DNA of 64,000 bases from Seison nebaliae (lineage: Eukaryota), in assembly GCA_023231475.1 (NCBI GenBank), contig JALJEE010001258.1:62001-126000 (forward strand), read 5' to 3'. Shown one piece after another: positions 1 to 64,000 of the stretch; the first letter of the stretch is position 1, and every line of letters begins with the position of its first letter. The position numbers were made by a program, and so were the translations under genes. The notes beneath the pieces are model-generated. The model saw only the letters and a program-made list of their open reading frames with translations. It made no database searches and was not told the DNA's origin.

Positions 1-1445
1 TTCGAAGTGTGTCCAATTTGGACGATTCGATTTCTATGAGAAATTCTCCCCATCTTTTTCACCGTCACTGGAAAGAAAGAGAGAGAGAGAGTGTTGGTGG
101 CGAGTCGACTGAAATTGCCGAATTCCCTTCAAACCGATTACCCACCATAACAAAAAAAAACTTATTCTTCATAACCATTTTTCCAAATTGCGTTAATGTG
201 CTCACAATATTCTTTCATCATATTATTATTCTCATTCTCCAAACCATCACCATTACCACCAATAACTACCACCACTTCATCTATGAACATGTGGGGATTG
301 GTTCCATCCTTCCTCTTCTCCTCCTGCCCCCCTTCCCCTACTTAAAACACCATTCTTTCAATATTTGTAATAATATATATTTCTACGCGTAAATCTAAGT
401 GAAATTTGTATCGTCTCATTCGTCTCATTCGTTAAGTGATGACGGTAAATGGGACAGATGAATAGGAATGATATATTACAAAAATCGATTGACCAAACCT
501 TTCAACTTTTTGCTCAAATTATCAAATGAAAACTCTTTTATTTTCTTTGCTTAACTTATATTATACTCATTTATTATTATCTTCTTCTCCACGGGACGAA
601 AACCAGACGAGATGAAACGATTCATTTCACTCTCAAGTTCCAATGTTGTACTTATTCACAATAACTTTTCCTCCTCCTAACAACTCCATTCGAGAAATCG
701 ATTTCAAACGTATCATCTCAATGAAACACCCTTCATAGAATGGGAAAGGAATGATAATTTCTCTTCTATCCTTTCCCAATAGCCAAACAGAAGTGAATGA
801 AATCATATCATTATGATTATGTCTACAACTGTTGCTCTTCATTCTTTCTCACACTTAGATTATAGACGGGAGACTTGAATATATGCATCCTATATACCTA
901 TATATTTACGTTGACATCTATATCTATTTTAACATTTTACGAATTCTGGTCAAAAAATAAACGATTCTGTACCAAAACGAACAACAATTACTTTTCTTCG
1001 CTTTCTCTCGAATTCAGATAGAGAAAGTCGAATTCTTTTATAATTTATTAATAAATTTTTTAAAGATTTAATTCATTCGTATTATCATTTCCACACAATT
1101 TCAACACAATATTAACACAATATTAACACAATATTTATTCGATAAGAAACCATTTAAAAATTAACTAGATATGATAAGAGAAACAGATATAATAATTTCC
1201 AAATACTTTGCTAAGATTCAAATATCTCAAAAATTACAATTCAATTTTAATTCATTTAAAAAAAAATGAATTAAATTTAGCGAAAATTCTCATAAACTTA
1301 AGTCGAGTTCTATGGGAACTGTTGGAGAAAATATTACCAAAGAAATAAAATAAATAAATTTAGAGTTAAATAAAATCAAATATTCGGTGAATATAATAAT
1401 ATGAATATTTTATGGAAATTTAATGGAAAAACTTTTATTTTGTAG

Positions 1446-4400
1446 CAAATCGGAGATATGGAGAAGAAGCAGAATAAAGAGGAAGATATCAATATGGCAG
1501 GAACGGCGTTACAATACGGATGTGCTATTCAAGTTTAGTTAGATTAGATTGATGGAATAAATTTCAAATTATTTTCCAGTTATATCACGTGAAGAGTCAT
1601 CGATTTTTGACGATTCACAAGCATCTCTCAGCGCAACAAGAGAAGAATGCGATGAGAGTGACACTCGACCGATGTGGAAATGATGGGTCATGGGTTCGGA
1701 TAGAGCCCTATTTCAAAATCCGTCGATTTGGAGATTATGTGTTGGAGGGAGATCGAGTTCTTTTGCGACCGATGAACAGTTCTCAATCATTACATGTGAG
1801 TAAGAGAGAATCATTGACCGATCCATATTGTCATGAAGTGAATTGTTTCCCCGAGACGTCTCGATTAACCGATTGGAAGTTGAATGTTTTTATGAATTTT
1901 AAGGACAACATGTCGGACGTGTTGAAAGGAGGTAGTGTCGTTCGTTTGTTTCATGCGGAACAGGAGAAGTTTCTCACCTGTGGCAAATATAAGAAAGATG
2001 TTCACGTCTTCCTTCGAGGGACGGCCCGAGCGGCGACAGATATGGCCGTTTCCAGTCGTGCATTGTGGGAGATCGTCAAACAGAACAAATTCGATGGTAC
2101 TCCCGTCCATTGGAATTCCGATATCTCATTCAAGAATTTAGCGACTGGATATTATTTATCGGCGAGAATGAATTCCTCTCACGAACTTGTGGCGGTCGTA
2201 TCTGATCAAGATAATAGTATCGATAATAGTAAATTTGAAATTAGTTCTACCATCAATCTCAAGAGTGACGAGAAGATTTCGTATGAATCATATATCCGAT
2301 TGAGGCATGCGGAGACGGATGCGTGGTTAAATAGTGGAACAAAATTGATCGACGAGAACGAAGATAAGCCTAACATGTACCGGTTAGTATATTCGAAAGT
2401 GAAAGAGGACAAAGAGGCGTTTCTCTTGAAATCCGTCTCAGAGAACGAGATTTGGGATTTGGATTTCGCCACCGATATCAGTAAATCTTTATCGATTTAT
2501 GCGAAGAATTTCAACATTCCACAACTCAAACAAAATGAACGACGAGAATTGACGAGTCTCTTAACGGAAATTATTCTCTTCATCACCGGCGAAGAGAGAA
2601 ATGACATCGATTTATTCACCTTATCAAACGCAAATACCAATCGTCAACGACAGAAATTAATTCGTGAACAAAATGTTTTAGCGGGTGTATTTAAAATTTT
2701 GAAAAGTCCATTTTCCAAAACTACTCAAAATGAGAATAAATTCCATTTGGATTATAATAAAATTGGTGAGACGACTGGTGAGAATGATAATGTCATTCGA
2801 GATATGGACGATTTGAAACGTCCCGGATGGGCCTGGTACCGTCGAATCTGTCAATTATGTTATACGATTCTCAGACATTCATTATATGATTATCGGAAGA
2901 ATCAGGAATATGTAGCGAAAGAATTCAGTTTTATGCAACGACAAATGGGCTATGATATAATGGCGGAAGATACGATCACTGCTCTCCTCCACAATAACCG
3001 TCAATTATTGGAGAAACATATCACGTCGAAAGAGATCGAAACTTTCGTCAATCTGTTGAACGAGAAACATGAGCCACGTTTCCTGAAATATTTGGGGGAT
3101 TTATGTATTGCCGATAACGCCGCCATACCAGCAACGCAAGAATTGATTTGTAACATTCTTTTAAAAACGAAAAATGTTCGAGTTCTCATTTTCTCGAAAT
3201 TAACCGAAAATAATGGAAATTCCGTGTCGCTCATTTGGCCAATGATGAATAATGTAAAATGTAACTTAACGACAATTATTGATCAGGATATGAAACGAAG
3301 TCAGACACCGTCGAATATGCTCGAATTCTACATACAACAACTAAATTTGTTTGCCCGTCTCTGTCAAGACAGACAATATTTGGCGATCGATCATTTGGCG
3401 CAGGAATTAACGGTCGATCTCATCCTCTTTTGTATGGACGACGAGAACTTGCCAAATTCTCTCCGCGCCGCTTTCTGTCAATTGATGTTGGATCTCCATT
3501 TAAATCGTGATCCGCAAGAAAAAGTAAAACCGTTAAAATTGGCGAGATTATGGAAAGACATTCCTTTACGGAAAGACATTTTCGCTTGTCGACGTGATCA
3601 ATCCGTTCACACTTTCAGTTCGACGATTCGATTCTCAAAAAAATATTTGTCCAATCTAACTCAACACGTCTTCCGTTCACCAAAACACACGTTATTAACA
3701 CAAAAAATTATTAGTTTAACGAAAAATTTAATAATGTTCAATTTTTGCACATTCCAAGAAATTCAAGATTTCACCTCGATTTTCTTGACGATATTGGATC
3801 ATGATGGAACGTATTCTCATTTGTCACAACGACATGGAAGTACGTCGAAATTGAATAGTTCAAAACGATTGGGAAATTTTACGTCGTCGGGAAATTCTGT
3901 CACTTCGTCCACATCATATTTATCGGATGAATATTTAGACAATATGATAGATGAGACGAAATTGATAATTTTAGATATTTTGAAATTCGTTATTGATGTT
4001 CGATTGGATTGTCGAATTACTTATTTGTTGTCGGTGTTCAAAGAGGAATATCAATTGACGAAATGTTTGGACACTGAACCAATTTTGAGAAAGTTGTCGA
4101 AAAAAGTGAACGGGATATTTGATGGACCTGAACAGAATTTGTCGATGAAAGAATATTTGTATTTCAAAGAGGATTTCTCCAAAATTTTCGTACGAGTTCT
4201 CATCATGTTATTAGGATATACCGATCGGCGATTAGTGTCAAATGCTCTTCGAATTCTTTTCCAACAATTCTCGCAACGATTTGAAACTTTCGAAGCGTTC
4301 AAACAAATTCAATTACTCGTCAACGAGACTGATGTGACGGAATATAATGAGATATGTGCCGATTTGGATCAATTGAAAATTCTGGTAGAGAAATCGGAAT

Positions 4401-7400
4401 TATGGATACGACGACCTCATACCACCATCGACGATAACCCACCATCACAATATGATAATGTATCGATTAATAATCGACTTCGATATTCATCTATTCAATC
4501 TCAACAGGAATTATTGGCATCACATAATGCCGGTACGATTAGAGAGATATTAATCCGATTATATAATCGTTGTCGATCAACCAACGGAAATGTCAATGCT
4601 GATAAACAAACATTAATCAGGAATTTGGGAGCATTTTATATTGTGATGGATTTATTGAAAATAACATTTAATGGAGAACTCAATCCTGGAATGATTATCA
4701 ATATCGAATTGGCTCACTCTTTCCTTCAAGCCTTCGCCAAATGTAACAAGACAAATCAATATCTCGTTTATCATTCCATCGACGTGTTTTTCCATCCGAG
4801 TATGTCAATATCTGAAATTAAAACGGCCAGTGCCGTTTTCTATAATAACGAACAATTGTGTTCGGATATCAAAGCGTCATATATTCATACGGTGGTGACA
4901 TGTATCGAGACAGAGGGACAAAAAGTGGAATATTTGGAATTCCTGAAAACGATCGTTCGAACCGAACTCAAAGTCATCAAATCAACTCAAGATCGAGTCG
5001 TGTTAGAATTGTTGTCATCAGGTGGTGGAATGTTCCACATTTTCAATTCGAGAAATCGTTCAGAGAGTGTCATTCGTCTCATCAACGAAACAACAACATG
5101 TGCGAAAACGGAAATGGAAAAACGAGAAATTGTGAAAGCGAAAGATATTCTCGATTTCCATCTACAATTAGTATTATTATTAGCTTATTGTGCAGAGGGA
5201 AGGAATGCTCAAACGGAAATCAGATGTCACGGTCTAATGCCATTAGATGACGTAATTACGATATTATGTTATGAGAAATCGACATATCTCGTCAAATTTA
5301 CATATGCCACTTTTCTCCTTCATTGTTTCATCGAGACGGAAGTGGAACATCTTGGTTTATATCATTCGGATTTAATATGGAAATATTTTGAAAATCTCAT
5401 AAAAGATCTGAATCGTTTAAATCGGAACGATTCAGCCCAACAAGCTCATAAAGAACTGCATCAATATTTGAATGAGGTGGGCGTGCTCATTATCAATCAC
5501 TTCTTCCATAATAACGATTCGAATATCAGTCATCAAATTCAACGAAATCAGAAAACGGTGGAAGAGATTTTTTATTGTCTCGTCAACGTTTCGAGAAATT
5601 TGGGAATTGGAGAAAATTCTCGTTGTCGTCTACCGAAAACTATCGATATAATTTATAAACGTTTGAAAAATTTGGATTGTATTCATTTTTCAATGCCATT
5701 AAATAATCGAATTGTCATCGATCCTATCACTGATCTGTCGTTGACAGAAGAAGTGATGAATGATGTGGCTGATGGTGTTGTTCAGAATGAGGGAATGAAC
5801 ATCCGTCAATATCTTCGACATAATCATGAACTCCTACAAATGGAAGCAGGAAATCCTATCCCTCAATATCCCACACGTTACAGTCGAAAGATGTTGGAGA
5901 AAGATGACACATCTATTGTGGATATGTTTAATAAAATAATTCGAAAAATTGAAAATAATTTAAAAATTTATAGTCAAGTCGAATCGTTAATTGTGGTGGA
6001 TCTACTACATAAACCATATCTATTATTCACCAATGCCACTCGACCGAAATTCCGAGAACATTTATTGTTTTGTCTCATTCAACACGCCCGTTATCTGCTG
6101 TTCGTGAACGACGAACAATTGTGTCGTCGATTGATACGAACTTTCCGTCAAATGTTGACGATAAATGAATTGTCAAATTTGAAAATTGAAAAATTTCGTC
6201 ATTTTCTCCTTCAGAAATACATCGAATGTTCGAACGAAATGAAAGATGATCATTCGACCGATAACCAATATCTGATGACGGCGGAAATTATGGAAAATAA
6301 TTTCGGTGTCAAATCTCTCATTCACATTCCCATGAGTGAAGTACAACAATTGTTGAACGATCAAGGCTGTTCACAATTGATCGTAGAATTTTTTTCATAT
6401 CCCACTTCTTATTTGTTGCATGTTGAAACATTGAAATTAGCCACAGCGTTATTGGATGGTGGGAATTGGAAAGTTCAAAATTGTATTTTACGAACTCTAA
6501 TGAATAATCATCATTCGAATCAATTCTGTCGACAAATCTTCTCCACCATGGAAGAAGCAATCGAAATCGTTCAACGGAATATGAATCCAAATAATTATAC
6601 TCTCAATCCCGATTTCATCGAAGACGTCCAATTACCCGATTGGGCTTATCATTACGAAAATTCTTCTTTTCAACATCAAATTCATTTCCAACAACAACAA
6701 CTCCATTTACAGGGCTTGGAACAACATCAACAACAACAACAACGACGAGAACAGAATGAGGAGGATTTTGAAAATAGTTTCCTCGCCGACGACATTCCCA
6801 ATGATCAATTACTTCTTCCGTTAGAAGTGATCATTATGCAACCGTTATTACGATTCCTGCAATTGTTGTGTGAGAATCATAATAATTCGTTACAAATATA
6901 TTTATTGGATCAATCACATCAATCGATAACGTCCACTCGACAAATATTGTCAAAACATCATGAAAATCATCAGTTTCAAACGAACGATAAAAACCGTTTG
7001 ACTTTCCCAATTCTCAATGAGGAAAATAAAAATATCATGTTCAATTCCATCAATGCAGCATCGACGTCAACTCAACCGCCACCAGATCACTTCCTCCCGA
7101 CCAAACAATCATTCAACAGTTTCCATCATGGAACGCCTCAATTTCACAAATTCCTCCGCAACGAACAATATCCACAATGGCAATCGAAGAATCAATTAAA
7201 TCTCCAGAATCCTGACCAGAAGAATTCCATCGTCGTCACCAATTACAATATCGTTTGTCAGACTTTGAAATTTTTAGACGTGACTTGCGGATCGACCACC
7301 GCCGAAGCAGGACTACTTTCCTACTACGTCCACAAAGACAACGTTCAACTCATCTCACAAACTTTACAGACGTTGACGGAATATTGCCAAGGACCATGTC

Positions 7401-10308
7401 GAGAGAATCAGGATGCGCTGGCCGCCCACAATTCACATGGTATCGATATTACCATCGCATTGTTGTTGCACGATATCGATTCGCTAGAAAAGACTAATCG
7501 ACGATTAGGCCTAAGATTGAAAAGTGACGCTAGTAAATTATTATTGGCCATCAACGAGAGTCGACATGACGATTATGTGGCTAAACGGATTCTCGCCAGT
7601 ATCACCCCCAAAGCCATGATTAGCGCCTTCACCAATTCCTACATTTACGATTATCATACCAGACGTCATGAATTGATGAAGAATGACGATCTCAATCGAA
7701 TATTCATTTGGGATCAATTGGAACGATATTTACGAACATTTTTCAATTTCGTCAAATCTTATCAATTGCCCAAAATCCATGTTGATGGTGTGGGAACACA
7801 ACCAGATATCGTTATTTTGAATCGTCTGGGAACGGAGGGAGTGGAGACACCTGTTTGTGATTATTCTGATCAACCATTATATACTTCATCCGTTTACGAT
7901 GAATTAAATACGACGACAATTCCACATCTCGATAATAATTATCGTACTGGTATGAAATATGGTAATTTAACGGATCGATTATTATTGACCGTTCGTCAAC
8001 AAGCGGAGAATGAGCGATTTTTATCGTTAGAGAAAGAGTATTGTCATAAAGAATTATCTCCAATGAAAGTTGATCTGATAGATAAAATGGAAATTTCAAA
8101 CGAACAAATAGATGATTGTGGTTATGGCAGTTTCGACACCTCTTATTATTTGGGCATTATTCCAAGTATTCAAATCGAAATTGGTCACAACATTTACATT
8201 CTCGCCCAACAACTCGCTCAATATAATAGTGAATTAAAGAAGAAACTATATCCGATAACAGCCACACCATCAAATTTACCTGTAACGATTCCCGTCGATC
8301 CCTTCTTCAAGACCACTCAAGATCCGACTCCCACTCAACGTTATCGACATATCAACGATGCGCTCCATTATTATGGATCACATACGTCGAAAATTGAAAT
8401 TGTTCGAGCAAACGGCGAATTGGAAAATGTCGTTTTTCCCGTGCCAAGTATTTGTGAATATTTGACAAATGAGACACAAGAGAAAGTTCTACAGACAACG
8501 GAGGAGGACGAACAAGGTAGTAAAATACCCGATTTCTTCTCACAAGCCTCATCGTTATATGATCAGATGCTGTGGCAGAAACAATTGAGACAACGACCGT
8601 CGTTGTATTGGCTGAGTTCGAAAATGAGTGTTTGGTCAGGAATCGCTTTCAATTTAGCCGTCTTCCTCAACATTCTCGTCATCATTTTTTATCCTTTCCG
8701 AAATTCAAATAATGATTCAAATTATAATAATAATAATAATAATAATGATAAGTCAATTCTATCAACTTTTACAGTTATGACAATTTATTATAAATATTTC
8801 AACCAAATCATTTGGTCGTTGTTGTTGCTGGTGAGTTATCTGTGTTATAAGCGACGTATCAAATCTAATCTACTTTATCATCTTCTCCTCCTTCTCACAC
8901 TCATCAAATTCACCCAATTATTTTCCGTTTCTTTCGCTCTCCATATCATTGGTATATTTAATCTGATTAATAAGGGACTCTTTCTCGTCAGTCTGATGGG
9001 GAGTAAAGGTATTTTCCGCTTACATTGGCGAACAATCATCACCGATCAAGAATTCCTTTATCATATCGTCTACATTTTCATATGTATGATGGGTCTATTA
9101 ATTCATCCCTTCTTTTATTCACTTCTCTTATTCGATATCGTCTCACGAGAAGAGACTCTTCTTAACGTCATCCGAAGTGTAACGAGTAACGGAAAATCGA
9201 TTTTCCTCTCTTTCATTCTCGCCGTCATTCTCATCTACATGTTCGCCATCATCGGATACATTTTCATCAGGAAAGATTTCCATTTCGAAATCGAAAATAT
9301 TCCACACGACCTCCCCGGTAAAAACCTCCACCAAACCACAATGGATCGGAGTGAAAATTTTCCAAAAAATTCAAATGTTTGTAAAACGAGACCGATATTT
9401 CCAATCAATCATTCGTCACTCCCATCTCAACCATTTAGTGGCATCAGAAAAAAACCATCAAAAACCGTCGAACTCACCAAAAACGGAAAAGAGGAAACGG
9501 ACAGCAAAGAATATGTTTGTGAGACTCTCCTCATGTGTATTCTGACCACTTTGAATCATGGTCTGAGAAGTGGGGGTGGAATTGGCGACGTTTTACGACG
9601 ACCAAGTCTGAAGGTTTTTTTCCGTTTTTTTTTATTCAAATTTCATTTCCTCTATTTTATAGGAAGATCTATTTATCTTTCGAGTTTTATATGATCTTCT
9701 CTTCTATTTCATCATCATCATCATTGTACTCAATCTCATCTTTTGTGTAATCATCGACACATTCGCCGCTTTACGTGGTGAGAAACAGAGAAAAGAAGAG
9801 ATTTTAAGGAAAAGTTGCTTCATTTGTGGACTGCAACGTAGTGCGTTCGATAATCGAACCATCTCATTCGATGACCACATTCTCGAACATCACAACATGT
9901 GGCACTATCTGTATTTTATGGTTCTACTGAAAGTGAAGCCGTCGACCGAATATACCGGCCCCGAAAGTTACGTCCATAATCTCATTCAGGTTTTTTTCAT
10001 TTTTTTAAGCTCAATTTTTTTAATTTTATTTATTTAAGAATCAATCGACCGACTGGTTCCCAAGGAAACGAACTGCTTGTTTGGAACAAACAAAATCTTC
10101 GATTTTCACTAACAATTCCTCGTCGACTCGACCTGTTGATCACACATTGTTGGAAACGATCGATCCGAAGACAATCAAACAATTATTGAGCAATCCACAA
10201 CTCCTAAAATATCTGTTGGAGGTGTGCGAGAGTTCGAATGACGAAGTTTACGGAAGAAAATTCCATCGACAACAATCATCCACCAGTCAGATAAGTGACA
10301 TTATTTAA
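1446..10308 (+). CDS. ITPR: Inositol 1,4,5-trisphosphate receptor; 5'-incomplete (upstream exons not found in window). Exons 1446-1532, 1580-9613, 9663-9989, 10039-10308
   Basis: MIR/RIH motifs; IP3-binding residues [33 protein letters not shown]; pore filter [10 protein letters not shown]; after splicing, C-terminal [14 protein letters not shown]...HNMWHYLYF and WFP. Confidence 0.97.
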
Positions 10309-11955
10309 TCGATTTATCATTCATCTCCGGTGCTAACATGCTAATTCCATTATTTATTTATTTTCTCTCCTTCAATTTCCTCAATCGATGACTGATGCGT
10401 TTAACTAACAAATCTCCTACTCTTTCCTCCTAACAACACGAAGATTAGACTTGTTTAGAATAAAACTTAAAACTAAAAATCTTTTAATTTCAAAATATTT
10501 ATAATTTCTTAGTATTTGTAAGTAGTAAAAATATTTTAAAATTAAAAATTTTTGAATTGTTCATTCAATTTTCCATTTTACTATCGTCTCAAATGGGTGA
10601 GTGATGTGATTAATATTTGGAAAGAAATTTTAATAATTTGTCAAGTTAAATTAATTAAAAAGTGAAAGAAGGAAAAGGAGAGAAAAATGGTTTTCAATCT
10701 CTTTGAGAATTGGTATAAAAGTGGGAGATTGGAAGTTGCTCGTAAGTCTTTTTTTTTATTTTTCTACTTCACTTTTTCAGTTTTTTCATTTGATCTTGTT
10801 CTTTGTATTTCGTATAATTATTAAAGAATACTCTCCTATTCAATTGACTAGCAAAACCATCCCGATCTCCAATTCAACCACACTAATATTTAAAGTTAAA
10901 GAGAAGAAATTTAAAAGAACATGGTGTATTGCTTAACGAACTGTTCCGTCCTATTTTTGGTGTTCGTCATGTTTATCTTGTTTATTCTGTTCAATGGGTC
11001 GATCAGTCCGAAAGCCAGATATCCGTGTTGTACAACGCCGAGAATTAAGAAGTGTGCGAAAGGAACGGGCTTCCCACCACGCTTCAACACCGGCTATTAA
11101 ATTGGAAGATGATGACGCTTGAAATGGAAATGATTAATCGCCAAATAAGTTATCATTCGTCCCCGAAGTCAACACAAGTAAAATAAAAATGATATCTTTA
11201 AAATTCAAGTGTGATTAGTGGAAATAAAATAATTTGTTTTTCTTCTTTTACGTCTCTTGTCATGACGACGATGGGGAGGGAAAGAAGAAAATTAATTTTT
11301 CTCATGAAACTTTTCAATTCATACTGTCAATTTTTATTTTACTTCTTTGGCTGCCTATCCGTTTATTGTTAATTAATCAACAACAACAACAACACGAGTA
11401 TGTGCAGATCGTTTAAAATGATGAGAAATGATGAGATGAGAATTGGAGGAGTGAATTAAGAGAATTAACTGAAAGAATTCCCGATAATTGTCAGAATAAA
11501 AGAGAGAGAGAGAGAGAGAGAAAGAGAATAATAAAATAGGGAATTCTATCGACATATACACGAAATAAATAGAGAACCAATAATAAAAAAAAAATTCTGG
11601 TGAGTCTTTTCCAAATCAACCCAACGAGAGAGAAAGAGAGAATAAAATCATCCAATAAATATATATATGACAACAACAACAACAACAAAAACAACAATTA
11701 GAATGACATCGATCTCTGATAATAATATAAAAGAGAGAATTATTTGATAAGAAGATGGAATAATATTCGGATACATTTAACATTGGAAGAGATGAAAATT
11801 GTAGATTGATATATAAAGTCAAATTCCACCTACACATACAGAGAAATTGTGAGAGAGAGAGCGAGAGAGAAAGTTTGTGAATTTGGTTTTGAGAAGGAGA
11901 ATAGTGAAGTGATTAGTTGGGAGAATAAGAAGAAATATTATCATCAATATCAACA

Positions 11956-11979
11956 ACAACAACAACAACAACAACAACA
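11956..11979. repeat. (AAC)n microsatellite; representative of many AAC/AAT/GA tracts in the window
   Basis: Direct reading; similar tracts near 11501-11520 (GA), 18000-18033, 19268-19295, 44657-44778, 47290-47312 (GT). Confidence 0.85.
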
Positions 11980-12065
11980 AGAAAAAGAAGGACGACGACA
12001 ACGAAAAAGATAAGAGAATTATATTTGATGGAATTATAAAAAATTTCAAATTTAAAAATATTCAA

Positions 12066-13219
12066 ATGATGGAAGATCAGACGGATTCATCTTCCGATGT
12101 TGATCGAATGGATTTCCGTGAACGAATGAATCAATATCGAGGAAAGGATGAGGATGAGAAATCGAACGATCTCATTCAATTCCGTTGTCAATTGGCGCAT
12201 GGATCGGAAACGTTCAATGTCACCAATTTCCGGAATGTTCGCGAATTATATAAACGAGTTGCCGATTGTTTCGAGATTGACGTGAATGATATTTTGTTCT
12301 GTACGTTGAATTCCCATCGGATCGACATGGACAATTTATTGGGTGGTCAAATTGGATTTGATGATTTCATTTTCGTTCACGTCAAAGGACTCAAGAAAGA
12401 AGTGACGATATTGAAGGAGGAGTCATCACTTGGATTGACGATCACGGATAACGGTGCTGGCTACGCATTCATCAAACGTATGAGAGATGGTGGATTTATC
12501 ACACAATGTATTCCCCGAATAAAAATCGGCGACCACATTGAAACGATTAACGGGAAAAGTGTTATCGGCAGTCGACATTATGAAGTGGCGAATTATTTGC
12601 GAGAGATTCCCGTCCGTCATAAATTTACTCTCCGTCTCATCGAACCTCAAAGTACTGATTGGGAATGTTATTAATTATAATTTAATAATTAATAAATTAA
12701 AATTTTTTTCCTTAGTAAATGATGGTAGGAAAACGATACGATTACCTAACTCATTGAAGAATGGACGTCAAACATTTCGTTTGTCGAAAAATAATAATGA
12801 ATCACTTCCTCAAGTTCCTCCCACCATTATTATTATTTTTGTTTCCGTCATTTCTACAAATTATTTTCAGATGATCGTCAATGAAGAAATCATCAAAAAT
12901 ATTAACGAATTACTCGAATCTTATTTGGGAATTCATGATCGCGATTTAGGTTTCTTTTCATTTTTTTTCTAATCGATAATCAAAATTTGAATTAGCTCAA
13001 TCAATTTACGAATGTAGTCAGAATGTGGATGATCCCAGTTCCTTCGCCCATACCATCAATAAAGGCGATCTCTCCCAATTTGAATTTGACACCAGTTTCA
13101 TATTCGATCTTTGGGGCGCAATTACGGACGTGGGTTACAAGAGCAAATTGACCAGTCACCATTTACAAGAACCGTCTCACTCACCACCACCCATTTATCC
13201 ATCAATTGACGGAATTTAA
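12066..13219 (+). CDS. GIPC: GIPC PDZ-domain protein (GH1-PDZ-GH2), 4 exons
   Basis: QLAHGS, ILFCTLNSH, LLGGQIGFDDFIFVHVKG, SLGLTITDNGAGYAFIKR; GH2 motifs LLESYLGIHD and FIFDLWGAITD; three ~45-60 nt GTT..AG introns restore the frame. Confidence 0.95.
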
Positions 13220-13452
13220 AACTTGACATCTTTTTTTTCTTTCCAATCCTCCGAGAATGATTTTCACACTCTTTTCATCCGATCTCATTCCACCTCATAT
13301 CATTTTCTTGTCTTGAACGGGAAGATGATATGATTGACGGTTTTTTTTTTACACTGGAAAATCTCAAAGAATTTTTTCTTTTTATGTGAACTTATTTTCA
13401 ATATTTATAATTCTTCCTCCACCCCCTCCCAATAGATTGTCTTCAGAAGGAA

Positions 13453-14659
13453 ATGCTCCACATTATTGGTCTGGGTTTGGGCAATGCACATGACATAACT
13501 TTAGTCGGATTGAATGTGATAAGGAAATGTGATTTCGTTTTCATTGAAAATTACACGTCCGTTATGGTGAGTTCGTTAAATGAAATGGTCTTTTTATTTT
13601 CTATTTAAATCCCAAATCTATATCTATCCCCGTCATGAAAGGAGAGTCTTTACGAGAAGAAAATTGAAGTTTTGTATCGAGAGGATGTTGAATCAGAAAG
13701 TTTCTTTTCCCTACCATTTCCATCATTGGTCTTTCCAAGTGAAGTATATGGAATTAGCTAAAGAGTATGATGTCGCTCTTCTCGTGATTGGTGATCCATT
13801 TTGTGCTACTACTCATTCCACTTTGTTGTTGGAAGGAAAAAAGAGAAATATTCAAATTAAAACTTATCGGAATGCCTCTATCATGAATTGTGTTGGATCG
13901 ACAGGACTTGAAGTTGCCCTTTCCTCTCCTCACATATGAAAACATTTCCTTTTAGTTGTATCGGTTCGGTGAGACGGTTTCCTTCTGTTTTTGGAAGGAA
14001 TCCGAACGAATTTTGAGTTATTTCGAAAAAATTGAAAGAAATCGATCGATGTCCTTACATACACTTTGTCTTTTAGGTTCCTCATTCATTTCTCTCTTCT
14101 TCATATCAATTATCTTCAAAATTCAGATATTAAGATTAGAGAGAACGATATTGATGCTATGATGAAGTTCATATACTTTTTCCTTCTAATTCTCCTCTTA
14201 AATGACCATGTGGGCGATTGTGTAAAAATTGTGTGAGAAATGTGTGAAAATTGTGTTGATTTTAATTTAATTTTTTCTCAATTTTTTCTCCGTCCGTTCC
14301 AATGGAAAAGAGGACAAATTAAATATTTGCCTAATCGATTTATGAAGGCGAATGAAGCGTGTGGACAACTTGTTCATTATATAGACGTGAACGTCAATTC
14401 AACATTAACAAAGAATACTTTAGTCGTTGCCGTTTGTCGATTGGGAAGTGAAACAGAGAGAATTATCGTATCGACGATTGGCCGATTGGCAATCATGTCC
14501 GACGACGATTTGGGGAAGGAATTGCATTCGATCGTTATTCCGGGCCGAATCGACATCGTGGAGAAGGAGGTGATGGAATTGTATAAACAAGATGATTTGA
14601 ATTATGAAGAATTGGTGACGAATCATAATCAGGAAATTGAGACGCTTAAATCGACTTAA
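13453..14659 (+). CDS. DPH5: Diphthine methyl ester synthase, 6 exons
   Basis: MLHIIGLGLG, ENYTSV, LVIGDPFCATTH, NASIMNCVG..GL|LYRFGETVS, HTLCLLDIK, LHSIVIPG. Confidence 0.95.
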
Positions 14660-14739
14660 GCACAATTTTTAAATTCACTCGTCTTTTACACACGGGAATG
14701 ATTAAAAAAAAATAAATTTTTAAACAAAAATTTTTTTGT

Positions 14740-15187
14740 TCATTTTTTTAAAAGAAATTTCTTGAAAACGGTCATCATCGATTGGCAGGTATATGATTGG
14801 TCATTCTCCATTTCCGATACGCTACAAATCATGAATCGTTCACACATACATGACGTCTTCTCAATCATGGCTTTGATGGAGCATTGGGCACCTTTTGTAA
14901 TAATTGGTTGACAGATCTTCAGTTCTCGTCGGAATAACGCTTTGATGGTTGGATGAATTGCGCAACATTCGTTCGTGTCACAATCGGAATCGGCCGAACA
15001 AGACTGCTACAAAATCGTAAATTAAGAGAGATGCGATTAAGAGGGAATGTGAAGAATGAGAGAGACTAACATCAAATACGAGTTGTTTCTTCACTTTCGA
15101 CGGAATTAACTGGAACGATATCGACTGATGAACGAGCACACTCGTCACCAGACAAAGAGCGAGAGAGAAATTCTCGAAAAACATCAT
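14740..15187 (-). CDS. Secreted prokineticin/astakine-like (colipase-fold) 10-Cys peptide, 127 aa. Exons 15187-15071 and 15006-14740
   Basis: Hydrophobic N-terminus MMFFENFSLALCLVTSVLVHQS; 64-nt GTTAGT..TAG intron; exon 2 reads QSCSADSDCDTNECCAIHPTIKALFRRELKICQPIITKGAQCSIKAMIEKTSCMCERFMICSVSEMENDQSYTCQ, with C-x5-C-x4-CC...CxC-x5-C spacing as in prokineticin domains. Confidence 0.8.
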
Positions 15188-16402
15188 GTGAAAGAGTGTG
15201 AGAGGGAGAGACAGAGATAGAGAAATGAGATCTAGAAATAGTGGGAAGGTTAAAAAACTTATTTTCAATTAATAGTTAAATGCTCTTCAAATCGATCGTT
15301 AGGAATGTGAAATGATATAGATAAACAATTAGGAATTGGAGAAACAATCTCTCTCGAAGGTTAATGATTATTTGTGATCAATTCTCTGATGTCGGGTTAG
15401 ATTATCGCTTCGAAATATGACTCATTGAAAAACGATGTTTTTTTTTTTTCTGAAACGAAAACGAAAACAAAAAAAACTCATCAATTTCATATGGGCAACT
15501 TTCTCTTCCTACAAATCCACTCTAATTTCGTCAATGGAGAAATTTTATAAAATTTTTAAATTTTATAAAAATATTTTTTTATTTGTCCTCCCCTCAATCA
15601 ATATAGTTTCCATGTTGTGATTCTTCTTCAGATGAGAGTGGGTAAAGTAGTAGTAGAGAAGGAAAATTTGGTGAGAAAAAAACAAAATTATTTTTTTTCC
15701 GTTAACATCGATTATTTAGTGAGTTAGTAGTTAAAAGGACGGATGATGAGGTGGTGTTTCGGAATCGAATGATCAAAGTAAGAATGGGAATTCTTTTTCT
15801 TAGTGTCGACCTTCCAACACCAAAGACGACCTTTTTAAGGTACATTAACGGCCAACGAAAATTGGCAAATGGAAATGAAAGTCGTTAAGAAGGAAAGTCG
15901 GACAGAATAAGAGGAGATGGAACGAGAAATTAGGATTGATAATGGGGATAAGTTCATGTAAAGGGAAAGTTAGTTCGAAATCCATTTATTTCTTATTCTT
16001 TCCAGACAGTTCGTGTATGAGAGAATTTGAAAGAAAATCGATGGTTCGAAGTGGTAGTCCAAATTATTTGTCTAACATTGACGAATTCGGAAGTTGCTTT
16101 ACTCAACTATGTTTTATTAGTGAAAGTCGATTTGAAAGTTTAATTCAAATTTACCTTAAAATTGTTAGATAATTGTTATTGAATGTGTAGGAAAATGGAA
16201 ATTATTCTAATGGAATAAATTATAATATATAATTTTATAATAAATAAAACTTAAAAAAAGAAAATTAATAATAATTAAAATTTTCTTAATTAAATTAATT
16301 TAAAGATTTTAAATATAATTAATAGAAATTTGTAAGACGCATTACAATTTATTGATCGATGACTAATAATAATAATAATAAGTTAAATAAGACGAATACG
16401 AA

Positions 16403-18000
16403 TCAATTTAATAAACGTAAAACTATCGATCGATCCACTCCACAGGTGATGAGGAGAAGCGGTTCGTGAATATAATGATCATGTTGACGACGATATCGAT
16501 GATTCTGAGACAAATTAATGATGTCGATATCATTAGGCGATGGTGCCGAATTCAATTTGGATGTTTTCGATCGATTCGCTTGATCCAAATGGAATTTCGA
16601 CAATGGCACCAAAATGGCACAAGTGACGCCATTCAATTTCTCGATGCAATTATCCTCCACCGAAATATTTCGATTATGTTGATGTTGTTGTGATTGTTGT
16701 ATTGATTGTTGATTAGAGTGATTATGTTGTGCTGATGTCGATTGTGTATTGGTATGATGATGATGATGATGATGTGATAAAAGTTTATTGGCGGTCGATG
16801 AAAAAATTGATGATTTATGAGGATGTGCACTTTTAGCATGACTCATAATTCCAAATGATGTAATGGAAGGAGAAAGATTCGTAGTGGTATTAACGGAAGA
16901 GTTGACTAGAGAATTAGCGGAATAATTCAACGGTTTAACGATGGCAGATGAATGAAGAATATCAGCAAATAATTGATAAATGGAGGAGAGATGAGAAAGT
17001 GTTGTTGATGATGATTTCTCATGGAAAAGATGTGAAGCCAAATGACCGAATTGTTTAGTAATTGTCGCTTGTCCATTGAATAATTGATGAATTGAACGAT
17101 AATGTTGATAAGCGGCATTTAAATATAAATAATGATAATCGATTAATGAGCAATTGAGTCGAAGGAAAATTGGTGGAAGATCATCATCTGATCGATTATA
17201 AATCTCTGCTAATTCATTCAATGTTATTCCTTTATTAATTGGAAGAGATGTCAAAATTGAATTTGAATTATTATTCGTTCCTAACGACATTGATGATGAT
17301 ACTTGTGTGCCATTTCCACATGACGTTGAAGAACATACTGATGATGATGATGATGATAATGATGATGATTTGATGAGATCATGAATTCCATTAAATAATT
17401 TCGTATTCTGCATATTGTGCTCGTCACCGAAATCATGAATCATTTGAAAATTTGTCAATTTGAAATGACTTCCTCGATCCGTCAACGACGTCATAGAAAT
17501 GGCTGATGCTTTCCATATCGATAATAAACCAGACGCCGTTCCACAAATCAAGAAAATGTGAGCGACTGGTCGATTCATTAAAAATTGTTCCTCATTTGAT
17601 TGCCATTTGGCAGGACATGTAAAAATTCCGGTGGATTGAATTGATGGCGATAAATATTCGACGAAAACATTCAACGTCTTTACACAATTCTCATATGGAT
17701 CAGCCGAGAAGATTTGGAGGATGTCATACGAATTCAAATTGACAATTGAAACCATTCCATCTGCTCCACCAATAAATAAAATGGGATGTAATTTCGTCGT
17801 GTAATGAAGGACGGATGCGCCAGGATAACCAATATGAGCATCGACATATTGATGAATTGGCGTCAATGACGACATCAACGATTGTTGATTGATAGCGGAA
17901 GTGAAATGAAGTAACGATGTCGTATCACCAACATATGATTTTGGTGTAGATGTTCCTGATACATTTCCATCAACATGATTTTTTCCCATATTCGTCGTCG

Positions 18001-18034
<34 letters not shown>

Positions 18035-19265
18035 GATGGTAGTAGTGACATTTTGAGAGGAGATTGTCATTGGTGAACGTCGTTCTATATTTGGTGATTT
18101 GGGCGGGGGAGGAATGGGCGGAGGTGGCGGCAAATTTGTTTTTGATGATCGAGGAGAAATCGATTTCGTCATATTTCCTGTTGATCCTATTAGAGTGTGT
18201 TGAGGTTGACGTTTATTTATGAATGGTGGTGGTCGAGTTAATGTTGATGATTTATTGGTCTTCTTCTGATCCATTTGGAATCGTTTCAATTGATAAACGA
18301 TGGAGGAAACGGGTCGGACGACATTTTCCATTTTCATAATTTCCTCTCGTACCGATCGATGACAATGGAGATGCCACTCATATTTCAAGACAACTCTCAT
18401 GTGATTTTGATGGTTGTCGTCGTCGGAAGAAGTTTCAATCGAATCATTTCCATCCAAATTGGCGAGAGAAGACAATGAGAGAATGTCCCAAAGTCGAACA
18501 TTCTCCCCCGAAGAATTCCACCCCGAAGTGACCAATTGTGTCGACGATTCGTTGACGAATGTGAGAGAAGATAAATAGATGTCAAATGCTTTCCATTCCA
18601 ACAATTTCTTCATTCGATTTCTTCCACATATCTGATACATATAAATGAATCCCGTTTCATCACCACAAACAAACTGATGAGAGAGAGAGAGAGAAAGATA
18701 AAAAGGATTAAATGGAAAAACGGTAATGAAACCTGATTTCCTTTGTCGTTCCATTTGATGGCGGTAATTCGGGGAAATTGTTCGAAATTCTGTTGAGTAT
18801 TATTCCGAGTTATTTGACGGAAATTCTCAAGAACGAATTGACGTCGTTGACCTCGATATCGGTTCAATGCCGGAACAGTATTGTGTATCATTGCCGCCGA
18901 CATCCAACAATATAAGACGATATCTCCAGTTGTCGTTCCACATAAATCTTAAATTATAATATAATGGAGAATTATAGAGAAAAAAAATAATAACAGTAAG
19001 ATAATGTTGGATGAGATGCCATAACGACCACATTCTTCAATTGATGAGTCGATATCTGGAGAAAAAGAGAATGACATTAAAATCTGGTAATTAAATCGAT
19101 TTTCTTCTTTTCAAAAAAAATAATCGACAGAAAGAAAATTTGAAGCAACTACAAATAAAGAATTGTTGTGAATGGAATGAAAAGAAAAGAAGCATAAAAT
19201 TTGTAGAAAACGATATAAAAATATTGATAAAATATTATAAATAAATTCAAAACCAAATCTAATAA

Positions 19266-19296
<31 letters not shown>

Positions 19297-22200
19297 GACA
19301 TTTTACAATAACAACAATAAAATTGTGATAAGAACAAAATGAAGAGAAAGAAGAAGAAGAACAACAATAACAAAATGAAGAACAACAATAATAATAACAA
19401 CAAGAACGAGAACGAAAACGGTTTTGGAGGAAGCAAATTTGAATTCTTACTTTTTTCAGAAAGATTGATGAACGATTCATGATGGATGTGAGAATGGCTG
19501 ATCGATGATAATGAACGAATTTCTCATCATTCTCTAACGATAATTTCGGATTGGAAGTTGACGGATTACTCAGATGAGAGATCATATTTGACGACATGGC
19601 GAACGCGACGAGATATGAGAAAGCGAATGATTTCAAGAGATCGGACGAATATTGTCGATTCGCCGTCTGTTCTCCGTCACTCGTCAAAGAATTCTTTCGC
19701 GACAGACGTAAAGGCGATCCTCGATATTGAGGTGTTGACGATAATGGTGATGGTTGTTGTTGTTGTTGTTGTTGTTGTTTGGATAGGAAAGGATTTTTCG
19801 ATTTTTCATTAATTCTCTTATTATTATTCTCGTGGAATTTAGATCGACCGATTTTCATCGATTTCAACGAAGACTAAAACAACAACAACAACAACAACAA
19901 TAAGAAAAAAGGAAAATTATGAAAATCGAATAGATGATGTGAAATTGAGAGAGAGAAAGAAAGAAAGAAAGATAATTAACTTCTAATAAATTTGGTTGAC
20001 TATTCTTTCGATGATTGACGAGAGTGTTTTGTAATTTTAAAAGAAATCGATTTCTTTCACTTTCCTAACAAAATTTCAAAATGTGAAAATGTGAAAATGA
20101 CGAGAACTTGTTCGTGTTCATTCTTGTCCAATGACGAGAGAATATCTTCCTCGATCAGATGTAATGCCAAATCGAACGTTGTATGAGTGACGATTGGTGG
20201 GAGGATGGTTTGTGAATCATTCTTCACATTCGTCTCATTCTCCACATTCTGAATTTTGCTCGTTTGTTTGTGCAACTTCTCCAAATCGTCGATTGATAAC
20301 AGATCGAGATTCAATGAATTATTCATAGAAATCTCTTTACGAATATGACGTCTATAAAAAAGAAATGTTTAAATTGAAAAAAAAAAAATTGAAACAATAA
20401 AAGCAAATCGGTACTGATGGATTGTTGAAGAGTGAGAAGATAGGAATGAATCATTTGTTCGTCATTTCTCTCGATATCTAAGGTATCATTCGAACTTCTA
20501 CCATCATCATCATCATCATCTTCATCATTATTATTATTATTATTATTGTTGTTGTTGTTGATGATTGTCATTGATTCCATCGTATCGAATAATCGACTGG
20601 TACCATTTATGACGAGTTGTTTGTAGAGATCTCGATTCTCTAACAAATGTGTGAGACAATTGGTGATATCTAATTCCATCATATAAGACGGTGTGGAAAT
20701 GGTGAGGAGATATGGATTCATTTCATCGATACACATTGTTGTGACAATTTCTTTTTGTAAATTGATTGATCGAATAGTGGGATGGAAAAGATGTTGTAAT
20801 CGATTTTCATTCTCCCAATCTCTCAACCGTTTATTTTCATTTGTTTCATTCGGATTATCATCATCATCATTCTCTCCACCATCACCACGACGATGATGAC
20901 GATGATTATGATTGTTTTCTTCCACTAATTCTCCCTCATTATTCAATTGACAATTGATAGAGAGTCGAATAATTCGAGAGAGGAATGAGAAAAGAAGATC
21001 GATGAGTAGAGGAAATAAAGTCAATTTAGTCGATAGTTCTCGCCAGAGCGAATGTCTGAATTCGCCATCATTAAACGGTGAGACAGTCGATTGGAAGAAA
21101 GCTCGATATTTGAATAATACATTGAACATTTCATGATTGAGACTTCTGTCAATCGAGTCGGATAAAAGACTGAATTTTTGAGTGTCCATTACCAGTACGG
21201 ATGGATTTGAAAGTTGATGAAGAGTGTGAATATTGAAACGGTTTGAACGGAAGAGATTCCGAACGAATTCTTCATTTAAATTTCTCCATTCATTATCCAT
21301 CGCCAAATACGAATCGATTCTCTTCAATTGGAATTGAAGGAATTCGTAAAATATTCCCAGGAATTTATTCATTGTCGTCGAAACATTGGAACACATCGAC
21401 CGATTTTTTATTTGATACATTCGATTCAATTCATCTCGTCCATTCGCCACCACCAAATAATAAAGAATTCCACAATAATACGATGTACTTTCATTTCCAT
21501 TTTTATTTTTTTCATTTAAATTTTTTGAAATTTCCTTCAAAAATCGTAGGAGAACATCAAAACCGTTATCTTCCACTCCCATCGATTGGAAGTTGAGATT
21601 TTCTTCGTCTTCAATTCCCTCTAAATTATCCGACGATTCCTCACATCCATTTTCACCTGACGATAATGGTGACGATGATGGTGATGGATTGAATTTATTG
21701 AAAATGGTTTGTAAATGATCGATGAATGATTTTGATGGTGGATGTGCGAATGAAATTGAACAATTAGATTGGGGTGTTGATCCCATTATTATTCTTAACG
21801 TCTCTTCATCCAATCGAAAGAAAATGATGGAGGAGAATTGATGAATTTTATTTTCCTCCTCCAATCCCATAACATTCATCAAATTGAGTAATATAGTAAG
21901 ATAAATATTAGCGAATGATCGAAGAACGATATCGATGGAGAAATTATAGATATTACATTGATAAGAGATTAGATGTTGATTGAATGATGGATTGGTACAA
22001 ATTAAGTGATTAAAAATCGAATGAGAAATATCAATTGATAAAAAATGATGAATTAAAGTTGAAATTAATTCACTCAATGAATTGATATGAGAGATGTGAT
22101 GTATGTTAAAGATTTGTTGGAAAGAATTTGAATTATCTCTCAACAATTCTTCATAAATCTCATAAGAATTTCCATCTCTCACACATTCTCTCAATTCTTT

Positions 22201-25200
22201 TTCCAATTCTTCATTTAAATTATTTAAAATTTTATAAAATGAATTAATATCATAAACATTCTCATTGAATAATGGTGGAATGAAGGATTGTGTCATTAAC
22301 GAATTAATTCTATCAATCGACTCATTCCGTTTAATTATCATCGAATGGATAATTGATAATTCCACAAATAAATTGTAATCGATTTGATGGAATAAAACAT
22401 CCATTTCATTCCACATCTCCAAACGACAATTTTTCTCTTCTCTCAATAATTGGTGGAAAAGTGAAATGAATCGCCAAATAAACGTTTCCATCGTCGTCAA
22501 ATCGGCATATTTAGACACGGAATAATTGTGGAGAATATCGTCAATTTTCTCTCCGTTCGTCATCGTCATCGATTCGTCCATATTGGAATGATAACATCTC
22601 CTCTCATATTCGACGATCGATCGATAATGTTGAATGAAATTTGAATTTTTCGATTTCCGTTTTTCTTCCATTCCCACCATTTCCATCACTTCGCTCAGAT
22701 AACTGGTGAGATAATGTTGGAGATAATTCCGATTTGGTGAGTGGGAGAAAGTGGTGAAAAATTCGTTTGTCAAATATCGCTCCAATGATCGATGGTAGAT
22801 ATATTGGCAGAAAGTGGTCGATTCCGTATTGACTTCCAAGAGAAAACGGAGCCAATTTGATGATCGTCTAAATAATCGACACATCATCTCGATGAGGAGT
22901 AATGGTGATGCCGTATTACGGAAATGATGAATAGCCGAATAATAGAGACGTGATTCTTTCAATTCGATTAATTCATAAATCACTTGAAGATTTTTTCGTT
23001 CTGTTTCATTCAAAAATTTTTCAATTTCTCCACTTTTTATTTTGTTGGGTGTAGATAAATTTGGTGAAATTTGATCATCCAATAAATCTTCATCATCTTC
23101 ATCATCAGGAATATCGAACATATCCTCATCTAAATCTTCTTCTTTTATTTCATCGATTTCTTCCGTCGTCCTTTCCACAATTCCCTTCGATAACAAATTC
23201 ATTTTCGTACATAAAATTCTCGGCTCATTCTCATTTGTCCATTCTTTTTCTAATTGTTCGGATGTGGTAAAGACAACTAAATTCTTGAGAGCCATTTGAA
23301 TCGATTGTTGTTGTTTGAGAAATGTGTGAAAATTTAAGAGAGCGACATGTGAAGCGGCTGATAAGACAATTCGCTCATACGCCCCAATCTCCTTCAAATC
23401 ATCCGTCGTATGTTTGCCGTTGTAAAGACGTTCGATTAAATAATCAGAATCGGTTAATGTCAATAATGAATAAGCGTCCTCGTTCAATAGACTATATGAA
23501 ATGGATCGTATAAACGGATCTTTACCATAAATATCACATTCCTCAATAAACGGTAAATTAATGGTTGAATTGATATCATGTCCATGTTGTAGAACTTCAT
23601 CATTGTCCGATGGGAGTAAATTTGATTTGGGTTCAAATTCTAAAATATAAGTGAATAATAATTGTTTGAGGACGGTTCGGGTTAAATGACGAATCGTCTC
23701 GTCTTTCTCATTAATCTTCTGATAAATGAAGATAATGAAGATGGCCAATTGTAAATCATTCTCTCGTTCCACTATCACTTTAATGGCATCGACAAATTTA
23801 CCCGCACACAGAAATAAGGCGGCCGCTTGAACCGGTTTCTGACGAGATAATAATCGATAGGCGTTCGATTCGGCCACTTTTCGGTTCTTTTCGGACGTAA
23901 AATCTCGTTTGAAAAAATCGATTTGTGTTTGGGGAATTTCCACTTTCTCCACTCCATTCCCCGTCGACGTATTGCGATGTTGTTGTAGGAGAATTGCGAA
24001 TTGTTTATTACGACGAAGAAGAACGAACCATAGACAGGAATCGAGCGGATTCCCACTTGCCATCCATTCACTTTTCCCGATGATATCGACGAGAGAAAAG
24101 AGAAGACTCTCATCCAACACACTCCACCAGCCCACTCCGAATAAGCCTAGATTTTTCCAAGTTGGTAATTCGTCTTTTTCTTTCCATCCTCCATTTCTAG
24201 CAATATTTTTCGGATCAAATTGAAGTGAACGGAAAAGTTTGATGGAATCTAATGATTCGACAATCTCCTTCTTATTGGGAGAATGTACTGCCCATACAAT
24301 ATCAGCTGAGACTAATTTGATGGTATTTAAAATCGATTCATTTTTCTCATTTTCTTCATTGTCGATGAGGAGACGTCGAATATAATTAAATCGTCGAATT
24401 GATAATTGGAAATTTTGGAAACATTCGTCATTTTGACAGAGTGATCGTTTTTTATAATCACCAATCGCTTCAATTAATGCGATGAGATATTTCTGATCAA
24501 TTTCCGATAATCCTTTCAATCGATATCTATTGAGATATGATGATAATTCTTTCGTTGTTGTCATGGTAACCGTATTCTCCAATTCGATTTGTGGACGATC
24601 CAAATCGAATAATCTCACCGTTGTCATTCCGTTCGTTGAGTGATGGTCGATATTTCCTTCATCGATGGTGGTGAGAGAAATGATGGGAATTGGAATAATT
24701 TCTATTTCCGTTTGATGATTTGATTCGAAATTTTTATGAATTTGATTAAGAGAGAAATGAAGATAATTGACAATAATCGCCACTAAACGATGACGTTTCA
24801 ATAAAAGAAAATCATAAAGTTGTTGGGGATGATAGAGTGGCAATGATAACGGTAAATTACCATCAAATTTCGTCATATTTTTCAATGGTCGAATTGGCAA
24901 ATTTAATTTAATTAAATAATTCTCAGTTGTCGAATAATAAAATAATGAGTCGTCCAAATAAATTATTTGTTGTTGTTGTTGTTGTTGATGGTTTTGATAG
25001 TTGGAAATGCTTTTCATAGAATCGGATGTGGGAAAGAGTGGCAAATGAATGATGTTGAGGAGGACGTAAGTGATTTCCGTTAGAATCGATAAATTCCGTT
25101 GGACGAATCTTTCTAATTCATCGAGGAGATGAAAGAAATTTTCGTTTGTAGAAAAATTTGAATTAATTTGTTCTCGATCCGATTCTAATAAATCTTCATC

Positions 25201-28200
25201 GATTACCATCGATGTTGTTGATAAACGAGGACGATGAAGTGTCGATGATGTTAATTCCAATTCGTCTTCATATAAACTCACCGACAACGAACGAAGTGTC
25301 AAATGACTTCCTGTTCGTGTTCGATTATGTCGAATGGAAATATCGGAATTATTCTCTTCAACATTCTCATCTTGTCCACTGTTGTTGTTATTGTTATTGT
25401 TGTTGTTGTTGTTCCGATTTGATTTAATTCGAATAGAAGATGAATTGAGAAATGAAACGATTTTATTCTTGTTCAATTCTGTCGCATTGATATCGATCAA
25501 TTTCGATGGAAGTGGATGATAAACCATCAAAATTTTATCAATCATCACTAATAAATTGTAAGTATCAAACGAATTATTAATCCATCGACACGTCAAATTC
25601 CTCCGCAAATATTCGATTGTTCGACGATTTATTTCTGATTTTTCCGTTTTTTTCTCTTTCGTCATGTTGGTAGTGTTTGTTGTTGTGGTTGTGGTAGATT
25701 GGAGGAGATTTTGAAAATGTTGAAATAAATCGTCGATGGAGAGAACGTCTTCGATGTGCCATGTCTCACCACCACTACTCTCATTTTCGATGATGACGAT
25801 GGAGAGATTGATTGATGGTTGTTTGGTAACTATGGCAACAGCTGCACGAAACGGAAGTGCGAACCAATAATTGATAATGATATGTCGATGATCTGATGAG
25901 GAGGGAATGATAATTCGTGATGGTAAGTTCTCATTAAATTTGAAATTTTCGTTTAAATTGTAGAAATAAATCGATTCTTTCGATTTATTATCAACGAGAA
26001 TTCGATCGAATTCATTCTCGTCATTCTCATTTCGGAAGATATCGATCGATGATCTGTCCACATAAATTGGAAGAAGAAATGAATTTATATCTTTCGTTAA
26101 CGAACAATTGTCGAATTGATAATTGAAATCGATGGAAGAAAATTGAAAAATTTCAAAATTATTTTCCGTCGCCAAACAATATCGATGGAAGGATTGATTG
26201 TTGAATGATAATGGAGTGAGTGGAACGATCGATTCCATTCTCTTCTTCATCTCAATTCGTTTCATCAACTCCAATTCGTATGTATCGATATGGAATTTGA
26301 ATAAATAAATAAATCGATCCACCATCAGAAACGATAAATTGCCGGAAACGTTGACGATTTTCATGAAAGTATTTCTCGGAGAGAATTCAAAATTTAATTT
26401 TTCTTCCAATTGATAATGTGCCAATTGGATTTCATTCGTCACTTGCCATACGATCAATTTGATGAGAAACCGTTTTTCCCGTTGATGATGGTGAAGTGAG
26501 GATGATAAAATTAAATTATTTTCTTTCTCATCTCGTCCTAAACGTCCCAATGAATGTGGAATGAATGAATTTTTATTCGTCATTCCATCCATCCACGATT
26601 GTTGAGTCATTTCAAATTGAGAAAATTTTTCCATATCGATAATCATCTCATCGAAATAAATCGATCTAACATATTTCAATGAATTCAATTGACTAATATT
26701 CTCGATGGAATTGACGAGATAATAAATGAATCGATTGACACGTTCAATCTCCTCATTCTTCCTCGAAATATATCGTCGTAATTGAACAATATTATTTTGT
26801 TCGATATTATTATTATTATTGTTGTTGTTGTTGTTATTGTTGTTGTTTGGATCGAGTAGATAAGTTTCTTGAATTATCTCGTCGATATTGTCGATATTGT
26901 TCGTGATATTCAAATAGGAGGAATTGGACGAGGAAATGTTTCGATGTTTTTCTTCCGATATCGTATTTGATGGTAAATCATCGTCATCGTAACGTTGGAG
27001 ATAATGGTTGACCATTTGAAATTTGGATCGATTGAGATCATGCAAATGTTCCCACTCCTCCTCCAACACATTCAACGGCGTCATCAACATATGATGGATG
27101 TTCAATACGAATGAATTATTCGACCACAATTGAATGTACAACTGAAAATGATTCAATTTCTCCAATTCATTCACCAATTCTCGACAAACATCTCGACAAT
27201 TCTTCACATCATTTGACGGGAATTCAAACGACACATTCTCATTTACTATTACCGATTGGATCCGATAGAATTGTTGGAGGACGTCTTCAAATCGTCTTTT
27301 CGATTTCTTCGATAAAATTGTTGTTGTTGTTGCCGTTAAAATATTATTTGAATTTCTTGAATTTTCATCATTATTATTAATATTATTATTGAAATTTTCA
27401 AATGAATCACAATTATTTTGATAAAGTGAAGATGGATTATCCATGGGATTTATTGGCGATTCAATTTCAATTTTCGAGAGAATATTTGGATAACGTAGAA
27501 TGAATGTGATGTATGGATGTAATGTTTTGTCGTTAGAATCGATGTGATCCAATTGCCAGAAAAGAATTGAATGATCATTGGGAGACAATGCGACAATATA
27601 ATCAGATTGATCGCACCATAAACTGATCAATAATTGATCGATCGATTCAAATGATGTTCGTTCAAACAACTCTAACATCTCCTCTAACACTCGTCGTTCA
27701 TTTTTCATTTGTTTCTTTGAATTGAACGAGATTGTTTCGTTATTAGTTGAGAGATGATGGAAATATGATTTGACCATTTCTACCGATTCATTCGATTGAC
27801 ATCGTCTTTCCTTTCTATCCATCATTGATGGTGAGAGAAATGTTTCTTTATTCTTCGATAACATCTCATCTATATGATTGGGAATAAATAACAATTCTTT
27901 CATCTTCTTGAAACTCTTCATTAAAAGATTTAATAATTTATATTTGTTATTCAACCAACAAACAATCGGTCTATTTTCTTCTTCTTCTTCTTCTTCTTCT
28001 TCATCTTTCCGTCCCAAATCGTCCACATTTATCCGACTGAATTGACGACGATCGTCATTGACATTTGATTGATTCGTTCCATTTGTCACAGCCATTAAGA
28101 GTTGTTGGGAGAGATCATAAGTGAGAATGAGAGAGAATTGTCCACTCTTGTCTTTGTCTTCACGGAAAATGCGAAGGAGAAACGATCGTGTCAAAGTGAA

Positions 28201-28827
28201 AAAAGATTGAGGGGAATTTATTCCACATGAATCGCCCGATCGTCTCCATTCGATTTTCTCGATAATGGAATCATGACAAAATCGTCTCTCAATGAACGAT
28301 TGGATGGACATGATCGATAATTGATGATTAATCGACAAAATTAACGTCTCATTCGACGAACAAATGTTCATTCGACTAATCGTTTCATTTCCGTCGTCGT
28401 TACCATCAAACGATTCCAATTGGAATCGACCACACTTCTCTATCTCTTTCAATTCTTCATTATATGAATATTCTTGTAATGTTCGTGTGTTGTGATGGAA
28501 GCAGATGCAATTCTTTTTACCGTTTCGATGGATTTGTGAAATGAGACGAATTTCATGAAATTCGTCAAGAAATGTCGATATTAATTTCCATTTCTTTCTC
28601 GATTTCCACCATTTGTACAAATTCAACGATGTCTCGTCGAGAAGGAAGAATGAATCATTCTCCTCCTGTCCATACGGATTATTTAACGGTACAATATCAA
28701 TAATTCGATGATTAGATAAAATCGTTTGAAATGAGAAGAAATCGTTCATCTCAAATATTCTCGTTCGATAATCGTCGAATAAAAACACGAACGATTTATT
28801 ATTATCAGTTCGACATTCAACATTCAT
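16403..28827 (-). CDS. DMXL: DmX-like / rabconnectin-3alpha (Rav1p_C plus WD40), 7 exons. Introns 20352-20395, 20065-20107, 19874-19980, 19056-19450, 18948-18994, 18674-18732. Start codon uncertain
   Basis: LPLYHPQQL, LGLFGVGWW, SNAYRLLSRQKPVQAAALFLCAG...DLQLA (Rav1p_C), ESSGGETWHIED; spliced C-terminal WD40 KNVVVMASHPTLSYYLCG and WNDKGNQ|FVCGDETG. Confidence 0.88.
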
Positions 28828-29563
28828 TTTTCCTTATTATTTCCAATTTGATGATTTTATTATCATCCACATCAGATTGATCAATAATTTATTGGCAATT
28901 CAACAAGACAATATGATATGATATGAATTTGATAATTTTACATTTTCTCTCTCGATAATCGGTGGATAATGGTAGTATTCTCTTCTCTCCTGCGCGCTAT
29001 TTCTGTAGACACAACATCCAGTCTAGTTATGATGAATGATGAGGCGTCATTTCCTCTTTTTCCTCTCCAATTTATTTTCTTTTTTCCAATTCGAATTATC
29101 GGCCATAAACATCTCGAAACTCATTTCATAAATCTTCCATTAATTCCACTCAACTATCTAACACATTCATCTTAATATTTTAATGATATATTATCGAACA
29201 TCTTCCAAATTTCATCGATCCACCACCATCACCATCACCATCATCACGACGTAGATGATAATAATTTGAAAATTTTTTTTTTGAAATTTTTCCCTTTTGT
29301 TTTGATAGAACAATTTACAATTTTATAAATGGAATAAATAATTTTTTTCCATTTTTTTTTTCTTTTCAAAATATTCATATTTATTCTTAATAATAACAAC
29401 AATAACAAGAAGGAAAACGATAAAGATTCTTATGAGAATTAGTTGGCGGGGAAGAAGAAGAAGAAGAAGAAAATCATTTTTTTTTTAAATTTCGTTTTAT
29501 TTCTCATCGATAATTTTTCATTTCCATTCGATTCGAGATTGATGAATAGAAATTGAAATTATT

Positions 29564-32030
29564 ATGAGTCTCTCCCGTCAACTTGTTCCGTTGGCCAAAT
29601 GGAATTCCATTCGACGATTCCATGTTCTTTCGTCGTCTCTTATTATTTCACCATGTCGTCCAACGGAAAAATTCAAACGACAATTTCTCATTTATCCGAT
29701 GGTCGATCGATTATTGATAAATGATTATCGATGGATATCGATGGGTGGGAAGAAATTGGTGATTAATAAAGACGAATCCAAAGTGGAACAAAGTGTAAAA
29801 GTTTTGAAAGAGAAGAAGAAGAAACTTCCCATAATACCATCATCATTATCAGAAGATGGTTTTAAAGAAGAAGATAAATCGTTAACAAAAAAGAAGAAAA
29901 GTATTGGACGTCGAATTATTAAGGAAATTATTCATTATTATCATGGAACGAGATTATTATTTCTGGAAATTCGAATCGCTACCAGATCAATTTGGCATGT
30001 GTTAAATGGTCGAACGTTGACACGTCGAGAAAAGAAACAATTTACGAGAACAGTAGCTGATATTTTCCGTTTGGTGCCCGTCATCGTCATCGCACTTATT
30101 CCATTTATGGAATTTTTGATGCCAGTAATTATTCGACTTTTTCCTAACATGTTGCCCTCCACTTTCCAAGAGAAATCGAAAGAACAAGAAAAATTGCGAA
30201 AGAAACTTCAATTAAAATTAGAAATGGCGAAATTTCTTCAAGATACGATGGAAGAAACGGCGTTGACATATCGAACGAATGAAAATAAAATTCCAAATCG
30301 TCTCACTCTTCAAGAGAAGTTCTCTGAATTTATGAAACGTGTCCGCTCTAAAGGATCGATGATAACGAATGATGAGATTATTCAATTCTCCAAATTATTT
30401 GAAGATGAATTAACATTGGACAATTTATCACGTCAACAATTGTTGGCTTTATGTCGAATTGTAGAAATTCCAGCGATGGGAACTGATACAATTTTACGAT
30501 TTCAATTGAAATTAAAATTGAGAAATTTGAAAGTTGATGATCAATTAATAAAGAAAGAAGGATTAAATAATATGACAGTAAATGAAGTTCAACAAGCATG
30601 TCGTCAAAGAGGAATGAGATATCTCGGATTATCTGAAGATCGTCTTCGTCATCAATTGAGTGATTGGTTGGATTTGCATTTGAATCATGAAATTCCTATT
30701 TCTCTCTTATTATTATCGAGAATTCTTTATTTGAGTGAACATGTTCCAACTGATCAAGAATTTAATATGATTAAAGATACTCTTGTTCAATTACCAGAAC
30801 ATATTGAAACGGTAACTCAAATGAATATTGGAGAAGTGACGGGTCAGAAAGTGGATAATAAGACCAAATTGAAATTGTTAAAGAAAGAAGAAGCGGCGAT
30901 TAAAGAAGAGAAGAAAGTACAGAAGAAATTGGAAGAGATCGAACCAACTCTCATTGACAATGCGACGGAATTGAATCAAAAAGAAAAAATTCTGACGAGC
31001 GAAACCATCAAATCTCCTACGATTCCATCAACTCTCCAAACCGAACCAACACAACCTGAACATTTGGAGGAGAAAATGAAAATGGATTTGTTGGCGACAG
31101 AGAGAGAAGAACAACGAACGAAAGAGAAACAAATGGAGGAACCATCATTGATCCATGCGAAAGAGATAAAGGATTTGGACACTTTGATGGATTCGTTGTC
31201 GTTAGACGAACATTTGACAATTCAAAAAAATGAAATTAAAATGTTAAAAGAAGATCTCGATGATCATAAAAGAGAAGCGAAAGAACTTCTCAACATTCTC
31301 AGTGGACCAGACCAAATGTCAAAAGAGGAGGAACATAAAAAGATCATTTTGGCGGATCATCTCGTCGGATTGATGAGATATCAGGAGGAGAAGGAGAAGA
31401 GAGAGAAAGAGATGGAAGAAAAGAAGAAAGAGGAGAAGGAGATTGGATTCAAAGAAAATAAATCCGTCAAAATACTCGAGAAACAGATTAATCGTCTCGT
31501 CACCGATTTGGATTTGATGGTCGATCAATTATCGGAAAAGAAAGAACGTGTAAAAGTTTTTTTTTAATTTTTAAAAATTTTTAGAAATTTTTTTTAATTT
31601 TTTCTTTAAATTTTTAGAACCAACTTCATCATAATATTCCGTCATATGATCAATTATCGATTAATGATCAATCATCCGACGAGATCATTTCCATTGAAGA
31701 GGCGGCGAAACGTCTTCATGGAATGAAGGGATGTTCCATCTCTTTACAGAAAGCACAAGAATTATTGAAGAATTTGGACGACGACGCCGACGGACGAATT
31801 AACATGAACCACGTCTCATCCGTTTTAGCCACTTTGGCTCAAGTTAAATTTCAAATTTTTAATAAGAAATTTTTTAATTTTTTTCTTAGGAGAATGTTTC
31901 AGTTTCGGAGAGTTTGTTGAAAGACATTTTGAATTTGTTAAAGAAGGAACATCAGATCGAAGAGGAACAACGTCACTTCCAACAGATACAGAGACAATTA
32001 AAGAAAATTAATCGACACGAAATCGATTAG
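29564..32030 (+). CDS. LETM1: Mitochondrial inner-membrane LETM1 (K+/H+ or Ca2+/H+ exchanger), 3 exons
   Basis: Basic N-terminal presequence; HYYHGTRLL, RTVADIFRLVP, FMEFLMPV, FPNMLPSTF, FSKLFEDELTLDNL, ACRQRGMR; C-terminal EF-hand-like DDDADGRIN. Confidence 0.96.
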
Positions 32031-32284
32031 TCTCTTTTTAATATCGCTTCATTTCACCATCGTTTGGATCGACCGTTTCATTCAACTCAATCTATCCTTC
32101 ACAATCTTTGTTATATTAATTCTTATTATTATTTTCCCTTTTTTTTTTTATTATTCTAACCAATTTAGTAAATTATTCAACAATTAGAAATAAATTTTGA
32201 CGAAATGAAAAAAAACTTTCATTGATTCATGAAAAAAAAATTGTTATGACACTTTTTTTTTTCTCGTTTCCCAAATATGAAGAT

Positions 32285-32627
32285 TCGTGAAAAAGAAAAT
32301 TTTTAATAAATTTTTCCAAGAAAAGAAATTTGAGGAAAAATGAAAATTTTTAATAAATTTTTCCAAGAAAAGAAATTTGAGGAAAAATGAAAATTTTTAA
32401 TAAATTTTTCCAAGAAAAGAAATTTGTGGAAAAATGAAAATTTTTAATAAATTTTTCCAAGAAAAGAAATTTGAGGAAAAATGAAAATTTTTAATAAATT
32501 TATCTCAGAAAAGAAATTTGAGGAAAAAGGAAAATTTTTAATAAATTTATCTCAGAAAAGAAATTTGAGGAAAAAGAAAAATTTTTTTAAAATTTTTCAA
32601 AGAAAAGAAATTTGAGAAAAAAGGAAA
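32285..32627. repeat. Minisatellite, 47-bp unit, about 7 copies
   Basis: Unit aaaatttttaataaatttttccaagaaaagaaatttgaggaaaaatg; the tgagg-like anchor recurs at 32331, 32378, 32425, 32472, 32519, 32566, 32613. Confidence 0.95.
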
Positions 32628-32681
32628 TTATTGAGCAGAAATTGAGTCAATAAACATTTGGGGTGAGAAAGAAGAGACGAG

Positions 32682-32689
32682 TATAAAAG
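32682..32689 (+). promoter_or_regulatory. Candidate TATA box of the acidic secreted protein gene
   Basis: TATAAAAG about 165 bp upstream of the ATG at 32848; motif match only, in AT-rich DNA. Confidence 0.35.
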
Positions 32690-32847
32690 TTGTTGTACAT
32701 CTGCTTTTTATATAGCCATTAAAGATCTCGTTAAAAAGAAATTGGAAGGAAAGATTGCTCATTTAAATTCGATAATAAATTCGATTTCTTTATCTATCTC
32801 TCAAATTTCATTTAGAAGGAAACTTGTTTTTGTTAGTTGAGAAGGAA

Positions 32848-33645
32848 ATGTTACGAGATCTAATCATCACTTGTCTCCTCTGTCTTCGTTAGTTTAATTT
32901 TTGACTTTGGGTCTGACAGATCAATTTCCTTCCTGATAGTTTATGGGAATTTCTCCACCTCCAAAATCATTCAAGAAGTTAATTAAATTTCTTTCTTTCT
33001 TCCAATTTTATCATCATCATCATCATCATCATCATGATCATGATAGACGAGTGCATCCGTCAACAATGCCACGGAAATGACGAGACGAAACGAATTGAAT
33101 AATTTAGAGAAAAAAAGTTTGAAAAATTTTTTCGAATTTTTCTCAACTGAAATTTGAAAAAAGTTGTTGTCGTTGACGATTTAGATGTGGATGATCTTCA
33201 TAATCCTGAAGAAGAGGAAGAGTTGAAGGAGAGCGTAGAAATCATCAATATGGATAGTCCACCAGCTGAGGACGATGTGGGATTGGAAACGTTCGTGGCG
33301 GAGGATGTACCCGAAACGACCACATTCCGGTCAGATTCGGACTTGGAAGAGGAAGTGGAAGAAATTAACTATGACGTACCGGGAGTGAAAGGAGACTTGA
33401 CGAAAATGGACGAATCTGAAATAAAAGTCTCACCAGATGATGGAATGACAGAACAATTCTCACAAGGTATGGAGAATTGGCAGGAGGAGACGATGTTACC
33501 ACCGGGAGCGAAAGATTCGACGGAATTTCCCATTTCCTCATCGACATCGTCGTCATTGTCACCGGAAGGAGCAGTGACTAATGGGGAAGTGATGAATGGA
33601 AATGACATCGAAGAATATGATGATCAATTATGGTCATCGAAATAA
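32848..33645 (+). CDS. Predicted secreted, highly acidic (Asp/Glu-rich) protein of unknown function, 4 exons
   Basis: Signal-like MLRDLIITCLLCL; three short GTT..AG introns join in frame to the D/E-rich ORF ending at 33645. Confidence 0.65.
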
Positions 33646-33848
33646 TTTGATGATAATTAATAAATATATTTATTATTTCTAAATAAATTTAAATTAAATT
33701 AATTTTAAATTGAATTTTTTAATAATTTCTCATCGAATGCAACGATATTTGATGGGAATCGAATTTGATGACTTCTTAAAATCTTCTTCGAATCATCTAA
33801 TGAATAAAAATTGTAAATAAAAATAAATAAATATAAATAAATAAATGA

Positions 33849-35216
33849 TTAAATTAAACCTTCAAAATGTTTATAATCATCTACCAGCACACACGTTTTA
33901 AGATCGTTATCGAATACTAAATTCTTCGCACATGACATTATCGATGCGGTACCGTCGGCACGACACGTAATGAACAATGTGCTGTTAGTTGGATGTGAGT
34001 ACATAAATTTACCGCTTTGGAAATCGGCTTTCCGACACGGATTCTTCATCTTCTTTATCTCATCACAATTGAGATGAAGGAAAGAATTGTGACAAAGACA
34101 ATTGTAACCGAAAACGGTGGAAATACATCGAGATGATTCGGCACATTTATTCGGTTGACAATGATCATCACGACGGTGACAGAGTTCGCCCGAATATCCA
34201 CTCTTACATTTACAATGTGCACTATTGTCCTTCTGATCGACGTGACAAAATTGATTCATGTTACATCTCAAATCTTCACACGTCAAATCGACGAGTGGAA
34301 AGTCCGTTTGACACGTCTGACTATACGAGTGCCAAAAGAGCCCCGAATGACACGATTTCACAATTGTGCGCCCACCATTCGCACATTGATAATAGAATTG
34401 CCGATTATCTCGAATGGGATAATAAAGAATTGTCAACTTGTCATATTTCGAACATTTCGACGGAAACATATTTCTCGAATCGACTCCCAAATATTCCATG
34501 TCGTTCACAGTACGTTGACAAACGTAACCGTTGATCAAGTCGACACATTTGTCCTTCTTGTCACACCCGACGCCCATTTGACAATCGTCCATGTTCACCG
34601 AACAATCGAGACCGGTGAAGCCGGTCCGACAGAGACACATGTACTCCACCGCATTCACCTCCACACACTTTCCGTCGTTCATGCATTTATTCTGGTTACA
34701 GGGACTGGGTGGACGTTTAAATCCGAAAACACATTCCAATTTCATCTCATCAAATTCCGTATTGGCTGGACATGTCTGGACGTAATACAGATGATTATAA
34801 CCACATTGAACGAACAAAGATTTGTTGGTGGGATGTGGAAAACGGTCATTGACTTTACCATAATCACACGGATTAACTTGGTGAGAAATTGAAAAATTTT
34901 AAAAAAAGAATAAAAAAATTCAAAATTCACTTATAAAATCATCATCATCATCATCATCAAATGGTTTGTTTTGAGTTGTTTCTTTCCGTTTTTTGACCGA
35001 TGTCTCCTTCGAATCTAAATGGGGCGAATAGGAATTCTTGTTGAAAACGGTATCAACGTACAATGCGTGAAACTTATTCAACGACGAGATAACCGGTACC
35101 TGATTGAGAGGTTTGGGCACCTTCCAATATTTGGGAAGACGGGAACTCGATCCATCAGTCAAGAGAAGGAGGAGAAGTAGAAGAAGTCGAATAAATAGAA
35201 GATATGTAGGCAACAT
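33849..35216 (-). CDS. Secreted chitin-binding (CBM14-like) plus EGF-repeat protein: CBM-EGF-EGF-CBM-EGF-EGF-CBM. Intron 34877-34930
   Basis: Signal peptide MLPTYLLFIRLLLLLLLL; three PC...HP(TN)..F.QC...SC...L.FD....CV modules; EGF repeats such as CMNDGKC...YMCLCRTGFTGLDC. Confidence 0.85.
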
Positions 35217-35529
35217 ATTTAGCAAACACGAAATTTATTTGTACGTTCTCATTTCATAAAACTTTTCCTCGAATGGACATTTGCTGATGTATGAAAAATT
35301 TTATTTGGATGATTGACAATTAAAAGAAAAACTTTTAAATATTATTATTTATTTAATATACCCGTCCGGATAAATGAGAAAAAAGGGAAAAAATATTTTT
35401 GTCGTCCTCGATGTCCAATGAGTATAGTAGATGTCGAATCGTATGAGAACTGTTTGAAAAATGATGTAAATTTGAAAGGTGGATAAAAGGTACAAGTTCC
35501 ACACTCAATCACACAAAACATCCAAATGT

Positions 35530-37428
35530 TCATTGACAATTAAATTTGGGAAGAATGAACGGATCATCATCAACGGAAATGGTTAAAGTCATTCCATCTT
35601 CCAAATTCAAACAATTTTCAATCTCATTGTTCATCGGAATAATCTCATCATTCTTTTCGATAGCTAACCATAAATAATTGTCCTGACGATATTCGTTAAC
35701 TGTCGTTCTCTCCTTCTCCAATTTTATGTTCATGATCCGTCGCAACGATCGTCTACGAGCGACCACTTTTGTCCACATTTCGTCTTTCACTGTCAACTCC
35801 AAATTTTTATTCGTCGAATTATTCGAAATTTTTGGAAATGAAAACATTCTTTTTAAACTATTACACCGTTTGATGGGCGAATTGATGGTTTCGTATCCGA
35901 ATAATTTATTGAGTTTTAAATGAAAATCATCAATTGATGAATGATCTGATGGATTTGCTGATCTTTTCAAAACGAACAATTTCTTCAACTCATTCAATTC
36001 ACGTTGACGATGAGAGAAGAAATTATAAAGATATTGTAATAACAAAATAGATGACGAATTGTTGATTGGTTGTTGTAACAAGACGGAATTAGTGGCACGA
36101 TTCCTGAAAATGACTGATCGGTAACAGGATTGTGTATCGATCAATTCCAGTCGTTCCTGTACTGCCTCATGATGACGATTGTTGAGATAAGTGAAAGAGA
36201 ATTTAGAGAGTTGTGATTTGAGATTTTTTTCGTTTACAACTTGAAACGACGACACATTCGACAACAACGAATTTTCGAATTTCTTATTTATTTTTAATAA
36301 TTTCATCAATTCGTTAAGAGACGCGTAAACATTGGGAGGAATATTGGGATACATCGTCTTCGTCAATTTGTTCGATAACGAATGAAATGACACGAATAAT
36401 TTCACCACTAAATAATGTCCATAAATTACAAGACATAAATAATGTTGTTGTTTGAAAGAATCGTGAAGATATTTCCCGATTTGATATCGTCGATATTCAT
36501 CATCAATTATCGATGATGATGATGGATTTTCAAGTATGACCAATTCCATCAATTCATCGATGGATAAATGATAATTCAAATTTATTCGTCTCCAACAATA
36601 TTCGTCGACGGATAAACCGACAATCGAATAATCGAAGAAACCATCAAATTGTAAGAAATTATGGAGAGAATTCATCAGATTTTTTTTCGTATTACAATCG
36701 TAGAATAATAATTGATTACGATGGAAGACGAGTGACGTATGTGTCAGAACCATTTCGTGACATCGAACCGTTTTTGTGGAATTTGAAGAGATACAATAAT
36801 TGATGATAGTTCTATTGAATGTTCGATAATTGTCAATGAGTAATTCTCTCAACGGATTAATGATCTCTTTCGATAATCGATCGGATTGTTGATTGAGAAA
36901 ATAAGTTTGCGATAATTCATTCTCCAACCGAATCAGATTAACATAATAAGACAAATTGAGATTTTTCGACGAATAAATTTTCAAAAAATTCTCACAAATC
37001 ATTCGAATATTCTCGTCATTCTCATGTAAATCTTCGATATTCGTCACGTCGATAATTCTTAACAATTCTTTCAATAAATTCCCAATCCAACAACTGCTCC
37101 ATTTGACGAATAATTTATCGTTGGATAAACAAACGATATGATAAATTTTATGACGACAAATCATTTCCACCCATTTCTCCTTTCGCCTAATTTCATCAAA
37201 TTATTATCATTCAATTAAAGAATAATAACCATAAATAGAAATCATTTTGTTGAGAGTTGTCGGAGAAGATGGATGATAATTCATCGAATTTCCCCACGAC
37301 ATCCTCGTCATTCTTAAACAAGATTTTATGTTGCCCATTCTCAAACTTAATTTAATGATATTAATGAGATATTAATCGTGAAAAAGTTACTAATTACTAA
37401 CATGAAAAATGACCAGATTAGTCGTCAT
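35530..37428 (-). CDS. Uncharacterised protein of about 600 aa, possibly with a divergent FERM-like N-terminus. Exons 37428-37402, 37345-37230, 37186-35530
   Basis: 546-codon ORF extended in frame by two GTT..AG introns to MTTNLVIFHFENGQHKILF; the domain call rests on weak motif resemblance only. Confidence 0.7.
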
Positions 37429-37457
37429 TGTAAAATAGTTTTAGAAATAAAAGAACG

Positions 37458-37471
37458 GTTACCATGACAAC
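37458..37471. promoter_or_regulatory. Candidate X-box (RFX binding site)
   Basis: GTTACCATGACAAC matches the GTHNYY-AT-RRNAAC consensus, 30 bp upstream of the ATG at 37428. Confidence 0.5.
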
Positions 37472-37600
37472 AAATAAGTTAAGCTAAGAATTTTTTAAAT
37501 GAAAATTGAAATGATTTGACGCTCAAAGAAAATTTTATTTGTTGTGGAAATAGAAAGTGGGAGAGAAGTTGAAATAATAACTGGACAAGTGGGAAACATG

Positions 37601-39106
37601 TCAACAATTGGGACATTTAAAAATGGAATTGACACAATAAATATGAGCACATTCGATGCAGAATGCTCCGTCACATTTCTTACATCTCCGTTCGATATAA
37701 TCTGTTCGATCGTTACAACCGAGACATATCTCCATTTGTTGTCCATATTCGATTCGTTCACCCAATCTCTCGCCGAGAATTGAACAATTAAATAATTTCG
37801 ATGCATGTTTCATGAGGTAGGGAGCGAAGAGAAGAGTTGAAGCACAAACTCGACATTCGATCGGTACTGAACAATATTTGGCGGAGCATCTAGAGCAGAA
37901 ATATCTCGGTCTCAAATCCAAGTGATTAGTTGGTTGAGGTAATTTCGCCCGTTTCTTCCCATCAATTTCCTCCTTCTCTTTCACTTTTTCAACTTTTTTC
38001 TTTTTTTTATTCTCTTCCAATTTCTTCTTTTTCTTCAATCGATAAGCTTGTAACGAATTGTATTGGATGATTTTCGTGTTGCTCCGTTTCTCCACGTCAT
38101 CATCGCCCATCATTAGCACGTTGGTGATATTGGCAAGATCGTCGACGGACTCGATTTTCGAATCCGTCAAATATTGTGAGGTGACGGCCGACGCTGACAT
38201 GAGATGACAATAACAAAGTGTGGCGACTTTTTTTTTTGAATTTTTCTTTTTCATTCTCTTCATTCGAGCGGATGGAAACGCCACTTTCATCATATAAGTC
38301 ATCGTTTTGTTTATGGTTTTTACGGGGAGATTTGACGGTTTTTTTGGTGAGTCGCCAACGGATGTGACGAAATATTCGTCGAGAATATTCATCATATCCG
38401 TTTCGTCAACCGCCACGAAATATTTTCCTTTCGTCAATTTGGCCATTTGTTGAAAGACGAACACTTCGCCCACTAACGATATGACTGAACATTGAGTGTT
38501 CATCGTGTTCAATTTTGTTATTCGTTCATAAACATTTTGTGAGTCATTCGTATTGAGACTACTGGTGAGAATTATGGCGGATCTGGCGGCTTCCATTGGA
38601 ACCGTTTTCAACGTTCCCACCACCAGATCAAGACACGCATGTAACGAAAATGTGCCTTGACAAATATATCCGTCACTATTCTTCTCCCGATTACAGAAAT
38701 TGGTAAAAGCGTCACAACATTGTTTGGGTGTCGCTCCAAATTTAACGATTCTTTCCGCTTCCTCATTCCGACCGATAATGATACCGATATGACTCAACGG
38801 ATTCTCATCGAAGAATTGACGGACGAATCGAACGACTTGTCGTCGAATGACATGGAAACGTGTCGGCCAAATATCCGTATCATTCTCACATTCACTCGCA
38901 TCGACAACAATTACGAGATGACGCATCAAATTCTTTCTGGATGTTTTTGATTTAAATTTCATTCTCGCTCGTTCATTCTCCAATCGATTCGATTCAGTCA
39001 ACAATTCGAAATTTCGAATATATTCGTCCAGACATCCTTTCTCATCCTCCTGTATCTGGTTCCAGGAATATCGATATTCCTCTTCCCACGAATACAATTC
39101 AGGCAT
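37601..39106 (-). CDS. GTF2H2: TFIIH subunit p44/Ssl1, intronless
   Basis: YSWEEEYRYSW, MRHLVIVVDAS, FFDENPLSHIGII (vWA); YFCSRCSAKYCSVPIECRVC; C-terminal C1/RING-like finger ending CPNC. Confidence 0.96.
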   Translation of the reverse strand: MPELYSWEEEYRYSWNQIQEDEKGCLDEYIRNFELLTESNRLENERARMKFKSKTSRKNLMRHLVIVVDASECENDTDIWPTRFHVIRRQVVRFVRQFFDENPLSHIGIIIGRNEEAERIVKFGATPKQCCDAFTNFCNREKNSDGYICQGTFSLHACLDLVVGTLKTVPMEAARSAIILTSSLNTNDSQNVYERITKLNTMNTQCSVISLVGEVFVFQQMAKLTKGKYFVAVDETDMMNILDEYFVTSVGDSPKKPSNLPVKTINKTMTYMMKVAFPSARMKRMKKKNSKKKVATLCYCHLMSASAVTSQYLTDSKIESVDDLANITNVLMMGDDDVEKRSNTKIIQYNSLQAYRLKKKKKLEENKKKKKVEKVKEKEEIDGKKRAKLPQPTNHLDLRPRYFCSRCSAKYCSVPIECRVCASTLLFAPYLMKHASKLFNCSILGERLGERIEYGQQMEICLGCNDRTDYIERRCKKCDGAFCIECAHIYCVNSIFKCPNC

Positions 39107-39614
39107 GATTCATTCAAATGCTCACTGTCTCATTCTTCTCTCAATTCGTTTCTCCCTTCAATCAATTCTGATGATGTCTTCAGAAAATATTTATGTGTTT
39201 TCCAATTCAAGATATTATTTGACATATATTCACATTCCTCTTAAAATCTCTTCATAAGAAGAGCTGTTTATTTAAATTCATTCATCACTCTACAACACTC
39301 CAATTTATAAATAATCTCTTATTTTCCCTTTTTGTTCGTTTTGCAGATTGTTCGGTCTAGACTTTTCACTTTTATCGCCACATGTCCACCAACACCAACA
39401 CTTGTAATTATAAAAATTTATTGGAATTTATTAAATTTATTTATGGGAGTTTAAAAATTAAAAATAATATGGAAAGGAAAATTATCATTCATAGTATCAT
39501 TTAAAGGTAGCTCAACTACGTCCTCTGATATATCATCCATCGTTCTTCAAAACCATCAATCTGACATATATATATTTATATATATATCATCTGACACCTT
39601 CAACGTCGAATTTT

Positions 39615-40310
39615 TCGAGTTTTGTAGCTAGATATTGAATTTAGGTTGTTATGTAAGAATTGTTGAACTTTCGGTAGTTTTGTAGAAATTGTTGAACTTT
39701 CGGTAGTTTTGTAGAAATTGTTGAACTTTCGGTAGTTTTGTAGAAATTGTTGAAATTTAGGTAGTTTTGTAGAAATTGTTGAAATTTAGATAGTTTTGTA
39801 GAAATTGTTGAAATTTAGATAGTTTTGTAGAAATTGTTGAAATTTCGGTAGTTTTGAAGGAATTGTTGAAATTTCGGTAGTTTTGTAGAAATTGTTGAAA
39901 TTTCGGTAGTTTTGTAGAAATTGTTGAAATTTCGGTAGTTTTGTAGAAATTGTTGAAATTTAGGTAGTTTTGTAGAAATTGTTGAAATTTAGGTAGTTTT
40001 TTAGGAATTGTTGAAATTTCGGTAGTTTTTTAGGAATTGTTGAACTTTCGGTAGTTTTGTAGAAATTGTTGAAATTTAGGTAGTTTTGTAGAAATTGTTG
40101 AAATTTAGGTAGTTTTGTAGAAATTGTTGAAATTTAGATAGTTTTGTAGAAATTGTTGAAATTTAGGTAGTTTTGTAGAAATCGTTGAAATTTCGGTAAT
40201 TTTGTAGCAATTGTTGAACTTTCGTAGTTTTGTAGGAATTGTTGAACTTTCGTAGTTTTGTAGGAATTGTTGAATGATTGACTGTTTTGTAGTAATTGTT
40301 GAATTTTCCC
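39615..40310. repeat. Minisatellite, 29-bp unit, about 23 copies
   Basis: Head-to-tail unit gtagttttgtagaaattgttgaaatttcg with variants (ctttcg, atttag, atttcg); degenerate at both ends; no spacers. Confidence 0.96.
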
Positions 40311-40578
40311 AGGTTAGTTGTTCCGCAACGGATAATGAATTATTATTTTTTTCGAAAAATAATTCCCTTCATTATCCGTTGGAACAATTTTCTTTTTTTG
40401 GACAGTTCCAACTGTCATTTATTCCAACATTTTTATTATCGTTTTTTTTGGCGCCATACGAACCGTCGAGTACTTTTTGAGAATGACATAAAAAACCAGT
40501 TGGCAGCATTCTCTTTAAGGTGTTTGTTTCGATTGAAATGCTGCCACTGGCTTCAGCATTCCCCAACGGCCGCCCCGC

Positions 40579-40927
40579 CATTCCACTTTGAAGACATTGG
40601 AAAGTCATTTTATTCTCAACCGATTCGATTTCCTAATGTCCAACTTTCCCCCAAAACTCAACTCACCTCTCTCTCACAGACTTAGCAGAAGTTAGTGGTT
40701 TCCTTTCCATCGATCAAGGATGCATTTTCCTTTCGAATGATAGCAAAGCTACCTAGGACTTACAAAACCACTAACTTCTACCGTACTGGCGGAAAAAAGA
40801 CTCATCTTCATTCCATTCAAGAAGAAGTTGGGGGAGAGGAGAGATGAGTTTTGAGGAAAAGTGGGAATTAGAAAAATCGAATCGATCTCGAACAAATGAA
40901 CAATCTAAATGAATTCAAAATGGAATG
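40579..40927. mobile_element. Degenerate fold-back / inverted-repeat element (MITE-like remnant)
   Basis: Nested inverted matches: agaagttagtggttt (40687-40701) with aaaccactaacttct (40765-40779); cgattcgatttcctaat (40621) with attagaaaaatcgaatcg (40867-40884); cattccactttga (40579) with tcaaaatggaatg (40915-40927). Confidence 0.6.
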
Positions 40928-41163
40928 ACTTCTTCTTTCTCACTTCCTACATTTATACAAGAATCCATTCCATTACTCTTGACGTAGCAGCTTAATGAAA
41001 CGTCATCACTACGATCGTTACCGTTGACGATGTGGAAACGTGAAAAAAAAATGTAAATAGAAAAATTATTTGAAAATTTTCAAATTTTAAGCTTCAAATT
41101 TTCGTGTGTTTCAAAATATTTAAATTTCCGTTACATTCTCTCGAAATTTAAATTTCATCAATA

Positions 41164-42804
41164 ATGGGCAAGAAACAGCACCAGGCGGATAAGATGTACG
41201 TGACAGCAAGTGAGTGGCAGATGTTGTACGGTGGATTTAAGCCGCAGAATTATGGTGAGAAATCCGTTTTCCGTCGACTTCCTTTTTATTATTGTGCACT
41301 TTCGTTGCAGCCGGCGACGAAACCGTTTTGTACAAAAGAAGGAATAATTTTTGATATGATGTCCATCGCTCCATTCCTCTCTCGTTATGGATTGAATCCG
41401 GTGACGGGTAAACTATTAGGAGCGAATGAATTAATTAAAGTGAAAATCGTTTATGACGAAGAGGAGAAGAAACCGATGTGTCCCATTCTCAAGAAGACGA
41501 TGACGGAGAATTCATTCATTATCGTCAATCGAGTGTCTGGATACATGTATTTGAATGAAGCGATTGAACAATTGAATATCGGTCAGAATTATTGGAGAGA
41601 TTTGATGACACATGAACCATTTGTTCGATCAGATTTGATTGTGATTCAAGATCCGAAAAATATCGGTAAATTCAATATAAATGAATTTTATTATTTTCAA
41701 AATAAATTATTAAATGAGAAGAAAGAGAAGAATACTAATTTGAATAATCCATCAATATCGACTCAATTCGTTCTAGATGAATTGGAAAGAAATAAAAAGA
41801 AAAGTGAAAACGTTGAAGAGAAATTCCATAAGAAATTCCTTGACACTAATAATAAAATCTCCAATTTCGCCAAAGCCGCTCACAACGAAACGAATCAATC
41901 GATTTATTCAACAGGAAAAGCGGCCGCTTCCTTCACTTCCACCGTCGTTGAATTGACGACCAATATCCTTCCCGCATATGTGGCAAATGACGAAATTATT
42001 ATTCGACGTCTCAAATCCAGTTCGTTGAAAGGATATATCCAATTAATCACTTCACTTGGCGTTCTCAACATTCAATTAGAGACGAATTATGCACCATTGA
42101 CATGTCGCAATTTCCTGGAATTGTGCCAGCAAAATTTTTATGATGGAACTATTTTCCATCGATCAATTCCCAATTTTATGATTCAAGGTGGCGATCCGAA
42201 AGGTAACGGAGAAGGAGGAAGAACAGCACGTGAAGGAGAGAAATTGAAAGATGAATTTCATCCAAATCTTCTTCATGATCGACGAGGAATCGTCAGTATG
42301 GCGAAGAAAGAGGAAGCGGATAGTGGCACCTCTCAATTCTTCATCACGTACAAGAGCGCGAAACATTTGGATAAGAAACATTCGATTTTCGGGAAAGTCG
42401 TCGGTGGAATGAATGTTCTCGATAAGATGGAACAAATTCCTGTTAATAAAAAAGATCGTCCGACGATCGATATTTCCATTTTATCCACCGAAATTTGCAT
42501 CAATCCTTATCTAGAGTTAGAGAAGGAGATCGAAAAAGAACAGAATGATGAGAAGAAAAAGAAAAAGGGATCGAAAAACGAGAAAAATAAATCGGAAAAT
42601 TCAAAAAAACGTTTAAATATTTCCGCACCTGTCAATGAGAAATTGAGGGTGGGGAAATATATTAAACGGAACGATTTGGAACGTTTAGAGAAAATCGTTC
42701 AATCGAAAACAAAAACGATGAATGAGAACGAGAAGAAGTTATTGATCAATTCACATAAACGCAATACGGAAAATTATCGAATGAAAGATTTCAGTTCCTG
42801 GTGA
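41164..42804 (+). CDS. PPIL2: RING/U-box-type cyclophilin (CYP60/CYP4), intronless
   Basis: MGKKQHQADKMYVTASEW, FRRLPF..CALSLQP, YSTGKAAASFTST; cyclophilin domain FHRSIPNFMIQGGDP...SQFFITY...HLDKKHSIFGKVVGG. Confidence 0.97.
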   Translation: MGKKQHQADKMYVTASEWQMLYGGFKPQNYGEKSVFRRLPFYYCALSLQPATKPFCTKEGIIFDMMSIAPFLSRYGLNPVTGKLLGANELIKVKIVYDEEEKKPMCPILKKTMTENSFIIVNRVSGYMYLNEAIEQLNIGQNYWRDLMTHEPFVRSDLIVIQDPKNIGKFNINEFYYFQNKLLNEKKEKNTNLNNPSISTQFVLDELERNKKKSENVEEKFHKKFLDTNNKISNFAKAAHNETNQSIYSTGKAAASFTSTVVELTTNILPAYVANDEIIIRRLKSSSLKGYIQLITSLGVLNIQLETNYAPLTCRNFLELCQQNFYDGTIFHRSIPNFMIQGGDPKGNGEGGRTAREGEKLKDEFHPNLLHDRRGIVSMAKKEEADSGTSQFFITYKSAKHLDKKHSIFGKVVGGMNVLDKMEQIPVNKKDRPTIDISILSTEICINPYLELEKEIEKEQNDEKKKKKGSKNEKNKSENSKKRLNISAPVNEKLRVGKYIKRNDLERLEKIVQSKTKTMNENEKKLLINSHKRNTENYRMKDFSSW

Positions 42805-43323
42805 CGAGAGAGAGAGAGAGAGAGAATTGGAATTAATTTTAATTTAATTTATTTGAATTTATTTAAATTTTATAATTTGTAAATAAAGAGATTTTTATTA
42901 TGTTCCTTTTTGTTCTTGTTTTTCCTTTTGTTTTGAGAGACGCGAAAATGTTTTTGTATTTGCAAAAAAATAATTTTCTCAGACTAGTCCGCGCAAAATT
43001 TTCGAGTGGGCCGGACAAGTCATTAGATTGTTGGTTTGGATTTGATCGAATTGGTCGAGTTAAACAATTGGGCGGCGTATACGGCCTATCGTATATAACG
43101 CAAGAAAGTGTTGAGGTAATTTAAGGAAATTAATTTTCGTTAGCGAGAAATAGTTAGAGAGGAAATCTTTGCTAGCATAAATTCGAGAGTTTATTATTTC
43201 AATCACAAAAATTGAATCAAAAAATTTTTTCATATTTTTTACTTCGAGTTTTCATTCGATTGGACTTTCTCTTCTATTCGCCCACATTCTCCCTTCATTA
43301 TTCTTCACATTCTTCCTCTCAAT

Positions 43324-44656
43324 ATGATCAAAGAGGAAAATGAAGAATTCAGTAACGCTCCGAACACTACTGCCACTACTACCACCGCAACTACTAGTCC
43401 TTCGACGTCGAGCAATGGCGAGCGAAATTTACAACAAGCCGTGGACGTACAGAAACTACTTCAGAATCATTACCTCAAAAACTTCACGATGGAATTCGAA
43501 TTGGTTGGCGTGCAACCAGAGGACTTACATCGAACTATCACGTTCGAGGATCTCGTCAGTTTCGGTTAGCGGTTTTTGGATAATCTTCGGATTAATCTAG
43601 TTTTGTTCGATGGTGGACAGTTAAAATACCGGATGGTGGGAAAACGGCCGTTCCACGACCAATGAACGCTTTCATGTTATTCGGGAGACTTCATCGACAA
43701 CCTTATCGGAATATGTATCCATCGGAAAAGAATATGTTCATAACTCACCGGTTCGATTCGATTCTGATGATTTCTCCTTTTGTCATCTCTTTCTCACAGA
43801 ATAGGAGAAGTTTGGAAAAACTTGCCTGATCGGAAGAAGGCCGAATATTTCACCCTTCAAGAGTACGTGAGTCGGTTACATTTCGAACTTCATCCAAGTT
43901 CGATTCCAAGTTCCAAGACATCTCAACTCTTTCCATTCTTTTCCCTCATTGTCTCTGTGATGAAGCGATGGGCGAATGATGGAAGAGATTTCGCTGGCGC
44001 ACTTTTCCCTTTCACTTTCATTGTTCGATTTTCGATTTTGATTTCAATTTTGATTTAGATTCGATTCGGAAGAATAAGACGCATGAACCAAAACGACATT
44101 ATTCGTATAGTTCGGATTTACTTCTCCGTAAACTCTTTTCTAAATTTGACGATTTGTTTCAACTGCAGGAAAGAATGAAAACATGCGACATGTCGATAAT
44201 GAATTATCGTTATTTTTAAATTATTTTAATTTTTTTTATTTATTTATTTCTCATTTATTCGATATTTTAGACGAGAGGAACGTGACATGGAAGCGACGGC
44301 ACCGATCGCTTATCAATTCAATCCCTATTATTTCTCACCATATTGCGGATATTATGATCCGAGTAATATGTACATGTCGCAACATCCCGCCGCCATCAAT
44401 CAGAACATCGAGGCTTACAAGAACGCCTACAGTAACTTCTACGGCATATCTGACAGTATGTACGCTTACATGCGACAACAACCGCCACAAGTCCAACAAG
44501 TCTACACGCCCATCGAGAACGAGCCGAGACGCTTCAATCAAATGTGTCTGATGAATCGCAGTTATCTCACACCACAACAACATCAATTCATGCAACAGGA
44601 CAAAGATGATATGCACAATTTAGGCATTAAGGCCGATATGACGGAGGGCTATTTGC

Positions 44657-44692
<36 letters not shown>

Positions 44693-44737
44693 CGCCACAA
44701 CAACCACAAACATCGACCCAACAACAACAACAACAGG

Positions 44738-44779
<42 letters not shown>

Positions 44780-45162
44780 TGCCGTCGATGTTACAACATA
44801 GCACGTTGCAATCGACCTCCAAACAACTTTTGGGTTAAGCGAATTTCGAAGTAGTTTTGAAACTTAAAAAAATTCTATTTTCAGCTCACAGTATCGGAGA
44901 TAATTGCGAACAATACTCCAACATCACTTGCTCCGATCAAGTCGATGAGTTAGACGACTCGTTCTTGAACAGTCAATCGCCGATCGATTGCAAGACGCCA
45001 TTCGGTCTTCATATGGTCTCCCCGTCCGGACCACTCGACAACGACGACGACGATAACAGCTGGGGAAAGTTGGACAATAATTCAGGAATGTGCGCCAGTA
45101 TTGATGATGATATCCCGCCGCCCAAAATGTTGCGATTGGACTCACGAGAAGAAAAACAATAA
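43324..45162 (+). CDS. HMG-box transcription factor (HBP1/Sox-like box) with Tyr/Gln-rich C-terminus, about 7 exons
   Basis: Spliced box VPRPMNAFMLFGRLHRQPYRNMYPSEKNMFITHR|IGEVWKNLPDRKKAEYFTLQEYVSRLHFELHP; introns 43565-43620 and 43751-43799; later junctions less certain. Confidence 0.8.
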
Positions 45163-48133
45163 ATGTGGAGGAGAATAACTATTCGTCGAATTTCGTGAAA
45201 TAATTTGAAGATTTGGATTTAAGAGAGAGAAAAAAACGATTTTTAGAATGATTTTTAAATGAGATTGATTGATGCGAAAAAATTTAGATGTGACTCATTT
45301 TCTCAACGAAGACGAAAGAATAAAACTTTAACGATTTAAATTTTATTTATTCCCCACCACCACCACCACCCATTGTTGAAAGGATTGATTGTTCGATATT
45401 AATGAATTTGACGACGGAAATAATTCCGGACGTAATTGTCAAATTGATGGGCGTTCTTCATCCCCCCTCTCTCTCTCTCTTAATGAGTATCTCTTTCGAG
45501 AGATTAACGTGTCACATTTGTGAGTTGTTCATTTCGTCACTATATATTCATTTCGATTATTTACTGATTATTTGATTGATGTGAAATTAGAAGAAATTAT
45601 CGATAAAAAAAAAAAGAAATCTATTAGTGTGTGTAGAGGATGAAATGAGAATTTTAAATGAGAAATAATCATGAGAGGAATCTCTTAATGTTGAAATGGA
45701 ATCGATTCTCGTCGTGGGATCGATGGCGTATTCAGATGAAAGCATGTCGTCCAGATTCATCCATTCATTGCCACATCAGATGAGTTATGGTCATTAATAA
45801 ATGTTTAAGGGGAGCAGTATGAATGATAGCGGCCTCATACACCGAACGTTTCATTTGCAAACAACCGCCACCATAAGTGTTGTATGATTGGGAAGTTGAG
45901 TAGAGTATTTAATTGTATTAAATGATTTATTTTCATTATCAATCTCATCGACACGAATTCACTACCAACAAACAATGGAATATATATATATCTCTATATA
46001 TATATAGAGCGAAATAATAATATAGAATAATAATGAAGATTTTGTCGGGAGGAAAGAAAAGAAAGAATTAAATTTACGAAATCATATCGGAGAGATGGAA
46101 AAATCTTCTCGGTGATGATGAGATAGTACGATGATGCCACCGAATTTATTACGTATGGGGAAGGGAGAGAAGTGAGAGAGAGTAATTGATTGAAAAGAAG
46201 TCGTGAATTAAAAATGATTCATTCGTTGATCTATTCATCAAATTATATTGAAGTGAACAGACAACGATCGTAAGAAATAGAAGAAAAAAGTTTAATTGTT
46301 TTTCCGCTTAATCCTCTCATTCGTTTCATATCTTGATAATTGCATTCTGTTCCATTTTTCATGATTTCTCATATCCCCACCAATTCCTCTTATTAACATC
46401 GGAACATCGAAATCGGAAGAACAATTCATATCTCAATTCATTTTCAACACCATTCATCTTCCTCCTCATTCGCCTATTGAAATGAATCTCAAGTAATTGT
46501 TATGATGATCTTCTCACCATTCCCTCCTCATTCATATCATATTATGAAATTGAGATGAAAAAATTTAGATAAGAAAACTAATACACTTCCCCGTCCACTC
46601 TCATTCCACATTAGGAATTATGTACACAATCGATTATTTGGAGAATTTTGCTTCTTCCAACTGTTTCGGTGTCACTGGCGAATGAATGAAAAGAAACATT
46701 CTTCTCTCCATCACCACCACCATCACCACCACCAAACAACAATAACCAATAATCATTAGAGTTCATAGTTAGTGGCGGAAAGAATAAAATTCTCGTTATC
46801 ATTTCTCAATCATCAGTAGGGAGAACTGATTGGATATTTATTAATATTCATTTCGTTCCGATCGACAACTATTTCCATTGTCGTCCCAGAGAGTTGACGC
46901 GAGAGAATATTCATAAATTTATCATTCATTCCTCTCCCCTAACGTTTATTAATTCTTCTTCTTCTTATTCTCCTTTCTCACTCTCACTCACTCAATCATC
47001 AAATTATCGCTCATTAACGACGAATAATGGTATGATTACTGATTGATTGGTATAATATTGGAAATGAATCATTTAATATGATACGTTTCTCTTATTCATC
47101 TCAATTTCTATTTATTATTCATATTTTTCATGATTTATCATCCACATGATATCCACAAACTTAATCAAGAATAATTGTGAAAAATTGTGAAAATTGTGAA
47201 GAAGATTGTGAAGAAGATTGTGAATGAGATTATTCTGTCATTGATTAGTTGATGTTATGGTGAGGAGATGTTGATGTGTATGTGTGTGTATGTGTGTGTG
47301 TGTGTGTGTGTGTCGTATTGTCGATGAGTCAATTATTAACAAGAAACAATTAATATGAATGAGACTGAAGTTTTTTTTCCTTTTTTCTAATTCGTATGAA
47401 TATTGATTAATTTATTAATATGTCGAGCACGTTATCATACGATATGTTTGCGGAGTTCTAGTATGATGAGTATGCAGAGGAAGGGAGGGCGGTCGATTTC
47501 CATCTCACCATATTCCTCTCACCTCGCCAATCAAAGAGCATCAAATAGAATTAGGCGAGTAAATAATGAAATAATTGAATAATTCTAATCAGAATTTAGA
47601 TAGACATTTTGTTCGAATTCATTCCGATTGTGCATTTCCTGCCTTTCGCACTGTTTATACTTTTCCAATTAAATGCAATTTCCCCCTTCTCTAAAAAGTG
47701 AGAGAGACGGGAGGGAGTTGTGGGCCGATGTCGTCAAAGAAGAATGAATGAATATTTTCCCCTCGTCAGTGGGACAGACGAGCGGGCGGAGAGAGCGCGA
47801 GCTAATGAGAAATCATTTTGATTAGTTCATTCCCGACCTGTCATACTCCATTTCATACACTCATTAATATTGATGAGAAACGATAACGTAATTGACTAAT
47901 AAGAAAAATGTGGAATGATATTAAAATAATTTCTATATCAAATTAATAAGTTTCTCGTTAAGACAACGACTCGTCCGTCATTCGTCGGGTGTGATGTTTT
48001 TGTCGGTCTATTTCTCTCTCGGAAATCTTTCTCATTCAAATCTAATTTTTGTAGCTCACTCAATCTCTTCTATCCATAATAGAACGATATAATTCTGTTT
48101 TTAACACACGTGGATCGTCGTGGGTGGAAAAAG

Positions 48134-51100
48134 ATGGATAATGATATCAAATCGGAGAACATGTTGGAAACGGAAAGCATACCTCCACCATCTCTCATCA
48201 CAACCAACGAATGGACGTACGAAGAGCAATTCAAACAAGTTAGTCCAACATTTTACTTGTTGTTGTTGTTGTTGTTGTTGATGTACAAGTGACTTGACAA
48301 CTGTTGCCATTAAATCGAATAAAATAAGATAAATAAAAAAACTGCTCCAATCTCCATTTTTATATTAAGGAAATTATTTTCATTACATTAACTTTCAGTT
48401 AAGCGTTAAATTATCGAAGACATATTAGAACACGTGTTCCAATTCGATTTCTATTTTATTAGTCGTTCTGACGACGTGCACCGATACGATGTGCAGACTG
48501 AAATGAAATGCACAAAATTAAAATGACGATGAATTTTATCGTAGAATTTAATGGAATGAGGGAGATATAGTTCCTCCTCGTCCATTGGAGGGCTGGGAAT
48601 GTGAATTATGTAAATTGGAAGTGTGAAATCATCGAATGGATTATAATGAATGAGAACGAGTTCGGGATAGGCCAATCATATCGAATCAAACGGAATGATA
48701 AGTGTTAAACTGAATTAATCAATCATCACTATCGTGTGTGTGGGGAGGGAGGGAGAGAGGGATGGAACGAAGGAGGTTGGAGGAAGAGAATGGAATGGGA
48801 GGACGAATAATCCCATTGATTGATAAATGATCAACGGAATCATATTTGCCTTTTGTTATTATGATGAGTGTCATTGCTTCAATTAGTTACGAATTGACGT
48901 CGATTAGCGAAGGAGAAATCGGAATATTTATGTGAAATAATGGAGAGATTGGTTTATGAATCGATGTAATCAAACATTTATAAACAAAAACGATCATATC
49001 GTCTATGTGGCCTGGCAGCCGGCAACGAATAATTCTCATTCCAATGAAGCAACTAATTGAAATAATGACGTTGCAGATAATTTCATTTTAATATATGTTA
49101 ATTAATTGCACTTCGTTTTGGTCGATTAGACACATTTCACAATATTCTCCCCCCTCCACACACAGACACACACACAAACATAAACATGGCACAGATAGTG
49201 TGCAGTGATGTTGCAGTGGAATGGAGTGGTACGACTTCCCTCCAATCCACCCAGATGAACGGGATCTACATTGATTCTATTAAAGATTTGAGCAGAGAAT
49301 TAACTATTTATATCGATAATGTAGACTCATCCTTTATTCGGTTGCTCATATTTATATACGAACGAATATATCACATTCGCTTATCAAATTCAGTTTCAAA
49401 TAATTTATTAGGGCACACGAGATTGAGCGGCAGCTACTCAATATGTCTGAACGGCAGTCGAACTCGAGGAGCAAACGGGGAGGGTAGGAAGGGAAGAACT
49501 TGCAACGAATAAAATACGAATGGACATAAATATGATTTCATGATCGTTAGAGATCATTTAGAAATTGGAATTTTTCAATAGAATTCCGAATGAATGGATG
49601 GATGGATGGTTGGTAGAATGAATGAATGGATGTGCTTTTCTCCATTATCGATAGAAATATTATTCAATTAATTCCATTGTATTTACATAATTCTCAATAA
49701 TTGAATATTTTAACTATCCTAATCTAGTTGATCGTTCCTCATTTCTCCTCTTCTTCCTCCTCCTCTCCCAATCCAATTGAATCATTTACTCTTTCACATC
49801 TTCACCCGCCTCTCCGAATCACTTCGATTTGTTTCAATTGATTAACGAGGAAATCAGAAAAGATTATCATATTTCTCCATACTCAACTCTCACCCTGCCT
49901 CTCATCCCATCCAATGATTAGTGAAGGGTGGAAAGAAAGAAAGAAAGAAAAAAAGAAAGAAAAAAAAGAAAGAAATTTGAGGGAGAAGTAAATTGGAATT
50001 GATTAGTTTCCACTTCGGTTTCTGTTTTACTTTTCGGCGACCAGGCAATAGGAAGGAAGCAGAAAACGAATTATAAATAAATTAGATGACTTTTCAATTC
50101 TCTCCTTAGTTAGAAATCGTGCACTATTTTTTACTTTTTATTTTTGGTTGGATTTGATATTTTGATTAAATTATTTCTTATTTGTAACAATCTAAAAGCA
50201 CAAGTTCAATTGTGATCATTTCATTTGATAATTGAGTTAAATTTCTTTCGATTCCTTAGAACTTATTCTCAACAGTTTCCCCCTACATACACCCCTATGT
50301 AATATGTCAGAGAAGATTAAAGGAACTATCATTAGCAGTAGTGAGGCGAAGCAAGCAGAGGTTAAATGTAGTTTGAAAGCTGTTAGTTGTCCCCTTCCTT
50401 TCTTTTCTTTCATTCAAAATTAGACGTTATACATTCAAATTATTTATTATTCATACAATTATTGTCGTATATAAGAGATTGTTCTTAATGAAATTTATTA
50501 ACAATTCCGCAATTTTATTTCGAATTCAAAATGGTTCTAAATATTTTTCATTCTCTCAACAAGCTCTACGAGTTGTCGGACGACCCACATCGCAAGGAGT
50601 TTCTTGATGATCTATTCAGTTTCATGCAACGTCGAGGTTAGTGTCCCCAACACATTCCACCCACACTCATTGTTACCGTCGTGCAGGATCGCCGGTCAAT
50701 CGAATACCGATCATGGCGAAGCAAGTGTTGGACTTATACGAGTTGTTTCGACTCGTCGTCAGTAAGGGCGGTCTCGTGGAAGTGATCAACAAGAAGTTGT
50801 GGCGCGAAATCACCAAAGGTCTCAATCTGCCCAGTTCGATTACGAGCGCCGCGTTCACTTTGAGGACACAGTTCACATTCACTCTCACCCTTCCACACGT
50901 CATTCCATATTTAGATATATGAAATATTTGTATCCGTATGAATGTGAGAGATATAAGTTGAGTAATTCGGCTGAATTACAATCGGCAATTGATGGTAATC
51001 GTCGTGAGGCTCGTCGTCCCAGTTACGGTTATTCCGATTACAATACCGCGGCCATGGCAGCCATAATGGCGAATGGATTGAATGTGACGAACAACAATTC

Positions 51101-53028
51101 ACTTAAACAGATTTTGCCACCACATGCCGCCGCAGCTGTGGCACAGGCAGCCGTAAACGTCAACCGCCAATTAAATTTACCTTTCCAATCGCCTAATCTG
51201 TTCGGTTTGAATGGACAGACGTCAATGATGAATGCGGCAGCGACGGCGGCTCTCCAATCCTCTTTGATGAGTAAACCGAATGAGAGTAAGACGTTGAACA
51301 CACGATCGAGTAATTTCCCCACCGACCTCATCACCACCACCTCCACCACCCTCCGTAACGCCAATACGAATTTGAATGGCAGTTGCAACACAATTTGTTC
51401 GAACTCATTCCGAGATAGTAACTTATCTAAAGACCAATCGAAGAACTTGTTGACGAATTCGATGAATAATTCGTTCACGAATAAGAATGACAACAGTCCA
51501 ATACAAATTGCGAATCGAATATTAGAATTCCGTTAGTCTCTCCCCCTTTCTCATTTCACATAACTCACATTTGATGATTGTGCTTAGGCCAAACGAATAA
51601 CAATTTCGAAATTGACAGTAACAATAATAATAATAATAATAGTTTCGACGTCAAATCCCGATTGAGTGATGCGTCCACTCTCCTCTCCAATTTCATTATG
51701 GCTAATCGACAGAATAATAACATTCAGAATCAATTGTCTACTCTTCTCCAATCCCAAGACGGTTTGAATTCCGCTATTTCCAATGCCACTTCAATGCAAG
51801 TGAACGGAGAGAAATTGAATGACTTCCCTCCAATCCAACTTCAAGAGAATGAAACGATGAATTTAGAGAATAACAATGAAAATCTTCGACAATTATTTAT
51901 TGATTCGAATCGAGATAAAATTCATTCGTTAATTCAATCGTTGAACGAATCATCCATTCCCACCGCACTCATGGCACAAGTGAATCACAAGGAACCGAAG
52001 AGTGAAAAGATTGACACTGACGACGATGATAATGGTTCTTGTTCGGACTTGAATAATTCCAGTCAAAACGGTTTCATGAAAGGAAACAATAACCTTTTCC
52101 CCAAAACACGCGACAATTCATTAGCCTCTCCAATTTCGGATAAGTTGGAAATGATTCTTTCATTCTTTTCATAATTTTAATCATTTTAATCATTTTTCAA
52201 TTTCAGGTTATTAGACAATGAGGAATTTTTCGAAAATCTTTCCAATTCACCCACATCGTATTTGGAGAATAAATTGAAGAGGAAATTGTCAATGATTAGT
52301 AAGAAGAATGAATTGAAGAAGAACAAGTTGTTGGTTGATGACGAATTCTTCAATACCACTTGTACAAGCGGTTATTCAAGCGGTAATAGTTTAGTTAATG
52401 AAGGTAACTAATTTTAGTTTATTTTATTTTTATTTTCGTTCTTTTTCCTTCTTTTCCATCATCTCACTTTCATCAAATGTAGATCAAATTCTCATTAATC
52501 GATTCCTCTCTTTTCCAATCTGTGAACAGATGTGCAGAAATTGAATGGAAATCGTCGTCATTTATCGGATGAGGTTGAGGGAAATAAGAAGAACGACGAC
52601 ATATCGAAACCATCAAACTCATTTTTGACGGCGAATCTTTTAAAAGAGAATGGAGGTTCTTTCTTTTTAAATTTTCTTCTCTTCAGCTTAGTTGTTTATC
52701 AGAACGAACAAAGACGAATGATGAAGGAACGATGTGCAACGCTCTCTTCACTTATTTGGCGAATATGATCAACCGACAAGCGACAGATGGAAATAACGAT
52801 GCAAGATCGTGCAAGTCCAATGACGAGGAAGAGACCACCTCCGATCACTCAGTGTCTCCCTCACGAAAGTACTGCGAAATGCCCACTATTCTCTTGGATC
52901 TGGATACGTCATCCAATGTTCAGAACATCGAAATTACTGGTCAATTATCAAATAATAGTGATCAGCTATCAATGCGCCTTCAATATGGATCGATGCAATT
53001 TGAAGGGATTTTACAAAAGAAACAATAA
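48134..53028 (+). CDS. ARID3: ARID3 / dead ringer (retained) transcription factor, about 8 exons; first intron 48239-50563; start codon uncertain
   Basis: WTYEEQFKQ|LYELSDDPHRKEFLDDLFSFMQRRG, PVNRIPIMAKQVLDLYELF...LPSSITSAAFTLRTQYMKYLYPYEC; C-terminal REKLES-beta-like LSMRLQYGSMQFEGIL. Confidence 0.95.
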
Positions 53029-53605
53029 AGATGCATGGTGCATCGATCGGCGTTTATGCCACTAATACAACACCATTAAAACAATAGTTGTATCTATTTA
53101 TTATCTCGAAAACTATTTATTAAAGATAATGTAATTCTTATCCGTTTCTTCCATTATCGCGATTACTTCATGGAAATTAAGCTCATTCACCACCTCATTC
53201 ACAGCTCATCCCAAGAAGAAGAATTTAATTAGAGATTCAAAATCATCTTACGAACATCTTATTATCCACATGAATGATAATTAGTACAATTTAAAAAAAT
53301 TTTATCTTTATCTCACAAACATATAAAATTTTCATGAGCATAAAATTCATTTACTTGTTTAACGATCTTCACCAAATTATCTCCTTTCACTTCACCAAAT
53401 TAATTATTATTCTAATTAATTTATGTCATCTATACAAACCCTAGTGTTAGTATAACTCAAATTTAATTATTTTTTTATAAAAAAAAATGAGTCTATAAGA
53501 TTTAATCGATATTGACTCAAAACTCACAGTTAGAAATTCTGATACTTATAAGTAAGAAATCACACCCAAAGAATAAAATTGATAAAGTAATAAATAAAAG
53601 TAAGA

Positions 53606-53814
53606 ATCATTCTTCATTTCGATAATTTCTAACAAATTTTTAAGAGAAATGGTTATGGAATTGAGCAAGAGTAATTTCACACATTTTCGGACAATTGAGC
53701 AAGATCGAGATAATTATTGTTATTTTTCTTCCAAATTTGTGATAAGTTAGATTATTCGAAAATTCCATAACCTATCTTAAAAATTTGTTAGGAATTATCG
53801 AAATGAAGAATGAT
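53606..53814. mobile_element. MITE-like element, about 209 bp, with ~55-bp terminal inverted repeats
   Basis: Left arm atcattcttcatttcgataatttctaacaaatttttaagagaaatggttatggaatt (53606-53662) is nearly the reverse complement of aattccataacctatcttaaaaatttgttaggaattatcgaaatgaagaatgat (53761-53814); no clear target-site duplication. Confidence 0.75.
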
Positions 53815-54772
53815 AACATAAGTTATCTGATATTAATATCTCGTATTCTTTCCATCGTCTATGAGAGAAGAAGAATCGTTCTCATAAAATTATCAATGAA
53901 TTCGTTAACATTTGATTCGACTCGTTAATTTTAGGAGATTAAAATAGGAAAATTTTTTCATGAAGTACATAATATATATAAATATATTTATTATTCTTTT
54001 ATTATAATATTATTATATTTTATATATATATATAATAATTGGTAATAGATATTCATGAATATTTCCCAAATATATTTCCATGAATCGTTTGAAATATTCG
54101 GAGAATCGAAACTGCAACCAACCACAGGAAAGTTAATGGAGTAATAAATTGAAGGTGAAAAAAAACGATTAGTTTCTTGATGATTTTTATTCGAATGTTC
54201 TCCTAACCAACAAGTTGTAAGTTTTTCATATTAGATGGTAATCAATTATCTCCAATCAGTTTGAACTTATAACAGGTTCACTTAATTTATTTTAAATATT
54301 ACTCTGGAAATGAAAATATTCTAATTTTATTTTAAAGAAATTTCTTAAATGAAATTTTTCTTAAATTTTTTCATCTAAAATTCATATTAAAATTTTGGAA
54401 GTGCATCGCCTTTGACTATTTCTTTCCCAGTGAATAAACTATTCATCAAGATGATTAATATTTTTTTAATGAAACTTTTGACAATATGTGTAACATTTTT
54501 TTTCATGCGTCATCAACATCAACAGAAAATTATTGGAGAGGAGAGAGTGGCTTAGTAGAAGGAAAGACTTATAATTTGAATTGATGTGAATGAGAGTAGA
54601 ATGATGAAATGGAATGAATTGATGAGATATGAAATGAAATTGAGTGAAGAATAATAAATTGAATTTCATCAACAAATGAGCAAGAAGACGATTTGCAGGA
54701 CGTGAACATGAGAATTTTTCTTTTGAACGATATGTGAAATAGGAGAACTAATTAATATTCAGTCAGTTGAGA

Positions 54773-57653
54773 ATGAGTGATGGTGAATTCCAGATAAATC
54801 GTACAGAATCAGATATTTTCGTTGATTCCATCTGGTTGGACGACGGTCAATTAATCGAAGATCATCAACACACCATCAATTATCCGAATTTGTTGATATC
54901 GAATCCGATAAATTATGTGAATGTTCCCGGAAACAAATCGACGAAAAATAAAAGTAAATTCGATTCCTCCACTCATCATCCCCCATACAACGAGTGTATA
55001 CAATTATCATATGTGAAAATCGTTGGAAACGGTTTCTATTCGAACAATAGTGTCATCGCTGAACAATTGGCGAAACGATCATCAAATGAACCGTTAGAAT
55101 TCCTCACATTTAACGCGGGAAAACATTTGTACACGTATCCTTATCATACCATTTTGGACGAGCAACGAGAACGTGTTGAGGAAGGTGACGAAAATATTTC
55201 CTTCATCGATCATCGAGTATTCAAAAATACCACTCCCACATGTCACACGATTATCGAACGATTCGATTCGAAAACCGTTTCGGAAGAAAAAAGTCATTTG
55301 GAAATTTTGGTGGGAACGTCGACGGGCGAATGTTATTTAATCAATGTATCGAATCGAGAAGATCCATTCGTTTTCAATCGATCTGCCATCATCGATAATA
55401 ATCGAGTGGTGAAAGTGGAATTTATTCCGAAAACGAACGGTGATCTCTTTCTCGCCGCTTATTCATCAGGAAATGTTTATTTGTGTTCGAGATATCTGAC
55501 CGATTCGAATCCGTTAGATGAATTGTGTATACCATCAATGATGATAAATGCCAATTCGGATGGAGGAGATGATAAGAAAAATAATTTTCTCTCCTCCTCA
55601 TATTTCCGTGCAGTCCAATCACATTATAGTCACATTAATGGAAATGGTAAGAATAATGACGATTATCGTTTCATGCGATTATTATTTAAAAAAAAAAAAA
55701 AAAAAGAAAAATTTTCAAAATATTTCACCAATTTGAGAATGGGTAGTGGAAATAGAACAAAAAAGGGGAAAATCACCTGTCAATCCAATACCATCACCAC
55801 CACCGTTCCCAATACCACCCTCACCACCAATAATACATCTAGTCGAGAGAGTATGTATAAAATGATTCGGAGTCATCTGATCGAGAAGAAGATGCACAAA
55901 AGAACAAGAAAGGAACAGGAAATCGAAGAATTCGTCAATTTGGGATGTAAAACGAAATTTCTCGTTCTCTCCAAAATTCGTTCATGTTTCTGCTATTTCG
56001 ACGTGTGTATTCCCATCACCAATCTTTTACCATTCCATCAGATACTCTTCACTTACTCCAATTCACTCCAACATTCCTCCAACGGTAAAACGACTTTCGA
56101 CATCGATTTCACTTCCTGTGCCAATTCCTCCACATCATCCTATTCGACCACTTCCTCTTTCTCCGTTATTTCCGCTACGAAAGATAAACGGCATTCATCC
56201 ACCGAAGCTGATACTTCGGGTTGTTCGTCAACCTCTACCACTTTTTCGTCGAGTGGTCGAGGTGTCAATCCGCCCGAAGACATTCATTCGTCTATGGAAG
56301 TTCTTTTCGAATATCTCCAATCGGATGATTTCATTGAGACGTATTCGTCAAAAAACAGAACGCGAACGGAAAACGACGAAATCATCAAATTCTCCAATCC
56401 CATCTATTGTGTGCGATTGGTGAATATGGGAAATTATGAGAAATTGATGGATCATTTAATGAAAAAAAATGAGAAACCATCAGATGATAATAATGATGAT
56501 TTAATTCATATAATTCATGAGAATTATTTAGAGAAAAGAAATTTTCATTTTCATCCGAAAGATTTCATGAAACATCTCTCACATCCACTTATCGATCAAT
56601 TGTCGTTATTTCAGACAAATCAAACGGAAGTGAACGATATGAAATTGATCGAAATGAACGACACTAGTCATCTCATCGCATTTACTTTGAGTGACGGATG
56701 GTTGAAGATCATTCAATTTCCATCACTTCTACCATATTTCGCTCATCGATCCTTCTTCTCCATTTTCACGTCGATTGACGTCAGTTCTGATCGTCGACTC
56801 ATCATCGTTGGCAGTCGAGCGGATATCATTTCAATTTTTGATCTCCATCAAAAACGTCTCCTCACCAGAGGTTATGGTCACTGCTCATGGATTAATCACG
56901 TCACATTCGATAATTATTATCCATTCGCTGATCACAATTATCGAATCATCAGTGTGGGAGATGATGCTCAATTATGTGTATGGAATTATCGTCGATCGAA
57001 TGAAATCGATCAATCCGATCAAGTGATCGTGTCGAAAGAGATGGAAAATGTCTCACTTCAATACCATCGTCTCGTCACGTATTTATTGGATTCCATCACC
57101 AACGTCAATGAGGAGACGAATGGAATACAAAAAATGATTTATCGATTTCAAATCGTCTCGTATTTGTTGGAGGAGATGAGTCAATTGTTCGATTTGAACG
57201 ATCTCAACAGAATCAGATGGAAACGAATTATCGGCAGTTCTTTCTGTCCCAACGATGTTGAGGTGATCGTACCCAAATACAAATTCTCCTCCACTAATCT
57301 CCATTATCTGAATCATGTACTATGTCTCAATCAAACCATCATCGTCTGTGATCAGTGGGGGAAGGTGAGTTCATGGATACGTGGTAATTCGATTTCCGTT
57401 TCATCCATAGAAAAACCTGAAGTTTATTATTTCTTATTAAATATCATTTTAAAATTAATATTTTTATTTTAAAATTAATATTTTCTTTAATTAGATTTCT
57501 AACGATGAACAACAACAACAACAACAACAACAACTCATTAATCATAACAACAATAACAAGAATTGTTCGAACGGTGTCGACAGTGACATGAATTCGTTGA
57601 GAATTCATGAGAAGTTGATCGAATCAAAATTCTCATCAACCACCACTAAATAA
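54773..57653 (+). CDS. WDR20: WDR20/DMWD-family WD40 protein (USP12/46 activator), divergent with large insertions, 2 exons
   Basis: FNAGKHLYTYPY, IDHRVFKNTTPTCH, FNRSAIIDNNRV, LFLAAYSSGNVY, RGYGHCSWINHVTFDNY, YRIISVGDDAQLCVW. Confidence 0.85.
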
Positions 57654-58263
57654 TTAGATGTTTAATCAATAATGTTCGGATTGGAGTGTAAACGATGAAT
57701 TTTTTTTTACTTATTCCATTTCCTCTCCCCATTTCTACCACATCCTCCTCTTCTCATCGTTTCAGTGTGAATGTGTCAGTGTTTGTGCAGTGTGTGGAGA
57801 TTGTGTGGAGAGAGGGATGCATCAAATCAAAAACAATTCAAATCAATATTCGAAGAACGAATTCATTATTTATAAATATATTTTTAAAGTTTTCTCTTCA
57901 ACACCATCATCTTTATGGGAAATATCATCCTTATCTCCGTCAACATGAGGAAATGTGCAGTTGTTGATCGATCGGGATACATTTTAACTTTTTATAAATG
58001 TTTTTCCTTATTTCTTCTTTTTCCAATTTTCGAGAGTTTCAATAAAAATTAAAAATTTCAAATCCAATTCACTTTTTCACTTCAATTTCGATTTTGCACT
58101 TCCAGTGCACAAAACTATAAATACGAAGATCAATTGTTGAAAAAAGAGTAGGAGTAGAAAAAATCGAAAAAATATTATTTTCATATTCCAAATTTAGTTG
58201 TTTAGTTGTTTCGTTCGACTATCGTGTCTCCACAAATAATATTCCCCATCACATCATTCGAAT

Positions 58264-59352
58264 ATGAATCGTTATCCACAATCATCAGGTCGTCAACGAA
58301 CTTTCATTCGTCGAGGTAACTTAACTCGTCAACGTGTGGTTCAGCCCCGTCGACTCAATCCGTTGGTGGTCACCAATCTTCCAGAGAGTGAACATCGAAA
58401 CATTTTGAATTCGTTAAGAGCGACCGTTCCCGGTAATCAACGATTACCATCACCTCCCAATAACGACGCAACACCGGAAACACCAACAATTCGATTACAA
58501 CAACCAACATTCGCTTCTCCCCTAAACTTCACTCGGCCGCCCACTATGTTAGAGCAGCAACTTCCACCCAGTCCACTCGTGCAAACTCAGTACGGAACGG
58601 CCGTTAATGGCCTCACATCTAATCCGAGTGTAGATCAGCGATATCTCTTCTTCTTTCCAGGTAGACAATTCACCAGTTATCCTGATCCAGCGATGAATTC
58701 GAATGCCAATCGACAACCGGGGAATAGTGGAGATGCCCGGCAATTGAGGGATCCTGATATCCAGATGGAAAATGATCCTACCAACGACCTCTCTCAATTG
58801 CCGGAAACACACCCCACTATCTCCTTCACCGCTGGTAACCACGTCGCGCCCATCCACCTTCAACGACAAACGAACATGATGAACAATTTACATTTACTTT
58901 CCACTTTGCACGGGAGGAGATCCCACAATTTTCTCCAACCTCCCGTCTTACAAGGTCGACACGCTTCATTTGTGAATATGCACAATGCCTCATTTGCTGC
59001 CCACACCTCCTTTGATCATCAACCACATTATCGTCTCAGCGATGACATCATGTTGGATGATCCGTTGGCTATCCAAGCCGTTGGTCCGGTTCGAATGGAA
59101 GCTGATTCGTCTGAAGATATTCTCCAACAAATTCCTGACAATAGAACATATAACGATTGTGGAATTGTGCGAGAAGAGAAAACTGCCATCAATCGACGTG
59201 ATGACGAAGAGAATGACATTGTAACGATATTGGATGGAGCGTTAAAGGAGAAAGAACAGAATCGGATACCGAATGATATCGAAGAAATCAGCAAACGACT
59301 CATCACCGTCACTCGTGCACTCTCGTCGATAAAACGACGCCGTTTCTTATGA
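58264..59352 (+). CDS. Uncharacterised 362-aa Pro/Gln/Asn-rich, probably disordered protein, intronless
   Basis: Long ATG-initiated ORF with coding-like composition; TATAAATA near 58117; basic C-terminus KRRRFL; no recognisable domain. Confidence 0.75.
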   Translation: MNRYPQSSGRQRTFIRRGNLTRQRVVQPRRLNPLVVTNLPESEHRNILNSLRATVPGNQRLPSPPNNDATPETPTIRLQQPTFASPLNFTRPPTMLEQQLPPSPLVQTQYGTAVNGLTSNPSVDQRYLFFFPGRQFTSYPDPAMNSNANRQPGNSGDARQLRDPDIQMENDPTNDLSQLPETHPTISFTAGNHVAPIHLQRQTNMMNNLHLLSTLHGRRSHNFLQPPVLQGRHASFVNMHNASFAAHTSFDHQPHYRLSDDIMLDDPLAIQAVGPVRMEADSSEDILQQIPDNRTYNDCGIVREEKTAINRRDDEENDIVTILDGALKEKEQNRIPNDIEEISKRLITVTRALSSIKRRRFL

Positions 59353-59593
59353 AATGACCAGACAAGCAACGCCTCCGCATTTTAACCAATGAATTGGAGT
59401 GATGAACGAAACCATCGTGATGGAAATGAGCTATTTTCATATTCTCACTCTAAAAACGGACAAATCTATGTGAAATTGACCATCAGTTTTAACATGACAA
59501 ATACACTTTTTTTTATCATTCACCAGAAAAAGAAAAAATTTTGGAAATTCAAATAAATTGTTTCTCCCCTCTCGAAACTTCCATTCTGTTATA

Positions 59594-61633
59594 ATGTTCC
59601 GATTAATTTCACTTCTTTCCCTTTTCATTGGTTCGATATGGATGGTAGAATTACATCTCTATACTCGATCTAATCGGAATTCTTTCGTAAAAGTCTCATT
59701 GTCCGATTATCAGAGGTTATCAGTCTTATCATTATGATTTATTTATAATTATTCAATATATTTATAATTTCTCCAGTTCCTCCAATTATCGCTCATTCTC
59801 GAAACTTTATATGATCATTCATGGATACACCAACAAGCCGACAGAGAGCTGGTTAATCAGAATTAAAAACGAATTATTATCTGCTGTTATTATTATTTTT
59901 TTAATCATATCAAATCTCTGCTGGGTAAATTATAAAGAAAAGATAACTCCTTAATGGAGTTATTTAAAATAAGATTCCTACTCGTCGCAGATGTGTCTTT
60001 GAGTGGTTGAGGAATATATTAAAATCAAATTTTCATATCAGAGATAATGTCTCATCAAGTGAGATCGGATAGTTAATTTAGTAATAACGGCAGAAGAATT
60101 AGAGAGGCGAGGAGATTGTGTATACGTTGGAACTGGAAGAGTCGAATCAACTACTTTCAGATACCTCTACATCAGGAATAACGGTAAAGGAGTCAATTCA
60201 CAAATGGTGAACATAAATACTTTATTGAAAGACTTATGACAATCGAACATCATCCGAACATTTCTATTATATGTACGATCAAATCATCGTAATGATTTTT
60301 CGGTATTGAAACTGGCAACCCATAAAAGTCACAACAGTAACACACGAACAATTTAAAACTTCAATTTAAGAAAAAAAAACTTGGAACGATGATGGAATGA
60401 GTAGCAAGATTTTTACTATAATTTTTACTTGGAAAATAATTTACATCTTACTCGATCTGCTAATGCTGCAACTTCTCTTCGAGTCAATCTGACATCGAAG
60501 GAAGCACACTTGTTCCAATTTTTCCAAATCATAACCAAATAGAAATCTTGAAATATTCGAGAAAATTGACCATTTACTCTGATTACATATGATTCCTACA
60601 CTCATTATTAACCGATTATTAATGAATTCAATAATATTTTTTCATTGCTCCATCAGAATCTGCATATGCAATAACTAGAGGGAATATATTCTCATTTTGT
60701 ATTTATTATTATTATTCTTCTCATTTTGTGCATTATTCGTACGTTATTGTCCATTATTTGCAGGAGGATGCAAATGTCATCATTGTCGATTGGTCAGCGA
60801 AAGCGCGATCTCCTTATTCGTCGGCTGCGAAGAATGTGAAAGGTGAAGCAGATATTGTCGGCGCGAAAATTCCGGTATACGCTGCGCAAAAATTACATTG
60901 TATCGGATTCTCTTTAGGTGCGCACTTTTGTGGTTTTATCGGAAAGAAAGTGAAATCAGTGAAACATTTGACGATCCCAAGAATCACCGGACTCGATCCG
61001 GCCGGTCCCGCTTACAAGAATCGTCCGGTCAATTCTCGTTTGGATAAAACGGACGCGCAATTCGTCGACATTATGCACACGAGTGTCATGTACGGTATTT
61101 TCACACCGATCGGTCATCAGGACTTTTATGTGAATGGGGGACAAAACCAGCACGGTTGTGGTATGTTTAAACGTCGATCGACGAGTGACATGACTTCATT
61201 CTCCACATTTGACGACATCACACAAACCGTGGACAACGAAGACAACGCTTTCCTTGACGAAGTGATAACGGGTGAGAATTTTAAAAATATTTTTATTTTG
61301 CAAAAAAAATTTTTAAATTTTAAAATTGAAATTCCATTCAGGACGTGCCGGAATCAGTTGTTCACATTCGAAAGCGTACAAATATTATACGGAATCGATC
61401 GTTCATCGAAATGACAAAAATTGTCAATTCAATTCCTTCAAATGTGATTCGTGGGGTTAATATGAAATCATCATCATTTCCATCATCATTTCTCGTCAGT
61501 TCACTATTCGAAGGATTGCAATAGATCGCCATGTTCGAATTGTCCGAAAATGGGTTATGGTTTATCGGCACGACATTGGACGGATGGAATGTATTATGTG
61601 GAGACATCGTCGACCGCACCTTACTGCACTTAG
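59594..61633 (+). CDS. Secreted pancreatic-lipase/PLA1-family lipase without PLAT domain. Introns 59716-59776, 59886-60763, 61272-61341, 61456-61499
   Basis: Signal MFRLISLLSLFIG; MIIHGY, ANVIIVDW; catalytic motifs HCIGFSLGAH, ITGLDPAGP, CSH; ends ETSSTAPYCT*. Confidence 0.9.
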
Positions 61634-62460
61634 AGATAGGGCAAATTGTGCAGTGCATCATCCGAACGCCGACGATAAGTAATGTGAATCGGCTGCTCCT
61701 TCCGCCATAAAGCTAAAGCGACGAATTGTAACGTATGATCTTTTCCCAACAATTGTTTCTCACAACACAAATCGATGAGACGATGTTGTGTCATGTCACT
61801 CAACGTCAATTTAGCGATCAATTTCTTCAATTGTGTCACTGTGGCGTGTGTGGAGCAAACGATAGACTTTCCATTTATTTTACTCATTAAAATTAATTTA
61901 TCTTCATTTTCCCGATTCTCTTCCTGTTGCATGAGATGTAATTGAATGAGAATTTGAGAGATATCCGCTCGATGGAGATCACCTTTCAAATCGTCATCTG
62001 TTGTCAAATTTCCCGCTTCTAACGGTTGTTGTGACATGGCTAATTGACTCGTTTCGCCGCCCGTACTTTCCATCAGACAACGACGCCATTCCTCCTCCAA
62101 TGTCTGAGGCAATTTCATTCCATTCGATTCATAATAATGAACTTGTCGTTCTAATTCGTCTCGTTCGAGTGTTGGGAGAAGTTTGAAGATGATTTGTTGA
62201 AAAGTTCGATCGAATCGAATATAATGCATCGGATGTGATTCGTGAATGATCTCGTCACAATTCGGACAGAAATTATTCTCATTCAAATGATTGACGATGC
62301 AACTCTTGCAGAATGTGTGCAGACATTCACTGATCGTCCACGGATCGATAATATATCCATGACACAATTCACAAACGATGTGACGATGGAGATCAGTGAG
62401 ACATGCCACCGAAGACGTCACTAGATCACGTAGTTTCTCATCGTTCTCACCTCGATTCAT
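61630..62460 (-). CDS. PCGF3: Polycomb group RING finger protein 3/5-like (RING plus RAWUL)
   Basis: CELCHGYIIDPWTISECLHTFCKSCIV...CPNC..IIHESHP..IRFDRTFQQI; RAWUL ATVTQLKKLIA...LLGKDHTLQFV. Confidence 0.93.
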   Translation of the reverse strand: MNRGENDEKLRDLVTSSVACLTDLHRHIVCELCHGYIIDPWTISECLHTFCKSCIVNHLNENNFCPNCDEIIHESHPMHYIRFDRTFQQIIFKLLPTLERDELERQVHYYESNGMKLPQTLEEEWRRCLMESTGGETSQLAMSQQPLEAGNLTTDDDLKGDLHRADISQILIQLHLMQQEENRENEDKLILMSKINGKSIVCSTHATVTQLKKLIAKLTLSDMTQHRLIDLCCEKQLLGKDHTLQFVALALWRKEQPIHITYRRRSDDALHNLPYL

Positions 62461-63305
62461 CGATAACACATTTCCTTATCGTCTTCTTCTTCTGTCTCTC
62501 TTTCACAACTTTGTGGTAAATGAGTGGACTCTTTTCCTTAATCTCCTTGAAGGAAATTGAAGAAACAAACTCTCATTTTCAATTTTTTCTCTTTCTCTTT
62601 GTCTCTCCTTCATTAGAGGGTGATTTTAAACAATTGTCTTTTGACCTGTCTCTTCCAAATCCCAGGCTCAATTGTGGCATAATTCTCTCAACTATTTTTC
62701 AATTTAAAATCAATCATTAAAATCGTCTAGAGAATATTTCCTCATTCTCATTTGTTCCAGGTGAATTGCACGTAAAAAAATACAAATACAAAAATTGCAG
62801 GTAAAATTTTGTTGAGTCATTTTCTAAAATTTCTTATGATTTAAAAGATTTATTTTGTTTATGAAGAAATGTTTGAGAACATCTTTCGCATAACGAGTAG
62901 TGCTAAGAGAAATTATATCGAATTAAATCGATTGGCGGTGAGGACATTGAGTGTTGGATGGGAAACATCTGTTGTTATACACAAAACTTCCTCGTTTCCA
63001 AAGGAATGTTCAATTGAACAAGATGATGATAATGATGTCTCTCTTTTCTTTAGGAGAAGAAGGGAGGGAATGGTGAGAAGAGAAATAAAAAGGAATTGGA
63101 TAAGGAATTTATAAAAAAAGGAAGAGAATTCATCTCACCGACAAAAAAAAGATTGTTCAATTAGAATTTTATTTTTCGTATTTCTTTTTGTTTTGTTTCG
63201 TCTCATTCTACTTAATTGGACGAGAAGAATTGGAGAATTGTAAGAGATTTTCATTTTCATTTCTTTTCTTTTTTTTCCATTTGTCAAAAAAAGATTTCGA
63301 TTACC

Positions 63306-64000
63306 ATGATACCAGCCATCTTCTGCCGACTCATCATCCTATTCGTTGGAACAGTTTATCCAGCGTATGGATCGTTCAAATCAATTCGAAAAGGACAATC
63401 TGTCAACAATCAAAATGGTATTCGTCAATGGGTCATGTATTGGATCATCTTTGCACTCTGGTCATCAGCTGAATATTTTACGGACATCTTCTTCAGTTGG
63501 TTAGTGAATCATCATTCTAATTTTCATCTTTCCCTCCTATCCCATTCAGGTTGCCGTTGTATTATGAGTGTAAAATCTTGTTCGTTTGTTGGCTCGTCTC
63601 CCCGTTGACATTAGGCGCTAAATATCTCTATCAGAAATATCTGCATAATCTCCTCATGACCAAAGAGAAAGTTCTTTCCCTTTCTCTTTTCATTTATTAT
63701 TTTTCTTCTCATTAAGGAGATCGATAATTTGTTAGCACAAATGCAAATCGTTGGTACTCAAGCTCTCTTCGACTTCTGCACGAAAGCCTTCGACAACATC
63801 TATAGTCTCATCGTTAAAAATGCTCTCGGCGTTCGTCCTTTTCATTCCTTTTTTTATCTTCATTCCACCCCCTTCATTCACAGTTGACACCTACTATCAA
63901 TAACGCCCCTCCCAAATCAACAGAACTAGCCACGGGAGTTGGAGATAAGAAAAATCAATCAAAATCTGTCCATATTATCGACGCTCCAATTGATAATCGG
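63306..64000 (+). CDS. REEP: REEP1-4-like receptor expression-enhancing protein (TB2/DP1/HVA22), 3'-incomplete
   Basis: CRLIILFVGTVYPAYGSFK, WVMYWIIFA, FSW|LPLYYECKILFVCWL.SP, KEK|EID; three GTT..AG introns. Confidence 0.92.

Follow-up and report, generated by a model that had tools for sequence, protein, structure and literature searches.

Predominance of T at position +3 of intron donors in a 64-kb window of the Seison nebaliae genome

The introns of a 64,000-nucleotide stretch of the Seison nebaliae genome (hereafter the window) begin predominantly with GTT and, as read from the DNA, this bias towards T at donor position +3 is real, with a GTT share of 67–92% in the window and a best estimate of about 85%. 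Our curation of this single window, made from DNA only, comprised 48 stop-free introns in 14 genes, with 44 GTT, one GTC, one GTA and two GTG donors; ties between donors were resolved in favour of GTT, so that 44/48 is the upper figure. A preceding sequence-only reading had claimed 47 introns in 14 genes, about 42 of them GTT, an observation that our own curation confirmed, whereas its figure of about 90% proved to be the upper end of the range. All 13 donor motifs quoted there were recovered with an offset of 0 (four of them, at 15070, 19450, 34930 and 37401, are read from the minus strand), its unambiguous exceptions (13588 GTC, 19450 GTAAGA, 34930 GTGAAT, and 61272 GTGAGA) are the four non-GTT curated donors, and its donor at 48239, a 49th intron outside the 48, agreed with 8/8 foreign ARID3 homologues. 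The features are listed in Table 1.

Table 1. Genes, introns and donors of the window (/, exon–intron boundary).
Feature	Position	Strand	Donors	Remarks
IP3 receptor	1458..10308	+	1533 GTTTAG, 9614 GTTTTT, 9990 GTTTTT	Pfam
GIPC	12066..13219	+	12667 GTTATT (alternative 12652 GTACTG), 12814 GTTCCT, 12950 GTTTCT	Pfam
DPH5	13330..14659	+	13340 GTTTTT, 13588 GTCTTT, 13700 GTTTCT, 13913 GTTGCC, 14077 GTTCCT, 14167 GTTCAT	Six introns; model identical to P0121
Exonic ATG/GTGAGT in DPH5	13567..13572	+		In frame, canonical-looking, 21 nt upstream of the used GTC donor
Small cysteine-rich secreted-type gene	14740..15187	-	15070 GTTAGT (15079 GTATTT equally good)	Reading frame only
DMXL/Rav1-like gene	16403..28827	-	20395 GTTTCA, 20107 GTTCTC, 19980 GTTAAT, 19450 GTAAGA, 18994 GTTATT, 18732 GTTTCA	Pfam Rav1p_C; stop-free 3,909-codon model
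LETM1	29564..32030	+	31556 GTTTTT (alternative 31550 GTAAAA), 31843 GTTAAA	Pfam
Acidic unknown gene	32848..33645	+	32888 GTTAGT (GTC alternatives), 32978 GTTAAT, 33117 GTTTGA	Frame and composition only
Chitin-binding/EGF gene	33849..35216	-	34930 GTGAAT (exception)	Pfam
Unknown gene	35530..37428	-	37401 GTTAGT (GTC alternative), 37229 GTTATT	Reading frame only
HMG-box (Sox-like) gene	43324..45162	+	43565 GTTAGC, 43751 GTTCGA, 43898 GTTCGA, 44110 GTTCGG (alternative 44128 GTAAAC), 44209 GTTATT, 44834 GTTAAG	Pfam HMG_box, split at profile 30/31; exonic GTGAGT at 43867
ARID3 intron	48239..50563	+	CAA/GTTAGT	Phase 0; 2,325 nt; EEQFKQ^LYEL; ancestral; 8/8 foreign homologues
ARID3 per NCBI	50304..53028	+		Own model identical to P0134
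ARID3 intron	50637..50686	+	GTTAGT	Phase 1; ancestral; homologue alignments
ARID3 intron	50871..50914	+	GTTCAC	Phase 2; ancestral; homologue alignments
Other ARID3 donors		+	50382 GTTAGT, 51532 GTTAGT, 52144 GTTGGA, 52389 GTTTAG, 52656 GTTCTT	Junction solutions
ARID3 alternative in-frame donors	52383..52529	+	52383 GTAATA (P0243), 52389 GTTTAG (P0134), 52404 GTAACT (P0242)	One acceptor
WD40 gene	54773..57653	+	57422 GTTTAT (in-frame alternative AAG/GTGAGT at 57365)	Pfam
Lipase	59594..61633	+	59716 GTTATC, 59886 GTTATT (878-nt intron), 61272 GTGAGA (exception), 61456 GTTAAT	Pfam
REEP/TB2-DP1 gene	63306..64000	+	63500 GTTAGT, 63671 GTTCTT, 63831 GTTCGT	Pfam

The curated introns had a median length of 53.5 nt and a T content of 49.5% in their bodies, while T occupied +3 in 44/48 donors, +4 in 13/48 and +5 in 14/48. 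A purine at +3 (GTR), the expectation for U2-type introns, was found in 3/48 curated donors, in at most 10/48 in the worst case, and in 0/13 NCBI primary donors. Thirty-two introns had GTT candidates only, which sets the worst-case GTT share at 32/48; a GTC alternative existed for five, a GTR alternative for seven, and four were non-GTT. When in-frame alternative donors within 45 nt were scored with the acceptor held fixed and +3 left out, an adverse prior (60A/2.5C/35G/2.5T) still gave an expected T count of 35.2/48 (35/48, p = 8e-4), and EM on +3 converged from both starts to T 0.86, A 0.055, G 0.047 and C 0.034. The +3-blind range was thus 73–86% T against a background of 49.5%.

Two spliced proteins named Seison nebaliae by NCBI, P0121 (DPH5) and P0134 (ARID3), both derive from the window and served as an independent check. 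Together they imply 13 introns, of which 12 begin with GTT, one with GTC and none with GTR (p = 0.0015 against 49.5% T). For the NCBI proteins and the foreign homologues alike, the GT..AG ends that restore the conserved frame were unique solutions. The isoforms P0242 and P0243 contribute two further donors, both GTA, which indicates from annotated sequence that GTA donors are still usable in Seison (ARID3 52383 and 52404). In DPH5, each of the five internal junctions had a single GT..AG solution, and alignment with PDB 3i4t was gapless at four of them, with a 1-residue gap at the other. The exonic GTGAGT of this gene is passed over, and splicing there would remove seven residues that align gaplessly to 3i4t. 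Of the sequencing runs compared with 44001..64000, X1 and X2 aligned in the manner of DNA contigs, showing neither GT-AG joints nor, in the long pieces listed, any differing letters, and they may be the source of the window itself; X6 and X7 gave no alignment.

Elsewhere in the window, donor 9614 of the IP3 receptor connects residues 2510/2511 of the ITPR2 chain, and homology reaches the codon before 9990. In the HMG-box gene, weak collinear PDB matches run through the exonic GTGAGT, and a search with the Sox exon did not recover the Seison model. The PDB searches gave no decision for the GIPC donors 12667 and 12814, nor between 57365 and 57422 in the WD40 gene, where the 57 nt separating the two sites are exon-like with 21% G, against 3% G in the intron. 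Pfam had no match for the cysteine-rich gene, and we take the C-terminal part of the DMXL/Rav1-like model to belong to it on the strength of DMXL motifs.

Comparison with related species, which the sequence-only reading had suggested, revealed three ARID3 introns that are GTT in Seison and GTA at the same positions in bdelloid-like loci. The intron orthologous to 48239..50563 opens with GTAGAA in L002 and L003, that orthologous to 50637..50686 with GTAAGT in L002, L020, L025 and L027, and that orthologous to 50871..50914 with GTATGT in L020, L025 and L027; the foreign-homologue alignment for 48239 was made with an aligner that has no +3 preference. Of 28 ARID3 loci found, alignment covered 15; ten of these were bdelloid-like and entered the count, and the remaining five had no intron or only poorly flanked ones. 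All 37 introns in the ten counted loci were GTA, with 46% T and a median length of 54 nt, in a control made up of one gene (ARID3) and nine intron positions. AAG acceptors occurred in 10/48 Seison and 8/37 bdelloid-like introns and are not special to Seison.

Among the 44 GTT donors, -2A (26, p = 4e-4), -1G (15, p = 9e-3), +4A (19, p = 8e-3), and +5G (14, p = 1e-6) were enriched, and +6T marginally so (p = 0.048); A was also the commonest +4 base over all donors (22/48). The residual consensus in this sample is AG/GTTAGT, canonical save for +3 and in the normal register. This fits the suggestion that GTTAGT is the apparent optimum: the hexamer was the most frequent (7/48 curated donors, a recurrence of about seven having been noted earlier), and the longest intron examined, at ARID3 48239, uses it. 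Donors paired with the canonical U1 motif at a mean of 4.8 positions in Seison, 6.2 in bdelloid-like loci and 4.0 in decoys. Placing A at U1 position 6 in silico raised the Seison mean to 5.6 pairs, the best among 33 single-base variants (AUC 0.86 vs. 0.72), a ranking that is largely a restatement of the donor consensus. Pairing is weak under any U1, because 19/44 GTT donors have neither -1G nor +5G. The combination of -2A with -1R was found in 20/32 donors without +5G and in 5/16 with it (p = 0.066), so that a two-class U5/U6 seesaw among the 48 donors was not significant.

None of seven branch-point motifs clearly exceeded shuffles, the best, TCA[TC], being present in 22/48 introns against 16.5 expected and matched by 19/300 shuffles. 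In coding sequence, GTTAG was not avoided (18 seen vs. 10.0 expected), while AGGTT was seen 4 times vs. 14.9 and AGGTG 17 times vs. 15.4 in codon shuffles. With boundary dinucleotides kept, the AGGTT counts were 2 vs. 7.9, and 7 vs. 12.7 on the antisense; AGGTC dropped equally, and GTTAG was in excess.

It is likely that the splicing machinery was rewired in the Seison lineage, because GTT dominates, including at three old introns that are GTA in bdelloid-type rotifers. The altered donor recognition proposed by the sequence-only reading is supported by a bias that is specific to +3, exceeds the T content of introns, extends to ancestral introns and is absent from bdelloid-like orthologues comparable in T content and length. 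We lean slightly towards a change in the donor-pairing sequence of U1 (or U6), with inherited introns converted from GUA to GUU throughout the genome once Seison and the bdelloids had separated. The predicted cause, to which we give an even chance, would be a compensatory one-base change at the U1 5′ end, from ACUUAC to ACUAAC. U1 position 6, opposite +3, would have turned to A, GUUAGU would thereby have become the best-paired donor, and old GTA donors would then have been exchanged one at a time. Because short U-rich introns would be defined across the intron, a donor of low information content, GUU with one or two additional matches, may be enough, and GUA, GUG, and GUC would persist as usable minority sites.

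In favour of the U1 change are the 12/13 NCBI-implied GTT donors, the three orthologous introns with GTT vs. GTA, the canonical bases kept in both U1-facing donor flanks and the in-frame GTGAGT passed over in DPH5. Against it, U5 on the exon side and U6 at +4 to +6 account for the U1-like flanks equally well, GTA makes up two of the three alternative donors annotated for one ARID3 intron, coding sequence shows no avoidance of GTTAG, and 10/48 donors are possibly GTR in the worst case. The U1 step is inferred, because lineages with changed donors often retain a canonical U1; a standard U1 is described for yeasts, Giardia and other +4Y lineages (PMC10581693; bioRxiv 10.1101/2022.06.08.495308). 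No snRNA genes, including U1 and U6, were detected in the window, whether the cut-off was the gathering score or an E of 1, and no U1C, LUC7, PRP8, or METTL16 genes were present in it. A U1 pattern returned one match, not U1, from a viral collection and 43 matches from a prokaryote collection, 20 of which were scanned; five of these were U1 genes from organisms other than Seison, each canonical at the 5′ end and uninformative about Seison itself.

The principal rival, which we consider possible though doubtful, keeps U1 canonical and has +3 U selected at the hand-over to U6, by a G.U wobble with U6 G44, or by Watson-Crick pairing should that U6 base have changed to A; altered METTL16, SNRNP27K, or PRP8 might contribute. 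It draws on reports that +3 A or G contacts G44 weakly and that U1 pairing by itself does not set the site (PMC11732430), and that the Entamoeba GUUUGU donor allows more U6 pairing (bioRxiv 10.1101/2022.06.08.495308), as well as on the persistent enrichment of +4A and +5G and the weak U5/U6 compensation trend. Yet the described effects of METTL16 and SNRNP27K fall on +4, not +3 (PMC11732430; PMC10581693). The bdelloid-like loci, whose U6 is presumably ordinary, are uniformly GTA, so that G44 alone does not favour U and a second change has to be assumed. It is unlikely that both snRNAs are canonical and that a diverged U1-particle protein or a modification (U1C, LUC7, a TIA-1/Nam8-type factor, pseudouridine, or m6A) favours +3 U. 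TIA-1/Nam8-type factors are general U-binding factors in splicing, and such a factor would not limit the signal to +3, given the T counts at +4 and +5. The introns are U-rich and have no branch motif clearly above shuffles, and by sequence comparison Seison proteins are very divergent, PPIL2 for example being 39–46% identical to its best 119 other matches, both of which suit this reading. It also agrees with reports that Fritillaria alters snRNA modification rather than sequence (PMC13326754) and that the Entamoeba U1C candidate is highly diverged (bioRxiv 10.1101/2022.06.08.495308).

That +3 is simply unconstrained, through T-rich mutation bias or modelling bias, with a genome-wide share nearer one half, is very improbable. 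Intron bodies are indeed about half T, 29/64 intron-body GT precede T, and a gene-finder with a canonical prior gave 25 GTT in 59 predicted introns, although it was too crude for counting, since it predicted spurious genes on the antisense strand and got the REEP and lipase models wrong. Against this stand the NCBI-implied donors and the count under the adverse prior, the same GTT junctions set by foreign homologues, and the bdelloid-like introns, just as rich in T, for which the same aligner yielded GTA alone. We attach hardly any credence to a canonical U1 that pairs one base out of register or through a bulged U, as at GUUAAGU, or to GTT introns as a recent family inserted by mobile elements. 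GTT starts are a hallmark of shifted-register donors, and Roca and Krainer reportedly described shifted-register or bulged U1 pairing at GUUAAGU donors, which have the GUU start in common with Seison; the predicted +5A/+6G pattern, however, is absent here. The shifted register predicts +5A, +6G, -1A and -2C, which were seen in 10, 4, 18, and 8 of 44 donors (p = 0.72, 0.37, 0.19, and 0.62), none enriched, and it is the normal-register +5G that is enriched instead. All-against-all BLAST of the 48 introns returned only AT-rich or simple-repeat matches of 13–33 nt, and the three GTT introns of ARID3 compared with bdelloid-like loci occupy positions common to other rotifers, which argues against an intron family. 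The strict donor motif of U12-type (minor) introns, RTATCCTT, occurred in 0/48 hexamers.

The only +3 U lineage located in the literature searched was Entamoeba, which the sequence-only reading had named as precedent, with GUUUGU(U) donors and a co-evolved U1 ACAAAC (bioRxiv 10.1101/2022.06.08.495308); no animal with dominant +3 U donors was found there. Seison resembles Entamoeba in the dominance of U at +3 of GT-AG introns and in the preference for +5G and +6U. Entamoeba, as described, is strict, with 88–90% of donors in one hexamer (GUUUGU about 88%) and both +3 and +4 changed, whereas in Seison only +3 is swapped, +4 is T in 13/48, GTTTGT occurs in 0/48 and the top hexamer reaches 7/48. 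Entamoeba is a protist that has lost introns on a massive scale, and Seison an animal whose genes contain multiple introns as well as alternative donors. In the +4U/+4Y lineages (Saccharomycotina, Giardia, and others), one donor position likewise went from purine to pyrimidine across the genome, but with U1 and U6 reported as unchanged and a link to METTL16/SNRNP27K (PMC10581693; bioRxiv 10.1101/2022.06.08.495308), while Seison switches +3 and +4A persists. Fritillaria borealis, in which about 95% of introns are non-GT/AG and U1 keeps its 5′ end (PMC13326754), is also an animal far from the usual donor signal, on a genome scale; it changes the terminal dinucleotides, whereas Seison keeps GT-AG and at least three of its changed introns are inherited. 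C. elegans shares short introns, a compact animal genome and some tolerance at +3, but A is the majority there (58% of introns; PMC6140464) and makes up about 2–13% in the Seison window.

Annotating this genome with gene finders or spliced aligners built on GTR would give wrong models, as happened here with the canonical prior. Few features of animal splicing are as constant as the +3 purine and the 5′ end of U1. If true, the switch in Seison would be a natural reassignment of the splice code, able to show which snRNA sets +3, in which thousands of existing introns moved to GUU while degenerate and alternatively used donors were kept, and it would thus be a natural experiment. It would bear on why a shift in the donor consensus is in some cases, but not as a rule, accompanied by co-evolution of U1, and on which of U1 and U6 determines the splice site, with the orthologous introns of other rotifers offering a ready before-and-after comparison.

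Donors of the 48 rebuilt introns (median length 53.5 nt) read GTT at 44, GTG at two, and GTC and GTA at one each, 44/48 being a tie-favoured count because ties between candidate donors were resolved toward GTT. All 13 donors quoted in the sequence-only reading were present at their positions, and GTTAGT, which it had reported about seven times, occurred at 7 of 48 donors. In the NCBI proteins of S. nebaliae, P0121 (DPH5) and P0134 (ARID3), GTT was used at 12 of 13 donors and GTC at one (p = 0.0015, with the 49.5% T content of intron bodies as background), with a single GT..AG solution for each junction wherever enumerated; two ARID3 isoforms joined GTA donors to one acceptor, giving GTT at 12 of 15 distinct annotated donors. 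Scoring blind to +3 covered every in-frame alternative donor within 45 nt, with acceptors fixed and the intron model trained on the same 48-intron set. Under a prior of 24:1 against T, T was expected at 35.2 of 48 donors, and convergence from either start gave T 86%, A 5.5%, G 4.7%, and C 3.4%. The worst-case assignment left 32/48 GTT and 10/48 GTR (purine at +3). A GTT share of about 85% (range 67–92%) was thus confirmed in one window; the bias claimed earlier held, and its figure of about 90% falls at the upper end of this range.

Foreign homologues fixed several junctions. Spliced DPH5 aligned with PDB 3i4t without gaps at four junctions and with a one-residue gap at the fifth; the alignment also shows that a GTGAGT lying in frame 21 nt before the GTC donor goes unused. 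IP3R junction 9614 connected consecutive ITPR2 residues, and homology extended to the codon preceding donor 9990. ARID3 donors 48239, 50637, and 50871 were placed by all eight foreign homologues, supporting the first, which had already been modelled from sequence.

The window had ∼35% G+C and densely packed genes, and the rebuilt models comprised 14 genes and 48 introns, all stop-free. Seison is a seisonid rotifer (PMC8351084). P0121 was the sole protein matched by the last DPH5 exon (99% identical) and P0134, with two isoforms, matched the ARID3 query; both carry the NCBI label Seison nebaliae and were matched exactly by the rebuilt models. The nearest relatives of PPIL2 among the best 119 other hits were only 39–46% identical. 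Three near-identical ARID3 isoforms suggest transcript input to the NCBI models, and the lack of the conserved exon in the NCBI ARID3 model, which begins with a non-conserved one, points to an annotation error or to an alternative first exon. The AG acceptor with in-frame extension makes further IP3R exons upstream of the modelled start probable. The 798-codon ORF has DMXL-like motifs and seems to encode the C-terminal portion of the DMXL/Rav1-like protein. Genes for PPIL2, TFIIH p44-like, and RING-RAWUL were intronless, and the IP3 receptor and DMXL/Rav1-like genes each have a single coding exon of ~8 kb, beside genes with 6–7 short introns, a distribution reflecting patchy intron loss.

Features of the window by position
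Feature	Coordinates (strand)	Observation
IP3R upstream	1432-1457	AG acceptor and in-frame extension ahead of modelled start; Pfam match from profile position 103/213
IP3 receptor exon	1580-9613	single ~8 kb coding exon
GIPC intron	12814-12870	57 nt, multiple of three, no in-frame stop; retention would preserve frame
DMXL/Rav1-like gene	16403-28827 (-)	~3,900-codon model
ORF	16406-18799 (-)	798 codons; included in the above model
DMXL/Rav1-like exon	20396-28827	single ~8 kb coding exon
AT-rich tandem arrays	~32290-32620; 39620-40300	intergenic; spotted by eye
ARID3 exon	48137-48238	conserved, ends EWTYEEQFKQ; 2.3 kb upstream of, and missing from, NCBI model
ARID3 intron	donor 48239	GTTAGT; 2,325 nt; missing from NCBI model
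NCBI ARID3 first exon	50304-50381	non-conserved
Multi-copy elements	~53455-53800; 59940-60640	variant letters and loose ends; depth 13-40x flanks in DNA-like contigs X1, X2; second within 878-nt lipase intron
Lipase intron	61272-61341	upstream frame reads through without stop

Outside +3, the donor is weak, yet canonical in register, with -2A, -1G, +4A, and +5G enriched among the 44 GTT donors. Shifted-register donors were rejected, their predicted +5A, +6G, -1A, and -2C showing no enrichment in this set. Introns >180 nt (n = 4) had +4A in 4/4 and +5G in 3/4. Among the 48 introns, only short AT-rich matches were shared and no branch motif stood out. Coding-sequence tests for avoidance of cryptic donors gave mixed results.

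An Adineta vaga ARID3 query returned 28 metagenome loci, ten of which were taken as bdelloid-like (29–32% G+C; best protein match Rotaria or Adineta, with a tandem-domain hit set aside). The sequence-only reading had proposed comparison with relatives, and these loci gave GTA at 37/37 donors with the same aligner that gave GTT in Seison, the 37 coming from nine intron positions of one gene and not being independent events. At the three shared positions, bdelloid-like GTAGAA, GTAAGT, and GTATGT faced Seison GTTAGT, GTTAGT, and GTTCAC, respectively, showing that the donors of inherited introns were altered in place. Since the bdelloid-like introns were equally short and T-rich (median 54 nt, 46% T), such length and composition alone do not produce GTT.

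Lineages with transformed donors are already known, some with a co-evolved U1 and some without. In C. elegans, +3 is A in 58% (PMC6140464). In the main-text literature searched, mostly outside subscription journals, donors dominated by U at +3 were not described for Seison, for rotifers, or for another animal; supplements may hold genome-wide logos. The main-text passages of PMC8351084 ('intron' twice, 'splic' once) were silent on donor sequence, and the main text of a 263-species intron survey mentioned neither Seison, Adineta, nor Brachionus.

Some factor must prefer U over A at +3, and the two RNA bases facing it are U1 position 6, from the register stated for +4/position 5 (PMC10581693), and U6 G44 (PMC11732430). 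A compensatory U1 with the predicted 5' end ACUAAC has about an even chance; it is favoured because the only +3U lineage we found in print, Entamoeba, has a compensated U1 (ACAAAC), and because a single U1 substitution predicts just this pattern, one changed base in a consensus that otherwise stays complementary to U1. Mean pairing with the canonical U1 motif was 4.8 for Seison donors, 4.0 for decoys, and 6.2 for bdelloid-like donors; A at U1 position 6 raised the Seison mean to 5.6, which restates the consensus and is no independent proof. Against this U1, many changed-donor lineages retain theirs, the animal Fritillaria included (PMC10581693, PMC13326754), GTA donors still function in Seison according to the NCBI isoforms, and the flank bases can be explained by U5 and U6. 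Selection at the U6 stage, where G44 faces +3, is possible but less likely, and a protein or modification change is more doubtful still. Drift or modelling bias seems very improbable. No snRNA genes were found in the 64-kb window. Animal-type U1 genes at five loci on contigs in bacterial genome bins, one (L035) also with a partial U2, are eukaryotic contamination of the prokaryote collection.

Relative to the one-gene bdelloid-like control, GTT donors are lineage-specific. That +3 went from A to T on the Seison branch presupposes GTR as the general state, as described in an Entamoeba preprint (bioRxiv 10.1101/2022.06.08.495308). Bdelloid-like donors read GTAAAN at 17/37, and AAG acceptors occurred at 8/37 introns vs 10/48 for Seison. 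Both AAG acceptors and a weak +5 may be widespread among rotifers and predate the +3 switch.
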